Positions 1 to 64,000 of a stretch of 64,000 bases of DNA are shown here, one piece after another. The notes below the pieces were generated by a model. The model ran no database searches. It was not told the origin of the DNA and was given only the letters and a program-made list of their open reading frames with translations. The position numbers and the translations under genes are program-made. Within the stretch, counting starts at the first letter, position 1; the number at the start of each line of letters is the position of its first letter. Location: the IMG/VR virus record IMGVR_UViG_3300044680_000280, positions 124,001 to 188,000 of that record, one strand, 5' to 3'.

Positions 1-3000
1 TCGGAGGAATCCGTTACCCAGGTCGTCGAGGAGCGTGACGCCCGCGACTGCCGTCTGGTTTGCCGTGACGGGGTCGAGAGTTCGCTCGATGCTGGTAAAG
101 CCCAGAATCTTGCGGTGCGTATAGGGAGTCGCCACGTCGATTGCTGGGGAGCAGGACGCTCCTGCAACCGCCGCCGCAAAGAAGGTTCCGTCCACGATGC
201 TGTCGTAGGACTGGCCGGTCTCGTCGGTCAGGGTGATATCCGAGCTGTCGGGGTAGAGAGCCAGGATACGGTTCGAATTGAGGCTCTTGGCAACGGACTG
301 AGCATTGCTTGGAGTGGTTCCCGAAGCGAATCCGATCATACCCATGCGCTCTGCTTGATTTCGAATGCTCGACTGAACTTCGCAGTGCTGCGTGAGGTAC
401 GCAAACACTGAGGTGTCCGTCGCGAGCGGAACGATGACGTCGGGCTTGACATTGCCAGGAAGCGGGGTCGCGAGACCTTGAATCGCAGCGATGAAACTCG
501 CATCCGACGCCTGGTTCGTGTTCGCGACGGTGAGAACCTGGTCGATACCAACGAGAACCGCACCGTTCTGGACCATCAGATAGAAGGCAAGGGAGACGCG
601 GTTCTGCGGGCTGACCGCACCGAAGTTGGCCTCGACTGTCTTCTGCTGCTGGTAAAGACGAGTCGTGTAGTCCTGCTTCATGTACGTGTAGGACACGTAG
701 TAGGAGTCACCAATCGAAGGCGCGACGCCCGAGGGGTCGAACGTTTGAACCGTACCTGTATCGTTCACTCCGACACCGACCGTGTTCGAAACCGTTGTCT
801 CGAGACCGGGAATGGCGTACGTCGGAATCGACGAGGACACCTGGAAGGTTTCGCTTACGGTCAGGGTGAAGCTTCCAGCCGAGTCGTACGAGCCGCTCGA
901 GGCTGGGAGAACTGTGAAGCGAAGTCCCGTGACTTCGTCAACATAGGTCTGACCAGGGTAACCGACGTTGTTCGTACCCGTACCCGTACCGCTCGCATTC
1001 GAGGAGGTGACGACGTAGTTGTTCGTGGCGTCTTCGCCGTTATCCCCATCCGTACCAGGCGTGAGCCCGATGTTCGTAGTGGGATTGAAGGCCGAATTAC
1101 CCGAGGTGACGAAGGCGATGCTAGAGGATGCCGCACCGACGGTCAAAGACTCGAACGTGATGTAGTTCAAGCCATTGAGCTGATCGACATAAGCGACCGC
1201 GCCGCTTACGAAGCCCGACGTGGCCATCAGCTCATCGACAACTTCGTAGGCGAAAACCTTCGTCTGCGTTGCCGTCTGATTGACGGTGAGTCCGAGAGTC
1301 GCGTTCGACGTGCCCGAACCGATGGAGATGATCGAGTTGGCGTTATTCGTGGGGCTCGTCAAACGGAGCTTGTTGACGTTTCCAAGAGTTCCCGCCGACG
1401 CAACACCCGAAAGGCCCGGAACCGTATTGATGAGCGTCACAAGGGTCGACGTGGTAACGGAAGTACCAGCCGTCAGGGTGATGGTGTACTGAACCCCATT
1501 GACCGTAATGATGAGCTGGTCGTTGACACCCGCCGTGATGTTGAACGGTCCCGCAACCGATCCGAGAATCGTAGCGGGCTTGTTGATCGCACCAGGGGTG
1601 CCGTTCGCCGACTGGAAGGTCGTGAATCCAAGAACCGTCTCAACGGTTCCCTGCTCAATCGTGATGTTCGACACACTATCGAAACCGCCGGGGAGAGCCG
1701 CCGGAGTCGAGTAGCTGAAGATGTGAAAGAGCACGTCTCCGCCCGAGATCTGCGATAGGCCGGCGAGATGGTTCGGCGCCGTACCCGAGAAGGTGGCGTT
1801 CGCATCGATTGCCGCGTTGATCGCAGCCACGATAGCCGTAGGGGTCAGACTTCCGATAGGGATCGGGGCTACGACCGCCGTGCCGTCAATGAGCAGGTTG
1901 AGGTAGGGGGCCACTTGGGCTGTCGTCGCCGAATTCGTTGTACCCGTGTAAGATGCACTGAGCGTAACGACCGTACCAACAACCGTGGAAACGGTGTACG
2001 GAGTACCGGGCTGAGAAGCGAAGGTGACCTGAGAACCCGCTGTCAAGTAGCCCGTCTGATTGAGCGACGCGTTGACGACGGCCGAGGATGCCGTCACGGA
2101 GAATGTGCCGAGGAGGGCAGTTCCCGTGATGGTGATGTCACCGCCTGAAGGCGTAACGTGCTTACCGACGACAACGCCGCGAGCGGCCGACGCCAGGTTT
2201 GTCGTCACGTCCGTTCCATTGACCTCAGTTACCCAGGTTGCTGAGTAGGGGCTGAAGAAGCTGTAGGGCTCGGAGTTTCGATTCGTGAAAGAGGCGTTGT
2301 TCGCAGCGGCAGTCCCGAAGGTCACCGTGACAACCTCAGACACGGGCGTTCCAGCACCCGTGTGGAACGCATCCGGAATCGACTGCGAACCGCGAGGCCA
2401 CTGGACTGTCTCCGAAAGACCAGACTTCGTACCGAAGAGGATCTGGTAGAGGGGAGCGTTGTTGTTCGCATCGAGCATCGTGTACTGCCCGAATCCCAAA
2501 CCGCCCGGAACTTGGCACGTGAGGATGAAGGTATCGTCCTCGATGCGAGAGTACCAGAAGGTCGCAAACGCTTGGAAGTCCGGCGGAACCGGATTCTGAA
2601 GAGTGATGAGTCGGTTGGGGCCGTCGACCGCCGTAACAGTGACCTGTCCACGGTTCAGCGCATCGCGAAGAGACCGACCCACGTAGACCGTAACGAGGTC
2701 GGGTCGGTTCGTGACAACGTCTTGTCGTGAATTGGTAACCGACGCGAACAGGGTTTGTCCGAGTGGCGTATTGCGTCCGTTACCAGTGGTCGGCACCTCG
2801 GGAAGGAGGAACTGGTTCGGCGATACTGTTGCAGGAATGACCTGCGTGTTCGTCACTCGCGAGCACGGAGCGAGGAAGAGCTGGTCGTCGATGAGAAGCC
2901 CAGAGACTAGAGTCTCGTCGAACGGTTGAGCGCCCGGCGTCGTGGAACCCGCCGCAACGACGAAGCTTGTACCCCAGAAGATGACCGACACCGACGATGA

Positions 3001-4143
3001 CGGATTCGAAAGCACGAAATCCGTTCCCGGAAGGTAGTCGTTTCGACCCATCGCGATACCGCACTGAAGGATCGAGGTGACGAGAGCGTTCGGAAGGTAG
3101 TCGAACGTATCCTGCCAGGTATTCGAGAAGTACGTGACCGTGACGGTCGTCCCCGCGGCGGGCGCGAAGGAGAGAGTCACAATACCGTTCGTACCGTCGA
3201 GAGCCGTCGGAATGGTCTGCGTTCCGTTGACCTTGACGACGACCTTGCTTGTATCCGTCGTGGTAACGCCGCCGCCGCTGCCATCGACAACCGGGATCTG
3301 GTAAACCTGGAAGGCCTGGTTGCGAGTGGTCGCGGTCCCCGATGAGAATCCGAGAAGGCCGTTGGCCGTGCCAGAACCGATGACGAGATTCTGCGTCGTG
3401 GTGAGCTGAACGTGATTCAAACCGTCGTTGTCGGTGGAAACCGTAGCAACAAGGTTGGCGATAGCCGCCGCGTTGACCGCAGAGGCGAATCCCGCCGCCG
3501 TGTAAGTGTTGGCACCGAGAGTGATCGTTGAGCTCGTGCCGTTGACGGTGACCGTGAACTGGTCGCTCTGACCCGAAACAACCGTGTACGGTTCGGCTGC
3601 TGGCGAGACGAGAATCGCCTGAACTTGGGTGACCTGCGAAGAAACGTCATCCGTAAAGGATGTGTCGCCGCGGTGGAAGTAGTACGTAACTCGAACAATG
3701 TCCGTCGGTTGCGTCGGAACCTGAAGGGTAATGAGGCCCTTGGCGCCCTGAACCGAACCGACCGCGACCGGCGTACCGTTGACGGTAACAGTAACGGCAT
3801 TCGCCGAGTTCGTTACGATTCCTGTACCCTGTCCGTTGGTAATCGGAAAGTTTCGAACCTGGAAGGTCACGAGAGTTCCCGTCTGAACTCCAAGCACGGG
3901 GTTTTGGGGGTTGGTCGCGTTGACGACCCACTCTTCCGTGACGTCCTCGTTCACGATCTGCTGATCGACCGTTGCCGACGAACCTCGAACGAGCTCAACG
4001 TTATCGATCTCCAGGTCCTCCTGGCCGACACCGACAACTACCGGGATCCTTAGACCGGCAGTGAGGTTCGCAGTGTTCGCTTGCGTTAGCGTGCGGGTGT
4101 ATACGCCCGGGGGAACATAACTGAGGAACGGTCCCAAACTCAT
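1..4143 (-). CDS. Contractile tail sheath protein, 3'-partial (>1381 aa; runs off the left edge)
   Basis: ATG at 4143 reads MSLGPFLSYVPPGVYTRT (typical sheath YxxPGVY start). The frame was open wherever I translated it and ends at position 1 with NQTAVAGVTLLDDLGNGFLR, like a sheath C-terminal domain. Missing from the ORF track because its stop lies outside the window. Confidence 0.9.
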   Translation of the reverse strand, partial: MSLGPFLSYVPPGVYTRTLTQANTANLTAGLRIPVVVGVGQEDLEIDNVELVRGSSATVDQQIVNEDVTEEWVVNATNPQNPVLGVQTGTLVTFQVRNFPITNGQGTGIVTNSANAVTVTVNGTPVAVGSVQGAKGLITLQVPTQPTDIVRVTYYFHRGDTSFTDDVSSQVTQVQAILVSPAAEPYTVVSGQSDQFTVTVNGTSSTITLGANTYTAAGFASAVNAAAIANLVATVSTDNDGLNHVQLTTTQNLVIGSGTANGLLGFSSGTATTRNQAFQVYQIPVVDGSGGGVTTTDTSKVVVKVNGTQTIPTALDGTNGIVTLSFAPAAGTTVTVTYFSNTWQDTFDYLPNALVTSILQCGIAMGRNDYLPGTDFVLSNPSSSVSVIFWGTSFVVAAGSTTPGAQPFDETLVSGLLIDDQLFLAPCSRVTNTQVIPATVSPNQFLLPEVPTTGNGRNTPLGQTLFASVTNSRQDVVTNRPDLVTVYVGRSLRDALNRGQVTVTAVDGPNRLITLQNPVPPDFQAFATFWYSRIEDDTFILTCQVPGGLGFGQYTMLDANNNAPLYQILFGTKSGLSETVQWPRGSQSIPDAFHTGAGTPVSEVVTVTFGTAAANNASFTNRNSEPYSFFSPYSATWVTEVNGTDVTTNLASAARGVVVGKHVTPSGGDITITGTALLGTFSVTASSAVVNASLNQTGYLTAGSQVTFASQPGTPYTVSTVVGTVVTLSASYTGTTNSATTAQVAPYLNLLIDGTAVVAPIPIGSLTPTAIVAAINAAIDANATFSGTAPNHLAGLSQISGGDVLFHIFSYSTPAALPGGFDSVSNITIEQGTVETVLGFTTFQSANGTPGAINKPATILGSVAGPFNITAGVNDQLIITVNGVQYTITLTAGTSVTTSTLVTLINTVPGLSGVASAGTLGNVNKLRLTSPTNNANSIISIGSGTSNATLGLTVNQTATQTKVFAYEVVDELMATSGFVSGAVAYVDQLNGLNYITFESLTVGAASSSIAFVTSGNSAFNPTTNIGLTPGTDGDNGEDATNNYVVTSSNASGTGTGTNNVGYPGQTYVDEVTGLRFTVLPASSGSYDSAGSFTLTVSETFQVSSSIPTYAIPGLETTVSNTVGVGVNDTGTVQTFDPSGVAPSIGDSYYVSYTYMKQDYTTRLYQQQKTVEANFGAVSPQNRVSLAFYLMVQNGAVLVGIDQVLTVANTNQASDASFIAAIQGLATPLPGNVKPDVIVPLATDTSVFAYLTQHCEVQSSIRNQAERMGMIGFASGTTPSNAQSVAKSLNSNRILALYPDSSDITLTDETGQSYDSIVDGTFFAAAVAGASCSPAIDVATPYTHRKILGFTSIERTLDPVTANQTAVAGVTLLDDLGNGFLR

Positions 4144-4268
4144 TTTCGAGGCTCCCAGAGGAACGAAGGGTTAGGTCTGAATGCGTGTCTGATCTAAATC
4201 TGTCGCGAAACGCGAGAAGTGTCGTCTGGTTTGGATTTAGTATCTACGCAGTGAGACCTAACAAAGGA

Positions 4269-4712
4269 CTAACGATTCTTTCGATTTTCAGCCCTTTGTG
4301 CCCGCATCGAGTCAAATACAGCGTTCGAAAGTTCCTTACGGGCTTGCCTACCTGTCTGGGTCATAGGCTCATAATCGATAAAATCTCGACTCGTACGACG
4401 GATGAGCGCATGGGTGCCGCCCAACGCTCGAGCTTCCTGCTTGACCCTCTCCCGTTCGTGATATTGGGCCCATCGAGCCTCAGCGTCCCGACCGACCACC
4501 TTGTCAGCCGTTGGGTAATCGTCGACATGAACCCCCGTGTTGGCGGTTGAGCCAGTCGTGGAACCCTTGAACCCAAAAGACATGTTGCCGTCCCACACCC
4601 TAAACGCATCCTCCCCGCACTGGGGACACGCATGAGTCAGGTTCTCTGCCATCTTGAGGGTTCTTTCGAACTCCAATGAGCAATCGTTGCACTCAAAAAC
4701 GTATCTAGGCAC
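4269..4712 (-). CDS. FmdB-type zinc-ribbon protein
   Basis: MPRYVFECNDC...CPQCG: MPxYxF-CxxC...CxxC pattern. Confidence 0.7.
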   Translation of the reverse strand: MPRYVFECNDCSLEFERTLKMAENLTHACPQCGEDAFRVWDGNMSFGFKGSTTGSTANTGVHVDDYPTADKVVGRDAEARWAQYHERERVKQEARALGGTHALIRRTSRDFIDYEPMTQTGRQARKELSNAVFDSMRAQRAENRKNR

Positions 4713-4719
4713 GGGTCAC

Positions 4720-5922
4720 CTACTTGATCCTTTCGAAGTCACTATTCCGGCCAGCAAACAGGGGGAGGGTCGCGAAGACCAGATTGTTCGCTGTAGCGAT
4801 GAGCCCGGCCGAACTCGTTGGATCGCTGGGATCTGGAACCGTGCCCACAATAGCCGGACCGGGAATGGTCGGTTGAAGCTTGCTGATGGTAAAGGGTAGA
4901 GGAACGTGGAGTTCCCAGTCCGTCTGAATCTGAACGGTAAGGGAAGACGTGTACATGATGATCTCCCCGGTCTCATCCATGGGCTCTTCGCTCTCACCAC
5001 CCAAACTGATGTCAGTGATCTCAATACCCTCGTTCGAGAGAAAAGGACGCTTGTCCGCCCAAAGGTACATCATGACCCAATCCGAGATTTCCTCTCGCTG
5101 AATAGGGTCCTGGGATATGACATCGAGCTCGAAAGTCATATCCCACTTACCCCCGAACGCCTCAGCAGTGGCGACGCGGTCCTGCGTGACCACAATAGCC
5201 ACGGTATCGCCCTTTTTTGCCCTCTTTCCAAATGCCAGCACCACCCCCGGTAAGGTCTTGAAGTCCGCCGTGTTCCACTGGAATGCAACAGGACCTATGG
5301 ACTCAGCGGCATATCGATAATTGGCCGTAATCCTAGCACCCGGATTAAACGGGGTGAGAAACCGTATCTCCGAGGTTTGGTAATTGACCGAATAATCCGT
5401 TCCCTCTTTAAGCATGTAGCGACCATTCTCGTACATACGAACGGTACCGGCCACGGGTGTTCGCTGGAACGCAGCGTGTGTCTCCACTCCAGATTGAAAA
5501 TAGATGATCGGCTCCTGAGTGGCATCTAGGAGGGGATCCAAAATATACTCGCCATATTCGCTCGCATTCTGGGGGACCTTCAGAATCTCCATAAAGTACA
5601 CACCCGGGATGGTTGGCATGACGTCATTGTTTGACTGAAGTACTGCCATATCCTCGCGTACCCACTCGAGCGGATATGCGGGCGTACCAAAGAAGGCGAG
5701 CATAACGTGACTGACGACCTCCCCAAGGGAATTGTCAGCGGACAGAGAAACCTTGTTGGCGTTGACCCCCTTCAGAACAATACCGTATTGCGGACGCTCT
5801 GCGAACGAGTATCGATCCTGAATAAACGGGACGACCTTATCGTACACGGGATGCTTCGAGAAGGAGTCCTTTAACTCCTCCAGTAGCCGCCGCTTCATCG
5901 CCCCGCTGAGTCGATAGAACAT
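4720..5922 (-). CDS. Virion structural protein, probable tail terminator/completion protein
   Basis: 400 aa, just upstream of the sheath. C-terminal FELDVISQDPIQREEISDWV resembles tail-completion proteins; also carries a GTDYSVNY beta-module. Positional inference. Confidence 0.45.
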   Translation of the reverse strand: MFYRLSGAMKRRLLEELKDSFSKHPVYDKVVPFIQDRYSFAERPQYGIVLKGVNANKVSLSADNSLGEVVSHVMLAFFGTPAYPLEWVREDMAVLQSNNDVMPTIPGVYFMEILKVPQNASEYGEYILDPLLDATQEPIIYFQSGVETHAAFQRTPVAGTVRMYENGRYMLKEGTDYSVNYQTSEIRFLTPFNPGARITANYRYAAESIGPVAFQWNTADFKTLPGVVLAFGKRAKKGDTVAIVVTQDRVATAEAFGGKWDMTFELDVISQDPIQREEISDWVMMYLWADKRPFLSNEGIEITDISLGGESEEPMDETGEIIMYTSSLTVQIQTDWELHVPLPFTISKLQPTIPGPAIVGTVPDPSDPTSSAGLIATANNLVFATLPLFAGRNSDFERIK

Positions 5923-5923
5923 A

Positions 5924-6931
5924 CTATCCCGCGTGCTCTTCCAAAGCTAGAACGAGGAGACCTTCGGCTACCGCCGTCATGGGGTCTCTAGCCATACGGA
6001 TCTCACTGATGTTGACGGGAAATCCCTTCTTCTTGATTTCCCCGTACTCTTCCTTGAAGACCTGTTCGAAGTTACCAGCCAGCGTCGTACCGCCAGAAAT
6101 GACGAATGGGATGGGGTCGGGCAAATCGACGCTCGACTGCACCCGATTAAACTGAACCGCGATATTCTCGAGACAGTACCGAATGAGGGAACGGGCATAG
6201 AGGGCGATGGCTTCCTCATCCCGGTTGCTTTTGCTGGGATTGGCAATATCGACGCCACGTTCCTTGAGAGCGCACATCCGAGATGCCGTACTACCCATGG
6301 CTTTCGCAGCGTTCCGGTCGATCCAGTCTCCCCCGCGAGAGAGTGAGAACTCGAGACCCTTCACCGTCTGGTAAGCCAGAGCAACGTTGCACATTCCACT
6401 CCCAAAGGAGACGGCCAGCCCCGAGAAAGTCTGGTCAGCGCACTGCGAATAAATGAGGGCCATCGCCTCATTCATCGGGTGTGCCGTGTATCCCTGCTCA
6501 GAGAGGATCTTGCGGAAAATCTCCGTGTGGTAAACGATGTCCTGATCGGCATCGATGGGCGCCGCCGGCACTGAGTAAAAACAGTGTTCTCCAGCGACTC
6601 GGGGCGTTTCGACAACATCCTTGATGAGGAGACTCAAAACCTGCTGGGCCTTGAGCTCTCCTGCCGAAATGACTCCCTGACTGAGGGGACGTCGAACCTC
6701 CCGCTTGAACAGATTTGCCATGGCGAGAGCCGAATCTCCGATAACGATGAGCTGACCATCGATGTCCACGAAGTCTACCTTCGATAGACGGAGCTGCTTT
6801 TTGACCTCGGGCTCCAAGTCCAAGAAGGCGTCTCGGATTCGCTTGGTTGTGATCTTGTCTCCGACCTGCCTGGCCGAAACGACATTCATCGTGCCCAGGT
6901 CCAACCCAATTCCCACGCTCTCTTTGCTCAT
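5924..6931 (-). CDS. Actin-fold (MreB/FtsA/ParM-like) ATPase
   Basis: All five actin-superfamily motifs in order: IGLDLGT (phosphate 1), NEAMA (connect 1), SFGSGM (phosphate 2 variant), SGGTT (adenosine), PMTAVAEG (connect 2). Confidence 0.85.
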   Translation of the reverse strand: MSKESVGIGLDLGTMNVVSARQVGDKITTKRIRDAFLDLEPEVKKQLRLSKVDFVDIDGQLIVIGDSALAMANLFKREVRRPLSQGVISAGELKAQQVLSLLIKDVVETPRVAGEHCFYSVPAAPIDADQDIVYHTEIFRKILSEQGYTAHPMNEAMALIYSQCADQTFSGLAVSFGSGMCNVALAYQTVKGLEFSLSRGGDWIDRNAAKAMGSTASRMCALKERGVDIANPSKSNRDEEAIALYARSLIRYCLENIAVQFNRVQSSVDLPDPIPFVISGGTTLAGNFEQVFKEEYGEIKKKGFPVNISEIRMARDPMTAVAEGLLVLALEEHAG

Positions 6932-6979
6932 CTGATTTTCTCCATTGTTTTCATCTGATAGCGCTCTAAGCGCAAGTTT

Positions 6980-7762
6980 TCAAATCTTCCAGGGATCCCT
7001 TGCGTACTTAGCTCCGCCCTGAGACGGTTCCATTGAACGACTGCTTCGTTGCTTGAGTAAGTATACGAACTCCTCATGCTTGTCGGCGAAGCTTTGAAGG
7101 AGATTCTCGATACCATCGGTCATGGTGCCTTTGGCTTTCATCAGCTTGGACACGATCTGAAGTAGAACGAGAAAGCGAAGAGCTCCTTTGAGGGAGATCA
7201 GAACGTTTTCATCCGGGCTCGCCACAAGCGGGGCACCGTTGTAAAGTTCCTTAAGAATCAGCAGCACATGCGTAGACTGGATGACCGCGTTGACAAGTAC
7301 TGGCGTTCCTACACCGACTGAACGCTCGGCCAACTGGTCAATCATCTTGAGAGTGTCGTTGTACAGACGTTCGAAAAGCTGGTGATCCGCGTAGAAGGAG
7401 GGGCCAGACGCCTGCCAGTGATGGGTCTGATGGGCCAGGTTGATCGCCCGCATGAACGACAAGAGAGCCGCGAGCTCAGCCATTGACTCCTGACCATAGT
7501 CGAGAAGGAAATGGGCGAGAACGTTGGCGACTTCTTCGTTAGCGGCCTCCTTGCTGACCATCGCACGCACTTCGGCCAGCGAATCACTATCAGGCACGCC
7601 CGAAGCTTGCTTGGGGTGTCCAGCAGCTTTCCACGTATCGGCCCCAGGAAGATAGGGAGGACCCATCTTCAGGTGGTCGTACGTTGAGGGGTCGTGCCAG
7701 ACGGCATAAATTGCCGGAGCGTGACCGTTCTCGTACGGATTCTCGGGACCTTGATCAGCCAT
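6980..7762 (-). CDS. Dps/ferritin-like four-helix-bundle protein with N-terminal extension
   Basis: HQTHHWQASGPSFYADHQLFERLY...IDQLAER matches the Dps HW-x-G-x-F-xx-H...D-xx-AER pattern. Likely start is the ATG at 7762 (MADQGPEN), not the track start at 7882. Confidence 0.75.
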   Translation of the reverse strand: MADQGPENPYENGHAPAIYAVWHDPSTYDHLKMGPPYLPGADTWKAAGHPKQASGVPDSDSLAEVRAMVSKEAANEEVANVLAHFLLDYGQESMAELAALLSFMRAINLAHQTHHWQASGPSFYADHQLFERLYNDTLKMIDQLAERSVGVGTPVLVNAVIQSTHVLLILKELYNGAPLVASPDENVLISLKGALRFLVLLQIVSKLMKAKGTMTDGIENLLQSFADKHEEFVYLLKQRSSRSMEPSQGGAKYARDPWKI

Positions 7763-8123
7763 CGGTCGTCGGTTCTGATTCGGGAACCTCGAAGGAGGTC
7801 GCCTTCCACTCGTCGTCGGCCATCTTCTTCCGTTTGGTCTGCACTTTTGGACCTGGACCTGCTCCCATGGCTGCTTCCTCACGGAGATCCTGCCCTACAC
7901 TCGAGGGAGTCTCCCGTTCGGGCTTAGCAGAAAATGACTTGCCTGAGTAGGGCGACCTGACGGTCATCCTTTTTTCCTCAAGCCAGAACCGATGTCCTTC
8001 GGCGTCCGTGTATTTCCAAAGCATGGGAGATGCAGCCTGCTGCTTCTTCCCACTGTTTTTGGCAGCAAGCTTCTCGATGAGCTCACCGGCTTGTTTGCTG
8101 AGCTGATTTTGAACAGGGTGCAT
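7755..8123 (-). CDS. Hypothetical protein (122 aa)
   Basis: ATG start; overlaps the next gene by 8 nt; contains K/R-x-A motifs. Confidence 0.65.
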   Translation of the reverse strand: MHPVQNQLSKQAGELIEKLAAKNSGKKQQAASPMLWKYTDAEGHRFWLEEKRMTVRSPYSGKSFSAKPERETPSSVGQDLREEAAMGAGPGPKVQTKRKKMADDEWKATSFEVPESEPTTDG

Positions 8124-8156
8124 CGTTTGCCTCTAACTTGCACCGCAATAGAAACT

Positions 8157-8708
8157 CTACACACGCCCCTTCTGACGAAGTTCCCTCAACTTACCCGCGG
8201 CCCCCGAAACCGCACCATCGTCCGACTCCCCCCGCTTGGCCTCGATTCTCATTTCCGAATTCTCTGGAGTGATGCTCGACGGTATGAATGTGGGGACCTC
8301 CGATGCCACAACCTGAGGTCGTGAAACGGGAGCCAACGTTACGGCTGGGCTGGCTGGAATGGACGCCCCCACAGATTGTAAAAGCGTCAAGATTGAATCG
8401 AGCTTCTTTGCTTGGTCGACGAGAGCCTCCTTGAGTGCCTTGTTTTCCTCCTCCAAGGAAGGGACCTTAGGCACCACTTTTGGCTCGGGCGCTGGAATAG
8501 GCGGGGGAACACCCGGACCACCGTGAGAACCCGGATTCAACCGAAAGAGATGTTTCTGACCAATCGCCCGCCACAAGTCCTTCGACTCGTAGGCCCTATC
8601 CCCAGGAATTGCTACGGATACCCCATGAGGGACATCTATTCCCAGGTCATGTAGAATACACGTCGGGGTCCTAAGCCCAAATACGACGACGTTTATTTCT
8701 ACCGGCAT
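8157..8708 (-). CDS. Hypothetical protein (183 aa, Pro-rich with short coiled coil)
   Basis: Tightly packed ORF on the operon strand. Confidence 0.65.
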   Translation of the reverse strand: MPVEINVVVFGLRTPTCILHDLGIDVPHGVSVAIPGDRAYESKDLWRAIGQKHLFRLNPGSHGGPGVPPPIPAPEPKVVPKVPSLEEENKALKEALVDQAKKLDSILTLLQSVGASIPASPAVTLAPVSRPQVVASEVPTFIPSSITPENSEMRIEAKRGESDDGAVSGAAGKLRELRQKGRV

Positions 8709-8710
8709 GG

Positions 8711-9223
8711 TTACTTCCCAGTCAATACACCTTTGAGCTGCTTCATGACCTCGGCGGCCAATCGAGCCTTAACAAATTCTCGGGTTTCCTTCTTCGCCTT
8801 GTCAATAAGCGTGGTAGGACGGTACCCGGGATGCCACCAACTATTATGCAGCATCGACGCCCCAGTCGCCCATCGAAAAATGGTGGTACCGTCCTCAAGT
8901 TTGATGGGTATCGGACGTTTGGCCTTGGTAAGCCATGTCATCTGATGCGCCTTGCTCCCGTAAAGGAGTGGGAAGAACCCGGCGAAGTTTGTTGTAAGGA
9001 CTAAACTGCTTTTCTTGACGTGAATCTGTAGAGATTTGGCAATCTTAGCCTTGACTTTCGCGGAGTAGGCTGGATGAGTGATGAGACCCTCTAGCTTCTT
9101 CTTTAACCTGAGGTTGAGTTGGTACTTGAGGCTCCGAAGAACCTTGGCCGGATCTGCATGGAGGTTTCCCTCCCCGAGGATGGGTTTACCGTAAATACCA
9201 GTGACTCGACGACGAGGGGACAT
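8711..9223 (-). CDS. Hypothetical basic protein, possible neck/tail-completion component
   Basis: 170 aa, Lys/Arg-rich, abuts the neck-like gene; positional inference only. Confidence 0.5.
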   Translation of the reverse strand: MSPRRRVTGIYGKPILGEGNLHADPAKVLRSLKYQLNLRLKKKLEGLITHPAYSAKVKAKIAKSLQIHVKKSSLVLTTNFAGFFPLLYGSKAHQMTWLTKAKRPIPIKLEDGTTIFRWATGASMLHNSWWHPGYRPTTLIDKAKKETREFVKARLAAEVMKQLKGVLTGK

Positions 9224-10576
9224 TTAGTACTCGATATTCGCCCAAACGGGCTGGCGACCGCGGAGCTGACGATCCTCTGGGATCTCTGGCTTGTCCGTGA
9301 TCTGATTGTCTGCTTCATACTCCGGCCCGTTGGGCATGAACTCAACGGCTGGAAACCGCAGATTATCGAGCGGGACACGGTACCGAATGTCCTTCTCATC
9401 AAAATGACCGACGTTGAAGTGCTGCTGCAAGAGCATGCCCCGATTGGTCGGCATCCGAACGCCGCCTATCGTGTACCGCTCCCCATTGATCTTCACAATG
9501 AAATCCCGTTGAGATAGGAGCGGGCTAGGTCCTGTCCAAGTCTCATAGGTGTGCGTCACCGTGCGGCCTAGGTCCTTTTGGGAGATGGTCTTTTCCGAGT
9601 CGTCGGGGGCGATGATGATATCGTACGGACCATCGTAACCCCCAATGAAACCGGTACCATAGCAAAGTGGGTCGTCATTAATCGGCTGCTTATGCACATC
9701 GTCAGGAATGCACGGGCATGGGACACCCACCTGTTTGCGGAGAAACACCTTGACGCGCTCCCCGCCCTGCTCGAGAATCCAACGGTTACGCCGAACGGCT
9801 TCCCGCCACATGTAGTCCATTTTCTCGAGCTCGTACGAGTTCGTCATCGTAGCCGCCTCGAGCGGGGTCTCCATGAGGTCGTTGCACTGAACCGTCGTCA
9901 GACTGTTGTTCACCGGAATGCCGACTGTCGTAAAACGCCAGAAAACCCGCTGAACAAGGTCCGTTCGCAAAAGGGCTTTCGTGTATCGATAGGTACACGT
10001 AACCTTGCTCGTTGCCGTGGGAACAACCGTAGGTAGGTAATTCTGCTTGGAGGGATCCGGATACCGTCGAATGTCGATCTCAACCTCACCCGTTTGCCCG
10101 ATGACCGAGAGAACTGGAACCTCGGTTCCGTCAACAAAGACTTGAACGTCTAGCGGGGAGTTCGCGTAGGTCATCTGAGAACCCGGCTTGACGATGGGAT
10201 GGCGAAGCGTCCTGAAAACGTACCTGGGGTGATAAAGTCCCGCGCCCTCGTCCCCAAAAGTCACCCAACTGTTCGACACGTCCTCATCGGGAACGAGTAC
10301 GTTGTCCGTCACATCCCTCCAGTAACCGGAACCTACGGGGTAATCCGTGATCCGTTCGAAAGGTCCAAACTCCGAATCGAACGAGCGGTAGATGTTGACC
10401 CCCAAGATTTGGAAACGGCTATTAACCGCCAAGTTTGAGGGATTGTCCCAAGTGAGATCAAAGGCGCCCGGTCGGTGAACGCTCCTCATGAAAGCGTTCA
10501 GAGGGGATGCGGGCCAGGGGGCTCGAGAGAGCTCTAGCTCAGTGATATTTCTGTCACGATTAGTGGCGTACGGCAT
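9224..10576 (-). CDS. Putative neck/head-closure protein
   Basis: About 450 aa. C-terminal half has CPC...PLCYGTGFIGGY followed by a stopper-like region (QRDFIVKINGERYTI). Confidence 0.55.
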   Translation of the reverse strand: MPYATNRDRNITELELSRAPWPASPLNAFMRSVHRPGAFDLTWDNPSNLAVNSRFQILGVNIYRSFDSEFGPFERITDYPVGSGYWRDVTDNVLVPDEDVSNSWVTFGDEGAGLYHPRYVFRTLRHPIVKPGSQMTYANSPLDVQVFVDGTEVPVLSVIGQTGEVEIDIRRYPDPSKQNYLPTVVPTATSKVTCTYRYTKALLRTDLVQRVFWRFTTVGIPVNNSLTTVQCNDLMETPLEAATMTNSYELEKMDYMWREAVRRNRWILEQGGERVKVFLRKQVGVPCPCIPDDVHKQPINDDPLCYGTGFIGGYDGPYDIIIAPDDSEKTISQKDLGRTVTHTYETWTGPSPLLSQRDFIVKINGERYTIGGVRMPTNRGMLLQQHFNVGHFDEKDIRYRVPLDNLRFPAVEFMPNGPEYEADNQITDKPEIPEDRQLRGRQPVWANIEY

Positions 10577-10614
10577 CAACGGCCCTCAAAGTAGCCGTCG
10601 AATAAGAAGAGGTG

Positions 10615-10911
10615 TCACTCCTCGGACGGAATGTCTGGCATGACCAATTCGATGACGCCCGTCGTTCCGTCAATAGTCACCTGGGTCTCTGAGGAAATCC
10701 CTCGAGCCTCGAGTTCCCGTGCGAAAAGTCGACCTTTTTCCTCATCAAGGGTTCGTGCGGCCACGATGAGGGGAATCTTCTCGAGCTCCATGTTGAGGAG
10801 GGTCTCGGCGACCTGCTGGCGACTGCCCATGATGCGGGACAGATTTCGAAGGACCTCGGGGGAGACGGGATCCTTAATGCTGAGCTTTGGTAGCTTGGGT
10901 TCAGCGGGCAT
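10615..10911 (-). CDS. Hypothetical protein (98 aa)
   Basis: ATG start, operon context. Confidence 0.6.
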   Translation of the reverse strand: MPAEPKLPKLSIKDPVSPEVLRNLSRIMGSRQQVAETLLNMELEKIPLIVAARTLDEEKGRLFARELEARGISSETQVTIDGTTGVIELVMPDIPSEE

Positions 10912-10920
10912 ACCAGTCCA

Positions 10921-11205
10921 CTACACCGTGGATGCTGAGACCTTCTCCAAAATCATAGCGAGCAACGGACCGATCTTCTCGAACTCGGTCCTCATGTCCT
11001 CCGAGACTTGTTTGAGGAGAGCAACATCCTCATTGGTCGAGGTCACAATCCGTTCGATAGAATCCAACCGACGAATGACACCGGCGAGGTCGTTGTCTAC
11101 CTCATCCACATGCCTGGTTACAAGCTCGAGTTTCGGAGCCACCGCGGCAACAACGGCGATCATAGTCTCTGAGTCTAGATTCTCGAATGTTGCTCTTGTA
11201 CCCAT
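10921..11205 (-). CDS. Hypothetical coiled-coil protein (94 aa)
   Basis: ATG overlaps the upstream TAA (TAATG coupling); heptad pattern. Confidence 0.6.
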   Translation of the reverse strand: MGTRATFENLDSETMIAVVAAVAPKLELVTRHVDEVDNDLAGVIRRLDSIERIVTSTNEDVALLKQVSEDMRTEFEKIGPLLAMILEKVSASTV

Positions 11206-12089
11206 TAGAACCCCACAAACTTTCGTGGACTCAATACACCACGTCCTGCATAGGGTCCGAAAGCGCTTCGAATACCCGTACCAAACTTAGGTTGCTGGAC
11301 ACCCTTGAGGATGTTGACGGTAGCTTTCGCCTTCTCAAGTTGCTGCGTGAAGTTCTCTTGAGCCGCCTGCTGGGCCGCCTCGTACTTCGAAGACTTGTCG
11401 AGGTTTAGGCTCACCCCGCCGATGGTATAGTCGAATTCATCGGCAACCCAATTGATACGAAGCGCCTGAAGGGCGAAGACCATCGCACCCGTCAGAAGCA
11501 AAGTGCGCCACTCAGGTTTCATCGCAACCATGGCGTCAACACTGGCAAACGGTGTCCTAGGGGGAGATGCGATGATCTCATCAAGGGACCGCTCAAGGTA
11601 TTCCTTAAGTTCGTTATTTTCCCAAATGAAGCCGAAGACTCGGCTAAACTGAGATATGGTCTCTTCGTGGGTCGGCGGACGAAAATGGTAATTGCGGTCA
11701 GGAGAGTTTGACACAAGCATACCAGACTTCTGAAGGATGAAATTGTGCCAACCTTCTGCCGTGAGATCATACATGTAGCGACGAGAAGAAAGTCTCTCTG
11801 TAGATAGAACCCGAACTGATGAAGAAGCACCGGCAACGACCGTTTGGGGACTCAGTGACTCCACCTCAGTCTTGAGTTTCGGGGTAAGAAACACACGATG
11901 ACCACCAGTCAGGACAGACGAGCCTTTCGTTGTATGTACCCTAAAAATAGGCTCTGACTCGACCTCTGCGCGCTGTACTTGGAGAACTCGCTTCCACTCC
12001 TGCACCCCGTTCGGGGACACGGATCGAACTCGCAAGGTCCCCGTGTAGAATGCGGACTTGATTCTCTCACTTTGCTGGGGAGTTAACAT
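11205..12089 (-). CDS. Split-intein C-precursor: IntC (aa 1-128) plus 166-aa C-extein of a probable head-tail adaptor/neck protein
   Basis: Block B VLTGGHRVF, block F MYDLTAEGWHNF, block G GMLVSN|S(+1). No block A. Has its own SD (AAAGGA, 5 nt before ATG). Confidence 0.88.
   Translation of the reverse strand: MLTPQQSERIKSAFYTGTLRVRSVSPNGVQEWKRVLQVQRAEVESEPIFRVHTTKGSSVLTGGHRVFLTPKLKTEVESLSPQTVVAGASSSVRVLSTERLSSRRYMYDLTAEGWHNFILQKSGMLVSNSPDRNYHFRPPTHEETISQFSRVFGFIWENNELKEYLERSLDEIIASPPRTPFASVDAMVAMKPEWRTLLLTGAMVFALQALRINWVADEFDYTIGGVSLNLDKSSKYEAAQQAAQENFTQQLEKAKATVNILKGVQQPKFGTGIRSAFGPYAGRGVLSPRKFVGF
11706..12089 (-). mobile_element. IntC fragment of an atypically split intein (128 aa)
   Basis: HINT blocks B, F and G; terminal Asn followed by Ser+1; penultimate Ser instead of His; no Cys in the fragment. 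Confidence 0.85.
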
Positions 12090-12345
12090 CGAAGTCCTTT
12101 TCCGTCCAGATCAAAAAGTCCCACCCCATACTGGCCGCATAGGAAGAAGCTGCCTCAAGTCGACGCTGCACGTTATGGTCCGTTGGGAGAGACAGCACCC
12201 AACTTGCTTTAACTTCAATGAGAGCAACGGTTCCATCCTGATGTGTCACAACAAAGTCTGGAAGCATCCAGCGACCGTCCGGAAGTTCTATTCGCGGTTC
12301 GAATACGTACTCTCTAACGGAGGGGTCCTGGTCTAATAAGGACAC
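12067..12345 (-). CDS. TnsA-N-like PD-(D/E)XK endonuclease (92 aa, possibly N-truncated)
   Basis: LLDQDPSVREYVFEP...LPDFVV...LIEVK...GWDFLIWTE matches the TnsA N-terminal / T4 gp4-like nuclease pattern. GTG start, no clear SD. Confidence 0.75.
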   Translation of the reverse strand: MSLLDQDPSVREYVFEPRIELPDGRWMLPDFVVTHQDGTVALIEVKASWVLSLPTDHNVQRRLEAASSYAASMGWDFLIWTEKDFDVNSPAK

Positions 12346-12362
12346 AACGACAAGGGATCAGT

Positions 12363-12860
12363 TCAGGATGTGCCGTGAATGGCTTCGTATAGGTCACGGA
12401 TAGATACTACCATATTCTCCCCACTCACGTCAACTTCTATCGTCTCCTCTTCACCTACACAATTGTCCCTAAGTAGAATACGGAGTCTCCGACCCATGTC
12501 CTGCTCCGCGGACGTTAGGGTCGGTTCAATCGAATCCGGGTTGACCTTGTCAATAACCGAAAAGTTCATGAGCACTTGCTGAATGGGCGCCCCCGGCATT
12601 TCACGAAACGTCCAGCGAATGCGATATTCTCCTAGATTTGCGTCCAAAGGAACGATAATGCTCGCAAAGTACTCCCCTAGCGATGGGTTGACGGGCTGAC
12701 GACGCGGAGCCCCAACGAGAACTTCGCGTCCCGTCGTAAAGTCGTAGAGAGCGTAGCTAATCTCGGCAGCGTTCTCGGGGGTTCCGTTGACGTTGTCGAG
12801 AAAAATGCTCAAGTCGTTACGACCGAGCTGCTGTCCCTTGTAAAAAGCGCTACCGCTCAT
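12363..12860 (-). CDS. Split-intein N-precursor: 133-aa N-extein (Ig-like structural domain) plus IntN (32 aa)
   Basis: Ends ...RILLRDN|CVGEEETIEVDVSGENMVVSIRDLYEAIHGTS*, an intein block A (Cys1...I-x-DL) followed by a stop. Confidence 0.82.
   Translation of the reverse strand: MSGSAFYKGQQLGRNDLSIFLDNVNGTPENAAEISYALYDFTTGREVLVGAPRRQPVNPSLGEYFASIIVPLDANLGEYRIRWTFREMPGAPIQQVLMNFSVIDKVNPDSIEPTLTSAEQDMGRRLRILLRDNCVGEEETIEVDVSGENMVVSIRDLYEAIHGTS
12366..12461 (-). mobile_element. IntN fragment of an atypically split intein (32 aa)
   Basis: Cys1 codon at 12461-12459; block A-like sequence; acidic composition complementary to the basic start of IntC. Confidence 0.8.
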
Positions 12861-13186
12861 TTGACCTCTTCGAGATCCTCCTGTGGCACAACGTGTCGAC
12901 CGTTCTTCTCGAGCTGTACATAGAACTTTCCAAACGGAATGTATTTCTCGATGGTACCCACGTCTCCGTGCCAGTGAGTTAAACCGTGAGAGGGCAGAAC
13001 CCTTACCCTCGTGCCTGGCTTCAGGCTAGACGGCACGCTCGCAACGCGAGCGACAACCTTCTTGACAATGAGGGCGTCCTGAAAATCTCGAAGTTCTCGA
13101 CTCATGGCCGTCTTTCCTTGGGACTTCCTCTTACTGGGAAGCCAATCCTCGTTTTCTGCGTCTAGGTGTATCTCAAGCTTGGCCAT
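12857..13186 (-). CDS. Small protein with C-terminal SH3/KOW-like domain (109 aa)
   Basis: Likely ATG at 13186 coupled to the ART stop (TAATG); LKPGTRVRV...GDVGTIEKY...FYVQL is an SH3-like barrel pattern. Confidence 0.6.
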   Translation of the reverse strand: MAKLEIHLDAENEDWLPSKRKSQGKTAMSRELRDFQDALIVKKVVARVASVPSSLKPGTRVRVLPSHGLTHWHGDVGTIEKYIPFGKFYVQLEKNGRHVVPQEDLEEVK

Positions 13187-14415
13187 TACTTCTTCTTTCC
13201 ACCACGTCCAACACACTTACCGTGTATGGCTGAAGCTCCCATCACAACCATCTCAGCCTCACCAGTATAATCTGTATTCGTTTTGGCTTTTGGGTTTGCA
13301 TCGGATCCCATGATCGGGGTCGTCAGATAGGACCAAAAGATATTTTCCACGGGAACCTTCATTTTGAAGGCGGTTCCAAAGCCGGTAGCTTGAGACGGGT
13401 CCGAGGAAAAGCTTGAAAGTTCCCTTGTCTTCACCACGAGGTCATCCCCCGGCTGAGCCTTATCGGCACCTTGCCCATTGACTCCCCTGAACAAGGTGAG
13501 TTCCTTCAATCCAAGATGCTTAAAAACAGCACGGTTGAATTTCAGAATCTCGTGGGCGTACTCTTTCATTGCTTGGTCCTTGGCACCCCTGGCCCGACCC
13601 TCTTTGGCGTCCGCCTCTTCCTTGGGAAGAGTGTAGCCCTCAACCCCGAGACTGCTCATGAGCCCATTGATCTCATCGGAGGGTGGTTGACCAGAAGAGT
13701 CCGTCCAGTCCATGACCAACCCATTATGGACCTTGTTCAACTTGGAATTGGACTTCAAATGCTTTTCAAAGTACTCCCCGATCATGTACCCGTTGACGTG
13801 GAGTAGCTTCTCAGCTTCAGACAACTGAGAGAAAGCCTCCTTAGCGACGGAGGGGGTGTCCTTGTCAGACCTGGCACCGAATTTCTTCTCGTATTCGGCA
13901 ACACCCTTCTTCATCTTCCCAATCACCTCATCCAAAGCCGCCTTGTGTTTGGAAAGGGTCTCATCTACTTCCTTGTCCGTAACGATGAGTTCCCCTTTTG
14001 GGGACATTCCAACAGACTTCTTGCTCTCCGTCCTTTTGCCATTGGACTTCGAAGGTTCGGTCTTGGGCTTCGAATCCGTGGACTTATCGGACTCTTCCTT
14101 AGGGGCTTCTCGAGGTATGGGGTCCCTCTTCTCAGGATTCTTCTTGGCCCACTCGTGGTACTCTTTGAGGGCCTTCCGAAAAACGTCTTTATCCTTGAGC
14201 GCCGTCGTAAAGGAGACATCCTTGAAACGGTCTCTGGTTTCTGGATTCGGATTGGGAACCTTTTCCGATCCGCCCTGATGGACCTTATCTAGCCACTCTT
14301 TCCACCGAGGCGGTACCCCACCCTTAGATGGATCCTCTTCCTGAGCGTCCGCGGTGCGGCCCAAGAATCGGGTCATAACTCTCAGAGCAATAGGGTTCAT
14401 TCGACTCAATCCCAT
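13186..14415 (-). CDS. ADP-ribosyltransferase-domain protein (R-S-E class)
   Basis: C-terminal TLFRGV (R), LSSFSSDP (SxS), GEAEMVV (ExE) in canonical order; charged low-complexity N-terminal half. Confidence 0.78.
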   Translation of the reverse strand: MGLSRMNPIALRVMTRFLGRTADAQEEDPSKGGVPPRWKEWLDKVHQGGSEKVPNPNPETRDRFKDVSFTTALKDKDVFRKALKEYHEWAKKNPEKRDPIPREAPKEESDKSTDSKPKTEPSKSNGKRTESKKSVGMSPKGELIVTDKEVDETLSKHKAALDEVIGKMKKGVAEYEKKFGARSDKDTPSVAKEAFSQLSEAEKLLHVNGYMIGEYFEKHLKSNSKLNKVHNGLVMDWTDSSGQPPSDEINGLMSSLGVEGYTLPKEEADAKEGRARGAKDQAMKEYAHEILKFNRAVFKHLGLKELTLFRGVNGQGADKAQPGDDLVVKTRELSSFSSDPSQATGFGTAFKMKVPVENIFWSYLTTPIMGSDANPKAKTNTDYTGEAEMVVMGASAIHGKCVGRGGKKK

Positions 14416-15803
14416 CCGTACTTAACTACCCGACAGGTCGGATCCCCTGGAATCGGTTTGGTCACGGCATCAACGACCTGAAACGGAAAATCTACCGTAG
14501 TGGGGGCACCCTGAAAGGTCACCTGATAGGACCACCTTATGAGCCAATTACCGGGTTGACCGTTCTCCCCCGACGTTCCCGTAGCGTAGTAAAGCCCCAC
14601 CTTCTGCATAACGGGGGACTTTGCGAATGGACCCGTCTGCATAATGAGCTGACCCCGAACCTGGTACATCGTGTAGCTCACGTTGTACGGAGAAATGGGA
14701 TTTCGAGAACGATCGAAGAGGCAGAGCATAAGATCCCCCCTCGTGAACATGTACCCCCAGCGAAACTGCTTGGTCAGACATGGATTGGTCTGAACATTCC
14801 CACCATCATCGGGGCACTTGCATCCGCCCCCGTGTGGATGGTATTCATCGTTACCGCCGCCACAATTACCGCTGTACGGATAACTGCCCTGACCGTACGG
14901 ATAATTTCCACCGCCCCCACAATCCCTACCCCGTCCAGGAGATAGTAATCGCCATCCCTCTTTGCGCTCCCAAATGTCTAGGTTCGTGTGACCGCACAAC
15001 CTCAACTGAGACCGCTCCCAGTTGTCAGGTAGCGTAGGTTCAGGGTTAGAACTGATGGGTGGGCAGACCGTAGTGACAAGAAGGAACGCGGCGCCACCAC
15101 CCTCTCCGAAGATCGGCATAGGAGCTGAATCCGCTGTCGTTGCAAATCCCAACGCTGAGCCACTCAAAAAATCGTAGGTGAAGAAGTTGGGCTCAGAGAC
15201 CGTAGCACCACCCGACGTAGATCCAGAGAGTAGAACTGCAATGTTGTCGAGAACGGTCGCCATGCCCCCGTCCCGCCCCGAAACGAGGGCAAGAAGATGG
15301 GGCACGGGTGTCGATAGGGTAGCAACCCCTCCGTCTCGACCAGTCTCACGGTAGACCGTATGCGGGGGAATAACTCCAGTGGCAACAATGACCGCCGAAC
15401 CGGCCAAGAGGGCGGTCACAGTGTCCGTTCGAAACGTAGACCCTCCCTGCAACGTAAGGATGACCCCACAGTCGACTCCAGACGCGGTGAATGTTGACTC
15501 GCTTGCTATCTCCGAAGCAACGCCGTCAGACACGAACACGGATTCACCGAACATGTCGGAAACAGCACCAACGTTCACGCGAGGCGTCAACGAGGAGTTT
15601 GCTGATGGGGAGGAGGAGACGGTATATTGAGCTGAAGCGTTGAACGCAATCGTAGCGCTTCCAGACGCAACAGAACCAGCCGCATAGTGCGCCTTTGGAA
15701 TATGACCGAATGACGAAGCTCCGGCCAGGTCCGTCGCTACGAAGTACCTCTCCGTGACAAACGAATCCGCGACGATATTCGCACTAGCGGACATCAGAGG
15801 CAT
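14406..15803 (-). CDS. Virion structural protein (465 aa) with C-terminal Ig-like domain
   Basis: Ala/Ser/Thr-rich N-terminus, Gly/Cys-rich linker, and a C-terminal domain resembling the N-extein at 12462-12860. Confidence 0.6.
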   Translation of the reverse strand: MPLMSASANIVADSFVTERYFVATDLAGASSFGHIPKAHYAAGSVASGSATIAFNASAQYTVSSSPSANSSLTPRVNVGAVSDMFGESVFVSDGVASEIASESTFTASGVDCGVILTLQGGSTFRTDTVTALLAGSAVIVATGVIPPHTVYRETGRDGGVATLSTPVPHLLALVSGRDGGMATVLDNIAVLLSGSTSGGATVSEPNFFTYDFLSGSALGFATTADSAPMPIFGEGGGAAFLLVTTVCPPISSNPEPTLPDNWERSQLRLCGHTNLDIWERKEGWRLLSPGRGRDCGGGGNYPYGQGSYPYSGNCGGGNDEYHPHGGGCKCPDDGGNVQTNPCLTKQFRWGYMFTRGDLMLCLFDRSRNPISPYNVSYTMYQVRGQLIMQTGPFAKSPVMQKVGLYYATGTSGENGQPGNWLIRWSYQVTFQGAPTTVDFPFQVVDAVTKPIPGDPTCRVVKYGWD

Positions 15804-15806
15804 AGA

Positions 15807-16190
15807 TTAGGCCTCAGTGATTTGCAACTGCCCCGCTGGGAAGGAAACTTGCGTAGATGCTAGAACGGTCCTCGGGGCTCCAAGGGCGCCGTAGTAGAGC
15901 AGGTTACCGCCCGACACGTTGTCCACGATACCCCATGCGACAATCGTACCCCAGGTAGCTGAAGCGGTAGGGAACAAGATGTCCGCAACGTTGGATACAA
16001 CTCCTTCACTCGCAGACGTCCAGGTAACTGCTTGACGCGCGTACGATCCACCAGAAACCTCAACACCGGCAGAAGTCGGAGTCGGAGAAGTCGTATAGAT
16101 AGCAACGTATACGGCGGGGGGCGACTCATACGAAACGTCGTTCAGCACCGCGTTGAGCATAACGTTGTCGAGGTACTGGCTCTTGGGCAT
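15807..16190 (-). CDS. Small tail-fibre-associated protein, paralog of 16878-17270
   Basis: YLDNVMLNAVL...VYVAIYTT...EVSGGSYARQAVTW pattern seen in phage minor tail proteins. Confidence 0.65.
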   Translation of the reverse strand: MPKSQYLDNVMLNAVLNDVSYESPPAVYVAIYTTSPTPTSAGVEVSGGSYARQAVTWTSASEGVVSNVADILFPTASATWGTIVAWGIVDNVSGGNLLYYGALGAPRTVLASTQVSFPAGQLQITEA

Positions 16191-16235
16191 AACGTGGACT
16201 CCTACCTCAGTCGAAAAGACAAGAGCTTTAGAGGG

Positions 16236-16640
16236 CTATTGGCAGCCCGGCTTGTTGAAAGACGAGGAGAGCCCACCAGGGGGTCCTGAGGACGGGAGTT
16301 CCGTGACATCGTAGTCCTGAGCCGCAATTTGCGTCCCTGACGGATAGATGATCAGAAGCCGCCAGTACCCCACCGCATTCGGCATGAACCGTACGTTGTA
16401 ATACCCTGGAGCCCCTGGAATCTCGTTCCAATAAACTTTACCGGAGGCGATTTGGGAGTCTGTAACCCCAGAACCGCTGGTCAAAACCCAAGGTTGAGGA
16501 ACGTTGTTAAAAAAGAGGGCATCCTGAATTTGCAGGATCGTAAGCCCAGTAACGCGAGTGTACCCGTCGGGCTGAAAGAAGTCCGCCTGGTCGCGAACAA
16601 GCTCATTATTGTATACTACGCGCCCGCGTGTGGTAGCCAT
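16236..16640 (-). CDS. Hypothetical Ig-like structural protein (134 aa)
   Basis: Beta-rich; GYYNVRFMPNAVGYWRL. Confidence 0.6.
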   Translation of the reverse strand: MATTRGRVVYNNELVRDQADFFQPDGYTRVTGLTILQIQDALFFNNVPQPWVLTSGSGVTDSQIASGKVYWNEIPGAPGYYNVRFMPNAVGYWRLLIIYPSGTQIAAQDYDVTELPSSGPPGGLSSSFNKPGCQ

Positions 16641-16643
16641 CCG

Positions 16644-16814
16644 TCACCTCTTGTACGGACGAAGTACAACCACTTCCTCACCTGTTGGTGTTTTCCCTGG
16701 GAGTAGCTCAGCGGGTAAGTCCTTTCGAATACTCGACCTAGCCGAATACGAGGCTCCTGCCAAACCGCCGGTTCGGGCATCCGAAGTAAGGATGGCGGAA
16801 ACGCGATGTTCCAT
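16644..16814 (-). CDS. Small hypothetical protein (56 aa)
   Basis: ATG at 16814 (MEHRVSAIL) with GGAAGGA upstream; fills the gap between neighbours. Confidence 0.45.
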   Translation of the reverse strand: MEHRVSAILTSDARTGGLAGASYSARSSIRKDLPAELLPGKTPTGEEVVVLRPYKR

Positions 16815-16877
16815 CTTGTTGTCCTTCCTCCCAGAATTCGTTTGTCTCACACCCTCACTGGAAGACATTATCGGAAT

Positions 16878-17270
16878 TTATGCTTCTGTGACGCTGAGTG
16901 CACTCGCAGCGAAGGACATCGTATCGCCGATTCCGATGGTCTTGGCGGTCGTGAGGTTACCGAAGTACAGGATGTTGCCGCTCGTCGAAGCGTCGAGAAT
17001 GGCAACGGCAACGACTGAACCGACCGCCGTTGCGGCGCCGGAACCGAAGAAGCTCAGAACACCGGTGTTCGAGGTCGAACCGCCCGAAGGAGTGCTGAAG
17101 GTTGCCGCCTGGCGGGAGTAGTTCGCATCCGAAACTTCTGTGCCGCTCGTAGATGGCGTAGGGGCTGTCGTGTAGAGCGCCACGTAGACCGTCGTAGGAG
17201 AGGTGTACGAAACGTCCGTAAGGACGGCGGCGAGGACCTTATCGTCGAGGTAAATGGATTTGGCAGCCAT
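16878..17270 (-). CDS. Small tail-fibre-associated protein, paralog of 15807-16190
   Basis: YLDDKVLAAVL...VYVALYTT...EVSDANYSRQAATF; aligns end to end with its paralog. Confidence 0.65.
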   Translation of the reverse strand: MAAKSIYLDDKVLAAVLTDVSYTSPTTVYVALYTTAPTPSTSGTEVSDANYSRQAATFSTPSGGSTSNTGVLSFFGSGAATAVGSVVAVAILDASTSGNILYFGNLTTAKTIGIGDTMSFAASALSVTEA

Positions 17271-17333
17271 GAGGGGATCGCTCCTTCTGAGTCGTCTGAA
17301 TCTTGTGGGTGATAAAAGGAAACGTGATTGGAA

Positions 17334-17582
17334 TCACCCCATGTGGACCAAGGATTTGAGACTTTTGACCGCGTGCGAGTAGGGCTGCGCCGCGACCTTG
17401 CCGGTATTGTTGAACCAGGCTGCCTTCAACCCTTCGATGTCACCCACCGAAGTGTCGAACACGAAATGAACACGGTTCCCCTCACGCTCTGTACGCTTCA
17501 TTTCTAGCCCAGCTACCTGAAGGTAACTGGCCATGTACAAATCGGGTGTCCGGAACTCGTTTACGTCACTTGCTTTTTTCAT
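17334..17582 (-). CDS. DUF5659-like small protein
   Basis: TPDLYMASYL...G...VHFVF pattern, recalled rather than searched. Confidence 0.5.
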   Translation of the reverse strand: MKKASDVNEFRTPDLYMASYLQVAGLEMKRTEREGNRVHFVFDTSVGDIEGLKAAWFNNTGKVAAQPYSHAVKSLKSLVHMG

Positions 17583-17607
17583 GACCGTTCGTCCTCATCT
17601 CTATCTG

Positions 17608-17636
17608 AGATCCACCCCCATTCCGAGGGTGGATCT
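17608..17636. promoter_or_regulatory. Intergenic hairpin (10-bp stem, 9-nt loop)
   Basis: AGATCCACCC / GGGTGGATCT perfect inverted repeat downstream of the 17664 stop. Confidence 0.5.
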
Positions 17637-17663
17637 TTGGGTTGTGATTGGTATTCCTGAATA

Positions 17664-19052
17664 TCAGGTAACCGTGAATGCAACCGGGAAATTGACCCAG
17701 TCGATCGAACCGTTGTTCGCCTCAGGAAGGAATCCATTCGGATTACCCACTGTCACGCTCGAAGACGAGATGTACGACAGAACACGGAAGGTACCGTTGT
17801 TCGACGGGCTATTGCAGTTCGAGAACCGAATGAACGAGCCGACCGAAGCTGCTGACATACCCGTCAGACCCGTGATGGTGGAAACACCAAGAACTGCGGA
17901 AGAGATGGTCGCCGAGCTACCAGAAATGCAATTGACGGTAGACTCGAACTTGACCTCAACAGTATTCCCAGCGACACCAAACCCATTCAGAATCGAGGCA
18001 GGGATGACGATCGAGGTCGAAGAAACCGACCCAGTCGTACCGCCAGAAACCGTGTTCACAATGAGCTCTTGGTTGACCTTGACCGTAGCGCCCGTCGTGG
18101 GGTTCGTAACGAGAACCGCGGTGGAACTGAAGTACTCGGAATTACCGAGACCAACACCAGTGATGGTGATGTCCCCCGTATTTGGGCTGTTGTGAACCGC
18201 GCCCGTGATGCTCGGAAGAGGATAGGTGAAGAGAGTCGTACCGTCGTTTTCGACGACCGTGATGGCCGGTCCGTACGCTGGAAGCGGAACGAGACGGGGA
18301 TCGGGGTTGAAATTCGGCAACAGGTAACCAGCAAGATTTCCAACCTGGAAACTCTTGAGGGCTACGTCCGACTCAACAAACTCGGGAGCGATAACATTGG
18401 CAACGGACGCGACGCTTGGCGAAGCACCAAGAGTCGAGAGTAGGTTTGCCGCCGAAACGTTCAACGGGCCGCCAACGGGCAGAAGAGCCGTGATGATGGT
18501 CGACGCAGTCGGCATCGTAAAACTCGCGCCCCCGGATACCAGGTGGGCTGGGGTGTTGAATGTCGAACCGTCGCCAGTCGTGTCGTAGGCGATGTACGCT
18601 CCGACACCGACAGCCGTCGACTGAAGAACGAACAGGGTACCAGTTGCCGTGTCCGTGGTGGCCGTTGCCGCGACGCCAGCACCCGTGAGAGCCGTGTTCG
18701 CCGCCGCAAGCAGGGTGGTCATGCTCGCGTAGGTGGCCGCCGGAATGGTGACCGCCGTGAAAGAACCGCCCGAGGATGTCTTCACGCGAAGGACATTGTT
18801 CGAGCCCGTGAGGGTCAGAGGGAACGTGACCGCCGAGCTACCCTCGACGCCTGACATGACCCCGCCCAATCCGTTCGACAGACCGTCATTGCTGAGTCCA
18901 GCAAGAAAGTTTGTCAAAGCCGTGGGGCTCGGGTATTCGAGGTACTGCGTCTGACCCGGAGGATCGACCGAAAAGTTGATTTGGGAGGTAGGCTCCAGGT
19001 CCGCCAGAAAGATCGGTCCCGGAAGGTCTCCTCGAATAACTCCTACGCGCAT
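17664..19052 (-). CDS. Virion structural protein (462 aa, Thr/Ser/Gly-rich beta modules)
   Basis: High-GC3 codons. Contains an NNGTF module shared with the 949-aa protein and an Ig-like segment shared with 19479-20093. Confidence 0.7.
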   Translation of the reverse strand: MRVGVIRGDLPGPIFLADLEPTSQINFSVDPPGQTQYLEYPSPTALTNFLAGLSNDGLSNGLGGVMSGVEGSSAVTFPLTLTGSNNVLRVKTSSGGSFTAVTIPAATYASMTTLLAAANTALTGAGVAATATTDTATGTLFVLQSTAVGVGAYIAYDTTGDGSTFNTPAHLVSGGASFTMPTASTIITALLPVGGPLNVSAANLLSTLGASPSVASVANVIAPEFVESDVALKSFQVGNLAGYLLPNFNPDPRLVPLPAYGPAITVVENDGTTLFTYPLPSITGAVHNSPNTGDITITGVGLGNSEYFSSTAVLVTNPTTGATVKVNQELIVNTVSGGTTGSVSSTSIVIPASILNGFGVAGNTVEVKFESTVNCISGSSATISSAVLGVSTITGLTGMSAASVGSFIRFSNCNSPSNNGTFRVLSYISSSSVTVGNPNGFLPEANNGSIDWVNFPVAFTVT

Positions 19053-19471
19053 GATGTCAGACTCCCTTTTCGTAACGGTGGTTGGTCAAGTCTCGGCGTG
19101 CCGAGCAGTGTTTGATCGGCAAGACGACCCCGTAGGAGGTCGAATTTGAGGAGTCTGAGGACGGCTCCGTAATCCGAGTAAAAGTGCGAAATGGCTTGAA
19201 GGAACTTGAGTTGGTCGGCCTTCCAAGAAAAAAGGGCCGCTCGGATGTGGACTCGCATCCCCCTGAGGTATTTGATGTACAGGTCGCGCCGGTCAAGAGT
19301 TTCAAACTCACCCTCAGCCTCCGAGAGGCGTTCGAATCGGCCCTCGATGTCCTTAATGAGAGCCCGCACTTGGCTCCCCATGAGGAGATTCTGAGGCCGC
19401 CAACGATTCTCGATCTGCTGAAAGGCGTCGCCTTCCCGCTCGATGAGCCGTCGGAGGAGGATGTAGTCCAC
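19043..19471 (-). CDS. Hypothetical helical protein (142 aa)
   Basis: GTG start; more protein-like than the competing frame. Confidence 0.5.
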   Translation of the reverse strand: MDYILLRRLIEREGDAFQQIENRWRPQNLLMGSQVRALIKDIEGRFERLSEAEGEFETLDRRDLYIKYLRGMRVHIRAALFSWKADQLKFLQAISHFYSDYGAVLRLLKFDLLRGRLADQTLLGTPRLDQPPLRKGSLTSCA

Positions 19472-19478
19472 GTGTTCA

Positions 19479-20093
19479 TCAGGCCAGGGTGAAGGTGTTG
19501 GAGTTTTGCTCGTTGGCGTTGACAGTGACCGTATTTCCAGCCGACGGAGCCGTACTGAAAGCCGAAAGCGGAATCGTGATGCTCGTGGCCGAAACCGTAC
19601 CCGTGGCGGCGAGGATCTGAGCCTGCGTCCACACCGCAGGGGATGGAGCCGTTGCCGTACCCGCCGCGAAGGTGACTGTCGTCGTGTCGGGCGAAACCGA
19701 CGTCAGGGTCGTCCCCGTAACACTCGCATTGGAAGAGCTCGAGTGGCTTGCCGCCGTAACAACGGGGGCTGCGACTTGAGAAGCCGTCAGACTCGTGACC
19801 GTGACAAGCTCCGCCTTCTGGAGGTTGAAAATGCGACCCTCACCCGAGGACAGTAGAACCCTGGGAGTCTCGTCCAAGTCGATGTAGCCGGGAACCGAGG
19901 GGTATCCTTGGGTCGTTCGATTGAACGCGATGTAACAGGACTGTTTGGGGGCTTGGGCATACCCATCCCTCTTGTAGGCCTTGGGATCGCCTTGAGAGCC
20001 CAAACGGTATACGGTTTTGTTCGGGAGTCCGTCATCGATGTCGTCGACGAGGATACCACCAACGACTGTTTGGTTGTGTTGGACACGCAGCAT
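19479..20093 (-). CDS. Virion structural protein with C-terminal Ig-like domain (204 aa)
   Basis: C-terminal half resembles the Ig-like segment of 17664-19052. Confidence 0.65.
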   Translation of the reverse strand: MLRVQHNQTVVGGILVDDIDDGLPNKTVYRLGSQGDPKAYKRDGYAQAPKQSCYIAFNRTTQGYPSVPGYIDLDETPRVLLSSGEGRIFNLQKAELVTVTSLTASQVAAPVVTAASHSSSSNASVTGTTLTSVSPDTTTVTFAAGTATAPSPAVWTQAQILAATGTVSATSITIPLSAFSTAPSAGNTVTVNANEQNSNTFTLA

Positions 20094-20139
20094 GGTTTTG
20101 GGCTCCTAGAATTCGATTTTGAGGTCTGATAAGTAAAAG

Positions 20140-20694
20140 TTACAAGGAAGTTGACCCCAAAGGACGCTTCGCGTGGTCCACGGGAACGACATCTTTCGTC
20201 AAGAAGGCATAAAGGTCCTGCGGAGTGGTGTTCTTTGCGATAAGGGCGTCCGCACCGGGGTACTTGCTTACCTGAAGCACGAATACAATGGCTTCCGAGC
20301 AAAACATTGCCCGTTGCTCATGCAGTGGGTTCCGAATCTTGAACTTAAGCCATCGCCAGGTACGCTCTAGCCATCTTTCGTAGACGACAACGGCCTCCCC
20401 GAGGAGGCCGCCCACGTCATACGAACCCCCGAGCCACCCCATAGCCCGAATCACCCCATCTTCAACGGGGTACGGTAGAGTGACTAGCGACACAAGGTGA
20501 TTACCAACCGTATACCCCTCGTAAGGAATCAAGTGGTACCCCTGCAAAACCGCCTCAAGCACCCACTTTTGTTGACCGTAAAACGCTGTCCCGGGGTCCA
20601 AAAGGAGCCAACAGTGACTAATCGTGGATCCGGTAAACCATTGAATGATCTTGGAAAGCCAGGTGTTCGAATTTGAGAATCCTACGCTGATCAT
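20140..20694 (-). CDS. Permuted papain-like NlpC/P60 (YiiX/YebB-type) enzyme
   Basis: ISHCWL (His) precedes LGGSYD and MFCSE (Cys), the circularly permuted order. ATG at 20694 coupled to the upstream TGA. Confidence 0.78.
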   Translation of the reverse strand: MISVGFSNSNTWLSKIIQWFTGSTISHCWLLLDPGTAFYGQQKWVLEAVLQGYHLIPYEGYTVGNHLVSLVTLPYPVEDGVIRAMGWLGGSYDVGGLLGEAVVVYERWLERTWRWLKFKIRNPLHEQRAMFCSEAIVFVLQVSKYPGADALIAKNTTPQDLYAFLTKDVVPVDHAKRPLGSTSL

Positions 20695-21836
20695 TCTGTC
20701 TCCACTATGCAGTAGAACGTTGCGGCCGCCGCCGTGCCCGTGAAGGGGACGTCGTGCTGGAGCTTGATTTTTACATACATTCCGCTTGCCGACTCGATGA
20801 CAAGAGCCGACTGATAGTTCCAGGAAAGGATGACGTGAGGAGTGTTCAATCCGCGCCAAGAAGAGCCGCCAAGAGCCGGATACGTGGGATAGGACAACTG
20901 GGCGTCGTTCTGGTAATCGTTCATCGTCTTGTAATTGAGACTGTTCCCCAACGGAATGACTGTTCCAGTGGGCACGGCCCCCGAGGTCACGAGTTCTGGG
21001 GCAAAAAAGTCTACTATACCGTAGAGCTGGAAGGTTGTGGTGTCCGTAATGCCGATGTCCGTTGTGAACTGGACCTCAGCGGAGTCAATGCTCAGGTTCG
21101 TCCCTGAGTTCGGTTTGATAATGAACGAGGAATCCACCATATAGTGGTATGTGACGGTAACGACATCGGTCGGCTGATTTGCCGCGAGAAAGTGGATGAT
21201 CCCGTTCTTGTAATCGATCGTGTAGTCCCCGCCCGTACCGTAATGCGGATCCTGTTCCGTCTTCTGGGTCCCATTCACGTAAACGCTGACTCGGTAGGAC
21301 TGATTATTGCTGTCGACTAGGTAGTCCTCCCCAGTCAGTTTACCGTGGTAACTGTCAATGAGAGTTTGCTTAGAGGTCGCATAGTTGAGGTGCGTACCAT
21401 CATCGGTTGCGGTTTCCGCCGTGATGAGAACTGAGCTACCGTACCAAGTTGTGGGATCCGTCCAATCGTGCGAATAAAGAGTGGCGCGAACAACGCTCGT
21501 TTTCTCAGAGGCCACTCGGATACGCCCGTCGGCCAACCTGGGAGCCACGGTCTGGTTAGAACTCGTATGGTAATTGGTTAAAAAGTCAGTTGTGTCAGTG
21601 TCGTTTTGAGCCTGGGAGTAATCAGAATCAAACTGGAAAGTAGGAGACACTGACGAGAACACCAAGAGGCATTTGTATGCGATGTCGTCGTCAAAAGCGA
21701 AGACACAGTAACTGTCAACTTGGGTGATGTATTGTACGGACAAGTTCTTAGCTGTGCAGATCGCCTTGAAGTCGGGCCACCGTAGGGTGACGACCGCCGA
21801 ACTGTTGAAATGGATTTGTTGCGCGTAGGTGGTCAT
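20691..21836 (-). CDS. Fibre-associated structural protein (381 aa)
   Basis: Likely ATG at 21836 (MTTYAQQI; ATGA overlap with the fibre stop); DYTIDYKNGIIHF beta-module. Confidence 0.6.
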   Translation of the reverse strand: MTTYAQQIHFNSSAVVTLRWPDFKAICTAKNLSVQYITQVDSYCVFAFDDDIAYKCLLVFSSVSPTFQFDSDYSQAQNDTDTTDFLTNYHTSSNQTVAPRLADGRIRVASEKTSVVRATLYSHDWTDPTTWYGSSVLITAETATDDGTHLNYATSKQTLIDSYHGKLTGEDYLVDSNNQSYRVSVYVNGTQKTEQDPHYGTGGDYTIDYKNGIIHFLAANQPTDVVTVTYHYMVDSSFIIKPNSGTNLSIDSAEVQFTTDIGITDTTTFQLYGIVDFFAPELVTSGAVPTGTVIPLGNSLNYKTMNDYQNDAQLSYPTYPALGGSSWRGLNTPHVILSWNYQSALVIESASGMYVKIKLQHDVPFTGTAAAATFYCIVETE

Positions 21837-24685
21837 TCGAAGTACCCGTTGATGAATATGGTGCCACGAACGACCCCTGTAGTCGGACCATAGAGGTGTT
21901 TGACCAAGATGAGGAAGTACTTCCCAGGTTGTACAACGATGGGTGCGGTTAGAGTTTGGGTAATAGGTGATCCTGTAAAGATGGTGCCCACGGCGGAGCT
22001 CGCCGGTGCGGTAAAAATGCCCAAAACGTATCGTTGACCTGTAGCCGTACTCGGATTGTTGGAGTTGGCCACCATGAAGCTCCACTCCTCAATGTTGATC
22101 GTCGCCCCTAAAACCGTCGTGACGAACGGTTGGGGCATGTAAATTTCTGTCACATACAAGGTATAAGGTGACGGTACCTGATACCCGAATACCCCGTAAA
22201 GCGACTCAGACCCGCTCGTTGTCGCTATATCGAAGTCACCACCCAAGTACGCATAATTGACGCCGGTCGTGGTAGGAGCCGCAGAAGAGGGAGCAGTGGT
22301 GAAAACCTGAGAGGTCTGTAAGAACGTTGTTGGGTCAATGCCCGCTGAGCGTCCGGTTCCTGCTAATTGATGTGCCCACGGTTTGGACTCATCGATGTCA
22401 TAGCGCCAGGACTGAAAACCGGTGATCTTCGTTTCAGGAGCCGCACTCGCCGTACCAGTCGTATACACACGGGCAAAAGCAGGCAAGTGGGAGACTGCGG
22501 CCGCAACGTTTGGAGTGGCTAGGGTTATAGGAGCAAAGTAGTCCACAAGGGGAACGCCAGTCTCTGACTCAATGATAAATCGTGCGCCCCCGTCCTCGAC
22601 CCACACAAAAAACAGGTAGTAGGTAGTACCCACGAGGGTACCAAGAGAGGAGGAGACGGTCTCTGTCCCGTTGTTGGACGTAACCGCGAAAATAGTGCCT
22701 GACGAGTTAAAGCGAAAGAAGGCTCCGTTACTGACGACCGCAGTTGTGCCCGACGGAGCTCCGAAACCCAACTCACTGACAGAGTTGGTTCCTTGAGTGA
22801 CGAGTGCTTTGAACGAGCACCCGGTCGGAGCCTGGTTAAACAATGCAAATTGGCTGTTGCTTGTGATAATCGCATAGGTTGTCGTAGTCGTGATGGCACC
22901 ACTGTTCAGTGTGAGTAGACCACCACTCTGACCTATTGTCATCGTTCCAGTACTTTGAGTCCAAACCCACGTGTTGATGTTGCTTCCCTCAACGGGGTCG
23001 AAACCAACAAGCGTTTGGTACCCTGGAGTGAGGTGGCCTAAACGATTTGCTCTCGCTACCCTACCGACTCCCGAGGACTGACCAATAATGGGGACGCCTG
23101 TCTGGGCACCCGCTGTCATTGCCGTACGGTCGACAACAGATCCTAGATTACGTACCAACCCCGCCGAATCAATTCCGGATACAGGCACTGGGTTAGTCAA
23201 TGGGGTGTTGGCGACAGGAGTGGAACCCTGAACAGGAATAGGCTCCCCGTTGAAGTCCTGATCTATCTGAAGTCGATCGATATCCTCAAAAAAGGCGTAG
23301 TCAACTGAAAGAGTGGTGCTCGATGCGGCTGTCCCAGTATTTCCAATATCGGCGATAATGAAAAGTGGTGTGTACGGAGTGGGGAGGTGGATCGTATTGA
23401 TTGCCACCACGATCCCATCGATGGACAGGGTCGCCTGGTTAGCTGAAAGTCCAATGTTGTACGTGTGGTAAGTCGCCGTGGTTCCACCATTCGGCAGTGT
23501 AACCGTCGTGCTCTGGGTGTCAGTGACCGCACTAGTGTATGCTGTTGTGAAGGTAACCTGAGTATTGTTTGTACCGCTAAATCCAATGACGGCCTGCTGA
23601 TTTATAGAGGTGGGGTTGTCTACCAATCCAAGGTATGCCGATTGGTTCGCAATACGTTGAGACAATGAGGCGTAGAATTGAATGTTGAACGGGAGGTAGT
23701 CCGAAAGGCTCACAATGGATCCAGAAGACCCGCTCGTGGTACCCGTGGCAATACTCACAATCGAACTGGCCACTGTGATTGAGCCGGCCGAAGGAGTCGT
23801 AGTCTTCCAATTGCTGACGACACTCGTTGCGCCGCCCGTTGTACCCGTATAGTTGGTGTCGAGAATAAGCTGTGTTGCCGAAACAACATATGAGACCTGC
23901 GCGTAGAGGGTCTCAGAATCAGCAGACTTTTTGACGTACTGACCCATTTTGATCTGGGTCGTGAAAGAAGTCCCAGAGCCAGTAACCGTAGTCGAACCGT
24001 TCGTAAACGTGACGGTACCCGTTAGGGTTGTCGTAAGAGCCGTGCCCGTGAAGTCGTCCCGAAAACTGCCCTCATCGGTAATAACCGGACCTCGGGTCTC
24101 AAGATTCCCATAAGCGTCAATAGTTGGGGTGCCATTTCCCGAGATGTAAGATCCTGGATCTGGGTACGAACTTGATGCCTGCTGATCTATCTCGGTAATG
24201 TTCGCGTTACTGTTCGGGGAAATGGTGACCACGAGGGCGTCGTCCGTAGCCAGTGGAGCCACACCCGATGGCTTAACCGCAACTGGCCCGTTACCAGCAT
24301 TATCGAAAATACCGGTTGTCCCAGCAACCTTGTTGACGAGAGTCGCGTACACGCCGCCGAAGGACGGCGTCGTACCCGTAACCGTCCAGGTGATCTGGAA
24401 GCAGCTTCCTCTGGCCATGGCCAGAGATATGATCTGTGTGCCCACCGCCGTGATGGCCGTCCCCACGGCTGAGCTACTAATGGCGGTTGTAAAGTTCCCG
24501 GGGTCAACTTCCTGAATCGTAAACGTAATGGTAGGGGTCGTCCCTGAAACGGTGCCCGTAACATTGACGATAAGGACGACTTCTTTTGCCCCTACATCTT
24601 CGAATACGCCTGACGACCCCGACGCCGTAACCGTGGCGTTTGCCAGTACAACTTGTCTATAGTCGTCGATTACGACTTCCATCAA
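21833..24685 (-). CDS. Tail fibre/adhesin-like protein A (950 aa)
   Basis: Thr/Ser/Gly-rich, multi-module; N- and C-terminal domains paralogous to 26356-29166 and 29214-30155. Confidence 0.7.
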   Translation of the reverse strand: MMEVVIDDYRQVVLANATVTASGSSGVFEDVGAKEVVLIVNVTGTVSGTTPTITFTIQEVDPGNFTTAISSSAVGTAITAVGTQIISLAMARGSCFQITWTVTGTTPSFGGVYATLVNKVAGTTGIFDNAGNGPVAVKPSGVAPLATDDALVVTISPNSNANITEIDQQASSSYPDPGSYISGNGTPTIDAYGNLETRGPVITDEGSFRDDFTGTALTTTLTGTVTFTNGSTTVTGSGTSFTTQIKMGQYVKKSADSETLYAQVSYVVSATQLILDTNYTGTTGGATSVVSNWKTTTPSAGSITVASSIVSIATGTTSGSSGSIVSLSDYLPFNIQFYASLSQRIANQSAYLGLVDNPTSINQQAVIGFSGTNNTQVTFTTAYTSAVTDTQSTTVTLPNGGTTATYHTYNIGLSANQATLSIDGIVVAINTIHLPTPYTPLFIIADIGNTGTAASSTTLSVDYAFFEDIDRLQIDQDFNGEPIPVQGSTPVANTPLTNPVPVSGIDSAGLVRNLGSVVDRTAMTAGAQTGVPIIGQSSGVGRVARANRLGHLTPGYQTLVGFDPVEGSNINTWVWTQSTGTMTIGQSGGLLTLNSGAITTTTTYAIITSNSQFALFNQAPTGCSFKALVTQGTNSVSELGFGAPSGTTAVVSNGAFFRFNSSGTIFAVTSNNGTETVSSSLGTLVGTTYYLFFVWVEDGGARFIIESETGVPLVDYFAPITLATPNVAAAVSHLPAFARVYTTGTASAAPETKITGFQSWRYDIDESKPWAHQLAGTGRSAGIDPTTFLQTSQVFTTAPSSAAPTTTGVNYAYLGGDFDIATTSGSESLYGVFGYQVPSPYTLYVTEIYMPQPFVTTVLGATINIEEWSFMVANSNNPSTATGQRYVLGIFTAPASSAVGTIFTGSPITQTLTAPIVVQPGKYFLILVKHLYGPTTGVVRGTIFINGYFE

Positions 24686-24709
24686 CCTCAGACAACTATA
24701 GAAAGAAGG

Positions 24710-26287
24710 TTACTCACAACCAGTCGATGGAGCCGTCGTACAACTAGCCGCAGTCGTCACACTCTTCGTCGCAATGCAACTCAGGTAGTTCTTGTAGACC
24801 GTGCCGTTGGAACTGGGCGTAAAGCTTGTGGTATCATTGAGCAATTGGGGATTGTTTGAATCGGACCAAGACCAAGCAAAGAATCCGATGTCTTGTGTGT
24901 CCGCCCAACTGAGGAAAAGAGGCCACCAAGCCGAACCCGTAGACGTATCGCATGCGTAGTATCCAGTCTCACCTACAACGATGGGATACCCTGCCGAAAG
25001 CACCGCTTGAGCTCCAAGTCCCGATGATGGGTCACAGAGCTGACTGAAGGTGGAAGCAGGGTTCGTGGTGCAGCCGCCCTGGTCGTCGTAAACGTGCCAG
25101 CTAGCCGCGAGGTTGTTCGCAGGGTCAGTCGGTAGGTATTGGGTCCAAAGGTCAAGGTTGGACGAGTAGCCAGGACCCCCCAGAATGATGAGATTGTTGG
25201 CTCCTGCGGTTCGAACGGTGTTGACGAGCGTTTGCCAACCAGCAACCGCGAAGTTCATCATGGGGCAGGACCCGCTCGACGCGGCCGTACTTCCATTCAG
25301 AAGACACGCGAACTGCTGAGCTTCGGTACCCGAGCTCATATTGGGCTCGTTGAACAAGTCGAAGATTACGTTCCCATTGCTTGCAAAAAGCCCAGCAACC
25401 TGTTGCCAGAACGTAATGCTGTGATCGACGTCTGGCATCAAACCCTGATTGAGAGCCTGAGTAGTTCCAGGGGCTGACATGTGAAGGTCGAGGATGACGT
25501 ACATGCCTTCCGACGTGATGAGATTCACCGCCTGCTGAATTGGGGTCTCGTAGTTAACCCCACCAACGCTCGCATCCGTACCATTGATACCAAGCCAGCA
25601 ATCCTCATTCAGAGGAATACGAACGGCATTGATACCCCAAGACTGCATCGCTGTAAGGCTGTCTTGAGTGAGGGGAGACGGTCCTCCTTCGGGGGACAGT
25701 ACAACGGCCGGTGGACCCCACGTAAGGCAGAAGTTCTCCGAGCCAGACTCGTCAACTCCATGAAGAGTGACCTTGTTGCCATTCGAGTCGGCAACATATC
25801 CATGCGCCCCGCCCACGCCCACGACCGCATGTAGGCCACTTGAGGGTGGGAGGCTAGACGAAGATATTGAGGTCGTCGTTGTACTGGTCGACGAAGACGT
25901 TGAGGTCGAAGTCGAAGAAGCGGTAGAGGTCGAAGTAGAGTGAGAGTGCGTATGGGAGCTACTCGAACTCGTCGAGGTTCCAACAATGGTCGATGAGTTG
26001 GAACTAGAAGTCGAACTGGGGGACGATGTCAGCGTCATCGACGATGATGAAGTTGACGGGGAACTCACTGAGGTCGATGAGTGAGTGTTTGACGACGTTG
26101 ACGTCGTGCTGGAGCTGGACTCTACCGTATACGACGTCGAGGACGTCGACAGAGTTGACGAGGTCGTGGTGGACTCCGTAGAGGTTGAGGACTCGGGCGG
26201 TGGTGTGCCCCCGCCGCAGGCTACGACACAGAGCAGCCCCACAGTGAATAGAGATACGAATTGACGACCAATGCGGGACCAAACCAT
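24710..26287 (-). CDS. GH5 glycoside hydrolase lipoprotein (cellulase-like) with Ser/Thr linker
   Basis: Signal peptide and lipobox VVAC; about 120-aa S/T linker; then AVRIPLN, ILDLH, LFNEP (acid/base Glu), WHVY, VGETG (nucleophile Glu), FAWSW. Confidence 0.9.
   Translation of the reverse strand: MVWSRIGRQFVSLFTVGLLCVVACGGGTPPPESSTSTESTTTSSTLSTSSTSYTVESSSSTTSTSSNTHSSTSVSSPSTSSSSMTLTSSPSSTSSSNSSTIVGTSTSSSSSHTHSHSTSTSTASSTSTSTSSSTSTTTTSISSSSLPPSSGLHAVVGVGGAHGYVADSNGNKVTLHGVDESGSENFCLTWGPPAVVLSPEGGPSPLTQDSLTAMQSWGINAVRIPLNEDCWLGINGTDASVGGVNYETPIQQAVNLITSEGMYVILDLHMSAPGTTQALNQGLMPDVDHSITFWQQVAGLFASNGNVIFDLFNEPNMSSGTEAQQFACLLNGSTAASSGSCPMMNFAVAGWQTLVNTVRTAGANNLIILGGPGYSSNLDLWTQYLPTDPANNLAASWHVYDDQGGCTTNPASTFSQLCDPSSGLGAQAVLSAGYPIVVGETGYYACDTSTGSAWWPLFLSWADTQDIGFFAWSWSDSNNPQLLNDTTSFTPSSNGTVYKNYLSCIATKSVTTAASCTTAPSTGCE
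25850..26200 (-). repeat. Low-complexity Ser/Thr-coding tract
   Basis: Encodes the SSTSTESTTTSSTLS...SSSS linker; boundaries approximate. Confidence 0.8.
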
Positions 26288-26355
26288 GACGAATACCTCC
26301 CAGGTACAACGGGAATCGGATTTGATCTGGGTCTGGTATGGTCCTAAAGTCGGTC

Positions 26356-29166
26356 TTACTGGAGCATTGCGTCGAGAGTCACCATGCCTCGGTTGATCTG
26401 ACCAGCCGTGACGTTTCCGAGCGGAACGCGAAGAATGACTTGGACGTACTTACCACCAAAGCACACGATGGGAACCTTGGGGGTGTACTGAATGATTCCA
26501 GGGGTGAAGGGGTCCCCGAGGTTGGCGGATTTGGGTGCCTGCTGCATTCCGATGGCCGTACGAACTGGTGGGTTAGCGCCAGCCGTAGCCAAGGATGCGG
26601 CGCTGGATCCGACGGCGAGACCCCACTGAAGAAGTGTCGGCGTCGTCGTGCTTTGGGCGCCCATCAGGAATGTCGCTATCTGAATGCTCCAAATGACGAG
26701 TGTGAAGCCCGTCGGAACCTGATACGCAAAGAGCAGATAGTCCGTTTCAGCGGATGCAGGGGTGTTAAAGGCGAAGAGTCCGCCAAGCGTTGTGTATGCC
26801 GCCGTAGTGTTTGATAGCGACGTCGTCGCAATGGTGGACGGTGCCGTGCTGTTCGAGAAATTCTGTAGCTGGACACCAGTCAGGGGATCTGCAATACCGC
26901 TGCGAGAAGCAGACGCGAGCTGTTCGCCCCAAGTCGAGTTCGTCGAAAGATCGAGCTGCTCAACCGTAACGGACGTCAGAATGGCGTTGGCCGCGGTTCC
27001 AGGAGCTGTACCGCCGTTGTACACACGAATGGCAGCGGGAATGTGTCCCGTTTGAATGAGAGCGCCCTGAGTGGCCGGAGTTTGCAACGTGGTCGTTGCA
27101 AAGACCGAGTTATCCCAGTTTAGAATGTCGAGTCGAGCAATCGTACCGTAGACGTAGATGACGAACGTGTAGTAGTTCGCAGCCGTCAGAGCGGTCGCAA
27201 TGACCGACGTGGTTTCCGTTCCGTTGAAGTTGATGACGAGCTCTTGTGTACCCGCTGAAGTGATTCGGAAGAAAACTCCGTTAGTAGGGGCCGCGTTCGT
27301 AGCAGCGGCGAGGAACCCGAGCTCAATCGTGGCGTTCGTCTGAGCAGTGAGCTTTGCCTTAATGCGAGTCTGAACGGCAAACTCACCGTTGAGGAGGAAG
27401 GACTTATTCGACGTCAGAATCGAATACGCGTTCGCAGTCACGACGCTCGTAGAGTTCATGCTGAACGAAGTCTGAGTCTGTGCCTGAACAAGGCCGGACG
27501 TGGATTGAGCCCAACGAACCGTATTGACCGTCGTTCCATCGAAGGTGTCGAGGAATTCCAGACTTTCGGAACCCACTCGAAGACGATTGGCTTCACCGAA
27601 GGCAAACTCACCAACGAGGGCGTTGTCCGTCAGAGGGGCGAACAGAACCGGGTTACCGACAATGGCAGCGCCGCCAGCGGCAGGACCAACAACAATCGGT
27701 CGGCCCGAAGTGTCCGTTGAAAGGGCACGAGCAAGCGTACCGTCGGAGCCGCCGATGACCGCAACAACAGGCGGAGTCGCGGAAGCAACCGGCGCCTGAA
27801 AAGGGACTGCGGGATCGTACATGTCCGAGGCACGTAGGGTGACGTTTGCTGTACCCGACGTATACGCGGTAACCGTGACACGAGTGAGACCTGAACCGGT
27901 ATCCCCAAGGATCGACTTTGCTGTGGCTCCGTTAGCCGAGGCGAAGACAACAGTCTGCGTGATGGCGAGAGTCGTAGGATCCTGGAAGAAAGTGTTGCTC
28001 CAGGTTGTACCGCCGTCATACGAAATCTGCGGGGTGATCGTTCCGATCAGGGTTCCCGCCGCGAGCTGCATGCCCACTCCCGACAAGCCCGCCGTGGTGA
28101 TTTGAACCGCTGCGTTCAAAGCTCCGAGGGCGCCGGTTGCCGTGACATCGGAAGCCGAAAGGGTGATGGAGTTGTTAGGCGAGATTGCAACAACAAGGGC
28201 TGGGTCGGCTGCAACAGCCGCCGTGTTGGGCGCTTTAACCGCAACTGGACCGTGCGTACCGTCCGTGATTTCAAAAGGCCACGCACCCGAGAGAGCGGCG
28301 GCTGTGCCCTGGTTGACAGCACCGATGGTGTTCGAACCAGTCGGAAGTGGAGCTCCAATTTCAACGACCTGGGCACCAACACCCGAATCGAGAGTGACCG
28401 TAGCTGTACCCGTGGCAACCGTATTACCGAGAACGCGAACCTGCTGGTATCCAGCACTCGGGATTTCCCAGTTACCGTTCGCCGTCGTTGATGTAACTTC
28501 AACGCCCGTAACCGGAACGATGGCATTGACGGCTACCCAGTTGGTACCGTCGACTGTCGCCTGGAAGGACAGGGTTCCAGTCCAAGTGCCAGTGACCTCC
28601 ACACCAGTCGAGGCGGAGCCTTGCGTGTTGACAGCAACGTTCTGCGTGCTCGTGATTGTACCGGTAGACGTACGGTCCGTATATGTGATGGTAACGGGAA
28701 CCGAAGTACCGTTCGTGATACCCTGAATCGTGATGGCCGTGGCACCAGGAGAACCGGCCGTACCGAAGGCGGGAACACCGCTTGTCCCATAGAGTTCCGA
28801 GGTGCCGGCAAGTTTGTTGACAAGCGTCGCGTACACGCCGCCGAAGGACGGCGTTGTACCGCCGACCGCCCAAGAAACCTGAACGCAGGAGGCCACCATC
28901 GTCGGAATGGTGATTGTCTGAGTCCCGACTGCCGTGATCGCAGCGCCCGAAAAGGTTGGACCGATCAGCGTCGTTTGATTACCAGGATCAACCTCTTGAA
29001 CCGTGAACGTCAGGGTCGGAGTCGTACCCGAAACGGTTCCTGTGACGTTGATAACGAGAACCAGTTCTGCGGCACCGTAGCCAGTGAAAACGGCGGACCC
29101 GCTGGTCGTAACGGTCTGATTCGCTAGGACAATGGTCCTAAAATCCTGAATTGCTACTTCAGCCAT
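26356..29166 (-). CDS. Tail fibre/adhesin-like protein B (936 aa)
   Basis: N-terminal about 120 aa nearly identical to fibre A; lectin-like central domain; shared C-terminal ETDY..F.YQVP domain. Confidence 0.7.
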   Translation of the reverse strand: MAEVAIQDFRTIVLANQTVTTSGSAVFTGYGAAELVLVINVTGTVSGTTPTLTFTVQEVDPGNQTTLIGPTFSGAAITAVGTQTITIPTMVASCVQVSWAVGGTTPSFGGVYATLVNKLAGTSELYGTSGVPAFGTAGSPGATAITIQGITNGTSVPVTITYTDRTSTGTITSTQNVAVNTQGSASTGVEVTGTWTGTLSFQATVDGTNWVAVNAIVPVTGVEVTSTTANGNWEIPSAGYQQVRVLGNTVATGTATVTLDSGVGAQVVEIGAPLPTGSNTIGAVNQGTAAALSGAWPFEITDGTHGPVAVKAPNTAAVAADPALVVAISPNNSITLSASDVTATGALGALNAAVQITTAGLSGVGMQLAAGTLIGTITPQISYDGGTTWSNTFFQDPTTLAITQTVVFASANGATAKSILGDTGSGLTRVTVTAYTSGTANVTLRASDMYDPAVPFQAPVASATPPVVAVIGGSDGTLARALSTDTSGRPIVVGPAAGGAAIVGNPVLFAPLTDNALVGEFAFGEANRLRVGSESLEFLDTFDGTTVNTVRWAQSTSGLVQAQTQTSFSMNSTSVVTANAYSILTSNKSFLLNGEFAVQTRIKAKLTAQTNATIELGFLAAATNAAPTNGVFFRITSAGTQELVINFNGTETTSVIATALTAANYYTFVIYVYGTIARLDILNWDNSVFATTTLQTPATQGALIQTGHIPAAIRVYNGGTAPGTAANAILTSVTVEQLDLSTNSTWGEQLASASRSGIADPLTGVQLQNFSNSTAPSTIATTSLSNTTAAYTTLGGLFAFNTPASAETDYLLFAYQVPTGFTLVIWSIQIATFLMGAQSTTTPTLLQWGLAVGSSAASLATAGANPPVRTAIGMQQAPKSANLGDPFTPGIIQYTPKVPIVCFGGKYVQVILRVPLGNVTAGQINRGMVTLDAMLQ

Positions 29167-29213
29167 GTGGTTCCCTCACATGACTTGGTCCAAAAAGACT
29201 TTAGACGTCACGA

Positions 29214-30155
29214 TTACTCGAAGTAACCGTCAATCATACAAAACCCCCGAATCTGTTGTCCAGGAGTTGCGTTAGACATTGGGATCCTGAGTACGATATG
29301 CAAGTACTTTGTAGTACTGATCACAATTGGAGTGTCTGGCCTGAAGTTGACGGGAGACGAACTAAAACTATCTCCTATTCGAGAGGACTGAGCCGCGGTC
29401 ATCGTTCCGAGTGGGAGAAAAGCAGGGCCGCCTGATGCCAAAGATGGATTCGTAGCGTTCGCCCCTATAGCCCACTGCAAAATAGTTGGCTGTGCACTAC
29501 TAGACTGACCGAATATCTGAGCCCCAATCGAAATAGATCGCAAATACAGGTTGGAGCCCGTAGGAACCTGGTATCCAAAAAGGGCGTAGTCCGTCTCACT
29601 GCCAGAGATGGAGTTAAACTGCCAAAGACCCCCAAGAGTTGAGTAACTGGGTACCGTATTTGAGAGAGTAGCGAGGGACGGGGCGGAGTTGTTTGTGTAG
29701 TTCGCGGTCTGAACCTGCGACACGGGGGTAACGATTGTGGATCGATTCGTCCCAGCCGCCTCAGGCTGAGGATTGCCCAGAGCCGCGACAGAGACGTTGA
29801 CCCCAGAAAAAGACGGCGTCGTGCCCGTGAGTGTCCACGTAACAACGAAGGTGCCCGCGCCTTGAACTGGCACTGAAAACGTGCCAGCAAGAGTGCCCGT
29901 AATGGGGCCCGTACTAACCGAACCGCCTATTTGCGTCGTTTGGTCGATCGGATCGACCTCGGTCATTGTAAACGTGATCGTCGGAGAAATGCCCGTCGGG
30001 GCATTTGTGATATTGACGATCAGAGAAACTTGGGGAGAACCGTAGCCTGAAACAATCGCGCTTCCATTAGCCGTGAGTGTGACAGCGGACTGAACGATCT
30101 GTTCGTTCGGATCCGCAAAGGTCGGCTGGGGGGCTAGGAAGAATATGCCGGGCAT
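29214..30155 (-). CDS. Short fibre paralog C (313 aa)
   Basis: N-terminal and C-terminal domains of fibre B joined without the central region. Confidence 0.7.
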   Translation of the reverse strand: MPGIFFLAPQPTFADPNEQIVQSAVTLTANGSAIVSGYGSPQVSLIVNITNAPTGISPTITFTMTEVDPIDQTTQIGGSVSTGPITGTLAGTFSVPVQGAGTFVVTWTLTGTTPSFSGVNVSVAALGNPQPEAAGTNRSTIVTPVSQVQTANYTNNSAPSLATLSNTVPSYSTLGGLWQFNSISGSETDYALFGYQVPTGSNLYLRSISIGAQIFGQSSSAQPTILQWAIGANATNPSLASGGPAFLPLGTMTAAQSSRIGDSFSSSPVNFRPDTPIVISTTKYLHIVLRIPMSNATPGQQIRGFCMIDGYFE

Positions 30156-30865
30156 TAGACGTTCCTGACGATATTCTCACTCGTCACGGAGTTGCCGGAA
30201 TATGTATACGTTATGGTAGCCTGAGCAACGACCGTGAGCCCCGTGGCCGTATCGTAAACCGTCCTGACCTCCTGGGTCACCTTATTCCCAGTGTACGTAT
30301 AGTTGATGGTCTTGATGACGTTAGAATTCGAAGTCTGAGACCATTTTTCCTGAGTGACCCGCCTATTCACACGAGTGACCGAATACGTTGTTCCCAACGA
30401 GACGGGCTCGTTGTCCAGAAGCTCATGATTCGAGATGTCCGTGAGAGCCTGTTGGGCTACGGTTGAACTCGTAACGGTTTGTTCTTCTGTATTGAATCCG
30501 ATATAGCTCAACCCTGACGGGTACATGAAGGTGACATTTCCTCCTGTCGATGAGGGAATGATTTCTACCGTAGTAAAACTCGTGTCCGTGGGAATCGTAG
30601 CCACGTGATACGTCCCATCCGCGCCAGAAGTACCGCTGAGAACCGCTATGTCCCCGGGAGATACCGGATGGTCCTTCGTAAGAAGGATTCCCTCTCCGTC
30701 TGAGGCGAGATTCACGACAACCGTGCTCGTACCGTGAGTTGTCGAAACTAAGGTCGTGGTAAGGTATACCGCCGACCCGTCGGACACCAACTGAGCGGCA
30801 TCGACGAAGTCCGAATGGACTACGTCAGTCGCTTGTATTCCCGGTAGAGTTACTGACGGCGGCAC
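30155..30865 (-). CDS. Structural protein (236 aa)
   Basis: GTG start; beta-rich; C-terminal TINYTYTGNKVTQE repeats. Confidence 0.55.
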   Translation of the reverse strand: MPPSVTLPGIQATDVVHSDFVDAAQLVSDGSAVYLTTTLVSTTHGTSTVVVNLASDGEGILLTKDHPVSPGDIAVLSGTSGADGTYHVATIPTDTSFTTVEIIPSSTGGNVTFMYPSGLSYIGFNTEEQTVTSSTVAQQALTDISNHELLDNEPVSLGTTYSVTRVNRRVTQEKWSQTSNSNVIKTINYTYTGNKVTQEVRTVYDTATGLTVVAQATITYTYSGNSVTSENIVRNV

Positions 30866-31313
30866 TTACGTTCGACCCTTCATCCGCCACTGGGGTTACC
30901 TTACGCGGCCGTCCCCTCCTTCGACCGGGCGGTGGAGCCGTAGAAGGTGTAGGCTCGGGAGCGCTCGCTTGAGTCTCACGGAGAGCCTCTTGGCGCTCTT
31001 GTTCTCGTGCCCTCTCTTCTTCGAGTCTTCGCTCCTCCAGTACTACGTACCCATTCACAACCGAAAAAAGGATACTTGCCATGGAGGAGAAGGCATGGCC
31101 CTGAGCCTCGATTGCCGCCGCCTGGGTCCTCAGGGTTTGAGCCTGAGCGAAACAGCTTTGCTTGCGATTCTCGGTCTCCTGGTGAAGCTGAAGAATCGTC
31201 TGCTGATACAGAGCAAACGTTTCGGGATTCAACCTCTGAGATCTCTGGAGATCCAGCAATCTCGTCCGTATCCGAATCAGGTCGTTTTGGGGGTTGTTTG
31301 ATGCGGGGTCCAT
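30825..31313 (-). CDS. Coiled-coil protein with AT-hook motif
   Basis: Long helix, then PPPGRRRGRPRK. Confidence 0.6.
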   Translation of the reverse strand: MDPASNNPQNDLIRIRTRLLDLQRSQRLNPETFALYQQTILQLHQETENRKQSCFAQAQTLRTQAAAIEAQGHAFSSMASILFSVVNGYVVLEERRLEEERAREQERQEALRETQASAPEPTPSTAPPPGRRRGRPRKVTPVADEGSNVSAAVSNSTGNTSD

Positions 31314-31559
31314 TTATTTCATTCCTTTCAATGTGATCTCACCTCGAACTAAGGCATTCGCCAAAATGAGGCATGGTTCGCAGTAAATACCAGCAACAAG
31401 GTGTCCTTTGGAGGTCACCTTGAAAAAACGCGTGGGTTCCTCCGGCTTACTCTCACCATTTCTACGGAACATGGTAGGAGCGAAGTGCCCAGAACTACAC
31501 CAGTTCTGGGCGGGAGGAACCTTCTGCTCATCGATACTGAGATCGGCTTTGGGTAACAC
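31314..31559 (-). CDS. Hypothetical protein (81 aa)
   Basis: Abuts the downstream ATG; TTG/GTG-type start uncertain; CEPC motif. Confidence 0.45.
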   Translation of the reverse strand: MLPKADLSIDEQKVPPAQNWCSSGHFAPTMFRRNGESKPEEPTRFFKVTSKGHLVAGIYCEPCLILANALVRGEITLKGMK

Positions 31560-31577
31560 TGGGTTACCCTACACCGT

Positions 31578-34427
31578 TTAGAGTACCCAGTAATTGACGT
31601 GTTGGCCGGCCTTGATGGCCCAGTACGGAGTAATCGAGGTCGTGCTGGTCTCGGCATAGTCGTCACCGTTGGCGACCGTGCCGGGGTCACGGAGAACACC
31701 GTTCCAGTGAACGATGAGACCCCTACCGTTATTGGAGCCGTCCAGAACGTACGTCGCGCCGCCCGGAAGGGTGTGTGCCGTATTTGCCGGAAGAGCCGAA
31801 CCGAGGCGTTCAATGTACCGGGTAACCGTCGCCGAGGAGATGGCGTTCGAAAGGGCCTGAAGAGAGGCCGTGATGGTCGAGCCGGAGGTGAGGTACGGAC
31901 CCGTGAAGGTGTCGTCACCGATCTGCTGGTTGAGAATGTTGAGCGCCGAGATAACCGTGTCCCCTGCGCCGCCCGGAAGGTACGAGAACGGGAAGTAGTT
32001 GCCCGTGTTCGTAAGAGAACCCGAAATGTTCGTATCCGGGTAGGTCGTTCCGATCTGGCTGAGGATGTTGTCGATCTCCTGCTGAAGGAACGCGTCCGAG
32101 ACGAGTCCAAGAGCCGGGGTCGTTCGAAGACAGTTGACGTCGAGTAGGTCTCCTCGCTCGCCCTTACCGTAGATGAAATTGACGGTCGTAGCCTGACTCG
32201 ACTCCCAAACGTACGGAACAGCCTGCGTGCTGATATTTCCGCCGACCGGAACCGAGTAGAAGTTGATTTGAACCGAGTTCGGGCTGGTCGAAGTTCCCTC
32301 GGTCGTGACACCGAAGACCTTGTTGCCTTCGTTGGTCGTATTCGTCGCGGCCGACGCAGCGTAAGTGGTACCCGAGTAGTTCGTCGTCAGAACGATGTTA
32401 CCGCTCGAAACCGAGAGGATCGTGTACTGTGTGTCAGTACCGTCTGACGTGAAGGTAATCTTGTTACCCGCGACCAGGGCGCTAACCTGAGAAGCTGTAG
32501 TCGGAACTGTGGCCGAACCGTTGGTGATAGCGAACGTTCCGCTCAGAGCCGTTCCGCCGATGACGAAGAGCTCCTCGTCCGTCGCCGTGTTGACGATACC
32601 GACGTAGCAGCTCTCAAAGTCCCCAACGTATGGAGGGGTGTCGAAACACGGAATACCCGTCAGAGATTCAATGTTCGCGTGCGGAAGATTGCCAGTCGAC
32701 GTGATGACCACGTTCGTGTCGGTCGAAGCAACCGCCGCCGAATAGTAAACCTCGTTGACGTTGAGAACCTTCGCGTCGAGGGGGACCATGTTGGCCAGGT
32801 TCTTCGGAATCGGAACGAGGTTCAGGTCCGGACGGAGATACGTCGGAACGGGCTGGTCATAGTTGACGCCCTTGATCGCCGTTCGGTCCGTACGCTCGAA
32901 ATCGAGGTCGTCGTTGATGACGTACGGGTTGCGTTCGGTCCACATGGTACCCGTGTCACCAGAGACGGCCGATGCATTGGCAACGGACACCTGAGTCGCA
33001 CTTGTGTACGAAACGATGAGGAACGTTCCGTTGTTGCCAGCGTTCGTGAATCCACTCATCTGTAGGAAGTGACCCACAGAGTTCTGGGTCATATTCGCAA
33101 GACCCGTAATGGGAACGATACCCGCGGAGGGGGTGCCGGTTACAGGAGCGCTACCCGAATTGAAGCTCGTCCACGCGATGTTTCCCGAGTTCGAATCTGG
33201 ATAGTATCCGTTGGGATCCGACACAACCGCGGTGCCCGAAGCGGACGAACTGACTGTGAAAACGCCGTTGTTGCCGGCTTCTCCCGCGAGGGCAAGAAGA
33301 AGAAGGCTTCCCGTGGGAGCCGTTCCCGTCAAACCGCCGATGGCCAGCGCGTATGGGGTTGGAGTCATGACGGCCGTGGTCGCGGAGTTCGTCGTCCCCG
33401 TGTAATCGGTCGTCAGGGTGATGGTCGTACCGCCCGTGATCGAAAAGATCGTGTACTGAACAAGGGGGCGAGTCGCAAAAACGATCGTATCACCCGCAGA
33501 AAGGACACCCGTCTGCGAGGTCGACGCCGTGACAACGTTCGACTCGTGAGTTACCGCGAACGTTCCATACAGCGGAAGAGAAACCGCTTCCGCTGTGTAC
33601 GTGCCCGATGTTCCCCCATATGTCGACGTCAGGGTAATGGCCGTACCCGCAACCGTGAGGACCGTGTAGGTCACACCGAGAGCGGTGCCGTCATCGAACG
33701 AAACGTTGTCGCCTGGGAAGAGAAGACCATTTTGCGACACGGAAGCCGTGACCGATGCCGAACCGTTCGCAACGAGGAATGTCCCCGACAGAGTAACGAG
33801 GTTCGAGACCAACGCAGCAGTGGTCGCCACATTCGGCGTTCCCGCGTAAGCCACCGTCAAAGTGAAGGTCGCACCAGTAACCGTCGCAACCGTGTAGGCG
33901 ACTCCTGGCTGAGAAGCGAAAACGACGACGCTACCTGGCACCAGGATGCCAGTCATCGAAACCGAAGCCGTCACCGTAGTCGACGCACTGACCGCAAACG
34001 TTGTTGGAGTGTACAGCGGGGCGCCGCTATTGATCGCGGCAAGGGGAATCACTTCCGCCGTGGTCGAAGCGTTCGTCGTACCCTTGTATTCCGTAGCAAG
34101 GGTGACCGCAGTGCCCGCAACCGACGCAACCGTGTACTGAACGCCCGGTTGAGAAGCGAAAACGACGACTTCACCTGCATACAGAAGACCCGCTTGGGTC
34201 GTCGACGCCGTAACCGACGTCGAGTCGTTCGCCACCGAAAAAGTTCCCGTTAGGGTCGGAGTTGTGAAACCCGTGATGGTGGCACCCGTACCCGAGTTGA
34301 GAACAACGGGCATACCGAGACCCGCCGTCTCATCCAATAGCCACCGATTGTTGTTTTGATACGCGGATCCAGCGACGTCGAAGTCCTGCTGAACCGAATT
34401 GAAACGGAAATACGGTGTGTAGGTCAT
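31578..34427 (-). CDS. Large repetitive virion protein (949 aa; fibre-like)
   Basis: Five copies of an about 70-aa GTF-x-V...TAS..Q.G.L..G..V.F.S..G..YTV..V.GT..TL...Y.GT module; high-GC3 codons. Confidence 0.75.
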   Translation of the reverse strand: MTYTPYFRFNSVQQDFDVAGSAYQNNNRWLLDETAGLGMPVVLNSGTGATITGFTTPTLTGTFSVANDSTSVTASTTQAGLLYAGEVVVFASQPGVQYTVASVAGTAVTLATEYKGTTNASTTAEVIPLAAINSGAPLYTPTTFAVSASTTVTASVSMTGILVPGSVVVFASQPGVAYTVATVTGATFTLTVAYAGTPNVATTAALVSNLVTLSGTFLVANGSASVTASVSQNGLLFPGDNVSFDDGTALGVTYTVLTVAGTAITLTSTYGGTSGTYTAEAVSLPLYGTFAVTHESNVVTASTSQTGVLSAGDTIVFATRPLVQYTIFSITGGTTITLTTDYTGTTNSATTAVMTPTPYALAIGGLTGTAPTGSLLLLALAGEAGNNGVFTVSSSASGTAVVSDPNGYYPDSNSGNIAWTSFNSGSAPVTGTPSAGIVPITGLANMTQNSVGHFLQMSGFTNAGNNGTFLIVSYTSATQVSVANASAVSGDTGTMWTERNPYVINDDLDFERTDRTAIKGVNYDQPVPTYLRPDLNLVPIPKNLANMVPLDAKVLNVNEVYYSAAVASTDTNVVITSTGNLPHANIESLTGIPCFDTPPYVGDFESCYVGIVNTATDEELFVIGGTALSGTFAITNGSATVPTTASQVSALVAGNKITFTSDGTDTQYTILSVSSGNIVLTTNYSGTTYAASAATNTTNEGNKVFGVTTEGTSTSPNSVQINFYSVPVGGNISTQAVPYVWESSQATTVNFIYGKGERGDLLDVNCLRTTPALGLVSDAFLQQEIDNILSQIGTTYPDTNISGSLTNTGNYFPFSYLPGGAGDTVISALNILNQQIGDDTFTGPYLTSGSTITASLQALSNAISSATVTRYIERLGSALPANTAHTLPGGATYVLDGSNNGRGLIVHWNGVLRDPGTVANGDDYAETSTTSITPYWAIKAGQHVNYWVL

Positions 34428-34447
34428 TGAGAGTCTCCGACGGGGGG

Positions 34448-34972
34448 TTAGGCGGCTACTTGATAATTCGCGACCAAGGTGGTTCTTGCAACAGGGGTAA
34501 AAGTTAAGAGGTTTATTGTGTCGAAGCCGGTTCCAGGTCCACCACTTTCAGAAATCCAGTAATCCCCAACGCCGGGATTCGTCGTACTCGTCTGAATCAG
34601 ACGGCGACTATTCGAAAAGACCTCGATCGTCTGCATCGTCGTAAGGTTATTGATGAACTTGTCGGGGGTTGTGAACTTTCGATTGGTCCCATCTCGAGCC
34701 CCTATAAGGGGAATCCCGACTTTTGGCGTGACTTGATTGAGACCCTGAGAAAGCTGGAGAAGACTAAGAATCCCCTCATTCTCAAAATCCTCGTACCAAT
34801 GATGTACAGAGGCGTCCCCAAATATGACTTGGCGTAAACGACTGAGGAAGTACCTCTGATAGTCGTCCTGCGTAAACGAATTGGGTATCGCGTTGGCGAT
34901 CTCCCCCGAGTCCGCCTGGTCGTCTACCTCATCGGCTCGACGAATCTGTCTGTAGCGAATTTCGGAGGTCAT
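34448..34972 (-). CDS. Structural protein (174 aa)
   Basis: C-terminal DYWISESGGPGTGFDTI module shared with 34985-35302. Confidence 0.65.
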   Translation of the reverse strand: MTSEIRYRQIRRADEVDDQADSGEIANAIPNSFTQDDYQRYFLSRLRQVIFGDASVHHWYEDFENEGILSLLQLSQGLNQVTPKVGIPLIGARDGTNRKFTTPDKFINNLTTMQTIEVFSNSRRLIQTSTTNPGVGDYWISESGGPGTGFDTINLLTFTPVARTTLVANYQVAA

Positions 34973-34984
34973 GCGTCAAACCAC

Positions 34985-35302
34985 TCAGGCAACAATGTAG
35001 TTGACGACTAGTGAATCGTTAGAGTACGGGGCGTACGCTAGAGTTATGGTGTCGAATCCTGTACCCGATCCGCCGCTTTCCGAGACCGTGTAGTCCCATA
35101 GAAGTGTTTGCAGAACACCGTTGTAGTAGACCTCAATGGCAAAAAAAGGGACGTTCTGAAGAAACTTGTCCCCAAAAGGTACCGTAAATACCTGATTAGA
35201 TTGATCTAATAGTCCTAGAGGGGTGACCTCAGTTCTGTACCTTGCAACCGAAATGAAAAGTTGCTGGGCAGCTTGAAGCGAGAGGTAATTGACAAGATAC
35301 AC
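34985..35302 (-). CDS. Structural protein (105 aa), paralogous module
   Basis: DYTVSESGGSGTGFDTI; GTG start with AAGGAGG SD. Confidence 0.65.
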   Translation of the reverse strand: MYLVNYLSLQAAQQLFISVARYRTEVTPLGLLDQSNQVFTVPFGDKFLQNVPFFAIEVYYNGVLQTLLWDYTVSESGGSGTGFDTITLAYAPYSNDSLVVNYIVA

Positions 35303-35324
35303 TCGAACCCTCCTTCGAGTGTAT
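35297..35324 (-). promoter_or_regulatory. Hairpin with SD in the loop and the GTG start in the stem
   Basis: Perfect 11-bp stem ATACACTCGAA/TTCGAGTGTAT; minus-strand loop GGAGGG. Confidence 0.55.
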
Positions 35325-35983
35325 TACCTCGGGTAGGCGAGAGTGAATCGAGCAGAGAACTCCACAGCGCCGCCACCGCCACGGACCCAAAGAGAACCCT
35401 GTGTCCCCCTCAAAGAAGTGAATTGCTCAGCCGTATCCGGTGGGACTTTCGTTTCGGGTCCGCCCGCTTCCGTCGAAACGTACAGACTGTTCGACGGGTC
35501 CTCGTTATGAATGTGGAAGTCCTCCATCAAACGAGGGAGATCGATCTGGAACGAGTTTGCGGTCGATGCGCCAGAAGGAGCCTGACCGTGAATCGTAACG
35601 ATACCTACCCCATGATTGGATGAGTCCGGAAGGAGAAGCGTTGGGGCCCCAACGAGTGTCTCAGTGCTTCCTACGACCTGAGCGAACTGAAGCCAAATAT
35701 CGCTCGTGTCCGTAAGGCTGAAGGTCGCTGGATTGAAAACAATACGAACGTTCCGACCGCTCGATAACTGACCTGTAAATCCACCCAAAGGTTGGGCGTC
35801 CACGGTATTGATGTTGATACTGGGGTCCAAATACCCGACATTCGTAACCGTGAGAAATGGCGTAAAAGAGCCGTCGAAGTTCGTTGACGACTTCAAGCGG
35901 TACCCTGTCGCACCGTAGGCGAAAGGCGTGAGTACGTCGACATAGTTCGGTCGGCGTCGAACAACTGAGAAGAGGCGGTTCAT
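35324..35983 (-). CDS. Structural protein (219 aa)
   Basis: Beta-rich two-domain ORF in the operon. Confidence 0.6.
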   Translation of the reverse strand: MNRLFSVVRRRPNYVDVLTPFAYGATGYRLKSSTNFDGSFTPFLTVTNVGYLDPSININTVDAQPLGGFTGQLSSGRNVRIVFNPATFSLTDTSDIWLQFAQVVGSTETLVGAPTLLLPDSSNHGVGIVTIHGQAPSGASTANSFQIDLPRLMEDFHIHNEDPSNSLYVSTEAGGPETKVPPDTAEQFTSLRGTQGSLWVRGGGGAVEFSARFTLAYPR

Positions 35984-35987
35984 GGTC

Positions 35988-36419
35988 TTATGTACCCTTC
36001 ACGATTAGTGGATCAAAGGTCCTTGCCGTAGCGTCCGCCACCTTCTTCCCGTGATCTTTCGCAACTTCCGTACGAGCGAATTCCTTGGCGTCTTTCCAAG
36101 TACCCGTCTCGACCCCGCGAAAATTGGGTTGAAGCTTTGGTTTGAACACATGGTCGCGTTCCCGACGAGCCATATGCTCTCGATGACGAGCACGGTAGCT
36201 GTTCTCCTTCATGGCTTTGGATGCCCAGCCACCCGATTCACCATCCTTAAGGACGAACTGAACCGAACTGGGATCAAAAACAATCTGGCACTTGCCGCCT
36301 TCACAACTGTTGCAAAGAAGGTTCTTCTCCCCGTTTCGAACGTCGTCGTAGTCCGAAAAACTGAGACGCATGTCTCCACTGTCATTGCAGGTTTGGCATT
36401 GTACTTGGTAGGTGGGCAC
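35988..36419 (-). CDS. FmdB-type zinc-ribbon protein (second copy)
   Basis: MPTYQVQCQTC...CNSC. Confidence 0.65.
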   Translation of the reverse strand: MPTYQVQCQTCNDSGDMRLSFSDYDDVRNGEKNLLCNSCEGGKCQIVFDPSSVQFVLKDGESGGWASKAMKENSYRARHREHMARRERDHVFKPKLQPNFRGVETGTWKDAKEFARTEVAKDHGKKVADATARTFDPLIVKGT

Positions 36420-36421
36420 GG

Positions 36422-37666
36422 TTATTTCTCCGATCCCCTATTACGCCAAACGGAACACGCTTGATGGAGAAATTCGACCGGAGTACCACTATTTACCCAA
36501 GCCTTCACCGGTTCAGGTACAAGAGACCACTCCACGTCGAGGCCTAGTAGCCCCATATCCCCGGCCAGGTCAGAAGACTTGATCCACTGTTGAGGCCAGG
36601 ATTCCCCATGCTTTCGTAGCTGGAATTCAGCAGTCTTGAACTCCGCCCCGCCTCTCGCTCTCACATAGATGGGCGGCTGCTTGCCCCAAATAACCGCGTG
36701 ACCCCCATCCTGATTGGTAGGAGCCAAGGACAACTCAGCCACACGGACCTCGTGCGCCCGCTTCGCCATAGCAGTCTTAACCGCCTGCCTCTTTGGTCCG
36801 ACCTGCCATTTGCGGATGTTGGAAAGAACCGCCGCCACGTGCTTACAGACCCGATTGATCCCCTCAGGGTCTCGAATAACAGGTTCGGAAGCCGTGCCTC
36901 GGGGTTTTCCATCAATGTAATTCTCACCCTTCGACCAATGCTCAGAACCGAGCCACCGCCACGCAGGACAGGAGCACGACAGGTGCAGGTCCATCTTGGA
37001 AAGATTCGTAACGTTCCCCGTGCGGATCGCCTTGACCTTTACGACCTTCGATCCATTCCCGCAATTCACGGCAAAGATCCATCGAAGATTGGGAATGTCC
37101 GCTCGCTTGAGATCCGCGGTGCATTGATGCGAACGTTCCGTCACAAGAGGGTTTAGTCCATCCTCAATAGCGTGGAGGCGTGTTGCAACCTTGATACCGT
37201 CGTCAGACACGTCCGCGGACATGACCAGTTCCGGCGCCGAATTGGCTAGGTGAGACTCGAGAACGAACTCAACCGAGGCATAGTGCTTGTACTTGCGGTC
37301 GCCTCGATACGGGTATTTCGTGATCGATTGATCCCCCGGAGGACGTCCCCCTGGATCTGTATACTCCGGGTGAACCTCCTCCATATGACGACCATCTCCC
37401 TTCTGGTCGTCCTGAGGCTTGGCCATATCGTCGGGTCGGTCCCGCCTGTAAATGGAGCCGGGTTCAGCCTTATCGAACTGCCTCTTGTCGTCCTCAGGCT
37501 TGTTAAAGGTTGACGTACCAGGAATATCTTTATCGAGAGACATCCCCTTGTCCGCTGGACCGCCCCCAGGAAGCTTCGCTTCCGCAATAGGCTCCTGCCG
37601 CTTCGAAGACCCGTAGTCTCGACGAAGCGTCAGGGGTTGCGACAATGCGAAACGACCATGGCTCAC
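36422..37666 (-). CDS. SWIM-type zinc-finger protein (414 aa)
   Basis: LSCSCPAW...RVCKHVAAVL (CxC...CxH). Confidence 0.65.
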   Translation of the reverse strand: MSHGRFALSQPLTLRRDYGSSKRQEPIAEAKLPGGGPADKGMSLDKDIPGTSTFNKPEDDKRQFDKAEPGSIYRRDRPDDMAKPQDDQKGDGRHMEEVHPEYTDPGGRPPGDQSITKYPYRGDRKYKHYASVEFVLESHLANSAPELVMSADVSDDGIKVATRLHAIEDGLNPLVTERSHQCTADLKRADIPNLRWIFAVNCGNGSKVVKVKAIRTGNVTNLSKMDLHLSCSCPAWRWLGSEHWSKGENYIDGKPRGTASEPVIRDPEGINRVCKHVAAVLSNIRKWQVGPKRQAVKTAMAKRAHEVRVAELSLAPTNQDGGHAVIWGKQPPIYVRARGGAEFKTAEFQLRKHGESWPQQWIKSSDLAGDMGLLGLDVEWSLVPEPVKAWVNSGTPVEFLHQACSVWRNRGSEK

Positions 37667-37669
37667 GAA

Positions 37670-38506
37670 TCAACCCTGGTGCTTGTCTTTCACTACGTTC
37701 TTGTGCTTTTCCCAATTATCGGCAGCCGCTTCGAGGGCTTCCTGGGACATCGAAGGGTTGCTCTCCTTGAAGCCCTTCATGACCTCTTCGCGGCTGCTCG
37801 CTTGCTGATAGATCATCGCAGCAACCTGAGCCGAGGTCGGCGTCATCTGATCCGCGAGAACGTTGCGGAGCCAATTCGACATCGCAGCGGGGCTTGGAGG
37901 AGTCGCCGAAAGAACATCGGTGGCAGCCTTGCGGAACGCCGCAGCAGCCTTGGGGGCTTCCACGGACGCTCGCTTGGTACGGGTCCCATTCTCGATTCGA
38001 GCGAGAAGGGTCATCACCTTCGCGAGCGGGACGGCGCCCTTGGTCTCGGTTTCGACGGCGATATCATTGAGAATTTCTGCGGCCTGCTTGGGAGTCATTT
38101 GCTTTTCCTTAGGTGAGTCGGTTTCGGAACGTCGTTGCAAGTATCGGAGACGAACGTCTTGAAGGGCATCCTCGAGCTCGTCCGCTTTCTCCGGCTTCAA
38201 ATTGTCCTTGATTTCCTCATAGTCCAAACGAGCCGCCGCCATGGCGGAAGCATCGAGGGCTTTCTCCATCTTGAAAAGGACATCAGGAACACCATGGATT
38301 AAATGAGCAGCGACCTCAAAGAAATGGTCCCGCTGGGGGCTTTTCTCGATGAGGTCGATGGCTTCCTTGACGTACTTTTTTAGCTGAGCACAGCGAAGTC
38401 GCGCGTCACCCAATTCCTCGAGCAGATAGACCGTGATACCACCAGCAACCTTGTTGGTTGACGCAGTCTTACGGACGCAGCGATCTTCAGGCACTTGTGT
38501 AGTCAA
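37670..38506 (-). CDS. Helical hypothetical protein (278 aa), possible internal head protein
   Basis: TTG start uncertain; several K-x-A motifs. Confidence 0.6.
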   Translation of the reverse strand: MTTQVPEDRCVRKTASTNKVAGGITVYLLEELGDARLRCAQLKKYVKEAIDLIEKSPQRDHFFEVAAHLIHGVPDVLFKMEKALDASAMAAARLDYEEIKDNLKPEKADELEDALQDVRLRYLQRRSETDSPKEKQMTPKQAAEILNDIAVETETKGAVPLAKVMTLLARIENGTRTKRASVEAPKAAAAFRKAATDVLSATPPSPAAMSNWLRNVLADQMTPTSAQVAAMIYQQASSREEVMKGFKESNPSMSQEALEAAADNWEKHKNVVKDKHQG

Positions 38507-38576
38507 GAGGCTACTCCCATTTCGTCTCGGCGGAACCGAGCATTCAAAGGACTAGCCTCACAAATACACTATGCTA

Positions 38577-39875
38577 TTACGCGGCGTCGGGCTCAGTAAA
38601 AGCCTGCGGAAATTCCTGAAGAAGCAGGGCCTTCATATCATCCGATTCCGCGGCGTAGACTGCCTGAAGCACGTCCTTACGTTCTGAGAAGTCGGCTTCC
38701 AGACGGGCAAGCTTCTTCTTGGGCGACAACGTAAAATCGTAGTTGGCCGGGAAGTCGGGACATACCGCCTTCGCCACCCTACGCCGGACATCGAGATTCG
38801 CAGGCACGGGAGGCGGGGGTTCCGCCGATGCAGTGACACGAGCGGGGGCTCGCTGAGGAGCAGGTGCCGGAGCGGCCTTGACCGGGGTTCGGCGCGGACC
38901 GTTCGTGGTCGTGAATTTGATGCCGTCCTGCTCAAAGGTTTCGATGTTGTCCTCGGCCGTATGTACCGTACCAACAATATCTCCGTCCGACTCATCCCCA
39001 ATAACGGAGCCGCCGCCGACATGATTTTTGAAGCTCATGCCTTCCGAATGACCCTCGCTCTTCGACACCACTCGAGCTACGACCTTTCTGGACTGTGGAC
39101 GCTGAATAGGAGGCGAAGGCTCTTGCTCAGTCACGTATTGAGAACGAAGAGCTTCCTTCTTGAGGAGGTACTCCTGCTGTTCCTCGGCGGACATACGATT
39201 GAGCATGTCCTCTTGCGTGATACCCTCGCCGGCCTGAATCTGAGCGTTCTTCGCAATGTGCATCGCTCGAGCGGCTCGTTCGCTAGTCAGATCGAGACGT
39301 TCCTTCGACCGCTCCCCCGCAGGCGTCACAAGCTGACGATCGAGCTCAACACCGTCCTGAGCTTCGACCTCCATGACCCCACGTTGAGTACGAACCTTCG
39401 TACCAGGAGTCACGTAGTTGACCGGGGTCTGTCCACGAACATAGCCCCTGTTGTTCGAAGCGGTTCGGTTGGCGTGCTCCCGTGTGTTCCCAACTTCTCG
39501 CTCGTCCGACTCAGTCGTGACAATGTGCGAACGGGGTTGAGGATTGAGCGGATTGCCCCCAATGACCGGGCGAACCTGAATCTGAGCTCGAGTCCTCTGC
39601 TCGTAAAGAGGGTTCCCCTCCTCGTAGTCCTCAGCAAGGACCATCCACCCAGCTTTGTACGCCCCTCGGAGAAACGGGAGCTTGTACTCGGAACCTTCTA
39701 CCTCTGCATTGGTGCCGTCGAAGTAGATCTCCGCGCCGGTTCGAACGGGAACACCGGACTGCCCGAGAGTGAAGGGCCGAGTGGCGATAAAACGAAGCAT
39801 ATCGCCTTTTCGGAACATGATCTGACCGGACTGAGATCGTGCCCCATTCTGTTGTACATTCGGATACGTGTTCAT
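38577..39875 (-). CDS. Hypothetical protein (432 aa)
   Basis: Long ORF in the operon; globular termini with a low-complexity middle. Confidence 0.7.
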   Translation of the reverse strand: MNTYPNVQQNGARSQSGQIMFRKGDMLRFIATRPFTLGQSGVPVRTGAEIYFDGTNAEVEGSEYKLPFLRGAYKAGWMVLAEDYEEGNPLYEQRTRAQIQVRPVIGGNPLNPQPRSHIVTTESDEREVGNTREHANRTASNNRGYVRGQTPVNYVTPGTKVRTQRGVMEVEAQDGVELDRQLVTPAGERSKERLDLTSERAARAMHIAKNAQIQAGEGITQEDMLNRMSAEEQQEYLLKKEALRSQYVTEQEPSPPIQRPQSRKVVARVVSKSEGHSEGMSFKNHVGGGSVIGDESDGDIVGTVHTAEDNIETFEQDGIKFTTTNGPRRTPVKAAPAPAPQRAPARVTASAEPPPPVPANLDVRRRVAKAVCPDFPANYDFTLSPKKKLARLEADFSERKDVLQAVYAAESDDMKALLLQEFPQAFTEPDAA

Positions 39876-39953
39876 TGTTATCTCCTTGGGGTGATTGAGG
39901 AAGCGTAGAAGCTCCCATTAGAGATAACTCCAAAAGTAAATTAGTAGTTTGGT

Positions 39954-40454
39954 CTACTTGAGGGTAACGAGGGGACGAGGATCATCACTGCCGGGCGTCC
40001 AAATGTCACCGGCATCATTCTGCTCATCCGCAGCTTCCAGAGTAAAAGCCTGCTCTTTCGTCTCAGCGCCCCAGATCGGCTGAATGTCTTCGAGGTTATC
40101 GTCCCCGGTAAGTTGAGCCAACGCTGACTCGATCGCGGTAACCTCCGTCTTTTTGTCGACGAGAGCCGTCGACAGGAACTGGGATAGACGGAGAGCCATA
40201 AGGTTCGAGCACTCACTGGGACTGGCGCCCTTGTCCTCCCATTCCTTGGAGAATGTGGCGAGGGGAGTTCCGTTACCATCACACTTCGAGAAGTCCTCGT
40301 AGGCCTCCAAGATGACATGAATGGTCCACTCGTCCGTACCAATGTCGGAAGGTTCGCATGTGAAGCGTACGTGAACCTTGGGAATGGCACCCGGGTTGAT
40401 TCCTTGGGAGTACAGGTTCAGGACTTGAGTGATCTTGGCAATCTGGGCGGACAT
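39954..40454 (-). CDS. Acidic hypothetical protein (166 aa)
   Basis: ATG start, operon strand. Confidence 0.6.
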   Translation of the reverse strand: MSAQIAKITQVLNLYSQGINPGAIPKVHVRFTCEPSDIGTDEWTIHVILEAYEDFSKCDGNGTPLATFSKEWEDKGASPSECSNLMALRLSQFLSTALVDKKTEVTAIESALAQLTGDDNLEDIQPIWGAETKEQAFTLEAADEQNDAGDIWTPGSDDPRPLVTLK

Positions 40455-40464
40455 GCCCGCCCCA

Positions 40465-40830
40465 CTACACCACCGCTCCGTGCTGGATCAGTACATTTCT
40501 AACAGTCCGCACGATGAGAGACATCCGACCCGCCACAAGGCGCGGGGTATCTTCAACTTCATGCTGCCAAACACGAAGGACCGTCCAACCATTCTTCCGA
40601 AGTCGGGCGTCCCGTACGTCCAAGGACTTCGAGTACTTGATGCTCGAGCGTTTCGAGGAGTGCTTGGAGCACCGTCCCTCGTCACAGTCCTGAACGAAGA
40701 TGGCAACTTTGCAGTTGGGGATGGTAACCGATGGGACAACCCCAAGCACATCCTCATTGGTCTTGAACCGAACTCCGAACTCCCATAACGTCGCACGGAG
40801 CAACTTCTCGGCGGGCGTACCAAGCGGCAT
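40465..40830 (-). CDS. Vsr/DUF559-like endonuclease homolog, catalytic motifs degenerate
   Basis: TPAEKLLR..LW..G.RF...P...KVAIFV...RD..LRKNGWTVLRVWQHE skeleton; PD replaced by PS, and DGCFWH replaced by QDCDEG. Confidence 0.7.
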   Translation of the reverse strand: MPLGTPAEKLLRATLWEFGVRFKTNEDVLGVVPSVTIPNCKVAIFVQDCDEGRCSKHSSKRSSIKYSKSLDVRDARLRKNGWTVLRVWQHEVEDTPRLVAGRMSLIVRTVRNVLIQHGAVV

Positions 40831-40865
40831 ACCCCAGACGGTTTACTAAGGGAAGTGCTGTTTTT

Positions 40866-40895
40866 TTGAACAATCAGAATGATATGTGCTATTAA
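40866..40895 (+). promoter_or_regulatory. Candidate sigma70-type promoter for the tRNA
   Basis: TTGAAC-N18-TATTAA with TG at the extended -10 position, in an AT-rich gap. Confidence 0.45.
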
Positions 40896-40903
40896 ATAAA
40901 TGA

Positions 40904-40936
40904 ATGCCCGATCGATTAGCACAATCGATCGGGCAT
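40904..40936. promoter_or_regulatory. Perfect 14-bp hairpin
   Basis: ATGCCCGATCGATT-agcac-AATCGATCGGGCAT, 14 nt upstream of the tRNA. Confidence 0.7.
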
Positions 40937-40950
40937 CGAGAAATGTGGAT

Positions 40951-41022
40951 GGGGAGTTAGTTTAACGGGCAAAACACAAGGCTGACACCCCTGCAATACG
41001 GGTTCGATTCCCGTACTCTCCA
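40951..41022 (+). tRNA. tRNA with anticodon GAC (Val-decoding) and G3:U70 acceptor stem; no encoded CCA
   Basis: Acceptor GGGGAGT/ACTCTCC+A73; D-stem GTTT/AAAC; anticodon stem CAAGG/CCCTG (one A:C mismatch) with loop CTGACAC; T-arm ACGGG-TTCGATT-CCCGT. Confidence 0.85.
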
Positions 41023-41045
41023 CACCCACAGATTTAAATGAAAAT

Positions 41046-41086
41046 AGTAAATGGGAGAAGGTTTTTCAAGCCTTCTCCCATTTACT
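41046..41086 (-). terminator. Intrinsic terminator downstream of the major capsid gene
   Basis: Perfect 16-bp stem AGTAAATGGGAGAAGG/CCTTCTCCCATTTACT, 8 nt after the MCP stop, followed by ATTTTCATTT on the minus strand. Confidence 0.75.
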
Positions 41087-41094
41087 TCACTCGC

Positions 41095-41976
41095 TTAGAA
41101 GCGGGTGATGACGAGGCGGGTGAGGCCTTTGGGGTTGAAGGCACCGATGCCGACATTTTCGAAACAAGAGAAGCCGATCGTACGAGCCTTCGGGTCATCG
41201 GCGCTCAGAACCGTCAGCTCGGTGCGGACGGGGAATCGACCGAAGTTTTCCGGCTCGGCACAGACGTACACGAACCCGACGGGCACGAGACGGCTGATGA
41301 TGATTTGGGCACCCCAGAGAACGGCCTGAAGGCCCGTCTTGAGGAGGGTCGCCTGGGACTCGATGTCCAGGATGTCACGACCGAACTTGCGGATGTCCGC
41401 GTAGTCGACCGCGTTCATGTAGATACGAGCGACGCGAAGGTCGTTTCGCTCGATCTCGGCGAAGGCATCGGCGAGAACCGACGGGCTGAGAGGAGCCACG
41501 ACGGAAACGTCGGGGTTCGTCTGGCCGGGGAGGGTGTCGAAGCCGGAGACGGCAATCGAGTCGAGAACCGCGAACACGCGCTCGTCTTCCGCGGCCTGGA
41601 TCTGCGCCTTCGCGAGGTCCTGAGCGCGTTCGATGAGGTCGAATCGGCGTTCCTTGATCTGGGTCAGCGGAATCTCGGGGTTCGAGGCACACTCGAACAA
41701 CGGGAAGATGACTCGGCGCGGCTTCTGAATGGCAAGAATGTTCTCGCCTTCTTCACCGACGACGAACGCCGTGACCTCAGGGTCCTTGTCGTAGATCGGC
41801 AAGGCGCCGTCCGGGAGCTGCTCGACGAGGAAGGTCTTGCGACCGACCGCCGTGTAGTCTCGGCGAAGGCGGAGGGGTTGGATCATCGAAGCTGCGAGCT
41901 TCGAGCGACCGGCAGCGGTCTTGATGTACTCGCTGATGATTGCTTGCTTGGTTTCGTTCGAAACTTGGGGGTACAT
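41095..41976 (-). CDS. Major capsid protein (HK97-type, 293 aa)
   Basis: Order protease-scaffold-decoration-MCP; strongly biased codons; own terminator; sequence pattern (GRKTFLVEQLPDGALPIYD, ASNPEI, AEDERVF) of HK97-fold MCPs. Confidence 0.85.
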   Translation of the reverse strand: MYPQVSNETKQAIISEYIKTAAGRSKLAASMIQPLRLRRDYTAVGRKTFLVEQLPDGALPIYDKDPEVTAFVVGEEGENILAIQKPRRVIFPLFECASNPEIPLTQIKERRFDLIERAQDLAKAQIQAAEDERVFAVLDSIAVSGFDTLPGQTNPDVSVVAPLSPSVLADAFAEIERNDLRVARIYMNAVDYADIRKFGRDILDIESQATLLKTGLQAVLWGAQIIISRLVPVGFVYVCAEPENFGRFPVRTELTVLSADDPKARTIGFSCFENVGIGAFNPKGLTRLVITRF

Positions 41977-42004
41977 GGCTTTCCTTAGCTCCTCTTCTTC
42001 TTTT

Positions 42005-42625
42005 TCAGACTCGAAGGTCGATCACGAGGAGCGACGAGTTTGCATCCGGGGCAACCTTGACCACGCCAAGTTGCTTGACGTAGTAGATCTGGTTCTGACC
42101 AGAGACGTTGTATTCGTACGCATCGGCGAGGATGTTCGTGACGAATCCGTTGACGCTGGCGTAGACCGCGTCACCCGGGTTGTACGTAATCGTCGTGCCG
42201 GGCGTGATTTGCGACTTGGTCTCATAGACGGCGAGTCCGAGAGACGTGCCCGAGCCGCAGAGGTACGGAGCGCGACCCGAGGCGACGCCCGGGGTGTTCT
42301 CGTACGCATTGCCGATCGCGTCGTTGACAAAGATACCGAGGGGCTTGCACCCAGCGGCGTAGGAAGCAGTGTTCGGACCACCGTGGAAGCCGTTACCGTA
42401 GTCGGGGCGCGTGAACGCGACCGATCCACCGAGAACGCCGACCTTCGAGATTGACGCGAGTGTGGTGGATGCTTGTCCGGCGACTTTGCAGGGATTGGCT
42501 TGCGTGAAACCGTCCGGCGTGAGCATACCCAGCGAGTTGCGGGTAACGACGTGGAAGATTTGAACGCGAGCCGAGGTCTCCTTGAAATCACCCGAGCCTT
42601 GTCCACCGATGGCATAGCTGGTCAT
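42005..42625 (-). CDS. Capsid decoration/cement protein (206 aa)
   Basis: Directly upstream of MCP; KPLGIF...YET...Y.PGDAVYAS.NG pattern; high-GC3 codons. Confidence 0.6.
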   Translation of the reverse strand: MTSYAIGGQGSGDFKETSARVQIFHVVTRNSLGMLTPDGFTQANPCKVAGQASTTLASISKVGVLGGSVAFTRPDYGNGFHGGPNTASYAAGCKPLGIFVNDAIGNAYENTPGVASGRAPYLCGSGTSLGLAVYETKSQITPGTTITYNPGDAVYASVNGFVTNILADAYEYNVSGQNQIYYVKQLGVVKVAPDANSSLLVIDLRV

Positions 42626-42683
42626 GTTGAGAACTCCATGGGCTTGTTGCTTGGGGTGCTTTGATCCGATTTACATATTTGGA

Positions 42684-42713
42684 GATAACTGGAGATGCTA
42701 ATCCCCAGTTATC
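42684..42713. promoter_or_regulatory. Intergenic hairpin after the scaffold gene
   Basis: GATAACTGG / CCAGTTATC 9-bp stem. Confidence 0.4.
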
Positions 42714-42719
42714 AAACCG

Positions 42720-44144
42720 TTATCGATTGTTGATTCCGAAATGCTCGCGAACGTCCGGAGCCGAGGCCCAGAGATTGGAGAGCTTGTCTACGTCGGTTCC
42801 CGCCGTCTTCGAGGTCGGAGCCGCGCCACCACCAACTCGGCTTACGCCTGCCGTGGGACGAGTACCGACGGTACGAGTCGAAGGGGAGCGAAGAACGTTC
42901 GCCTGAACCTGTTGACCCTGCTGAGCCTGTTGGGCTTGCTCGGCATCATCCGTCTCTTGATTCGCGAAGAGGGTCTTGAGAACGTCGTCTTCCGGTCCGA
43001 GTTGAACTTCGCCGACGTCCATCGGGGAGGGTTCGAGTTCGATGTCGCCGAGTCCGGCAACACTCACGTTGGTGGCCGTTGCAGGAGCGAGCATGTCGTC
43101 GAGGAGCTGGTCATCGCTCGCCTGGAACTGTTGACCCTGGCCCTGCTGATCTTGCTGACCTTGCTGACCTTGCTGACCTTGCTGACCCTGTTGAGCGCGC
43201 AGTTGCTGAACGGCCTGCTGAACGAGAGTGGAGATCTGCATCTGCTGCGTCGCCTGCTGTTGCTGGGGCTGGCCTTGACCCTGACCCTGACCTTGACCTT
43301 GACCCTGCTGATCGCCTTGGGCCTTTTTCGCCGAGGCAACGGGGTTGTTGTGTCCCCACTGGCCGCCCGGGAATTCGGCTTGCGAACCTTGCTGCTGCTT
43401 CATGGCCTCTTGAACCATCTGCTGAACAGCGGCCATGGCCTTCTGCTGGTCGCCCTGACCCATGGCCTCCATACATTGCTGCATGGCAGTCTGGTAAGCG
43501 GCGGACTCCTGCTGCATGCCGCCCTGTTGACCCTGCTGACCCTGGTCCTGCTGGGCAGCCTGCTGACCCTGGTCCTGCTGGGCAGCCTGCTGATCTTGCT
43601 GAGCGGGCGGGGGCTCTTGCTGTCCCTGATCCTGAGCAACGGGCTGTGCAACGGCGGCCTGTTGATCTTGCTGAGCGGGGGCTTGCTGACCCTGTTGACC
43701 CTGCTGGTCATCCGCGAGTCGCTGGAAGGTCTCAATGAGATCCGAGTCACGAAGGGCCATGAGTGCAACGGCCTGATCCTCGACGACAGCTTCGGACGCA
43801 GTCGGAAGCAACTGACGGGCGATCTTCACGCAAAGGTCGGCCTTCTTGAAAACGAGTTGGTCCGCAGCGGACTTCGCCATCTCCGGGTGGTTGAAGGTCT
43901 CGGGACGAAACTCGGCTTCACCGATCTCGTTGCGCTTGGTCGCGCCTCCCGAGTATTCCTTTTCCCACTCATTCGGGGAATGGACGTCCTCGGCCCAAGA
44001 CGACGGCGTACCGTTCATGTACTTGCTGGCCGGGGGGTTCTTGCTGACGTGGTCTTGATTCATGAGATACGGGTCGGCCACTTTCGGCATGGCAGCCGTT
44101 CGCTGAATCTCGGCACGATTCCAAGTAGTGCGTTCACGCGTCAT
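42720..44144 (-). CDS. Gln-rich capsid scaffold-like protein (474 aa)
   Basis: Between protease and decoration/MCP genes; about 200-aa Q/G/A low-complexity core. Confidence 0.65.
   Translation of the reverse strand: MTRERTTWNRAEIQRTAAMPKVADPYLMNQDHVSKNPPASKYMNGTPSSWAEDVHSPNEWEKEYSGGATKRNEIGEAEFRPETFNHPEMAKSAADQLVFKKADLCVKIARQLLPTASEAVVEDQAVALMALRDSDLIETFQRLADDQQGQQGQQAPAQQDQQAAVAQPVAQDQGQQEPPPAQQDQQAAQQDQGQQAAQQDQGQQGQQGGMQQESAAYQTAMQQCMEAMGQGDQQKAMAAVQQMVQEAMKQQQGSQAEFPGGQWGHNNPVASAKKAQGDQQGQGQGQGQGQGQPQQQQATQQMQISTLVQQAVQQLRAQQGQQGQQGQQGQQDQQGQGQQFQASDDQLLDDMLAPATATNVSVAGLGDIELEPSPMDVGEVQLGPEDDVLKTLFANQETDDAEQAQQAQQGQQVQANVLRSPSTRTVGTRPTAGVSRVGGGAAPTSKTAGTDVDKLSNLWASAPDVREHFGINNR
43140..43595 (-). 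repeat. Coding tandem repeats: 9-bp (QQG)n at about 43140-43195, 6-bp (QG)n at about 43275-43305, 27-bp unit x2.3 at 43532-43593
   Basis: CCTTGCTGA runs, TGACCC/TGACCT runs, and CCTGCTGACCCTGGTCCTGCTGGGCAG repeated exactly. Confidence 0.85.
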
Positions 44145-44187
44145 GATAGGTCACCCTTTTCTCGAACAATGGTGTTTATAGAAAGAA

Positions 44188-45681
44188 TCACGACCCCAAA
44201 TCAAAGAGTCGTCCCTTATCAGTAAAGGACACCTTCTCTTCGGACGTGAGGTCACGGCCCAAAACGTTTCGACAGGCTGTCAGGAATGCGTCCGTATCCT
44301 TATACGGGCGCATTCCGTTAACAGCGAGTACCGTCGAATAGACTCGTGACTCACCGGCCTTGAAGGACCTTTTCGTCATGAGATCGATTTGACGGGAGAC
44401 TGCAAGTAACTCACGACCACTGAACGAGCCCGTCTTTACGAGGGAAGCCCATCCACCGTTCTTGTGCAAAATCAAGCCCCAAAGGACCTTTTTCGCAATA
44501 GAAACGTCGCGTGTTGAAGCTAGGACACTCTTCGCAATAGCGCGCCATTGAGAACTCTGGAGGGAGGACTTGATGATCGACTCGTTCTCTCGATTCTCAT
44601 CGAGTCCGAGATTGGACACTTCGTCCTTAGAGATCTCGTCACGCACCTTCTTAACGACGTGGTCACGAATCGTGTTCGCCAGATCGTCGACCGCCTTCGA
44701 AAGCGGACTGGCCTCGGGCTTCTTGTCCTCTTCCTTGGGGGTTGATTCTTGGGGGTCCGTGCCAAAGTCCTCCGAGAGAACCCTACGAACATGTTCCGGG
44801 ACGATCAATCGAGCCGCCTTCGACATAATGCCGTTGTCGTTCGCGCGAATGGGTTGTGAGAACGCAAAGGACATTTTGCCCTGCAAGTTCTCAATGTCCC
44901 CTGCCGTTAGGATGCTTCGAAGTACTGCCCCGGTGAATGCGGGATTCGCAACCCAAGAAGCCTCGATGAATCGAACCGAACCCGGTTCCTCCGTCACGTG
45001 ACCGCAGAGCTCAGCGATCTTACGCTTCTTACCGAAGCTATCGTAGAAATCGGAGCCCTTGAAGTACTTGACGTGAGGGCAAAGTTGAGTCTCATCGTAC
45101 GCGACATTGCCGCATTTCGTGCAGAGCGTGAACTGAACCTGGCAACCCATGGATAGGGTCTTCAAAGTTCCGTCAGAGATGGCTTTGACGAGAGGCTTGT
45201 GTTTGCGATCCGTTGCTACGAGGATGTCTACGTAAATGGAGTCGCCGATGTCACGAGCCGCACTGTCAATGATTTTGCCCTTAGAGAGCTCCGGGATCTG
45301 AATGTGCTCAACGTAGTTTTCTCCGCCCGTGAAGGTGCGGAACGATGCCATGAGGAGCTTGCGTTCCCAGCAATCGTTGTTGTTGTTGATGTACTTGAGC
45401 GTGCCCGGCGTGACGTGCCAGTCGGCGTATTTTCGATCGATCTGAAAGTTCTCAACAACCATCTTGCCGAGGGGCTGGTCGACTTGCTCCGTGTCAACTG
45501 AAGCAATGATGGTGCAGTGCGATAGTAAGTATTGCTTCGGGTCGTACTTGTCTAGAACGACCTTCGACGCATTGCGTACGTTAAAGGTGGTTTCGGTAGC
45601 TCGCGAACGGATCTCATCCCAACCAGCGAAGGTAATCGCTGGTTTGACGAGAGCTGCATTGGCGAACTTATTAAAAGCCAC
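44188..45681 (-). CDS. Prohead (capsid maturation) protease with zinc-finger insertion
   Basis: NYVEH (His), LSMGC (Ser nucleophile), CTKCG...CPH Zn motif, EASWVANPAF; position before the scaffold. Confidence 0.78.
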   Translation of the reverse strand: MAFNKFANAALVKPAITFAGWDEIRSRATETTFNVRNASKVVLDKYDPKQYLLSHCTIIASVDTEQVDQPLGKMVVENFQIDRKYADWHVTPGTLKYINNNNDCWERKLLMASFRTFTGGENYVEHIQIPELSKGKIIDSAARDIGDSIYVDILVATDRKHKPLVKAISDGTLKTLSMGCQVQFTLCTKCGNVAYDETQLCPHVKYFKGSDFYDSFGKKRKIAELCGHVTEEPGSVRFIEASWVANPAFTGAVLRSILTAGDIENLQGKMSFAFSQPIRANDNGIMSKAARLIVPEHVRRVLSEDFGTDPQESTPKEEDKKPEASPLSKAVDDLANTIRDHVVKKVRDEISKDEVSNLGLDENRENESIIKSSLQSSQWRAIAKSVLASTRDVSIAKKVLWGLILHKNGGWASLVKTGSFSGRELLAVSRQIDLMTKRSFKAGESRVYSTVLAVNGMRPYKDTDAFLTACRNVLGRDLTSEEKVSFTDKGRLFDLGS

Positions 45682-45684
45682 GTG

Positions 45685-46008
45685 TTACCTCAGAGTGTTC
45701 TGCCCGGAAAGGCGCTTCTGCATCTGTTCAACAATTACAGCGCATGTTTCGGAGAGCTCCTGAATGGCTGGAACAACCATAGTCAGAACTAAAGTAGGAT
45801 CTTCCGTCCTGCCGACCCCCATGCGCTGCATACCCTTTGAGCGCTTTTCCGCTTCGGCAATCGACTTGAGAACGTCCTCGTAGCCGGCTTTGATGGCTTT
45901 AATCGCGTCGTGCTCTTCTTTTTTGGCAAGAATCTCCGCGGCCAGCTCCCACTGTTCTTCACTGGAAGACTGCTTCATTGCCATACGAATCGCAGTTCGT
46001 TCGTCCAT
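45685..46008 (-). CDS. Helical hypothetical protein
   Basis: ATG at 46008 just after the upstream stop (track uses GTG 46017). Confidence 0.6.
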   Translation of the reverse strand: MDERTAIRMAMKQSSSEEQWELAAEILAKKEEHDAIKAIKAGYEDVLKSIAEAEKRSKGMQRMGVGRTEDPTLVLTMVVPAIQELSETCAVIVEQMQKRLSGQNTLR

Positions 46009-46010
46009 GT

Positions 46011-46742
46011 TTACCACTCCACCGGTTCACCCTCGGGGCCGAGGAGATCAGATTGTCGAAGAAGAAAGAGATCCTTAGGACACGCGAACAGTCGAACGCG
46101 GGCTCCCTTGTCCATCTTATACGTTGTTTTTCGCATACCCGTGCCACACTTGGGACAAGCAGGCTTTCGTGTACCTATGTCTCCGGAAGTTGCACGGTAC
46201 TGCCTATTGGCGGCAGCCCAATATGCCGCCGTCTTGGCAGCATGTTGCTGGATACGAAGCTCTACGAAATTCGAGGCGACTCGATAGAACTTCTGAATCT
46301 CCGAACGCATCGTAGTATCGTTACCACCCACGGTGGCATATCGCCTCCAAAGAGCGTCGTATGCCGCAACCTCATTCGCGCCCTTTGACCAAACCTGCGC
46401 CAAGTCTCGATGAAATCCGGCGGGGAGACCCGTGGTCTCCCACAGCTTGCTCGAGGATGCCCAAACCTCTCGAGCTTTTTCAGTATCGAGACCTACGTAG
46501 GTCTGGTCAATAAGGGACGGAGGAAGCCAGTTTGACACACTCGGCTGAACCACAACAACGTCGTCTGGAAAGATGCGATCAACCCCGTAAGGAAACTGGA
46601 CATCCAGAACCCCGAGTCCTCGATGCACAGCCGTGACTCGACCCACGAACGGAGAAAGGGCGAGCCCTCCCGTTCCTGGGGCGAATCGTTGGACGACATC
46701 CCCGACCTTGAATTCACGGACCAGCTTCCAATAGTCAATCAT
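46011..46742 (-). CDS. Hypothetical protein with SH3-like N-terminus and C-terminal Zn-ribbon-like motif
   Basis: FKVGDVV...VGRVTAV; CPKCG...ACPKD. Confidence 0.6.
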   Translation of the reverse strand: MIDYWKLVREFKVGDVVQRFAPGTGGLALSPFVGRVTAVHRGLGVLDVQFPYGVDRIFPDDVVVVQPSVSNWLPPSLIDQTYVGLDTEKAREVWASSSKLWETTGLPAGFHRDLAQVWSKGANEVAAYDALWRRYATVGGNDTTMRSEIQKFYRVASNFVELRIQQHAAKTAAYWAAANRQYRATSGDIGTRKPACPKCGTGMRKTTYKMDKGARVRLFACPKDLFLLRQSDLLGPEGEPVEW

Positions 46743-46785
46743 GTTTTACCTCTCAGTTGGTGGCTCCCGAAACGGGAGGAGAGGC

Positions 46786-47187
46786 TCAGGTACCGCTGTT
46801 GAACGGACCGTGACCCGGAGCGAGCTTGCGACCCGTAGAGTCCATGCCGTGCTGCACGACCGAAGACTGATCCGGGCTTCCGTACGCCTTCATGTAGGGC
46901 TCGTCACCTTCCGTCTGGATTGGCTCCATCGGATTCGCGAACGTCCCCATGTAGGACTCGTCTCCGTCACGCTTCAGGACTTCTGCTTGGCGCGTACGGA
47001 ACGACTCGATGCCGAACGTCGCGACTTCGATGAGGTCGGCGGTCTTGTCGAGGTTGTTGACCACGTCTTTTGCCGCTTCGAAGGGCATACCCCACGACTT
47101 GTGGTTGGCTTGAATGTGGCGGGCGAGACCGTCCAGACGAGTAAGGATCGTCTCGGCGTCTTTGGCTGCAAACTTGGGCATCGTCAT
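46786..47187 (-). CDS. Hypothetical protein (133 aa)
   Basis: ATG, GGAG upstream, high-GC3 codons. Confidence 0.65.
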   Translation of the reverse strand: MTMPKFAAKDAETILTRLDGLARHIQANHKSWGMPFEAAKDVVNNLDKTADLIEVATFGIESFRTRQAEVLKRDGDESYMGTFANPMEPIQTEGDEPYMKAYGSPDQSSVVQHGMDSTGRKLAPGHGPFNSGT

Positions 47188-47236
47188 GACTGGATTCTCC
47201 GGTTATTGGGCTTTTGGAAAAGTTGGTGGGTTCGAC

Positions 47237-50200
47237 TCAGCCGAGCTTCTTGATCGTCTCGAGAAGAGGCTGGTAGGCCGCTCGGAGCTGGGGATTTGCA
47301 TGTGCAAGTCGAATGACGGCGGAACGAAGACCGTGGTAGGCAGCGTCCTTCTGCTGGCTCTGACCGTCTTCCTTCTTCTCTTCCTTGCCGTCTTCCTTCT
47401 TCTTCATGTGCTCGAGAAACTGGGGAGGAACCTGTCCGCCCTGCTTCTGGTCTTGCTGAGCCGGTTCCTGGCCTTCTTCCTGAGCAATCTTGTCAGAGAG
47501 CTCAACGAGGTCGTACGCAAGAGCGGGATTCGAGGCGTACTTCACGGCGAGCTGTCGAATGCGAGCGGCGGTCTTCATGGGCTTTTCCTCTCCTGACGGA
47601 GGAGCATAAGGGGATTTGGAACTTGATTTCACTTTGTGGATTCGATGTGTGTACTCGAGACTGCCCGAAGCGCCGGGCGGGGTTGACTTGATCCGATGCT
47701 CAAGCTCATGAGGGCCCATGCCCTCTTCATTGAGCTTTTTTGCATCTTTGGGGTCGTACCCATTCTCTTTGAGAATTTTCTCGAGTTCGGAAAGCTCGTT
47801 AGGATGAGCTGAAGCAATAGCGACCGTAATCGGTCCTTTGATGTTGCTTCGATCCGTCAGCAGAGTGTCCGTCTGCGAGTGGCCGCCCAACTTTGCGAGG
47901 AGCATATTGTAAAGCGGGGGTTGCAACCCGACGGAATACTTGCCATTTTCGCAAGAGCGAAGGGCTAAATCGAGAGCTGCCCTGAGCTGGGTGTCTCGAT
48001 AAATGCCATCGATCGCGGAGGACAGAACAGGAGCCTTCAACCATTCTCGAGCGGACTTCAGAATCGTGTCAAAGTCCTTGTCTCCGAGGTCTCGCTGATG
48101 CACTTGCCCCCAACCCACATATGGAGCGAAGCCCTCATGTCCTTTGGGGTACGGCTCGACACCCCAATAGACGGCCTGCTTCGCCCTCTCGGCAACTCGA
48201 GATACGGAATCACCCATCGTTCTGATGGGCTTACAAATAGAATGTTTGCGTGAACGATCAACGACGGACCAAAGAAGATGGGCGGTCTTGTCTGTGTTGG
48301 CTACTCCCATCTGACGACGGTAGCGGTCAAATAGCTCATTCTTGTTCTTCTTGAGGTCTTCCTTGCTACCACGCGATTGCAGATAGCCTTCCGGTCGACG
48401 CGGGGGCTCAGGAAAAGAGGACTCTCCTTTTTCTCGATAGGGGTCCTTCTTCTGTTTCTTAGCCTGTTCCTTCTCGTACTTCTTATGCTGAAATTCCCAG
48501 CGTTTCAAACTATCCTCGTAGTCGTCATACTCCTGCTCCTGAACGAGCTTTTTGACGAATGGGAACTTCTCGGGAGCGAGGGTTCGAATCTTCTCAACCA
48601 CTCGTTCCCGAAGGCTCTCCTTAGCTGGAACGAGATCTCGCATATTTTCAGGATATTCCTTGGCCCGTTCGTCGAAGAATTCTCCCATGCGACGAACCTT
48701 GTTGGCAATGTCGCGCGGAGTCTGGTGTTCCGAGATGGCATCGGGTGAGTCGGGGTCCAGAAAATCGTGTCGAGCACTGAGATAATCCGCCGCCTGAGAC
48801 CACCCGACGGCTATTTGTTGGGCGGCCGGGTCCCCGTCAAAGTGCTTCAGTAGTTTACCAATCTGCTTCACCGTGCCCAAAGAGGGGGGCGGGGGCAGAT
48901 CCTCATCGAGCTCCGGATCGTATTCTTCCCCCTCTTGCTTAGCCCTCTCCTCGTGCTTTTCGATCAGCTTGTCTCGCTTGGCCTGCCAGCGAGCATAACG
49001 ATCGGTATCTTCGCCCATGATGCCACGCTTAACTGCATCGGCGAAAATGTGCTTGGCGCTTTCCTTGGCTCTAGCTAGGTGGTCCTCTTCCGTCTCTCCA
49101 GGCCTACGACCGAGGGTTGTGTCCGCAATGGCGCCCAGGAGTTCTCTTGGGGCTCCCGTCTTTTTCTCAAGCCGGTCAACTTCCTGCTCCCTTGCCGCAA
49201 GGGACATCGCAACAACGAACATCTGATGTTTCTGGAGAGCGGCGGCCTGCTCTTTGGGGTGAAGTTTCGCGAACGGAACCTCTTGTCCCGTACTATCCAC
49301 GCCAACACTTGGAGGACGAACTTTCGATGGATCGGTCTCGTAACCGGTCTCCTTTACGAGGTCAGTGAGCTCACCGTCCTTAGCGTGAAGCTTTGCTGTA
49401 TTGTAATTTTCGACCAGATCCCTCACGTCATCGGGGTGCAGGTCCATGTCGCGAAATTTTGCGGCCACCTCAACAGGAAAGTTCTCAATGAGTTGCCTGG
49501 TTGCCTTATCTTTTTCCGCCTCTGTCACCTTTCGACGTGGAATCTTCGGCGCAGGTTTGTGGATCTCGTGAGCCGCATCAATGAGGTCTCCGACCGTTCT
49601 AACCCCCTTAGGAAGGTCGAGATTTTTCAACTCGGGAATCGACTTTTTGAGGTCGACGTACCTAGCGTGTTCTCCGAGTTTCTTCTCAAGGGACTCAGAT
49701 AGCTCGCTATCGGGATTCGAAAGGTCTTTCAGAAGATTCGAGAAGTGGGGATCCTTCTCGGCCATCTCCTTGAGGGGTTGGAGATTCGCCTGTAGGTTCT
49801 GCTCTTCTTCAAAGCGCTCCTTCCAGGAATACTTCTCCTCATCGGAAAGCCGATCGAACGGCACATGCTTTCGACGCTTCTCGTCGAAAAATAAGGGGTT
49901 CCCGTCATCGTCCTCCGAGGTACTGTACTCTTTGGACGCCCACTCTTTGAATTCAGGGGTTTCGTGAATCTTAGACTTTAGGAATTCGTCAACCTCGGCC
50001 TTATCGTCTGGATGCATCTCCTCTCGAGGGGATACTCCGAGGGCCTTCTGGACAGTCTCGACCAGCTTGTTGACAGCATCTTCCGACCTATCCTCATCCC
50101 TGGGTTTTGGCTCTTTTTTCTCGGGTTCGGGCTTGGTCGCCTGAAGGGCGTCAACGAGATCCCCGACACTCTTTACCCCTGACGGAAGACCAGAAACGCT

Positions 50201-51118
50201 TTTCGATATGTCCTCAGCGGGATTGATCGTATTTCGGAGCTGATAAAGGGAGTTCGGGTCCTGACCGTCGATTTGATGAACAACAGTCTTGAGGGCTGGA
50301 TCCTTCTCGGCCAACTCGCGAATCTGCTGACCCGCATCGGAAACCGCCTTCTGTTTCTCAGGACTGACTTGCGACTCAGGCGCCTTAGGCCCTTCCTGCT
50401 TTTTCTCGGCCGGTGCAACCTTCTGAGAGGGCTTGCCGTGGGGGGCACTTTTCGCCCCGTGAATTGCCTTACGAACGTCACCAATGGTCTTGAATTTGAA
50501 CTTCTCGAGAACAGGGAACTTCTTTAGAAGTCCAGCTTTTTCCAGGGGGAAATCGTTCGGAAACCCACCCAACGACTTAGGATCTTTGGAGAAGAGGCTC
50601 TTGGCAAAGGACTCCAGGTAGGGGTCCTCCTTCATCTCATCGCCGAAATCGGCGTAGAGTTGCTTGTTATCCTCGTGAGGTGGGGCACTCTCGGGCTTGG
50701 GCTCTTCTGGTGAGTGAGGCTTGGGCACCTCTGGCGCCGAGCCAGAGTCCGACTTCTCCTCCCCTTCGGGTTCTACCTTCTCGTACTCGGATCCCTTCTC
50801 TTTTAGGGTATCCTTGTTGACGTAGCCCACCCACCCAGTATCCTTGTGCCGAACTTTGACCTTGTTGGTGATGTCCAACTCATCCGCCTGACGTTGTAAC
50901 CACCGGTTCACAACCCGTCCGCCAACAGATCCTCCGATGTCCTTCCGGTTCATCGAGAGGTCCTTGTCGGGCTTCGAATCGGGGTCCTTGTCGGGCTCGA
51001 TGAGCTCTCGGCGCTTGTCATGCCGAGGCGGCTTGACCTTAGGAGCAGGACGTACAAGGCGCTCGGCCTCATCGTTCTCCCGCTCAAAGTGGTCCTTGGT
51101 GGCGCGACGATCACCCAT
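47237..51118 (-). CDS. Large charged protein (1293 aa), candidate internal head/ejection protein
   Basis: E/K/D/P-rich; immediately downstream of the portal; multiple K/R-x-A motifs. Confidence 0.65.
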   Translation of the reverse strand: MGDRRATKDHFERENDEAERLVRPAPKVKPPRHDKRRELIEPDKDPDSKPDKDLSMNRKDIGGSVGGRVVNRWLQRQADELDITNKVKVRHKDTGWVGYVNKDTLKEKGSEYEKVEPEGEEKSDSGSAPEVPKPHSPEEPKPESAPPHEDNKQLYADFGDEMKEDPYLESFAKSLFSKDPKSLGGFPNDFPLEKAGLLKKFPVLEKFKFKTIGDVRKAIHGAKSAPHGKPSQKVAPAEKKQEGPKAPESQVSPEKQKAVSDAGQQIRELAEKDPALKTVVHQIDGQDPNSLYQLRNTINPAEDISKSVSGLPSGVKSVGDLVDALQATKPEPEKKEPKPRDEDRSEDAVNKLVETVQKALGVSPREEMHPDDKAEVDEFLKSKIHETPEFKEWASKEYSTSEDDDGNPLFFDEKRRKHVPFDRLSDEEKYSWKERFEEEQNLQANLQPLKEMAEKDPHFSNLLKDLSNPDSELSESLEKKLGEHARYVDLKKSIPELKNLDLPKGVRTVGDLIDAAHEIHKPAPKIPRRKVTEAEKDKATRQLIENFPVEVAAKFRDMDLHPDDVRDLVENYNTAKLHAKDGELTDLVKETGYETDPSKVRPPSVGVDSTGQEVPFAKLHPKEQAAALQKHQMFVVAMSLAAREQEVDRLEKKTGAPRELLGAIADTTLGRRPGETEEDHLARAKESAKHIFADAVKRGIMGEDTDRYARWQAKRDKLIEKHEERAKQEGEEYDPELDEDLPPPPSLGTVKQIGKLLKHFDGDPAAQQIAVGWSQAADYLSARHDFLDPDSPDAISEHQTPRDIANKVRRMGEFFDERAKEYPENMRDLVPAKESLRERVVEKIRTLAPEKFPFVKKLVQEQEYDDYEDSLKRWEFQHKKYEKEQAKKQKKDPYREKGESSFPEPPRRPEGYLQSRGSKEDLKKNKNELFDRYRRQMGVANTDKTAHLLWSVVDRSRKHSICKPIRTMGDSVSRVAERAKQAVYWGVEPYPKGHEGFAPYVGWGQVHQRDLGDKDFDTILKSAREWLKAPVLSSAIDGIYRDTQLRAALDLALRSCENGKYSVGLQPPLYNMLLAKLGGHSQTDTLLTDRSNIKGPITVAIASAHPNELSELEKILKENGYDPKDAKKLNEEGMGPHELEHRIKSTPPGASGSLEYTHRIHKVKSSSKSPYAPPSGEEKPMKTAARIRQLAVKYASNPALAYDLVELSDKIAQEEGQEPAQQDQKQGGQVPPQFLEHMKKKEDGKEEKKEDGQSQQKDAAYHGLRSAVIRLAHANPQLRAAYQPLLETIKKLG

Positions 51119-51154
51119 CGTAATCAGAGAGGCATAGCTAGAAAACCATTCGGA

Positions 51155-52987
51155 TTATCCGAATCGGTTGTCCGGCGGGGCCGCTTCCTCTTCCTTGATC
51201 TTGAGACCCAGGTACTCGGCAATCTTCTTGGTGACATCGCTCTTTTCAGCCAACGACTGACCAACCGCACTATACAGACCACGAGACATCTCGGTGAATA
51301 TCGCGTCATTGACCGTGAACATGTCATTCTTGATCTTCCGAGCCGTGTCGTCCGGATCGATATTGAACATCTCGAGAATGAGGTCGATCGAGATCGAACC
51401 CTTCTGGTAGAGGTTGAAGAGAGCGTCGTAGGTGTCCTGCGAGTCGCGGAGCGGCAAACGAGTGAAGGAAAGACGGGGGTACAGGATGACTTCTTCGCCC
51501 CACTTATCCTTCTCAACGAATCCCTTGCGACGGGCAACGGGTTTGAACAAGTACTCTTCGACGTATTCTTGGATCATCTCTCGAAGGAATAGGTATCGCT
51601 GATTGATGACCTCGAGCTTCAAGCGGTCGCCAGAGTACAGGGTCTCACCAGAAAGCAAGGATTCCGTAACGCCTAGACCCGTGCGTAGACGACGTTCTGT
51701 TTGCTCGTATTCAGCCGAAAGGTCGAGAAGACGGTCTTTAGACCCCATTTCCTCCCAGTGAACCTCATAGTTGGCAATGATAGAGTAGTCAGGATCGACA
51801 AGGGACAAGTCGACCTGCTCTCGGAGGTCATCAGCATCGGCGTCAGAGATGTCCTCCGCCCAAACGATGCGCTTAGGAGTCATCGCACGGTCGGCAATCT
51901 GAGTTTGAGCCTGACGAAGTTTTTCACGATAATACAGAGTTCGAAGACACCGATCCAGAATACTCTGCCCCAGCTCCTCGCCCGCCTGCTTGCGGCTCGA
52001 GAGCATGTACACGAAGCTTCCTTCGTCGGGATCCGTGCCAAGAGGAATGAGGCGCCCCTGCCCGATGTACTCACGTACTTCCTCGGGCATCTCTTGGACC
52101 ATCTCCTCAGCGACGGGATCTCCTAGTTTGGCTTCCTCCAACAAGGCACGATCTCGCTCTGACGGAATGAGCTCAACACGAACCTTATCCGAAAAGGAGA
52201 ACGTTTTGACTTCGACCTGATCGATCGGAAAGATGATGAGACGATCCCACCCTTGGTAGTGCTTCTGGTAGTAGGAGAGTTCCTCTTCCTCTCGGTTGTC
52301 TTTTTCGATGTATCCTTTTTCGAGAACTTCTTTCGCCTCGCCGTCCTCCATAAGAACGTTCTTCGGAACCGTCTGTTCGCGATAACCAACGTCGGGCGGA
52401 ACTTGAACGTCGGAATCTTCAGCAAAAATAGGGCAAGTACCGTCCAACCATAGGTGGTGAACTGCCATAATGAGCTTCTGAAAGAGTTTGACCTTCTTCG
52501 TCATTCTCTCAAAGAAGCTGAGAATGTACTTGCCATAGTCCTCAGCACTTTCGAATCCCTTCGGAAACGTACGAGGTTTGGGTGCTGCAAGGCGTACCTT
52601 CGAGAGCGGGAGTTCTGTATGAAGGTCGATCGCTTGCGCTACGATCTCATCCGTATTGTAGAAGTGTCGGTAGATCTCCCGCTTTTCCCGAATCGATTGC
52701 GGAAGCTGAAGAAAGTCTGTCGATAGTTGCGGAGAAAAGAACGAGCTGGAGCCCGACTGTACCGTGTTGGCGCCCATCACGGGATCGATGGCAAAGGCGG
52801 AGGACTTGTTACGATAACTCCCCATCTGGCGAGCTTGCTCCCTCGCCATCCGCTCCTTGGCGGTCAACGGTTGCATCTTGTTCCCGTACGGCTGCGAGAC
52901 ATACGGACGGTTTCTGGCTGGCGCCGAGGGCACCACCAGTCCACCACGTACATTCGTGACGTTCGTGAACTTACTACCTAGGGGCAT
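51155..52987 (-). CDS. Portal protein (610 aa)
   Basis: Position downstream of TerL; portal-like helices (IVAQAIDLH, SILDRCLRTL, TGLGVTESLLSGE, LSFTRLPLRD). Confidence 0.85.
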   Translation of the reverse strand: MPLGSKFTNVTNVRGGLVVPSAPARNRPYVSQPYGNKMQPLTAKERMAREQARQMGSYRNKSSAFAIDPVMGANTVQSGSSSFFSPQLSTDFLQLPQSIREKREIYRHFYNTDEIVAQAIDLHTELPLSKVRLAAPKPRTFPKGFESAEDYGKYILSFFERMTKKVKLFQKLIMAVHHLWLDGTCPIFAEDSDVQVPPDVGYREQTVPKNVLMEDGEAKEVLEKGYIEKDNREEEELSYYQKHYQGWDRLIIFPIDQVEVKTFSFSDKVRVELIPSERDRALLEEAKLGDPVAEEMVQEMPEEVREYIGQGRLIPLGTDPDEGSFVYMLSSRKQAGEELGQSILDRCLRTLYYREKLRQAQTQIADRAMTPKRIVWAEDISDADADDLREQVDLSLVDPDYSIIANYEVHWEEMGSKDRLLDLSAEYEQTERRLRTGLGVTESLLSGETLYSGDRLKLEVINQRYLFLREMIQEYVEEYLFKPVARRKGFVEKDKWGEEVILYPRLSFTRLPLRDSQDTYDALFNLYQKGSISIDLILEMFNIDPDDTARKIKNDMFTVNDAIFTEMSRGLYSAVGQSLAEKSDVTKKIAEYLGLKIKEEEAAPPDNRFG

Positions 52988-53507
52988 CGCGCACTATTCC
53001 CGCACCATACAAACTAATCAAATCATCAAGAGAATTACCCTCCAAAGTTCGGAGTGGGTTGTCGTTCCTCAGCGGATTAGGAGCAACCTCCTTAACTCGC
53101 CTCTTTTCTTCAGCTTGAGCTCTACGGCTCGCTTCCCTTCGTTCAAAAGCTTCCTGTTCATCTCGCTGAAGCCCTAGAGCCCGGTCGAGTGTGCGATCCG
53201 CGATGACCGTTCGCCTTAAACCCTGTTGGATGGCCCCCGCAAACCGCCCCCAAGCGCCCGCAAATGACACGTATGCGGTGGACGCCGTATCCGAAGACGC
53301 ATTGCGTCTAGCATGAGCGTAGAGTTGCTGAGAAAGAGCCACAATCCGCGTAGCAGCGAGATTGACAGTTTCTCGTAAACCCTTGATCTCTTCGACAATT
53401 TCCTCGGCTTTCATTGTCCGAGGTTCTCGCGTACCGGCCGTAACCCGAGAACGGTAGATGTCCTCGTTTTTACCACGTCTGATTTGATCTTCGATTTCAC
53501 TGGGCAT
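52974..53507 (-). CDS. Helical hypothetical protein (177 aa)
   Basis: Coiled-coil ORF overlapping the portal start by 14 nt. Confidence 0.6.
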   Translation of the reverse strand: MPSEIEDQIRRGKNEDIYRSRVTAGTREPRTMKAEEIVEEIKGLRETVNLAATRIVALSQQLYAHARRNASSDTASTAYVSFAGAWGRFAGAIQQGLRRTVIADRTLDRALGLQRDEQEAFERREASRRAQAEEKRRVKEVAPNPLRNDNPLRTLEGNSLDDLISLYGAGIVRDAPR

Positions 53508-53513
53508 GAGAAC

Positions 53514-54059
53514 TCACAGCTTCGTTTGGACACCGAGGTAATACTGGTTGACAGCTTTGGGCAACTGGGACACGACTCCACAGTAGAGGGCTGGAGCGAG
53601 AGGGCTGGCACTGAGGGTTAGCTCATCCTCATTAGTCCAATACCCCCGTAGAGACATGAAGAGTGGTTGATTTGGGGTGTAAACGATCGAAACGAAGGGT
53701 CCTCCCATCATTCGAGATGCGTAAGTGTATTGCTCGTAAGCTATGGTGGAGATGATGGCCCGACCAGCCATGAGAACCCCGTACCCGTAATACAGGGGTT
53801 GCTGGGTCATCGCAGTATATTGGTCAGCCGCCTCATCCGAACCCCAGAGCATGAACCCACCGAAAAGTCCCGAGGAGTACGTGAGGATTGGATTGTCAGG
53901 ATCCGTGTACGTATCCCACTGGGCGCCCTGCCCCCCAACCCAACCCCCGGATAGCATCTCCTGGGAGACTGACATCGAGTAGCCGTCGCCTTTGGAAAAG
54001 ACAACACAGTCTCGTCCACGGATCAGGTCTATACCCTGGAAGTCTATCTGAAAGCTCAT
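53514..54059 (-). CDS. Decoration-like protein, tandem paralog 3
   Basis: RGRDC...KG...GW.GGQG.QW...GF.LWGS.E..DQ...YASRM.GP...IVY...SLRG..TNEDE shared by all three. Confidence 0.65.
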   Translation of the reverse strand: MSFQIDFQGIDLIRGRDCVVFSKGDGYSMSVSQEMLSGGWVGGQGAQWDTYTDPDNPILTYSSGLFGGFMLWGSDEAADQYTAMTQQPLYYGYGVLMAGRAIISTIAYEQYTYASRMMGGPFVSIVYTPNQPLFMSLRGYWTNEDELTLSASPLAPALYCGVVSQLPKAVNQYYLGVQTKL

Positions 54060-54571
54060 ATCTGAACCTGCACTGTCAGGTAGTTGTTGGTCAAGACGGC
54101 GTCGGGTATTTGAGAAACAGCACCGGTCACGAAACCAAAACCGCTCTCATCCTCGTTGGTAAACAACCCCCTAAGGGAAAAGTAGAGTGGCTCTCCCGCT
54201 GTGTAGACGATAGGAACGAGCGGCCCAGCCATTCTAGAGGCAAGGGTATAAACCTCGAAGGTTCGCGTTGCGATAACCCACGGACCAAAACAGTAGGTTG
54301 CAAATCCGTAGGTGGGCTGGTTTTTCGTATACGAGATGAATTGGTCTGCACTTTCGTTCGAACCCCAGAGAAGAAACCCGCCGGGTAGCCCGTTCGAAAA
54401 GGTCACGATGAATGTGTCATCGTCGAAGGCCGCATCCGTCCATTGAACCCCCTGCCCACCTTGCCAACCCGTGGTCATAAGGTTCGTGTCAACCATAACG
54501 GTGAAGGACGGGCCCTTGGAGAAAACGGCAACGTCTCGATCACGGTAGTAGGGTTCAATGTTGACGGACAT
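54056..54571 (-). CDS. Decoration-like protein, tandem paralog 2
   Basis: Same motif set. Confidence 0.65.
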   Translation of the reverse strand: MSVNIEPYYRDRDVAVFSKGPSFTVMVDTNLMTTGWQGGQGVQWTDAAFDDDTFIVTFSNGLPGGFLLWGSNESADQFISYTKNQPTYGFATYCFGPWVIATRTFEVYTLASRMAGPLVPIVYTAGEPLYFSLRGLFTNEDESGFGFVTGAVSQIPDAVLTNNYLTVQVQI

Positions 54572-54577
54572 GGGTGC

Positions 54578-55105
54578 CTAAATCGAAATTTGAATGGTCA
54601 TGTACCCACCCGTGGAGGCGGAGGGAACTTGAGAAACGAAGCCAACGTACAAAAGATTGGGCGCTCTGGGGTCTCCACTGAGAGTCCACTCGTCCTCCGA
54701 GGTGTAAAGACCCCTCAACGAAAACCTGAGGCGCTGGCTTGGCGTGTAGACAATGGGAACGAGAGGCCCGGACATGCGAGACGCGTATGTGAACTCCTCG
54801 TATTGAGGGGTCAGAATGAGCCAGCTACCAAAACCCATAACCGCGTACTTGTAGTAAGGTTGAGCTTGGGTCATTGACGTGTACTGGTCAGACGATTCGT
54901 TTGACCCCCAAATCAGAAAACCGGCCACGTACCCGTCAGAGAGCGTGACAACACGATCGTCCGTGTCCGAATTCGACCACTGAACCCCAATACCGCCCGG
55001 CCACCCGAGAACGGAGAGGTTCTCGTCGACGGTAGGCGTGAAAGTTTCTCCCTTGACCAGGGTGTAACAGTCGCGAGTACGGGGAATCTGAGTGTCAACC
55101 GACAT
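54578..55105 (-). CDS. Decoration-like protein, tandem paralog 1
   Basis: Same motif set. Confidence 0.65.
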   Translation of the reverse strand: MSVDTQIPRTRDCYTLVKGETFTPTVDENLSVLGWPGGIGVQWSNSDTDDRVVTLSDGYVAGFLIWGSNESSDQYTSMTQAQPYYKYAVMGFGSWLILTPQYEEFTYASRMSGPLVPIVYTPSQRLRFSLRGLYTSEDEWTLSGDPRAPNLLYVGFVSQVPSASTGGYMTIQISI

Positions 55106-55114
55106 GGTAACCCC

Positions 55115-55366
55115 TCACACGAAGGTGTCTGACTTCTTCTCGTGAGGGAGTTGGGACCACCCCGTAACGACTTTTTGAAGGAGCTCGAGCTCCTTCATAC
55201 TGCCCAACCCTAGCTGGTCCCAAGAACCCCCAAGAGTGCGAAACACGACTCTAATTGACGAGTAGTCAGCAGCCTTGACCTTGAAGTCGTCCGCAAACAT
55301 GTGCTCAATGAGCTGCTTGATGACCTTGTTGGCGAAGATTTTGGGGGGCTTCGGGCGGTCGTTCAC
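55115..55366 (-). CDS. Hypothetical protein (83 aa)
   Basis: GTG start, operon context. Confidence 0.55.
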   Translation of the reverse strand: MNDRPKPPKIFANKVIKQLIEHMFADDFKVKAADYSSIRVVFRTLGGSWDQLGLGSMKELELLQKVVTGWSQLPHEKKSDTFV

Positions 55367-55389
55367 GTAAGAGCAACTATAAAAAGGGT

Positions 55390-57399
55390 CTAACGCATGC
55401 GACCGCGGAACCCGCGACTTATGCCTGCTCGTGGGCTCATTCGCTCAGTGAATACCCCATGCTTGCGCATACGGGACATGTGGTATCCCTGCAAACTAGG
55501 ACCGGTTGGATTGCGAGTCTGCTCAAGTCCCTTATAGGTGTGCTTGAGGTTCGACATCTTGTCAGCAGTGAGCCAAACCGCTCGGACAAGAGCGTCCGCC
55601 TGGTCGTCGTGGTATCCACTTTTCTCAGGCGCCCCAACTATGACAATGTTCCTTGACACCTGCTCGGCTTGAAGGGTTAGGAGCTCAGAGATGAGGGGAG
55701 AGTGCTTGGATTGGGAGCCGGCCCCCGGAATTGGGTAGTCGTAAAGAACGAGCTTGTGGTCAAGCATGAAGGACTTTACCGTTTGGTACATTTTCGACGT
55801 TGTGTCCCGAGTGAAGAACTCACACTTGATATGACCGTACCCTCGCTTGATGAAGTCCTGCTCCATCGACATACCCTGCCACCGGTCGTAAAGACCGTCC
55901 GTAATGTGGAATCGCTTGGTCAGACCTATGAGCCACTCCAAAATCTCGTCAAAGTCTAATCGGTCCTCATCCTGCATACGGCGGGCATAATCGCAGGAGT
56001 AGTCGGTAAGGTGCGGATTGAGCTCCTTCCAGTCGTAACCGGCACGCCAGTACTCATGATAGGCCAGAACGATCTTACCGTCTAGAGGGTACGTAATGGC
56101 AACAGCGGTACCGTCTCGATCCCCTGCGGCACTACCGATACCGATGTCAAGCCCTAGTTGGTGCGGATACTTCGGGAACCCAACCATAATGGGGCGACGA
56201 ACTGGATCAACACAGTCGATGAGGTCCTTCTCCCTCTCAATCCAGGCACGGACTCGATCCGAGAACCGAGCCCCATGCTCAGTTTCAAAAGTTGTCGGAT
56301 CCTCGTAGTACTTCTCTCGATAGTAGTCGGAAGAAACCGTGGGATTGATCTCCCAGGTGGGCATCTGAATTGCCAGCTTGTTGTACGCTCCGTCCCCGCC
56401 CTTCATGGCTGTCTGAAAAAGCTCGTAAAACTTGCCAGACTTGTTGAGTGGCGAAGAGATGCAAATGATACGTCCCTCGTTCGGCCCTATAGGCTTGGTC
56501 GAGTCCTCAGGATCTTTCGGAGAAAAAGCCGCCTTGCTAGGAGAGATGGCGTCGTAGATATCCTTTGCAGACGACTGACCCTCATCAATAAAGTGAGCCA
56601 TCTCATCGAGAATCATGACGATGTTACCAGCACCGCGGAGACCCTTGGCGATGCAGCTTTTGAACGTGACTCGAATCGTCGCCTTGCCGTTCAGAGACTC
56701 GTAGCGACCGCCCGCCGTACGGTAGGACGTACCAAACTTCTCGATGTCGTGAGGCGTACGAAACTTGATATCACTGAGAGTGTTAGAAGCAATGTACGGT
56801 TTGAAGTAGTCGCATCGAGCCAAGTGGGAAGTCACCTCATTGAAGAGAAGCCCCGCCTGATCCTTGTCCGTAGCGACGGAGATGATTTGGATCCGGTTGC
56901 CTGAGGGTAATCCGTAGTAGCTCTGAGGATGGTGTAAATTGAGGAGACGGTAAACCTCGTAGCTGGCAAAAATACCTGCCAAAGTAGTCTTTCCTCCGCG
57001 ACGGCCGATGGGCAAAATGAGCTCTCGGCGCTCATGGTCCTGCTCCGCGATGTTGCAGCGGCCCTCACTATAGAGGTACTTCAAGTACTCGACCTCAGTG
57101 AATTGATACTTCACATGAGTCGCAAGCATGTCCTTGATCTCGATCGTCTTCGTCGTGTCGTCGAGAGGAATGTGGTAGTACAACTTGACAATAAAGCGCT
57201 GTACTGGGTAAAGGGTCATGCCTAGACCCCAGTCGCTCTCAATGTACTCAATGATGTTGAAAATGCGTGGCTGCTTAGGTCGAACAATGACGTCATCCTG
57301 ACCGACGTTCTGGTCTAGAACGGCTTCAACTCTCTGTTTTGCCTCTTTGCCAGCTTTTCGAATGAGGGCCGACAGACCCCCTGCTTCATCTTTCGCCAT
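55390..57399 (-). CDS. terL: Terminase large subunit
   Basis: Walker A IGRRGGKTT, Walker B MILDEMAHF, coupling motif ISSP, RNase H nuclease LGLDIG and HDDQADA. Confidence 0.95.
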   Translation of the reverse strand: MAKDEAGGLSALIRKAGKEAKQRVEAVLDQNVGQDDVIVRPKQPRIFNIIEYIESDWGLGMTLYPVQRFIVKLYYHIPLDDTTKTIEIKDMLATHVKYQFTEVEYLKYLYSEGRCNIAEQDHERRELILPIGRRGGKTTLAGIFASYEVYRLLNLHHPQSYYGLPSGNRIQIISVATDKDQAGLLFNEVTSHLARCDYFKPYIASNTLSDIKFRTPHDIEKFGTSYRTAGGRYESLNGKATIRVTFKSCIAKGLRGAGNIVMILDEMAHFIDEGQSSAKDIYDAISPSKAAFSPKDPEDSTKPIGPNEGRIICISSPLNKSGKFYELFQTAMKGGDGAYNKLAIQMPTWEINPTVSSDYYREKYYEDPTTFETEHGARFSDRVRAWIEREKDLIDCVDPVRRPIMVGFPKYPHQLGLDIGIGSAAGDRDGTAVAITYPLDGKIVLAYHEYWRAGYDWKELNPHLTDYSCDYARRMQDEDRLDFDEILEWLIGLTKRFHITDGLYDRWQGMSMEQDFIKRGYGHIKCEFFTRDTTSKMYQTVKSFMLDHKLVLYDYPIPGAGSQSKHSPLISELLTLQAEQVSRNIVIVGAPEKSGYHDDQADALVRAVWLTADKMSNLKHTYKGLEQTRNPTGPSLQGYHMSRMRKHGVFTERMSPRAGISRGFRGRMR

Positions 57400-57402
57400 T
57401 TG

Positions 57403-58080
57403 TTACCTAACCAATTCAGCAGCCTTTTCCTCCCAACCCTCGAGATTGGTGCTCAAGTGGTTGAATAGGAGATCAATTTGCTCGGGGGACATGTTGATTT
57501 GAACACACCCCTCACGAAACGCTGCGATGATGTATTGGAAGAGCTTCTGCATACGCTCACTCTTGAGATTAATGGTGTCGGCGCCCATTCTCTTGATCTC
57601 GAGTTCTATCTCGGCGATCTTCTTAAGACCATCGATGCGTCGAGTTGATATCTGAGCGGTATCCCGACCAAACTTACCGTTCTCTAAACGCTGATGGTGT
57701 AGAGCCGCGGTTTCGCGAGCCACCTCCTCCTTGATACGATTCATCAGTTCGGCAGTATCCGAACGATTCTGGATGGACCTTACAATGGGGTCTTCTTCAA
57801 TGAATTCGGCTCTCTCCTTGACTATCATCTCATGATACTCAAGGTCACTTTCGACCGGCTTGCGTTCAATCTTTCGAGGACGCCCCACCTGACGGCTAAT
57901 CCCCTTCGAAGCGCTTACTACGGCGTGAATGGGAAGCAGTCTGGCGATCTTGTCGAACTTACGATTGGTGACGGATTCGAGAACCTCTACCTCTTCGTTT
58001 GAACCTAAGTACGAAGACTCCTGAACTTCTGAATTCTCGTCACCCTCACTGCTCGTACTGACTTTTTTGTTTTCATTCAT
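57403..58080 (-). CDS. Putative terminase small subunit (225 aa)
   Basis: Helical ORF immediately upstream of terL; likely ATG at 58080 (MNENKK); positional inference. Confidence 0.5.
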   Translation of the reverse strand: MNENKKVSTSSEGDENSEVQESSYLGSNEEVEVLESVTNRKFDKIARLLPIHAVVSASKGISRQVGRPRKIERKPVESDLEYHEMIVKERAEFIEEDPIVRSIQNRSDTAELMNRIKEEVARETAALHHQRLENGKFGRDTAQISTRRIDGLKKIAEIELEIKRMGADTINLKSERMQKLFQYIIAAFREGCVQINMSPEQIDLLFNHLSTNLEGWEEKAAELVR

Positions 58081-58087
58081 TTGGATC

Positions 58088-58459
58088 CTACCGATCTGAC
58101 CGTACCCCCTCAGTCCTAATGAGGTACTGGGATAGATTGTAAACAGTATCGTAGCCCCGATCCTTGGGAACGGATCGATCAATAGCCTTTTGCATGTCAT
58201 TTCCCGTCTCAACGAGGTTGAGAACGCCGGCGTGATTTGGCGTGAGGTTAAACACATCCTTGGGCTGAATATCGCGGCGATTCATCTCCGCATCTTCAAG
58301 CATGGTCTCACCATTTTCCCGCACGATCTCACGAGAAATGCCACGAGGGGCATTTACGGGCTTCGTCAGCTTTTTCGCGTGCTGACGAGCTCCGGGAGGC
58401 TGATCGGCCACCCTCTGAAAGCGTGCGGCGACCTTGAGCGCGATCAAGGTGTCGGTCAT
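58088..58459 (-). CDS. Hypothetical protein (123 aa) with leader LIALKVAARFQRVAD
   Basis: ATG; leader resembles that of the ART protein. Confidence 0.65.
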   Translation of the reverse strand: MTDTLIALKVAARFQRVADQPPGARQHAKKLTKPVNAPRGISREIVRENGETMLEDAEMNRRDIQPKDVFNLTPNHAGVLNLVETGNDMQKAIDRSVPKDRGYDTVYNLSQYLIRTEGVRSDR

Positions 58460-58461
58460 GA

Positions 58462-60495
58462 TCAGACCTTGACCCTGGTCCTCCCGAGCACGATGTCGAA
58501 GGACGCGGTTTTCACGGGCTCATTGAGCTCAATGTCCATACCGTGATTTTGAAGTTGGTACTCCGTAATGACGGACATACCGCTTGGAGCAAGAATACTT
58601 GCGGGGTCGACCGACTGAGTCGAAGGACCGGAAGCAAGAATGGCTTGCTGCTGAGCGGACTTGTCGACGTAGGGAGGCTCGACCACGAGCGGTTTGTTCA
58701 ACTTTGAACAGGTCATGTTGTGGTTGTGTACGCAGCTACCGCACTTATCGCCGAGTTTGGCGTAGGGAACCTGCTTGGCACGGAACAACCGAGACACCTC
58801 TTCACATCCGTGACCGTAGTCGTCATAGACAGACGGATTGACGTAGTAAATGCCCTGTAGTCCTTGCTCGGCAATAACGCTCTTCAGATCTTCCTTGGAG
58901 GCGGCAAGGTCTCGAACCTCGTATCGCGTCTTGAGAGCTCGAAGCAAATCCTTACCGTACAGCCCTTCGTTCATGTACTTAGAAGCGGTTTTCACGATGT
59001 TTCGCTTCGTCGTACCACTAGCGACATGTTCTTGACGGGGACCACCAGCCCACTGATAGAAGAGGTCCATACGCTCGGCCGTCCCAGAAGGTTTACCCTG
59101 CTGAGAAGAAACTCGATCGTGAATGCTCTTGAGTGCGGAGCGGGGGTCAGATGTCCCAAGAGAGGCCGATTTCTCCCAAGCAGGAATGCGTCCGGCATTC
59201 TTGTGTTCGAGAAGAACGGCCTCTACGGTATCCCACGTGTAGAGGTCAGAGGCCGCCTTTACCAGGGGCTTCCCGTAAAGCATGCAGCGACTGATCTTGT
59301 TGTAAATGCAGGATTCGCACTTGGAACCCGCCACCATGGCACGGACTCCCGGGTTGTGTTTTGCCAGGAAGTCGGCACCCTCATGGCAGTCCTCGAAACT
59401 ATCTTGAGTCGAGTAAACCGCCCCCAGTAGACCGGCTTCCTTGAAATAAGGCTCCCACTCTGCGCGGGTCTCGGCAAGGTCACTCAAAGGAAAACTGACC
59501 TTGAGGGAGGAAGCCAGCTCGGCCGCCGTACGGCCCTTGAGAAGCTCCCGCCGAACGAACGCGATAATCGGTTTGGACTTCAGCTCCAGGTGAAGTTTTT
59601 CGTCCCGTTTCCGAGTCAAACTACTGGCCTGAATGAGGCGCTCACCCGATTCTTGAACGGGCATCACAGCAGGCTTGGGGAGCTGATTTTCCCCGACGCC
59701 CTTGTACACTGGGGCTTCCATCTGCGGCGCTTCCGCCAACATAGCGAGTCGAACCCGCTCTCTCGGAGTGGCATTGCTCGAAGCCTGAATGACTTTGCCG
59801 CGAGTTTGTTGGAGCTGCTCAACCTCAGCCGCAAGCTGGTCCGTGTACGGAACGTTGAGAACAATTTGCTTGTGGAAGACAGAGCAATTCGTTGTTCCGC
59901 CGACCTTCTTGGCATGGATGCATCCGCTGCATTCGGGCTTTGCAACGATGTACTTGGCATCGCAAGCGAAACGTCGAACGAAGGTGGTGGTGTTTTTGGG
60001 CGACTGGGCACAGTTAGGAAAGTCCGACGCCTGAATGTATACCGGCCCTAGGAGTCCCCTCTCCTGAAGCACAGAAGCGATGACATCACGATTGGCCTGA
60101 AGGGTCGGTAGGTCAAATCGAGCCGTAAGAAGCCGCTTCAAGTTGGATGAGTCCGTGGACTGCATCATGGCGTAACGTGTGATCTTCGCAATATCCTCGG
60201 CGCGGTCACGAAGCTTCCCGTGCGCCTGAGACAAGTCCCCCATCGTGTGAACCTCCCCCGCTCCTGGGAAGGGCTTCACCACCTGCTTGTTTGGCACAAG
60301 ATACGAGGTCGTCGGTTTGTCGTCTCTAGCCCAAAGTCCGACGAGGTCTGGAGAAATGTCCAGATTCTGCTTCGGTAGAGCCCCCTGGCCTGGAATCTCT
60401 CCAGCACGGTACTCCGCGTCATCGATCTCAAGCCACTTGAGATCCGAAACGCTACCTTCCTTCAGGAAGTCACTGAGATCACCGAGTTCAGCCAT
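58462..60495 (-). CDS. 677-aa protein with three Cys-rich internal repeats
   Basis: C...C-x2-C-[IV][HY]...C...K-[PQ]-[LI]-V repeated three times. Confidence 0.7.
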   Translation of the reverse strand: MAELGDLSDFLKEGSVSDLKWLEIDDAEYRAGEIPGQGALPKQNLDISPDLVGLWARDDKPTTSYLVPNKQVVKPFPGAGEVHTMGDLSQAHGKLRDRAEDIAKITRYAMMQSTDSSNLKRLLTARFDLPTLQANRDVIASVLQERGLLGPVYIQASDFPNCAQSPKNTTTFVRRFACDAKYIVAKPECSGCIHAKKVGGTTNCSVFHKQIVLNVPYTDQLAAEVEQLQQTRGKVIQASSNATPRERVRLAMLAEAPQMEAPVYKGVGENQLPKPAVMPVQESGERLIQASSLTRKRDEKLHLELKSKPIIAFVRRELLKGRTAAELASSLKVSFPLSDLAETRAEWEPYFKEAGLLGAVYSTQDSFEDCHEGADFLAKHNPGVRAMVAGSKCESCIYNKISRCMLYGKPLVKAASDLYTWDTVEAVLLEHKNAGRIPAWEKSASLGTSDPRSALKSIHDRVSSQQGKPSGTAERMDLFYQWAGGPRQEHVASGTTKRNIVKTASKYMNEGLYGKDLLRALKTRYEVRDLAASKEDLKSVIAEQGLQGIYYVNPSVYDDYGHGCEEVSRLFRAKQVPYAKLGDKCGSCVHNHNMTCSKLNKPLVVEPPYVDKSAQQQAILASGPSTQSVDPASILAPSGMSVITEYQLQNHGMDIELNEPVKTASFDIVLGRTRVKV

Positions 60496-60512
60496 CGAAG
60501 GGCTCCTTCACG

Positions 60513-62228
60513 TCAATTTCCTGGCTTTGCATATGGTCCCTGGTCATCTCGTTGATTGGTCCAGTCGGGTCGCATGTTCGGGGTGGTATCGTCCCACTTG
60601 GTGTACGGCTCATCGACACGTTCGTACCTATACCCTGTATCCATGAGATCCTTATCGAAAGTCTCGTTGACCGCCGTATCGTCCCCTGGAAGGGCCGTCT
60701 GGGCAAAAAGGAACTCGTTGTCGTGTAGGGGACGGTGATAGAGGGGACGAGGCGGGCCCTGCGGGCTACTGTTTGGCAATTCGCTTTGACCCATCACGGG
60801 ATTCTCCGTAGGGCCAGTGATTGTGTCCTGGTCGTTGTCTTTGGGGCCCGTGTAATAGTCCGCTCTAGCAACCCCATTGCCGTCTTCGTCGGGAAGCCCA
60901 CTGCTTGGGCCGGGTTCTGACGGATTCAGAAAAAGAGCTTGAACCTGTCTGATTCGCTCTCGGGCAGTCCTATAAATGGTATCGAGCTTTTGCTCAACCG
61001 TCTTCGTGGTGTCGGTCTCCGAACGATCGTGGGTTTTGCCTCCCGGGTCATACGGGAGCTCAGCACGGGGGCCATAAACGCCCTTGTCCCCCTGATCATT
61101 GTACGCTGAACCTCCACCAGGATTCTTAGCGCCCTGGCCGTGAGCATCGTTGCCGTTTCCACGTCCGATACCAAAATCGAACCCCTCACTCGGAGTGTGA
61201 TCCGTCGGCATGGCTGACTCAGCCACTGGGGCCTGAGGAGCCGCCTGTCGACCACCGTCGATCTGGTACGCCGGCTGATTGCCGCGATCCTGGCTCATGG
61301 GCTCGCCACTGACGCCTTCGTCCGTAGACCAATCGTCCTTCGGGTCCTTCTTTTCGTCTTGATTGACCGAACCGAACGGCCCAGTCTGGTCCGTGTCCGC
61401 ACGGTCGAGGTGTTCGACCCTAGGTCCTGGCAGAGTGTTGGGATTCACCGACGAAACAGCCAAAACAATCTCTTCGGCAATCTTCTCGATAGGTGAACGC
61501 CGATCGTACAAGGAGGCCAACTTCGGACGGGCCTTGTTGCCACTCCCACCCTCCCCGGGCTTAGGAGCCTTGCCCGGAGCGGCATCCCCGCCGCCCGGAA
61601 GGTCGGAGGCGGGCGGCTTGCCTTCCTTCTCCTTCATCTTCTTGACCCAGGACGAGCTAGGCTTACCGGTCTTTTCGACTTCCTCTTCCTCCTCGTCCGT
61701 CTCCTCCTCAGAGTTATCGAGCATGTTCTCGGACTCTCCGATAAGTCGCTCTATGCTCGCGAGGTCGTCCTTCGAGAGTTCCCCGATCTTCGGTTTCCAA
61801 TGGGGGGCATTGATCTCATCGTGCACCGTGTCGGACACGGCAGAAAGGGCCTCGACAGCTTCGTAAATCTTCTGCCGAAGTTCCGTGACCTTCATGATGT
61901 ACCCACGGCCACCGAGCATGCCGTCGGGGCTCACCGTTGAGGACTTGACCCGGTTGAACAGACGGTAGGCCTGAAGGGCGTGTCCAAGAGAAACACTCAT
62001 TGCCCAAAGCATTTTGGCCATGGGTTTCAAGGACTTGGGATCAAACTTATGATCCTTAGGAATCTGTCGATTTGCGGGCCCGTTGGGACCCTCTGGCAAC
62101 TGACCCGCGGACCCCGGCACGGAACCAGGAACTGGCATTTCCTGGTCGTTACCCTTGGCGACACGGATGTTCTCCGCTCGTCTCAGGGCTTCTTTGACTT
62201 GAGCTCGGTAGTCCACAATGCCTCCCAT
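60513..62228 (-). CDS. Largely disordered protein (571 aa), candidate internal head protein
   Basis: Helical N-terminal domain, then a P/G/D-rich tail with K/R-x-A motifs. Confidence 0.65.
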   Translation of the reverse strand: MGGIVDYRAQVKEALRRAENIRVAKGNDQEMPVPGSVPGSAGQLPEGPNGPANRQIPKDHKFDPKSLKPMAKMLWAMSVSLGHALQAYRLFNRVKSSTVSPDGMLGGRGYIMKVTELRQKIYEAVEALSAVSDTVHDEINAPHWKPKIGELSKDDLASIERLIGESENMLDNSEEETDEEEEEVEKTGKPSSSWVKKMKEKEGKPPASDLPGGGDAAPGKAPKPGEGGSGNKARPKLASLYDRRSPIEKIAEEIVLAVSSVNPNTLPGPRVEHLDRADTDQTGPFGSVNQDEKKDPKDDWSTDEGVSGEPMSQDRGNQPAYQIDGGRQAAPQAPVAESAMPTDHTPSEGFDFGIGRGNGNDAHGQGAKNPGGGSAYNDQGDKGVYGPRAELPYDPGGKTHDRSETDTTKTVEQKLDTIYRTARERIRQVQALFLNPSEPGPSSGLPDEDGNGVARADYYTGPKDNDQDTITGPTENPVMGQSELPNSSPQGPPRPLYHRPLHDNEFLFAQTALPGDDTAVNETFDKDLMDTGYRYERVDEPYTKWDDTTPNMRPDWTNQRDDQGPYAKPGN

Positions 62229-62497
62229 TAGCCCTTGAGGGGCTCCCCATTGTCGTCGAAGAGTCTCTCGATGAAGAAGTTCCCGCCTTCCTTCTTCAAC
62301 GCCCAGAGGTCTCGCTCGCTGCGATGAACGAGGGTCTCGGCGGACACTCGGACGAATTCCGAGATGTCCCCAAGCGAAGCAACTCGACGGCGACCCGTCT
62401 TGTGCGGAGAAACGATTTGCGGTTCCCGGGACAATAGAGCATCCATACCAGGAGAACCGGACATCTCGAAATCGCTGAAATCAAACGGCTTAGACAT
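62228..62497 (-). CDS. Hypothetical protein (89 aa)
   Basis: TAATG coupling to the next gene. Confidence 0.6.
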   Translation of the reverse strand: MSKPFDFSDFEMSGSPGMDALLSREPQIVSPHKTGRRRVASLGDISEFVRVSAETLVHRSERDLWALKKEGGNFFIERLFDDNGEPLKG

Positions 62498-62503
62498 GGT
62501 TCC

Positions 62504-63406
62504 TCACGATACGACGAAGTTGACGCAGAGATCTTGGTGGAAATTAGAGGAGTACCCGCTGACACGAAGGGTCTCCGTGTATGTGCCACATTGCATGTTC
62601 AACGTCGGCTGAACAATAACCGTCGTGGTCTGAGCAGCGCCGCCCGAAAGGGTTCCAGTAGGCGGACCGAATCCTACCAGCCACGGGGAGTTACCGATGA
62701 GCTTTTGGATTTGGTAACTCAACGAGGAACCAGATAGCCCAGTGTTCTGAACTTGGAAGGTTTGGGCGGGCACGGGCGGGAACGTACCATCACCATTCGC
62801 CGTAACATAGAAGGTCAGCGTCGTGGGGGTGAGGGCAATCGTCGCTACAGGCTGAACGATAATCGTGACAGGTATGACCTGAGGACTGTTCGGGGCATAC
62901 GAGTCTTGAATCGTAATGTTTGCCGAATAGGGGGAATTTGCCGCCAGAAGGGATGTTGAGTCTACGGCAACGGAAAACACACCTGATCCGTTGAAAGCCA
63001 AGCCCGTAACATTGGCAGGATTGACAGTCACGAATCCAGAGTCCGACGTGATGCTTACGGACAAAAGAGAGCCGTACACACCACCATTCGATACGGTAAC
63101 GTTCTGCGGAATTCCGAACCCCAGTCCCTCGGTCTGAGTGAAGGTCAAAGACGTCGGGCTCAGGATGATCGACGGAGCAAACGCATTTTGTAGGGCGGTG
63201 ATACTATCCGCCATCGCATTGACGACCGGTCCAGGAATGGGGATGGTGTCGCGGAGCAACCCGAACGGAGTAATGACGTCCCTGATCGAGAAAAAAGGAG
63301 ACGCCTTCGACACATCCACGCGAGTCGTCCACCGCCAAACCCCTTGCGGTAATTGGACCTGGTATTGGTAGTCTTGAAACTGGATAGTGCTCGCGAAGGT
63401 CGACAA
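62504..63406 (-). CDS. Protein with two BACON/Ig-like domains
   Basis: I.L.PT.LTF...Q...V.N.G...L......W/F...P..G.L.......V.V......G.Y...I pattern twice; TTG start. Confidence 0.7.
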   Translation of the reverse strand: MSTFASTIQFQDYQYQVQLPQGVWRWTTRVDVSKASPFFSIRDVITPFGLLRDTIPIPGPVVNAMADSITALQNAFAPSIILSPTSLTFTQTEGLGFGIPQNVTVSNGGVYGSLLSVSITSDSGFVTVNPANVTGLAFNGSGVFSVAVDSTSLLAANSPYSANITIQDSYAPNSPQVIPVTIIVQPVATIALTPTTLTFYVTANGDGTFPPVPAQTFQVQNTGLSGSSLSYQIQKLIGNSPWLVGFGPPTGTLSGGAAQTTTVIVQPTLNMQCGTYTETLRVSGYSSNFHQDLCVNFVVS

Positions 63407-63453
63407 GGTCGCGCTCCTATAGACAAAGGAACGCCCGCATAAAAGGAAACCGC

Positions 63454-63726
63454 TTAGTTAGCCTTGGGTTTCACTGGCACGGAGTCGTCTCCCTGGGCCG
63501 CCCGCTCGAGAAGAACGGCGTATCCCGCCATTCGTCGGAGGAAGTCGATGCTCTTGAGGGTCCGCTGCTTGATCCTCACGGCGGTCATTCCCAAGGCCTT
63601 TGCCACCTCATCCGTTGGGTTAGGGCAGTGCTTAGCCTTGTACAGTTGAATCAGAATCTCCACGTCCTCTTTCGAAAAAACAGCTTTGAGGTCTTCGCGA
63701 AATTGGTCTTTGTCGAGGAACTTCAT
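63454..63726 (-). CDS. Small HTH protein (sigma region-4-like)
   Basis: FSKEDVEILIQLY...TDEVAKALGMTAVRIKQRTLKSIDFLR. Confidence 0.55.
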   Translation of the reverse strand: MKFLDKDQFREDLKAVFSKEDVEILIQLYKAKHCPNPTDEVAKALGMTAVRIKQRTLKSIDFLRRMAGYAVLLERAAQGDDSVPVKPKAN

Positions 63727-63750
63727 GTCTCTCCGTGTGGTGTGTGATAA

Positions 63751-63882
63751 CTAACAGTTAAACCTACCCCAAACGAACGGGCGCAACTGGCCAAAGGACG
63801 AACACAACGTGAGGTTGCTGAGGAATTCGGCGTGTTCCCATCATTGGTTGGCAAAATAGGAAGGAGAGAAGTTTGGAAGTAG
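63751..63882 (+). pseudogene. Start-less remnant of a homing-endonuclease-type HTH domain
   Basis: Between in-frame stops, reads LTVKPTPNERAQLAKGRTQREVAEEFGVFPSLVGKIGRREVWK*, the C-terminal HTH pattern of phage HNH nucleases. Confidence 0.55.
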
Positions 63883-64000
63883 GTACTTCTCTCAAAAAAC
63901 TTCATCTCCACCCCTGTCCGCCCACTGCGGCAACTTGACTTCTCTTAGTATGTTGAACCCTTTTGATGAAATAGCACTGAATATCTTCGCGTAATCATTG

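Follow-up and report, generated by a model that had tools for sequence, protein, structure and literature searches.

Encapsulins, which are not viruses, dock unrelated cargo enzymes inside an HK97-fold shell by means of a short peptide at either terminus of the cargo, and this peptide is not cleaved. In phage T4, an N-terminal capsid-targeting sequence (CTS) is common to the internal proteins and Alt, and head proteins are processed by the protease gp21 (PMC3012670), while in phage P1 fewer than 30 residues at the N-terminus of DarB suffice for entry into the capsid (PMC9024508). Many head and ejection proteins of the giant phages phiKZ and SPN3US carry N-terminal propeptides and are cleaved, and the proteases of these phages (gp175 and gp245, respectively) also remove their own C-terminal part (PMC10052503). 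Assemblin, the herpesvirus protease VP24/pUL26N, makes its cut after Ala (PMC4498786). One ADP-ribosyltransferase (ART) known to be packaged is T4 Alt, and polyvalent ART/zincin proteins have been predicted to be packaged and injected (PMC5512222).

We analysed an uncultivated huge phage with a 406.7-kb genome (~407 kb), in which the window, meaning the whole 64,000-nucleotide stretch of DNA given above, contains a head-assembly module that runs from terminase through portal, 1293-aa protein, protease and Gln-rich scaffold to capsid protein. Two short motifs, a leader peptide and the tripeptide K/R-x-A, are non-random and conserved. A sequence-only reading of this DNA had proposed that the leader routes cargo into the prohead and that the protease encoded at 44188 cleaves after K/R-x-A; because both underlying observations were confirmed and extended, we infer, with confidence a little above even, that the leader is a capsid-loading signal and K/R-x-A the cut site of the head protease. 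The head-module features and other proteins with K/R-x-A sites are as follows.

62228..62497, minus strand: 89-aa protein with an R-V-A-S-L-G site (62366-62392).
58462..60495, minus strand: 677-aa protein with several V-K-x-A-S sites.
55390..57399, minus strand: large terminase (phrog_2, 1.5e-17; head-module context).
51155..52987, minus strand: portal protein (phrog_16240, 5e-25; head-module context).
47237..51118, minus strand: 1293-aa protein, encoded between portal and protease.
50882-50923, minus strand: internal leader-like segment of the 1293-aa protein (residues 66-79), conserved in position.
48278-48292 and 47531-47578, minus strand: conserved K/R-x-A sites of the 1293-aa protein.
47258-47332, minus strand: C-terminal helix-NP-helix element of the 1293-aa protein, the same element as the sister-clade leader.
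46011..46742, minus strand: 243-aa head-module protein with two class-conserved K/R-x-A sites.
46374-46388 and 46224-46238, minus strand: the two sites of the 243-aa protein, kept in 11/11 and 10/11 homologs.
44188..45681, minus strand: prohead protease (PHROG head maturation protease phrog_18299, 4e-10).
42720..44144, minus strand: Gln-rich scaffold-like protein, its K/R-x-A sites conserved in the alignment.
44073-44105, minus strand: conserved scaffold sites R-T-A-A and K-V-A-D.
43836-43850, minus strand: conserved scaffold K/R-x-A site.
43710-43724, minus strand: conserved scaffold K/R-x-A site at the border to the Gln-rich linker.
42005..42625, minus strand: 206-aa protein, its gene lying between those for scaffold and capsid.
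42047-42061, minus strand: V-K-V-A-P site close to the 206-aa protein's C-terminus, kept in 13/14 homologs.
41095..41976, minus strand: major capsid protein, HK97-like (phrog_2522, 3e-51).
41890-41949, minus strand: three K/R-x-A sites in the first 28 residues of the capsid protein, two of them conserved in the sister clade.
37670..38506, minus strand: 278-aa protein with the N-terminal doublet K-T-A-S / K-V-A-G (38441-38473).
36422..37666, minus strand: 414-aa protein with several K/R-x-A sites in a row near residues 293-308.

The gene at 44188 proved to be the prohead protease for which it had been taken, as indicated by its PHROG match together with structural matches to assemblin and gp21. 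Located between the portal and the scaffold/capsid genes, it also matched the prohead protease of Rhodococcus phage E3 (5e-19), with no match in Pfam. The top three of 48,161 chains in a structural search were the assemblin of VZV (Z 9.3, rmsd 2.8 over 113 residues), T4 gp21 (Z 8.0) and the assemblin of HCMV (Z 7.1); the Foldseek match to gp21, taken alone, was not significant. The catalytic domain has the assemblin/T4 gp21 fold, and H55, H126 and S177, the candidate catalytic His and Ser residues, were invariant in 119 protease sequences. The protein carries a Cys-rich insertion and is laid out as a catalytic core (approximately residues 46-262), a linker of hypervariable sequence and a C-terminal domain that is helical and conserved, with K/R-x-A sites at its N-terminus and a candidate self-cleavage site, K-A-A-R at 44806-44826, at the end of the core (core/linker junction), where a K/R-x-A is kept in 111/114 homologs.

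The K/R-x-A sites listed in the sequence-only reading were all present, and the enrichment check that it had suggested revealed an excess over the shuffled background in the head module only. Against global shuffles plus 15- or 40-residue block shuffles, [KR]xA was observed 131 times in the head module (94-96 expected, z 4.2), [KR]xA[small] 59 times (34 expected) and K[TSV]A 25 times (8 expected, z 6.5), while the control patterns Ax[KR], [KR]A and [KR]xxA were flat in the module and K/R-x-A was not enriched in window genes at 1-35 kb. KxA ranked first of 400 a-x-b patterns in an unbiased scan, and the genome-wide distribution of K/R-x-A peaked over the head module. The excess was also tested as a DNA motif, an origin that was rejected. 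Applied to T4 as a positive control, the same statistic gave z 5.1-6.3 for the known gp21 motif. The enrichment was replicated in 8/9 relatives and in the head module of LR745208.1, a replication that is not fully independent because the relatives are homologous. K/R-x-A doublets were over-represented in the head module (p 0.001), as were sites in the first 40 residues (p 0.002); the sites were more conserved than eight control patterns, the class-invariant ones sat in variable context, and the residue after the Ala was enriched for Ser (1.7 times) and Ala (1.4 times). The location of sites at domain boundaries, which had been claimed more widely, was supported for residue 288 of the protease and residue 142 of the scaffold.

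Such an excess might instead reflect a structural or compositional habit, for example of Ala/Lys-rich helices or DNA-contacting internal proteins, and mark no cleavage sites at all. The evidence on K/R-x-A is statistical, T4 head proteins showed a mild excess of the same motif (z 2.2), and N-terminal K/R-x-A sites are found also in the large terminase, a protein that is no part of the capsid, all of which would suit this alternative. However, the enrichment survived 15-residue block shuffles with mirror and shifted patterns flat, and a compositional habit accounts poorly for the N-terminal bias, the doublet excess, the class-invariant sites in variable linkers and at domain borders, or the nearly universal protease junction, and we therefore consider it distinctly unlikely. 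Judged by its sequence statistics, K/R-x-A behaves like a processing motif, being head-specific, N-terminal, found in doublets, conserved, present at the protease junction and replicated. Cleavage is predicted after the Ala, a guess drawn from the analogy to assemblin and the bias towards small residues after the Ala. Alternatively, the protease could share the phiKZ and SPN3US specificity, [S/A/G]-x-E with the cut behind Glu; the true site would then be the conserved A-D-E that follows the ART leader, with K/R-x-A as no more than its left flank. The motif is established for SPN3US gp245 (PMC10052503), and A-D-E-G-E-E follows the leader in most ART homologs, but this acidic stretch is specific to the ART family, and [SAG]xE and AxE were not enriched in the head module (z 0.1-0.5), were depleted in that of LR745208.1 (z -2.1) and showed no preferential conservation, which makes a cut after Glu very improbable.

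The leader (RVxxR[F/Y] segment) is an N-terminal peptide of ~12 residues, M-[D/N/S]-x-L-x-x-R-V-A-A-R-[F/Y], carried by 14 mutually unrelated proteins spread over the 406.7-kb genome. The four segments quoted in the sequence-only reading are present in the genes named there, with similarity far beyond chance; the shared segment is thus real, but its extent had been underestimated, as it forms a genome-wide family of 14 carriers and not a feature of four proteins. The core regex matched 30 proteins genome-wide (4.7 expected from 200 shuffles) and 13 within the first 30 residues (0.77 expected, maximum 4 in 200 shuffles), and in a decoy-calibrated profile the 14 N-terminal carriers scored 12.9-16.5, against 6.6 for the best decoy from ten shuffled proteomes. 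The family was also recovered de novo by an unbiased all-vs-all comparison of N-terminal 35-mers. Leader codons differed between carriers, which showed no relatedness outside the leader. The following leader-bearing genes lie in the window.

58088..58459, minus strand: p123, a 123-aa head-module protein with an N-terminal leader (residues 1-19, 58403-58459).
13186..14415, minus strand: ADP-ribosyltransferase-like predicted cargo protein (Pfam DRAT, 3e-4).
12857..13216, minus strand: small ORF with a leader variant at 13037-13105 and a K-T-A site directly before it.

The ART-like protein comprises 409 aa from the first start and 404 aa from an internal Met, with the leader at 14347-14400 (residues 6-23 from the upstream start), then an acidic Gly/Pro linker and a conserved body; the internal Met is where the database homolog P0001 begins, which places the leader at the extreme N-terminus. 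PF07357 was precomputed for many ART homologs, and the leader is kept in ~20 of those from huge-phage contigs. In the small ORF, which is similar to the N-terminus of the ART homolog P0006, the variant follows an internal Met that may be the true start, and in p123 the leader is followed by R-V-A-D. The carriers range from 107 to 606 aa with a single recognisable domain each, and include two ADP-ribosyltransferases (DRAT-like and ART-PolyVal), three HExxH proteins, a topoisomerase IB and a J-domain protein. By analogy, these domain types support the view that the carriers are virion-packaged, injected proteins, and a portable terminal peptide on effector-like proteins is consistent with capsid targeting of the kind known from the T4 CTS and from the N-terminus of P1 DarB. 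Three of the 14 are encoded in the mixed-strand part of the genome, and their late expression may be in doubt. Sec and Tat signal peptides were rejected as an identity for the leader, since the linkers after it are charged or rich in Pro/Gly and lack a hydrophobic stretch.

The leader core R-V-A-A itself fits K/R-x-A-small, which raises the alternative of a leader without any role in targeting, serving solely as a propeptide or high-affinity protease site (R-V-A/A) by which enzymes stay inactive or are tagged for processing. This core is the only universal K/R-x-A among the leaders, and in four proteins an internal leader copy directly follows another K-x-A site, as the alternative would lead one to expect. 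An R-x-A-D site downstream of the leader occurred in 10/13 cases here, 8/25 in relatives and 6/15 ART homologs; as the leader's own core is the only universal site, such a downstream cut site was rejected as a general feature and belongs to a subset. With no general second site in this clade, many leaders may be kept, or cut inside the helix, the latter a poor fit with a helix-docking role. Against a propeptide-only function, C-terminal leader copies would release only 4-8 residues if cut, and the conserved Leu at -3 and the Arg-Phe/Tyr following the Ala would form a helical hydrophobic/basic stripe atypical of an extended protease substrate. Moreover, LR745208.1 retains the K/R-x-A enrichment although it does not have this leader and bears a different one, and the leader would therefore carry information beyond the cut motif; we regard the propeptide-only alternative as quite improbable.

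Orthologs in five related huge phages retain the leader, and a DNA pattern for it gave 53 matches in these genomes versus 17 for the reversed control, most of them 2-11 codons past a start codon and some C-terminal; the relatives also carry the leader on 14 or more further ORFs that lack a homolog here. Leader genes in relatives cluster near the protease gene: in L027 an ART homolog gene is directly upstream of it, and genes for topoisomerase IB and p123 orthologs are found 9-15 kb upstream, with the p123 leader kept in three relatives, two of them at the same distance. In the sister clade, LR745208.1 bears a different shared leader, a helix-NP-helix peptide, on 9 proteins, one of which is encoded between the scaffold gene and the 206-aa homolog, just upstream of the MCP gene, and K/R-x-A follows at a fixed position after the leader in 9/9.

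These positions bear on the alternative that the leader binds a host factor, a chaperone, a membrane or another phage-made compartment and serves as a sorting or regulatory tag unrelated to packaging. The genome does hold at least one further tag of this sort, the tail W-[D/E]-H-L-L at the C-terminus of ~16 proteins, and several sorting codes may therefore exist; a J-domain protein and a topoisomerase IB could equally act in the cell after synthesis. However, leader genes lie in or beside the head module both here and in relatives, an internal leader sits at a conserved position in a head-module protein, and the sister clade encodes its leader among the head genes, with the head-enriched motif after every copy. 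The leaders also lack the hydrophobic core of Sec or Tat signals, and ARTs and zincins are typical packaged effectors, so that a tag with a destination other than the prohead seems unlikely.

Under the capsid-loading reading, the leader (L-x-x-R-V-A-A-R-F/Y), predicted to be a short helix of basic and amphipathic character and placed at the extreme N-terminus, or in rare cases the C-terminus, of many unrelated effector-like proteins, would act as a docking peptide for a putative binding partner and bring its carriers into the assembling prohead, to be packaged and later delivered with the DNA, as with the T4 CTS and the P1 DarB N-terminus. The assemblin-fold protease would cut after Ala in K/R-x-A before a small or polar residue, thereby trimming N-terminal propeptides from the capsid protein, the scaffold and minor head proteins, freeing its own core from the C-terminal domain and fragmenting the scaffold, and it might also clip the leader itself at R-V-A/A. 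More tentatively, and as less likely than not, we suggest that the huge phages of this group load a large, fast-changing arsenal of separate effector enzymes into the capsid through clade-specific, interchangeable terminal address peptides, R-V-A-A-R-F in this clade and the helix-NP-helix peptide in the sister clade, each coupled to one conserved, assemblin-like cut motif. In that case, sequence alone could reveal every injected protein of uncultivated phages, the leader swap between clades would point to a co-evolving receptor, and further tags, such as the W-[D/E]-H-L-L tail, might address other destinations.

Compared with known systems, the locus resembles encapsulins in having a short terminal peptide on unrelated enzymes, with docking putative here. 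P1 offers a signal known for one protein, whereas at least 14 proteins share the putative signal in this phage. The carriers contain the same domain types as the polyvalent proteins of Iyer, Burroughs and Aravind (2017), namely ART-PolyVal and zincin-like HExxH, but their assignment as polyvalent proteins was rejected, since they are separate single-domain proteins each with a leader and not fusions in a giant polypeptide. Unlike in phiKZ and SPN3US, for which no shared short leader has been described, the A/S/G-x-E motif is not enriched here. As in T4, where the proteins are injected, a short N-terminal peptide is common to otherwise diverse proteins including an ADP-ribosyltransferase, and a protease of the same fold is accompanied by a three-residue motif statistically enriched in head proteins. 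However, the leader has no sequence similarity to the T4 CTS, and the cut is predicted after Ala with a basic P3, whereas the T4 motif is L/I-x-E with the cut behind the Glu. In this clade, a predicted cut site closes the signal in some proteins and not in others, and the capsid protein, small and HK97-like, has its Gln-rich scaffold encoded separately. With herpesvirus assemblin, the locus shares a predicted cut after Ala before a small residue (YLQA-T and VQA-S in herpesvirus) and the succession of protease core, release site (self-cleaved in herpesvirus, candidate here) and C-terminal part, and differs in its preference for a basic residue at P3 and Val at P4, its Cys-rich insertion and its separate scaffold gene. 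The predicted specificity would be closer to assemblin (Ala at P1) than to T4 or phiKZ (Glu at P1). Collectively, the leader and K/R-x-A would constitute a new variant of the T4-type scheme of targeting leader and protease motif.

The sequence-only reading had quoted four similar segments, from an ADP-ribosyltransferase-like protein (ART), a 123-aa head-module protein (p123; 58088-58459, minus strand), the 1293-aa protein at 47237-51118 and an ORF at 12857, and all four are present in the sequence. A loose core pattern for this roughly 12-residue RVAARF peptide, hereafter the leader, matched 30 times genome-wide and 13 times within the first 30 residues, compared with 4.7 and 0.77 in shuffled proteomes (200 shuffles; maximum 4). 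With a profile whose calibration used ten shuffled proteomes, we found 14 proteins that carry the leader at the N-terminus, scoring 12.9-16.5 (best decoy 6.6), along with copies at internal or C-terminal positions in genes clustered at genome 9-13 kb, and the same family was recovered without any prior pattern by an unbiased all-vs-all comparison of N-terminal 35-mers. These counts bear out the claim that a similar segment occurs in unrelated proteins. The consensus is M-[D/N/S]-x-L-x-x-R-V-A-A-R-[F/Y]; in a helix, this spacing would line up Leu, Val and Phe along one face, with the two Arg on the face next to it. A shared segment could reflect paralogy, which is ruled out because the carriers have nothing in common outside the leader, or a DNA-level element, which is ruled out by leader codons that differ between carriers; together these two observations argue for selection at the peptide level.

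Gene starts were called mechanically; database proteins, whose starts were called independently, likewise have the leader at the N-terminus. The ORF at 12857 probably starts at an internal Met, making its segment N-terminal also. In the 1293-aa protein the copy is internal, at a position conserved across the family, and it is duplicated in two relatives. We also observed that four proteins (genome 9370-12973, window 13037-13105) carry an internal or C-terminal leader copy directly after K-x-A (K-K-A, K-T-A, K-T-A and K-T-A), and it looks as if cleavage at these candidate sites would expose a new leader-like N-terminus.

The leader carriers include the following.
13186-14415, minus strand: DRAT-like ART
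ART-PolyVal protein
Type IB topoisomerase (2e-28)
J-domain protein
Three proteins with the zincin motif HEL[T/G]H
Several proteins without known function

T4 Alt is an ART that is packaged and injected. Polyvalent proteins, for which packaging is predicted (PMC5512222), typically have ART and zincin domains, and N-terminal capsid-targeting signals are established for the T4 internal proteins (PMC3012670) and P1 DarB (PMC9024508).

The leader extends beyond this genome. About 20 ART homologs from other long contigs keep it, followed by an acidic linker. A related-locus search with the ART in viral contigs returned no matches. When R-V-A-x-R-F/Y was written as a degenerate DNA pattern, five related genomes gave 53 matches versus 17 for the reversed control, mostly 2-11 codons past a start codon and in a few cases at the extreme C-terminus. 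Orthologs of the topoisomerase IB and of p123 (three relatives each) and of three other carriers keep the leader, and an ortholog of a protein with a C-terminal copy retains that copy; since the relatives additionally encode at least 14 leader-bearing ORFs without a homolog in this genome, the leader behaves as a portable module. Several leader genes adjoin the protease gene in relatives: on the related contig L027 the ART homolog lies immediately upstream of it, and orthologs of topoisomerase IB and p123 are located 9-15 kb upstream.

A different terminal element was seen at genome 280-363 kb, where about 16 otherwise different proteins have in common the C-terminal tail K-[S/T]-[V/I]-W-[D/E]-H-[L/M]-[L/M]-[E/D] (for example, genome 292515-293039, 294152-294868, 325252-326523, 334596-334871 and 362604-363119). 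A DNA pattern for it matched 11 times here (control, 0) and 0-2 times in four relatives, and the tail appears to be a lineage-specific terminal tag.

The second part of the proposal, a K/R-x-A cut motif, concerns the head module. A single virus contig of 406,734 bp contains the window at positions 124001-188000, and every gene in the window is encoded on the minus strand. In IMG/VR the 406.7-kb record is listed as a provirus, estimated to be 85% complete; no host-like genes were seen within the window, and no alternative genetic code is needed for this genome. The head module comprises the following.
55390-57399, minus strand: large terminase
51155-52987, minus strand: portal
47237-51118, minus strand: 1293-aa protein
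44188-45681, minus strand: prohead protease
42720-44144, minus strand: Gln-rich scaffold-like protein
Between the scaffold and capsid genes, minus strand: 206-aa protein
41095-41976, minus strand: HK97-like major capsid protein

Among deposited phages, the 485-kb uncultured phage LR745208.1, from a sister clade, is the sole similar record; IMG/VR contigs, the longest of 529 kb, yielded 17 related head modules. The capsid protein is conserved far above its neighbours, with 97% identity to the related locus L018 (protease, portal and scaffold, 68-78%) and 83% to LR745208.1 (32-50% for the same three). Three tandem paralogous genes of ~175 aa each (53514-55105), between portal and terminase, all match one single LR745208.1 protein. 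Residues 4-74 of the 1293-aa protein, a charged N-terminal module, match the C-terminal end of a separate 508-aa LR745208.1 protein (404201-405727), suggesting that a gene was fused in one clade or split in the other, and the 1293-aa family has two alternative C-terminal ends. A 494-aa plus-strand ORF (42741-44225), antisense to the Gln-rich scaffold gene, is most likely a repeat-composition artefact that misled the length-based gene caller. A 284-aa minus-strand ORF (57403-58257) overlaps p123 by 170 bases, so its true start probably lies further downstream. Outside the head module, three large proteins (21833-24685, 26356-29166 and 29214-30155) have a similar C-terminal end of ~50 residues and might be tail-fibre-like paralogs.

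To the sequence-only reading, K/R-x-A recurred in head proteins, and comparison with a composition-matched background upheld this. In a test set of 28 proteins from 35-63 kb, [KR]xA occurred 131 times versus 94-96 expected (z 4.2), [KR]xA followed by a small residue 59 versus 34 times (z 4.3) and K[TSV]A 25 versus 8 times (z 6.5), while the proteins of the 1-35 kb region had no excess. The excess was robust to whole-protein shuffles and to block shuffles of 15 or 40 residues; patterns that were mirrored or spaced otherwise were flat. An unbiased scan ranked KxA first of 400 a-x-b patterns and placed KTA among the top tripeptides, behind Gln/Gly repeats, and a genome-wide profile peaked over the head module. 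A DNA motif as the origin was ruled out, as the 131 sites correspond to 110 distinct 9-mers with ordinary codon usage. Sites occurred as doublets (26 versus 13, P = 0.001) and within the first 40 residues (28 versus 16, P = 0.002) more often than expected, including at the N-termini of the capsid protein, scaffold, protease and 278-aa, 133-aa and 571-aa proteins. Preferred residues were Val ahead of K/R, Thr or Val at x, and Ser or Ala in the position following the motif.

In alignments with relatives, conservation of K/R-x-A was 0.45 versus 0.21-0.38 for eight control patterns, and several sites were class-invariant amid varying surroundings: residues 21, 100 and 142 of the scaffold (142 marking the border with its Gln-rich linker), residues 944 and 1193 of the 1293-aa protein, and residues 120 and 170 of a 243-aa protein. 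Head-locus enrichment was replicated in 8 of 9 relatives (z 2.2-7.0). As a positive control, [L/I]-x-E, the known T4 motif, was enriched in the head proteins of T4 (z 5.1) and in its core proteins (z 6.3), and not in tail or terminase proteins. Another candidate, [S/A/G]-x-E, prompted by an A-D-E after the ART leader, was neither enriched nor preferentially conserved, and A-x-E, the giant-phage protease motif (PMC10052503), was not enriched in this head module.

The 44188 gene had been named as the protease, and its product has matches to a head maturation protease family in PHROG and to a Rhodococcus phage E3 protein annotated as prohead protease; Pfam and PDB sequence searches gave no match. 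Its family has >1,700 metagenomic relatives. A full-length AlphaFold model from 13 sequences was unusable in the catalytic half (pLDDT <50), while a catalytic-domain model from 119 sequences reached a pTM of 0.63 with core pLDDT >90. Among 48,161 representative chains, this model best matched VZV assemblin (Z 9.3), T4 gp21 (Z 8.0) and HCMV assemblin (Z 7.1), in line with the naming; Foldseek against PDB gave nothing significant (top, gp21, E 0.02). In 111 of 114 homologs a [KR]-A-A-[R/S/H] site falls exactly at the end of the conserved core and the start of a hypervariable linker, and this predicted cut site is the clearest case of a conserved K/R-x-A. The core also holds an invariant Cys-x-x-Cys ... 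Cys-x-His cluster at residues 185-203 (C187, C190, C201, H203), probably a small zinc-binding insertion, which to our knowledge is not known from assemblin or gp21.

A second K/R-x-A downstream of the leader was present in 10 of 13 cases in this genome (P = 2e-5), in 8 of 25 in relatives and in 6 of 15 ART homologs. A general downstream cut site is thus unsupported outside this genome, and the only universal candidate site is R-V-A-A inside the leader. In LR745208.1 the RVAARF leader was not enriched. That phage instead carries a different common N-terminal peptide, ~29 residues long and helix-NP-helix in shape (T-L-R-S-K-L-I-R-L-A-H-x-N-P-x-L-R...L-L-P-L-L-K-E-A), on nine proteins (for example, at record positions 15260, 226080, 351847, 390939 and 398566), one of them encoded between the scaffold gene and the 206-aa homolog, just upstream of the MCP gene; in the genome studied here the 1293-aa head protein bears the only copy of the element, at its C-terminal end. 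A fixed K/R-x-A ends the LR745208.1 peptide in 9/9 proteins, and K/R-x-A is enriched in that phage's head module (z 4.2) and not elsewhere in its genome. Leader and cut motif are therefore separable, the motif being common to both clades while the leader differs.

Collectively, capsid targeting by the leader, with a protease cutting at K/R-x-A, is the best available explanation, and one that these sequence comparisons partly support. If true, a 12-residue peptide would name, from sequence alone, the proteins injected by an uncultivated 400-kb phage, among them ARTs, metallopeptidases, a topoisomerase, a J-domain protein and many unknowns, thus directly listing candidate effectors of host takeover and anti-defence and giving a portable tag to load foreign proteins into large capsids; with a protease family of this size, the rules would apply widely. 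The protease would be a case in phages of a prohead protease that prefers Ala at P1, as the herpesvirus enzymes do, and this would bear on the common ancestry of capsid maturation in phages and herpesviruses. Cleavage by assemblin follows Ala (YLQA-T, VQA-S), and the enzyme frees itself from its C-terminal part (PMC4498786); both features have putative parallels in the protease described here. The signal-then-cut-site layout of LR745208.1, with its predicted cut site, is that of T4, and the whole may represent a new version of the T4-type scheme in which the cut preference is assemblin-like, belonging to a large uncultivated phage group.

Follow-up and report, generated by a model that had tools for sequence, protein, structure and literature searches.

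A predicted ADP-ribosyltransferase of a giant phage, its putative plug peptide and a terminal leader motif shared with other proteins of the genome

The window, a stretch of 64,000 nucleotides from a phage genome of 406,734 bp (~400 kb), encodes a protein that, judging from its sequence, is probably an active and probably arginine-specific mono-ADP-ribosyltransferase (ART). As the best explanation of the results below, we propose that this ART would be silenced by a plug peptide, addressed into the phage head by its leader and delivered with the DNA to modify a host protein, a scenario that we regard as evenly poised between right and wrong. We infer the enzyme activity, the arginine specificity and the target. 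Residues of the ART are numbered from the ATG at 14415 (409-aa version).

13186..14415, minus strand: ART gene, 409 aa from the ATG at 14415; intact open ORF with a TAA stop at 13188-13186
14347..14400, minus strand: N-terminal leader of the ART, residues 6-23 (M-N-P-I-A-L-R-V-M-T-R-F...A-D), common to at least 14 proteins of the genome
14128..14325, minus strand: small alpha/beta N-domain, residues 31-96 (pLDDT 94-96; consensus of relatives)
13999..14127, minus strand: Lys/Glu/Ser/Pro-rich disordered linker, residues 97-139 (pLDDT 40-45; length varies among relatives)
13189..13998, minus strand: helical lobe and ART catalytic core, residues 140-409 (pLDDT 91.3, pTM 0.90; ART fold matches; DRAT E 3.3e-4)
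13486..13488, minus strand: R310 codon; this arginine is the R of R-S-E and lies on strand beta-1 (alignment and model)
13405..13416, minus strand: codons of S334-S335-F336-S337, an STS-like motif (alignment and model)
13252..13260, minus strand: codons GAG GCT GAG of E386-A387-E388, the ExE motif (sequence and alignment)

A database gene call that is 100% identical (P0002) starts at the second ATG (14400), yielding a protein of 404 aa with the N-terminus M-N-P-I-A-L-R-V, and we consider this the likelier start of the ART. From the N to the C terminus, the leader (residues 6-23) is followed by an acidic stretch, the N-domain of ~60 aa, the disordered linker, the helical lobe and the ART core. 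An initial annotation, made without database searches, had described a leader and a charged flexible region before the catalytic motifs. Both descriptions were borne out: The leader is present in the ART and conserved across the ART family, and residues ~97-139 were modelled at pLDDT <50. The N-domain (residues 31-96) is the best-conserved portion of the family. An Atlas structure search with it gave no usable match, and we could assign it to no known fold or family.

The catalytic motifs are LFRG at residues 308-311 (R310), SSFSS at 334-338 and E-A-E at 386-388. In the alignment, R310, G311, R331, S334, S335, E386 and E388 are invariant in all 22 full-length relatives, and we therefore conclude that the R/S/ExE triad is not a chance match. 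In the domain model, these residues occupy the strands that are canonical for ARTs: R310 lies on the first core strand (beta-1), S334-S335 on the strand formed by residues 333-337 (beta-2), and a hydrophobic strand (388-392, beta-5) follows the ExE motif. The invariant motifs, together with an ART fold in two confident models, support the earlier assignment of the protein to the R-S-ExE ADP-ribosyltransferases. In an unbiased search of 48,161 representative PDB chains, the best 10 were all ARTs, headed by Vis (Z 5.2, rmsd 6.2 A over 170 residues) and followed by C2-I (4.8), C3 (4.6) and VIP2 (4.5). The scores of these best 10 matches are low, with Z only 4.4-5.2 and rmsd 4.7-6.2 A over 148-170 residues, and the lowest Foldseek E-value for the ART model was 0.026.

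The nearest Pfam family is DRAT (PF07357), which matched residues 302-361 only, with 20.4 bits (E 3.3e-4), below the Pfam gathering cutoff of 25 bits. Precomputed PF07357 matches were present in 12 homologs of the ART, and a distant relative (L029) scored above the cutoff at 33 bits. We conclude that the ART is related to the DRAT family without being a clear member of it. The suggestion that the enzyme is Alt-like did not hold at the level of the family. PF03496 (Alt/VIP2, ADPrib_exo_Tox) had no match in the ART at E <= 1 and none in the genome at E <= 0.1, whereas T4 Alt matches this profile with E 5.8e-36, and hhalign of the ART family alignment against Alt gave a probability of 0.9%. Membership of the Alt family was ruled out on these grounds. 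Searches of PHROGs and NCBIfam returned nothing for the ART or its partner, PDB sequence searches gave chance matches only, whether queried with the protein alone or with the profile of its family, none of 50,697 deposited phage genomes was matched by the ART in tblastn, and no MuF domain (PF04233/PF06152) was matched in the ART protein. We place the ART in a DRAT-like branch of the R-S-ExE clade that had not been described before. Its family is uncharacterised and confined to huge phages, and more remote cousins are carried by MuF head proteins.

Directly downstream of the ART gene lies a small partner gene, with the following features:

12857..13186, minus strand: partner gene, 109 aa; base 13186 belongs both to its ATG and to the stop codon of the ART
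13130..13186, minus strand: plug peptide, partner residues 1-19 with N12-E13-D14-W15, predicted on the ART active-site cleft
13037..13084, minus strand: leader-like motif within the partner, residues 35-50 (...K-K-V-V-A-R-V...), from a motif scan
12860..13036, minus strand: KOW/SH3-like beta-barrel of the partner, residues 51-109 (TM 0.76-0.87 to KOW, KIN17-SH3 and YorP-like clusters)

The sequence TAATG at 13188-13184 joins the ART stop and the partner ATG, in agreement with the translational coupling noted previously. A small ORF directly after the ART is also found in relatives, and in P0010, P0015, P0023 and L020 the ART and the partner form one in-frame fusion. Since such fusions exist, programmed -1 frameshifting was weighed as a way of joining the two proteins here, and rejected: There is no X-XXY-YYZ slippery site ahead of TAATG. 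A word search with the 109-aa partner retrieved itself only, and relatives of the partner were located by gene position, not by sequence search. NEDW is invariant in the partner sequences (7 of 7), and the N-E-D-W motif was found once only in this genome. Of 19 phage loci, about 16 have an N-x-D-W-[LI] peptide either at the start of the gene that immediately follows the ART domain or fused to this domain, MuF head-protein fusions included; the background frequency at ORF N-termini is 0.6%.

Co-folding of the ART with the partner predicted a complex, with an ipSAE of 0.70 (median of three runs) compared to 0.00 for the best of three controls. In the calibration of the method, 58 of 80 solved complexes attained this mark, as did 2 of 110 mismatched pairs. 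The pLDDT of the partner was at least 63 and contacts agreed between runs to at least 52%, with a shallow alignment of 7 rows behind the partner. In the predicted interface, partner residues 1-19 sit on ART residues 310-317, 334-337 and 384-388, where the modelled contacts of the plug include R310, S334/335/337 and E386/388, and the first partner residues are modelled as an extra strand beside ART residues 325-331. Part of the initial annotation of this gene has to be adjusted accordingly. It had proposed an SH3-like neighbour as a possible partner of the ART. The C-terminal ~60 residues do resemble KOW/SH3-like barrels, but with matches only to Atlas predicted models. The partnership is supported by the fusions, the conserved adjacency and the controlled co-fold, yet the contact is made by residues 1-19 and not by the SH3-like domain. 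This domain is absent or replaced in relatives, whose partners stop after the leader motif or bear other domains. Minimal partners in relatives consist of the plug, a Lys-rich linker and a C-terminal leader motif.

From the model, we infer that the N-terminal peptide of the partner may act as an immunity-like plug on the active site. Because the modelled peptide sits on catalytic residues, a role as inhibitor or immunity element fits better than one as helper, and the predicted capping of these residues would explain why the ART and partner genes are welded or fused. The peptide could occupy the cleft as a cofactor or structural strand instead. N-E-D-W would then be an activating or structural element, namely a detached C-terminal strand and loop completing the active site, with the other end of the partner serving localization. 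Consistent with this, the peptide is fused to the C terminus of the ART in several relatives and its start is modelled as a strand next to ART residues 325-331. Cofactor dependence has precedents among ARTs, as ExoS and cholera toxin need protein cofactors. DraT, too, requires a partner protein (PMC8120803). However, the modelled contacts on the NAD-binding and catalytic residues (R310, S334/335/337, E386/388) look like occlusion, which is the commonest immunity mechanism and includes the prophage ART Bxa with Bsi (PMC11699363), and the ART domain folds confidently without the peptide. We therefore consider an activating role unlikely. More improbable still, in our view, is that the ART is a T4 Alt homolog, packaged into the head via an N-terminal propeptide and interacting with the SH3-like domain of its neighbor. 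The R-S-ExE chemistry, the N-terminal leader and the block of virion genes in this window would fit such a homolog, and C2/C3/VIP2-type ARTs (PF03496, as Alt) are among the best structural matches. Against it stand the missing PF03496 match in protein and genome and the 0.9% profile comparison with Alt, as well as a modelled interface confined to neighbor residues 1-19 and an SH3-like domain that is missing or swapped in relatives.

The leader of the ART recurs across the genome. Its consensus, M-D-x-L-A-L-R-V-A-x-R-F/Y, stands at the head of at least 14 proteins genome-wide; the ART leader itself reads ...I-A-L-R-V-M-T-R-F and the ART-family consensus L-A-L-R-V-A-A-R-F. The core motif occurs 20 times in the genome compared to 3.2 +/- 1.9 times in shuffles, and within the first 20 residues it is present in at least 9 proteins where 0.32 +/- 0.55 are expected from shuffles. 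With a profile search, 14 sites were detected here, and an independent relative with a complete genome of 512 kb had 9. Among the bearers are a second ART (ART-PolyVal, 38 bits, above cutoff), a Topo IB (E 2e-28), several HExxH proteins and a J-domain protein. The leader is also borne by neighbors of ART homologs. Two further bearers are located in the window:

58088..58459, minus strand: another leader ORF, 123 aa (...L-I-A-L-K-V-A-A-R-F...A-D), from the motif and profile search
47237..51118, minus strand: charged protein of 1293 aa, encoded immediately downstream of the portal gene, with the leader core R-V-V-N-R-W-L-Q-R-Q-A-D-E near its N terminus

The motif is found mostly at the extreme N or C termini, often in tandem, and internal copies also exist. 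We rejected a function as Tat or Sec signal on inspection, as the leader lacks a twin arginine and a hydrophobic h-region and is followed by an acidic stretch. No consistent protease-type cleavage motif could be defined after the leaders: A-D-E follows in the ART family, not in other bearers. That at least 14 phage enzymes share the leader suggests a common route for their delivery or control.

The initial annotation had placed the ART in a neck cluster, which finds weak support: Two ORFs just downstream match the PHROG category 'connector' (E 8.8e-7 and 0.002), but no firm neck protein was identified. The same co-directional block as the ART contains genes for Gp80-like fiber proteins, a tail fiber and a portal, as well as a prohead-protease-like gene:

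44188-45681: prohead-protease-like gene (phrog_18299, E 4e-10)

In relatives (L002, L003, L013, L020 and the contig of P0011), the ART gene is located among nucleotide-metabolism genes, by CN_hydrolase and ClpX genes, and not among virion genes. Distant ART-domain relatives are C-terminal on MuF head proteins and on NUDIX/GNAT polyvalent-type proteins, with the same plug peptide downstream; L024 and L033 carry the MuF domain. N-terminal capsid-targeting peptides of 10-20 residues are found on T4 internal proteins and Alt (PMC5694885), and the literature describes ARTs that are packaged into heads as well as MuF toxins followed by small immunity ORFs (PMC9503650, PMC5512222, PMC5576092). By analogy, packaging and injection of the ART are plausible. 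They are favored by the presence of the leader on at least 14 effector-like proteins, by the distant ART relatives that ride on MuF head proteins, by the location of the ART in a virion-gene block here and by the portal-adjacent protein that bears the motif. They are disfavored by the nucleotide-metabolism/ClpX neighborhood of the ART in most relatives, by the likeness of the leader to the SspB XB peptide, by the failure to define a prohead-protease cleavage site, and by leaders that are internal or C-terminal or that belong to a J-domain protein without an obvious reason for injection.

This likeness underlies a different reading, in which the ART and its plug are the same and the leader would be an SspB-XB-like tether to the N-terminal zinc-finger domain of the phage ClpX, not a head-packaging signal. 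The leader proteins would then be cytoplasmic ClpX clients, with host ClpP, and ClpX would time their removal, or strip and degrade the plug and thereby switch the ART on; the minimal partners of relatives would be SspB-like adaptors. We regard this as doubtful, although it is far from negligible. The XB peptide of SspB (R-G-G-R-P-A-L-R-V-V-K) binds the ClpX N-domain (PMC3983244) and has the A-L-R-V core in common with the leader. The phage ClpX retains its C4 zinc finger (PF06689) and GYVG pore loop, with an L-G-F loop where IGF is expected. Its gene is flanked by leader genes in this genome and adjoins the ART in L002, L003 and L020, and all 5 megaphage records with the ART and leader encode ClpX, in contrast to neither of the two portal relatives (Tunturi_5 and LR745208), in which the leader is not enriched. 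The extreme terminal, often tandem position of the leader and the retention of the ART among early-type nucleotide-metabolism genes in relatives also suit a tether. On the other hand, the XB likeness, a sequence match noticed post hoc, spans only 4-6 residues, and a phage ClpP was looked for in the genome and not found. Atu_ph07 and phage G encode ClpX, yet the leader profile had 0 matches in both, so the leader is not general to ClpX-encoding giant phages. G003, a complete relative, has most of its leader genes clustered ~150-200 kb away from its ClpX-like gene, and the MuF head proteins of small phages carry the same ART-plus-plug cassette. The tether would also be compatible with packaging, as ClpX could aid loading.

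In the scenario that we propose, the ART and its translationally coupled partner would be produced together. Partner residues 1-19, a beta-strand followed by N-E-D-W, would dock on the edge strand of the ART and enter the NAD/substrate cleft, and the plug would hold the ART silent in the producing cell. A second copy of the address motif is present in the partner. The leader would serve as a trafficking signal, taking the place of MuF on the same ART-plus-plug cassette of small phages, and would load its bearers into the head, possibly helped by the phage ClpX, for delivery with the DNA. The delivered ART might then modify a host protein early in infection. Beyond the single enzyme, we tentatively envisage, with the balance somewhat against it, that a clade of phages of 300-550 kb uses a terminal tag of ~12 residues (L-A-L-R-V-A-x-R-F/Y) to route at least 14 enzymes to one receiver, and that N-E-D-W plugs the ART in trans under the same tag. 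The receiver might be the capsid interior, or the phage ClpX unfoldase loading or timing the bearers, and the N-E-D-W plug would be conserved from small MuF-toxin phages to megaphages. As the plug protein carries the same address, toxin and antidote would travel under one label.

Phage ARTs that are delivered with the DNA, such as T4 Alt, MuF toxins and polyvalent proteins, are a recognized theme, and to our knowledge no mechanism has been described by which giant uncultivated phages sort these enzymes and keep them silent. A 19-residue peptide that caps R/S/ExE, as predicted here, would be a compact and transferable ART inhibitor. From sequence alone, the address motif delimits the probable set of effectors of a 400-kb phage, and it would link this set to head packaging or to a phage-encoded ClpX. 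If true, the addressing system envisaged above would provide a portable protein-delivery tag of giant phages, along with an ART inhibitor of a new and widespread peptide type. The role of the ClpX homologs in some giant phages, so far treated by speculation only (PMC7824862), would become apparent once packaging and ClpX are told apart.

Compared to known systems, the ART resembles T4 Alt in being a phage R-S-ExE mono-ART of the C2/C3/VIP2-like fold class and in having a short peptide at the N terminus that recurs on further proteins of the phage. It differs from Alt in that no sequence kinship is detectable, the N-terminal architecture is different and a dedicated downstream plug protein is present; the leader is arginine-rich and ~12 residues long, and packaging and processing are established for Alt and putative here. 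With DraT (PF07357), the only Pfam family matching the core (R and S motifs), it shares the Arg-specific ExE type, as far as can be deduced for our protein, whereas its score lies below the family cutoff, the phage context lacks nitrogenase and DraG, and the N-terminal domains are others.

Similar to MuF toxins and to Bxa with Bsi/BAH (PMC5576092, PMC11699363), a small co-directional ORF follows the ART, and its product is predicted to bind in the active site. ART domains distantly related to this one are MuF C termini with N-x-D-W downstream. In contrast to MuF toxins, the ART has a short leader instead of a MuF domain. Unlike in Bxa/Bsi, binding is predicted through a conserved peptide formed by the first 19 residues of the partner, which bears the leader motif as well, and no ADP-ribosylhydrolase was noticed beside the ART gene, in contrast to MuF/Bxa with Bsi/BAH. 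Tre1-Tri1 and TreX-TriX contain R-S-E ARTs as well. Tri1 also inhibits by an N-terminal extension that is inserted into the active site. Entries of these systems (PDB 6DRH/6DRE, 8S2M) are among the structural matches; they are T6SS/Rhs-delivered bacterial toxins with globular immunity proteins (Tri1 being a hydrolase as well), whereas here we find a phage protein and a short linear peptide.

For the leader, the SspB XB peptide (PMC3983244) offers a tentative parallel, as a ClpX tether, in its A-L-R-V core and flexible terminus, in the linker-plus-terminal-peptide build of relatives' partners and in a phage ClpX with an intact zinc finger, while the copies described here are mostly N-terminal and run on to ...A-x-R-F/Y. 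Finally, polyvalent proteins (PMC5512222) share with this phage an ART-PolyVal and zincin-like HExxH repertoire and the predicted delivery of effectors with the DNA. In the present genome, these effectors are separate leader-tagged proteins rather than beads on one giant polypeptide.

The open reading frame at 13186-14415 (-) is uninterrupted and encodes 409 aa. The initial annotation had read this protein as an ADP-ribosyltransferase (ART) with R, S-x-S and E-x-E motifs, preceded by an N-terminal leader and a charged flexible region. We located the motifs at R310, S334-S337 and E386-E388. A word search yielded 26 relatives, most of them from contigs 50-550 kb long, and R310, G311, R331, S334, S335, E386 and E388 were invariant in the 22 full-length members, in agreement with the motif assignment. 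The database gene call starts at the second ATG at 14400 (404 aa), which places the leader three residues past the Met, matching the other leader proteins; the gene upstream ends at 14406. That adjoining gene (14406-15803 (-), 465 aa), its stop codon overlapping the initial ATG of the ART frame, encodes a protein rich in Gly, Cys and Tyr in its middle segment; Pfam, PHROGs and NCBIfam gave no family match for it. The ART protein is laid out as follows:

Residues 6-23, leader, with an acidic stretch after it
Residues 31-96, N-domain, 60-residue alpha/beta, the best-conserved part of the family
Residues 97-139, Lys/Glu/Ser/Pro-rich linker, disordered
Residues 140-409, C-terminal part, a helical lobe and then the ART core

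The AlphaFold model of the full-length protein reached a mean pLDDT of 84.5, with the leader and residues 97-139 disordered, the latter corresponding to the flexible region. Modeled in isolation (140-409; pLDDT 91.3, pTM 0.90), the ART domain carries R310, S-S-F-S and E-x-E on the strands expected for this fold. The structural comparison with ART folds suggested in the initial annotation gave a consistent result. Foldseek E-values were weak (best 0.026), with nearly all matches being ARTs. In VIA-align, a structure comparison independent of Foldseek, ARTs filled the top ten places among 48,161 representative chains (Z: Vis 5.2, Listeria ART-ARH toxin 5.1, CPILE-a 4.9, Certhrax 4.8, C2-I 4.8, C3bot2 4.6, C3larvin 4.6, VIP2 4.5, C3stau2 4.4). 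The absolute Z is low, and the protein is therefore a divergent member. Given this enrichment and the invariant triad, the fold class is in little doubt, and the protein is very probably an R-S-ExE-type enzyme with predicted ART activity. A structure search of Atlas models returned no recognisable relatives of the N-domain.

The gene lies on a single virus record of 406,734 bp, and an identical protein is found on a 463,523-bp contig. Nearly all long ORFs of the window, tail-fibre-like genes among them, are on the minus strand. Structural genes include:

51155-52987, portal gene
44188-45681, prohead-protease-like gene
15807-16190 (-) and 16878-17270 (-), two Gp80-like 'fiber I' paralogues (PF23140, E 1.3e-39; phrog_240)

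A 134-aa ORF lies between the two fiber I genes, and a lone tRNA-Val (GAC) at 40951-41023 (+) sits inside a block of minus-strand genes. The nearest deposited portal relatives belong to an uncultured 485-kb phage (50.6% identity), to Tunturi_5 (36.8%), a 309-kb phage of Tunturiibacter (Acidobacteriota), and to Bacillus phage G. From these relatives and the content of the record we conclude that the source is a huge phage whose clade is uncultivated. In IMG/VR the record is labelled a provirus, at an estimated completeness of 85%. Despite this label it is a 407-kb run of phage-like genes, and two relatives (G003 and G004) have direct terminal repeats and are complete at 512,571 and 435,218 bp; the label may be a trimming artefact.

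Additionally, the region 11205-12860 (-) resembles a virion gene that has been 'fractured' and holds an intein split in an atypical way:

12363-12860 (-), ORF ending in an intein block-A-like segment (…D-N|C-V-G-E-E-E-T-I-E-V…)
12067-12345 (-), free-standing TnsA_N-like endonuclease (PF08722, E 4.6e-9)
11205-12089 (-), ORF starting with block B (T-G-G-H-R-V-F), with an Intein_splicing C-end (E 3.4e-6) ending …V-S-N|S and a C-extein with a weak head-tail connector match

The gene directly downstream of the ART (12857-13186 (-), 109 aa) had been suggested as a possible partner with an SH3-like fold. The ART stop and the partner start share the sequence TAATG, immediately preceded by a purine-rich stretch. 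In all close relatives inspected (L011, L001, L002 as an uncalled ORF, L012, L013 and L022), the gene directly 3' of the ART overlaps it by 1-4 nt and opens with the same segment, comprising two alternating hydrophobic positions, an Asp and an invariant N-E-D-W. A Lys-rich linker follows, usually with a copy of the leader motif. Beyond it there is nothing more in L001, L002 and L022, a KOW/SH3-like barrel in the window, a HExxH protein in L013 and another domain in L003 and L011. In P0010, P0015, P0023 and L020 the ART C-terminus continues in frame into this opening segment. The segment also opens the gene downstream of much more distant ART domains on small phage contigs, as NDSWL, NDNDWL, TADWI, NLNWL, NSDWT, NSDWL, NEDWI, NEDWL or, fused, DMNWL. 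Within the source genome the strict motif occurs once, and the loose motif is found in the first 45 residues of just 0.6% of ORFs. At L013:11143-12441, the ORF with N-E-D-W, linker, leader and HExxH protein begins inside the called ART 3' end in another frame. The database relative P0016 has an odd Pro/Arg-rich C-terminal tail, which probably reflects reading on out of frame or a frameshift in the assembly.

Co-folding of the two proteins, also proposed initially, gave a median ipSAE of 0.70 (three runs: 0.70, 0.50 and 0.76), against a best value of 0.00 in three controls. In calibration, 58 of the 80 solved complexes attained this ipSAE mark, as did 2 of the 110 mismatched pairs; the counts are only approximate for this pair because our own alignments were supplied. 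Partner pLDDT was at least 63 and contact agreement between runs at least 52%. Fusions, adjacency and co-fold thus support the suggested partnership, but the predicted contact is through partner residues 1-19 and not through the SH3-like domain. On the ART side the predicted interface comprises residues 238-242, 261-266, 310-331, 334-337, 342, 346 and 384-388, so that the catalytic Arg, the serines of S-S-F-S and the two glutamates all fall within it. Pairs with the lowest error were W15 with 310-313 and 346, D14 with S335 and 240-242, E13 with the invariant R331, and L16 with E386/E388.

On these models, the downstream protein probably binds the ART through its N-E-D-W peptide. Since the interface covers the catalytic residues, in line with occlusion as the usual immunity mechanism (precedent: inhibition of the prophage ART Bxa by Bsi, PMC11699363), we propose that residues 1-19 would act as an active-site plug, and on balance we favor inhibition as the outcome. 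That the peptide is instead a cofactor or structural element of the ART appears improbable. Small ORFs typically come after MuF toxins (PMC5576092).

The leader claimed for the ART proved to extend well beyond it. The family N-terminus profile matched other ORFs of the genome precisely at their N-termini. The core [RK]-V-[AV]-x-[RQ]-[aromatic/aliphatic] occurred 20 times in 527 non-overlapping ORFs versus 3.2 +/- 1.9 in 300 composition-preserving shuffles, and within the first 20 residues of nine proteins versus 0.32 +/- 0.55 expected (maximum 3). An alignment of ten N-termini gives M-D-x-L-A-L-R-V-A-x-R-F/Y, in which V and the second R never vary, and a profile of these ten matched 14 sites across the source genome and 9 in the independent complete 512-kb relative. 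Placement is at times tandem or internal, and C-terminal in small partners. Neighbours of ART homologs carry the motif as well (L001, L002, L003, L011, L012, L013, L020 and L021). Bearers in the source genome include:

Genome G000:C1 214971-215861 (-), L007, second ART, polyvalent-protein type (PF18760, 38 bits, above cutoff)
Genome G000:C1 122011-122976 (-), L006, topoisomerase IB (PF01028, E 2.4e-28)
Directly downstream of the portal gene, charged protein of 1293 aa
Window 58088-58459, ORF of 123 aa
Further, a J-domain protein and four HExxH proteins

The topoisomerase gene falls outside the window, which begins about 1 kb after it. In all likelihood the leader is a functional shared address. 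On small phage contigs whose ART domains are distantly related to this one, successive effector modules are headed by another peptide (…S-F-x-G-D-R-S-A-A-G-R-Y-A-A-x-x-R-W-x-G), with five copies in 6.6 kb (L032:1039-6600) and two in L023:3587-4800; it has the appearance of a comparable 'address' used by a separate lineage of phages.

For the role of this address we weighed head packaging with injection, as the initial annotation had it, against tethering to ClpX; the two are not exclusive. By analogy, packaging is a tentative reading. T4 internal proteins and Alt have a common 10-20-residue N-terminal capsid-targeting peptide (PMC5694885), and ARTs and zincin-like domains are mainstays among the proteins for which injection alongside phage DNA is predicted (PMC5512222, PMC9503650). 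In small phages, MuF head proteins (L024, L033) and NUDIX/PAP2 or GNAT fusions (L025, L032) carry the same ART-plus-plug cassette C-terminally. In the logic of polymorphic toxins, the trafficking part is the variable N-terminal module. The position of the window ART within the virion-gene block also counts for packaging. In L002, L003, L020 and the P0011 contig, the ART instead lies in a CN_hydrolase/ClpX cluster among thymidylate synthase, DHFR and nucleotidase genes, so that its place in the virion block is derived and not conserved.

This cluster speaks for the ClpX tether, as does the A-L-R-V that the leader shares with the XB peptide of SspB (…P-A-L-R-V-V-K), a ligand of the ClpX N-domain (PMC3983244). 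The phage's own ClpX has a zinc finger as well as GYVG and L-G-F loops; no phage ClpP was found in the genome. Leader genes flank the ClpX gene at G000:C1 21500-28000 (L004, outside the window), with one small leader ORF between CN_hydrolase and ClpX, and three more (one HExxH) between ClpX and DUF1848. All five ART/leader records have ClpX, and the two portal relatives without leader enrichment both lack it. However, two other ClpX-encoding giant phages do not have the leader, and in G003, a complete relative, the leader genes mostly lie far from the ClpX-like gene. An SspB-like tether is a possibility, and we rank packaging slightly ahead of it by a small margin, with ClpX possibly a helper, a role speculated for jumbo-phage ClpX (PMC7824862). 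In relatives where ART and plug lie between CN_hydrolase and ClpX, the CN_hydrolase and ART genes show translational coupling.

Toxin-immunity gene pairs are already known, as are phage ARTs that are delivered together with the DNA. In the literature searched we found no description of an ART family with this conserved N-domain, of a linear N-x-D-W plug conserved from small MuF-toxin phages to megaphages, or of a short address common to an entire effector set with a phage ClpX link. Host takeover and anti-defence are candidate roles of the ART, and by analogy the ExE chemistry suggests an arginine on a protein as its acceptor (PMC8120803). The initial comparison with T4 Alt holds for the predicted R-S-ExE chemistry and fails for the family. 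T4 Alt matches PF03496 at E 5.8e-36; a Pfam search found no PF03496 match in the ART protein or anywhere in the 406,734-bp genome, the sole Pfam match of the protein being DRAT, under the family cutoff. Profile comparison of the ART family with Alt gave 0.9% probability, and we reject membership in the Alt family. The predicted chemistry is thus like that of T4 Alt, while the family is a different one.

What the first reader, a model, noticed from the sequence alone, without database searches (positions are those of the whole stretch)
24710..26287. Cell-type GH5 lipoprotein inserted between duplicated fibre genes
Seen: intact GH5 catalytic motifs (NEP, ETG), a lipoprotein signal (VVAC-GGG) and a long S/T linker, flanked by two fibre paralogs. 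This architecture is that of a membrane-anchored bacterial enzyme, not a virion depolymerase. Inference: a host-derived gene expressed late and displayed on the infected cell, possibly degrading cellulose-like biofilm to aid release, or an auxiliary metabolic gene.
Basis: partly seen in the sequence, partly recalled or inferred. Interest (0 to 1): 0.65.

Follow-up and report, generated by a model that had tools for sequence, protein, structure and literature searches.

The report
Bacterial lipoprotein cellulase captured by huge phage
A very large peat-soil phage carries an intact copy of a membrane-anchored, cellulase-type enzyme taken from myxobacteria, inserted exactly between two of its tail-fibre-like genes; this is a clean example of a known kind of virus-borne carbohydrate-degrading gene, not a new kind of system.

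Summary
Window 24710..26287 (-) encodes a 525-aa protein with four parts: a signal peptide with a lipobox (VVAC, Cys24), a 125-aa linker that is 75% Ser/Thr, a GH5 domain, and a Cys-rich tail. The GH5 domain scores Pfam E 1e-38, keeps all eight canonical residues, and gives an AF2 model of pLDDT 94.

About 50 relatives at 62-73% identity share this architecture. The four that can be named are Polyangiaceae/Myxococcales genomes, and the phage copy nests inside their clade.

The flanking genes are paralogs, and a third paralog lies upstream. In five related phage contigs the same module has the two flanking paralogs 13-45 nt apart with no GH5. The gene is therefore a lineage-specific insertion.

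Its GC and GC3 match the phage, not the donors. It departs from the family at only 4 of 142 invariant columns. The junctions appear in two separate assemblies, and a peat RNA-library contig crosses the start codon.

The public gene call of 312 aa is truncated.

Most likely this is an exported, lipid-anchored endo-beta-1,4-glucanase made by infected cells. Whether it serves nutrition or clears surface glycan is untested. It is a new member of a known kind (soil-virus GH genes).

The parts
24710..26287 (-). Full GH5 lipoprotein gene (525 aa, P0001). The stop codon is 24710..24712.
   Evidence: ORF and translation; Pfam PF00150. The public JGI gene call covers only the last 312 aa, starting at Met214. 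Residues 150-213 are conserved family sequence, so that call is truncated.
26296..26300 (-). Shine-Dalgarno GGAGG, 8 nt upstream of the ATG at 26287
   Evidence: Read directly from the sequence
26216..26287 (-). Signal peptide with lipobox (residues 1-24; V21-V22-A23-C24)
   Evidence: Sequence. Cys24 column is at least 90% conserved, and the signal is alignable to those of bacterial relatives, e.g. P0008 ..LWCVAACG. A rule-based scan flags it as one of only 2 lipobox candidates among 523 ORFs.
25841..26215 (-). Ser/Thr-rich linker (residues 25-149; 75% S+T)
   Evidence: Composition. It is the only S/T-rich stretch in the 406-kb record. It is not a simple tandem DNA array.
24713..25840 (-). GH5 catalytic domain plus Cys-rich C-terminal tail (residues 150-525). 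Acid/base E314 is at 25346..25348 and nucleophile E440 at 24968..24970.
   Evidence: Pfam; invariant residues; AF2 model with pLDDT 94 and pTM 0.93; Foldseek top hits are all GH5 endo-beta-1,4-glucanases.
26356..29166 (-). Upstream fibre-like paralog P0003 (936 aa)
   Evidence: Paralogy. Full-length orthologs at 62-68% identity occur in related phage contigs.
21833..24685 (-). Downstream fibre-like paralog P0002 (950 aa from the TTG, or 949 aa from the ATG at 24682)
   Evidence: Paralogy; weak PHROG tail-fibre match. Its counterpart in relatives varies from 545 to over 1419 aa.
29214..30155 (-). Third, minimal paralog (313 aa: the shared N-terminal domain plus the shared C-terminal domain)
   Evidence: blastp within the genome. 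Orthologs of 340-345 aa sit at the same position in relatives.
20140..35302 (-). 15-kb variable module that holds the paralogs and the GH5. It is absent from the closest large relative, G001.
   Evidence: Synteny: the G001 orthologs of w19479_20093 and w35324_35983 are adjacent. The same module without GH5 is present in L100-L104.

Best explanation
The gene is a horizontally acquired, fully intact copy of a lipoprotein endo-beta-1,4-glucanase (GH5) that is otherwise found in peat-dwelling Polyangiaceae-type myxobacteria. It was inserted into the 13-45-nt spacer between the second and third fibre-like paralogs of a huge phage. The record is 406.7 kb and a JGI contig that encodes the same protein is 463.5 kb.

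Inferred mechanism:
1. The gene is transcribed with the neighbouring structural genes and translated from its own GGAGG ribosome-binding site.
2. The precursor is exported by Sec, lipidated at Cys24 and cleaved by signal peptidase II.
3. The enzyme is held on the host envelope by its lipid. With Gly at +2 this is probably the outer membrane.
4. The roughly 125-residue Ser/Thr spacer lets the disulfide-rich catalytic domain reach beta-1,4-glucan outside the cell.

Favoured role: it duplicates the host's own surface foraging enzyme, raising sugar supply to the infected cell (an auxiliary metabolic gene, or moron).

Shown: identity, architecture, origin, insertion, intactness, and presence in several peat samples.
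Inferred: export, lipidation, substrate, timing and benefit.
For: Identity and fold:
- Pfam GH5 at E 1e-38.
- All eight canonical GH5 residues and ten Cys are invariant.
- AF2 model pLDDT 94.
- The top 50 PDB neighbours are beta-glucan-active GH5 enzymes, almost all endo-beta-1,4-glucanases (Xac0030, P. horikoshii EGPh, SdGluc5_26A), with TM 0.6-0.7.

Architecture: lipobox, low-complexity linker, GH5 and a ..TGCE tail are shared with 27 aligned full-length relatives.

Origin:
- The best genome hits are Polyangiaceae/Myxococcales MAGs at 65-71% identity; the next tier is 48% or less.
- The phage copy is nested in a 52-row clade (SH-aLRT 99) that includes those MAGs.
- Relatives lie in bacterial contexts, one beside RND efflux genes and one beside a GH6.

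Insertion:
- L100-L104 keep the same gene order, with the two paralogs 13-45 nt apart and no GH5.
- TerL relatives G001-G004 also lack GH5.

Residence and selection:
- GC is 55.1% and GC3 60.1%, against a phage mean of 55.4% and 62.7%. The donors have GC3 of 78-90%.
- Only 4 of 142 family-invariant columns differ, which is within the range of bacterial members.

Start site: GGAGG lies 8 nt before the ATG.

Reality of the locus:
- Contigs of 99 kb and 86 kb from two runs span it with no differences.
- A third peat study holds identical fragments.
- A peat metatranscriptome contig covers 26222-26377, across the start codon.

Precedent: an active GH5 from a bog virus (PMC6786970). Signal peptides were predicted in 5% of prophage CAZymes (PMC13507307).
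Against: - No enzymatic, localisation or expression-timing data exist.
- The RNA-library contigs could be DNA carry-over.
- The strict PROSITE lipobox pattern fails at position -4, which is Cys20. Only the relaxed [LVI][ASTVI][GAS]C form is met, and SignalP/LipoP were not available.
- No solved structure is close (best sequence E 2e-8, profile E 3e-12), so the substrate is inferred only from fold neighbours and from a GH6 next to a sister gene.
- A position inside a structural (presumably late) operon fits a nutritional role poorly.
- The donor MAG G005 carries two close copies of its own, so if the host resembles it the added benefit is unclear.
- Host identity rests on this one gene. Nothing else links the phage to Myxococcota, and the phage GC (55%) is well below that of Polyangiaceae (65-68%).
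Confidence: 0.55

Rival explanations
1. Receptor- or EPS-destroying envelope enzyme. The lipoprotein glucanase is encoded with the receptor-binding genes. It trims a surface or matrix beta-glucan of the infected cell, so that progeny are not trapped on debris or slime and the cell is not superinfected. It would be an enzymatic counterpart of the T5 Llp lipoprotein.
For: - It sits directly between fibre-like paralogs inside the operon.
- T5 Llp is likewise a lipoprotein encoded adjacent to and downstream of the RBP gene, and it prevents superinfection and adsorption to lysed-cell fragments (PMC9586334).
- Late co-expression with structural genes suits a release function.
- The fibre paralogs contain jelly-roll/ConA-like domains without the GH16 catalytic motif, i.e. 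possibly glycan-binding.
- The terminal branch is longer than the median (0.22 versus 0.09), which leaves room for a shift in specificity.
Against: - The putative host lineage displays 65-73%-identical enzymes of the same architecture. A surface glycan cleavable by this enzyme would then already be removed by the host's own enzyme.
- Five related phages with the same fibre module manage without it.
- It has no sequence relation to Llp or Cor (no PHROG hit).
- Fibre-gene boundaries are common sites for unrelated morons, so position alone is weak evidence.
Confidence: 0.22
2. Neutral passenger. The gene was picked up by illegitimate recombination at a permissive intergenic site and persists without benefit to the phage.
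For: - It is present in only one of six sampled phages with this module.
- No mobile-element scars or regulatory signals of its own were found beyond an RBS.
Against: - Its composition is fully ameliorated to the phage.
- The frame is intact across 525 codons, including the fragile low-complexity linker.
- Only 4 of 142 invariant columns have changed.
- The lipobox and all ten Cys are retained.
Together these argue for long residence under purifying selection.
Confidence: 0.12
3. Virion-associated depolymerase or lysis enzyme. The GH5 would be part of the particle (a tailspike-like glycanase) or would help break the envelope at lysis.
For: It lies next to fibre-like genes. Glycanases are common in phage tails.
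Against: - It carries an N-terminal Sec/lipoprotein signal and has no virion-anchor domain.
- Ten conserved Cys suggest folding in an oxidising compartment.
- There is no PHROG match.
- It is not related to the N-terminal domain shared by the three paralogs.
- GH5 enzymes are not known to cleave peptidoglycan (established knowledge of the family).
Confidence: 0.04

Closest known systems
GH5 lipoproteins of uncultured Polyangiaceae/Myxococcales from peat and soil (e.g. P0008 = L002 and L003 from MAG 'Polyangiaceae bacterium SPRUCE 23'; P0026 = L004)
   Same: The domain order is the same: lipobox signal, low-complexity linker, GLHAV..GH5 core, and a ..SCT..P.TGCE tail. Catalytic-domain identity is 65-73%. 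Catalytic residues and Cys are identical, and the signal peptides can be aligned.
   Different: The gene is encoded in a phage structural operon. GC3 is 60% rather than 78-90%. The linker is Ser/Thr-rich and is exceeded in length by only one of the 27 aligned relatives (P0008), whereas the relatives' linkers are Gly/Ser/Ala-rich. There is a small deletion at the conserved SPPN loop and three other departures from invariant columns.
Virus-encoded glycoside hydrolases of peat and soil, including the experimentally tested GH5 from a bog viral contig (Emerson et al. 2018, PMC6786970)
   Same: It is a host-derived GH5 on a viral contig from peat and a candidate auxiliary metabolic gene.
   Different: Fold neighbours here are beta-1,4-glucanases, whereas a later preprint describes the Emerson GH5 as an endomannanase. 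This gene carries a lipoprotein signal and a long linker. It sits in a phage of over 400 kb between fibre-like paralogs. It was not compared directly with the Emerson sequence, which was not available in the tools.
Phage envelope lipoproteins and morons encoded beside tail or RBP genes: T5 Llp (PMC9586334); Cor of T1-like phages (named in PMC9586334); lambda Lom and Bor (own knowledge)
   Same: These are phage-encoded, exported host-envelope proteins placed next to receptor-binding genes. Llp is a lipoprotein.
   Different: Those are small non-enzymatic proteins with no sequence relation to this one. This is a 525-aa glycoside hydrolase of clear cellular descent.
Solved GH5 endoglucanases: XacCel5A/Xac0030 (5hnn, 4w7u), P. 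horikoshii EGPh (3qho), SdGluc5_26A (5a8m), F32EG5 beta-1,3-1,4-glucanase (4x0v)
   Same: The fold is a (beta/alpha)8 barrel with the NEP acid/base and the nucleophile Glu aligned. Foldseek E is about 1e-15 and TM 0.6-0.7. These are also the best sequence hits.
   Different: Identity is only 17-23%. No CAZy subfamily can be assigned from these matches, and the extra Cys-rich C-terminal tail has no counterpart.

Membership tests
Glycoside hydrolase family 5 (Pfam PF00150, clan GH-A) | Profile match above the curated threshold | tested here: met
   133.6 bits against a cut-off of 23.5, E 1.2e-38, covering profile positions 5-271 of 272
Glycoside hydrolase family 5 (Pfam PF00150, clan GH-A) | Eight conserved residues, including the acid/base Glu in NEP and the nucleophile Glu | tested here: met
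   R223, H269, N313, E314, H398, Y400, E440 and W472 are all present and invariant in A1
Glycoside hydrolase family 5 (Pfam PF00150, clan GH-A) | (beta/alpha)8 barrel fold | tested here: met
   AF2 pLDDT 94 and pTM 0.93. At least 500 PDB matches at E <= 0.001, and the listed top hits are all GH5.
Glycoside hydrolase family 5 (Pfam PF00150, clan GH-A) | CAZy subfamily and substrate | tested here: inconclusive
   The nearest solved chains span several subfamilies at 17-23% identity. dbCAN was not available.
Glycoside hydrolase family 5 (Pfam PF00150, clan GH-A) | Hydrolytic activity | not testable with these tools
   Needs an enzyme assay
Bacterial lipoprotein (Sec/SPII substrate) | Positively charged n-region, uncharged hydrophobic h-region, lipobox [LVI][ASTVI][GAS]C with Cys at positions 15-35 | tested here: met
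   R5 and R8; h-region FVSLFTVGLLCVV; V21-V22-A23-C24
Bacterial lipoprotein (Sec/SPII substrate) | Strict PROSITE PS00013 pattern, pattern recalled from memory ({DERK}(6)-[LIVMFWSTAG](2)-[LIVMFYSTAGCQ]-[AGS]-C) | tested here: not met
   Position -4 is Cys20, which the pattern does not allow. The Polyangiaceae relative P0008 has the same Cys at -4.
Bacterial lipoprotein (Sec/SPII substrate) | Lipobox Cys conserved among homologs | tested here: met
   The C24 column is at least 90% conserved in 28 sequences
Bacterial lipoprotein (Sec/SPII substrate) | Lipidation, cleavage by LspA and membrane sorting | not testable with these tools
   Needs labelling, globomycin treatment and cell fractionation. 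SignalP/LipoP were not on hand.
Viral auxiliary metabolic gene | Lies on a bona fide viral genome with viral genes on both sides | tested here: met
   Portal, TerL and protease lie in the window. Genes on both sides of the module are syntenic with a 363-kb relative. The module itself recurs in five phage contigs.
Viral auxiliary metabolic gene | Cellular origin shown by phylogeny | tested here: met
   The gene is nested in a bacterial clade with SH-aLRT 99; quick search, midpoint root
Viral auxiliary metabolic gene | Alters host metabolism during infection | not testable with these tools
   There is only a trace in one RNA library
Superinfection-exclusion lipoproteins (Llp/Cor type) | Sequence or family relation to Llp/Cor | tested here: not met
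   No PHROG family matches P0001
Superinfection-exclusion lipoproteins (Llp/Cor type) | Lipoprotein gene adjacent to the receptor-binding gene | tested here: inconclusive
   Adjacency is met, but the receptor-binding role of the neighbours is not shown
Virion depolymerase / tailspike | N-terminal virion-attachment domain, no export signal, relation to phage structural families | tested here: not met
   It has a signal peptide, lacks the N-domain shared by the three paralogs, and has no PHROG hit

The most novel reading that the evidence does not exclude
The enzyme is not nutritional. It is an enzymatic analogue of superinfection-exclusion lipoproteins: a receptor- or matrix-destroying glucanase that the phage plants on the envelope of the infected myxobacterium. 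It is co-encoded with the fibres that recognise the same glycan, and it protects progeny from being trapped on debris or slime.
Probability: 0.2. Interest if true: 0.7.

Novelty: new member of a known kind. Interest (0 to 1): 0.4.

Why it matters
Most reported soil-virus CAZymes are short-contig annotations of uncertain viral origin. Few carry export signals: 5% in one prophage catalogue (PMC13507307).

This case is unusually well documented. The donor lineage, the insertion point, the intact catalytic and export features and the compositional amelioration are all resolved, in a phage of over 400 kb found in at least three peat samples. That makes it a good candidate for testing whether virus-borne glucanases act at the surface of infected cells in peat carbon turnover. 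It also gives a first, tentative host clue (Polyangiaceae-like Myxococcota) for a lineage of huge soil phages.

It further shows that the public gene call removed the very features (signal and linker) that define how the protein works.

Tried and rejected
Searches that found nothing close:
- Phage GenBank records by DNA: no match. By protein: one 23.5% hit.
- IMG/VR for close viral GH5: the best was 34% identity, in an unrelated high-GC contig with a different multidomain GH5.
- NCBIfam: nothing for P0001 or its neighbours.
- The big representative-protein search was not used, because the word search and family scans settled the protein.

The 'fibre' label could not be tightened:
- Pfam and PHROGs gave only a weak GH16 hit and a short tail-fibre match.
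- The AF2 model of the 313-aa paralog was mediocre (pLDDT 66).
- Foldseek returned only generic beta-sandwich hits at TM 0.2-0.3, plus one uncharacterised phage protein.
- No GH16 catalytic motif is present in the paralogs.

Other negative results:
- The 949-aa ORF at 31578..34427 is not a paralog of the fibres.
- Promoter and terminator scans were below the shuffled expectation.
- There are no flanking direct repeats of 7 nt or more at the insertion.
- The linker is not a tandem DNA repeat.

Host link beyond GH5:
- The phage portal was not found in five Myxococcota MAGs.
- In a sample of 201 genomes of the donor's order, only the donor MAG itself holds the close clade.

Rejected explanations:
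- Chimeric assembly, on the evidence.
- The truncated 312-aa gene model, on the evidence.

Compliance: read laying was given 5,001 letters. No alternative genetic code was used.
Full report
WHAT IS THERE

Window 24710..26287 on the minus strand is an uninterrupted 525-codon ORF. Its product has four parts.
- Residues 1-24 are a signal peptide, MVWSRIGRQFVSLFTVGLLCVVAC. It has two Arg, an uncharged hydrophobic core and a V-V-A-C lipobox.
- Residues 25-149 are a linker with 60 Ser and 34 Thr among 125 residues.
- Residues 150-~500 are a GH5 domain. Pfam PF00150 scores 133.6 bits against a cut-off of 23.5 (E 1.2e-38).
- The protein ends in a Cys-rich tail, ..SCTTAPSTGCE.

A GGAGG lies 8 nt upstream of the ATG. 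The protein is exceptional in its genome. Among 523 ORFs of the 406,734-bp record it is the only one with an S/T-rich stretch, and one of two with a lipobox-like N-terminus by a simple rule.

The public gene call for this locus (JGI 3300044797, contig Ga0480565_0000004, 463,523 bp) starts at Met214 and gives 312 aa. It also places three tiny ORFs on the opposite strand of the linker. That call is wrong. Residues 150-213 are highly conserved family sequence with many invariant positions.

THE FAMILY AND ITS ARCHITECTURE

A word-based search of 5.8 billion proteins found about 50 clusters at 62-73% identity over residues 155-525. The next tier drops to 48% and below. Twenty-seven full-length relatives align with the window protein from end to end (A1), and they share these features:
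- The lipobox Cys is at least 90% conserved.
- Each has a low-complexity linker, but the relatives' linkers are Gly/Ser/Ala-rich.
- All begin the catalytic domain with GLHAV.
- All end in ..TGCE.
- All eight canonical GH5 residues (R223, H269, N313, E314, H398, Y400, E440, W472) and ten Cys of the mature protein are invariant.

The phage copy kept all of it, including a signal peptide alignable to that of a Polyangiaceae relative (..LWCVAACG against ..LLCVVACG).

The strict PROSITE lipobox pattern fails at position -4, which is Cys. The commonly used relaxed pattern is met. SignalP was not available.

FOLD AND LIKELY SUBSTRATE

No solved structure is close by sequence. The best single-sequence hit is E 2e-8 and the best profile hit E 3e-12, to a beta-1,3-1,4-glucanase and to GH5_4/GH5_26-type enzymes.

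An AlphaFold2 model of residues 150-525 built on 29 sequences is confident (pLDDT 94, pTM 0.93). Its best PDB neighbours are all GH5 enzymes acting on beta-glucans, almost all endo-beta-1,4-glucanases (Xanthomonas Xac0030, Pyrococcus EGPh, fungal Cel5A, Saccharophagus SdGluc5_26A), at TM 0.6-0.7 and 17-23% identity.

The closest relative in the tree (P0007) lies beside a GH6 gene. I therefore read the enzyme as an endo-beta-1,4-glucanase. The subfamily and exact substrate remain open.

ORIGIN

In one genome per species (GTDB), the only close hits are four Myxococcota MAGs:
- two loci of 'Polyangiaceae bacterium SPRUCE 23' (a full-length match in one and 70% identity over the catalytic domain in the other);
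- a 'delta proteobacterium' whose protein NCBI names Polyangiaceae (67%);
- a Myxococcales MAG (65%).

Other phyla (Ktedonobacteria and others) begin at about 42%.

A maximum-likelihood tree of 89 rows (quick search, LG+C20) places the window protein inside a 52-row clade (SH-aLRT 99) that contains those MAGs. It is sister to two metagenomic proteins (96). Its terminal branch is 0.22, against a median of 0.09.

Relatives sit in ordinary bacterial contexts, next to RND efflux, aldose epimerase or GH6 genes. The clade is patchy. In a sample of 201 genomes of the donor's order, only the donor MAG has it.

The donor lineage is thus a narrow, uncultured, peat-associated Polyangiaceae-like group. 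That this group is also the phage's host is an inference from this gene alone. No phage portal was found in these MAGs, and the phage GC of 55% is below their 65-68%.

THE PHAGE AND THE INSERTION

The window carries a portal, a large terminase and a head protease. Nearly all genes in the first ~190 kb of the record are on one strand. Terminase relatives are viral records of 363 kb and 529 kb, so this is a huge phage.

Gene-by-gene comparison with the 363-kb relative G001 shows tight synteny on both sides of a 15-kb block, window 20140..35302. That block is missing in G001, where the flanking orthologs abut.

The block is not unique, however. Five other contigs carry the same module in the same order (L100 from a 529,550-bp ENA contig, plus L101-L104; GC 56-66%). 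The order is the orthologs of the 949-aa ORF, three small ORFs (reduced to fragments of these genes in L100), a 340-345-aa protein, a 936-942-aa protein, and then a third protein of 545 to over 1,419 aa.

These last three are paralogs of one another. In the window they are 29214..30155, P0003 and P0002. They share an N-terminal domain (43-63% identity) and a C-terminal domain (33-40%).

In all five relatives the second and third paralogs are separated by 13-45 nt and there is no GH5. In the window the same gap holds 68 nt, the 1,578-nt GH5 gene and 24 nt. TerL relatives G001-G004 also lack a GH5.

Given the bacterial nesting of the gene, a single insertion in the window's lineage is the simplest account. 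No flanking direct repeats mark the event.

INTACTNESS AND AGE

The gene's GC (55.1%) and GC3 (60.1%) equal the phage means (55.4 +/- 2.6 and 62.7 +/- 6.3). The Myxococcota homologs have GC3 of 78-90%.

At columns invariant in the other 27 family members, the phage copy differs at 4 of 142. That is no more than several of the bacterial members in the same leave-one-out test. The four changes are V237T, T259S and the SPPN loop.

The linker is not a simple DNA repeat. The gene therefore looks long-resident and under purifying selection. It does not look like a fresh capture, a decaying passenger or a mis-join with a bacterial contig.

IS THE LOCUS REAL, AND IS IT USED?

Logan contigs of two peat metagenome runs (99 kb and 86 kb) span window 23500-28500 with no differences. 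These runs may include the source sample. A third peat study holds 100%-identical fragments of both paralogs and of the GH5 5' region.

A peat metatranscriptome holds two identical 155-nt contigs. One lies inside the catalytic domain (24904-25050). The other covers 26222-26377, that is the signal-peptide codons, the 68-nt spacer and the last 22 nt of P0003. This is compatible with read-through transcription from P0003 and with translation from the upstream ATG. DNA carry-over in the RNA library cannot be excluded.

Promoter- and terminator-like sites in the module are fewer than in shuffled sequence, which is consistent with an operon.

HOW IT MOST LIKELY WORKS

Shown: a complete, conserved precursor of a lipid-anchored GH5 glucanase of myxobacterial descent lies in a phage structural-gene operon.

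Inferred: in the infected cell the precursor is exported by Sec and acylated at Cys24. With Gly at +2 it is passed to the outer membrane. In Myxococcus, Lys at +2 retains lipoproteins in the inner membrane (own knowledge); some relatives have Lys at +2, and this protein does not. The Ser/Thr spacer, possibly glycosylated, holds the disulfide-bonded catalytic domain away from the membrane, where it cuts beta-1,4-glucan.

On the role, I favour an auxiliary or 'moron' function that duplicates the host's own foraging enzyme. This is because the protein is preserved in exactly the host's form, the family is linked to cellulolysis, and peat viruses are known to carry active GH5 genes (PMC6786970).

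The main rival is a release or superinfection-exclusion role, by analogy with T5 Llp, a lipoprotein encoded next to the RBP gene (PMC9586334). It is attractive because of the position and the presumed late expression. It is weakened because the putative hosts already display near-identical enzymes, and because related phages with the same fibres lack the gene.

A structural or lytic role is unlikely given the export signal.

NOVELTY

Virus-encoded GH5 and other CAZymes in peat and soil are established (PMC6786970; bioRxiv 10.1101/2024.12.20.629349; PMC13507307, where 5% of prophage CAZymes had predicted signal peptides). So are phage-encoded envelope lipoproteins.

This is a new and unusually well-resolved member of that kind. 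The lipoprotein-plus-linker form, the huge-phage carrier and the precise insertion between fibre-like paralogs are noteworthy details rather than a new principle.

LIMITS

- The 'fibre' identity of the paralogs is not established.
- The tree was a quick search with a midpoint root.
- Taxon names come from four MAG titles.
- No activity, localisation or timing data exist.

Noticed in passing
window 20140..35302; G001:C1 about 193275-202368: The 15-kb module with the fibre-like paralogs is absent from the 363-kb relative G001. G001 instead has about 9 kb of extra sequence at a different site, between the orthologs of w14406_15803 and w15807_16190. The two phages appear to carry alternative host-range modules at different positions.
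   Followed up: partly
window 21833..24685 and its counterparts L101:7092-10139, L102:3893-8149, L103:6251-7888, L104:6953-11089: The third paralog keeps the shared N-terminal domain but varies from 545 to over 1,419 aa between related phages. The second paralog is conserved full-length (936-942 aa, 62-70% identity).
   Followed up: partly
L100:5684-11426: In the 529,550-bp ENA contig the P0002-type gene appears in pieces. The N-terminal domain is at 5693-6157 and the C-terminal region at 10158-11423, with about 2 kb of uncalled sequence between. This could reflect frameshifts of a long-read assembly, or a longer or rearranged gene.
   Followed up: no
window 31578..34427: The 949-aa ORF contains roughly 70-aa repeats that also occur in at least six other large ORFs of the record, e.g. 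G000 80206-86742, 123668-128143, 54306-57371 and 221976-224597.
   Followed up: no
window 34448..34972 and 34985..35302: These are two adjacent small paralogs (43% identity over 96 aa) at the upstream edge of the module. Both are represented in L100.
   Followed up: no
G000 whole record (window = 124001-188000): Genes in the first ~190 kb are almost all on one strand, and the remaining ~215 kb have mixed strands. IMG/VR labels the record 'provirus'. However, relatives are 363-529 kb viral records, and the position of the GH5 in the 463,523-bp JGI contig cannot be reconciled with a simple sub-interval of that contig. This suggests a circularly permuted genome of at least 463 kb rather than an integrated element.
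   Followed up: partly
window 25841..26215 (+ strand): The JGI annotation places three ORFs of 32-59 aa on the strand opposite the Ser/Thr linker. These are most likely artefacts of the truncated GH5 call.
   Followed up: yes
window 20140..20859: This 239-aa ORF at the downstream edge of the module has a weak PHROG hit to an 'enoyl-CoA hydratase/carnithine racemase-like' moron family (E 9.5e-10) and no Pfam hit.
   Followed up: no
window 40951..41023: A tRNA-Val (GAC) gene lies on the plus strand amid minus-strand structural genes.
   Followed up: no
G000 225171..225623: This is the only other ORF of the record with a lipobox-like N-terminus (MKHLFAATLVSLIAVSC..., 150 aa).
   Followed up: no
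L082:3347-9134: An unrelated high-GC IMG/VR contig carries two adjacent large multidomain GH5-like genes (1,087 and 818 aa). The second has an N-terminal hydrophobic segment. It was not established whether this region is viral or host flank.
   Followed up: no
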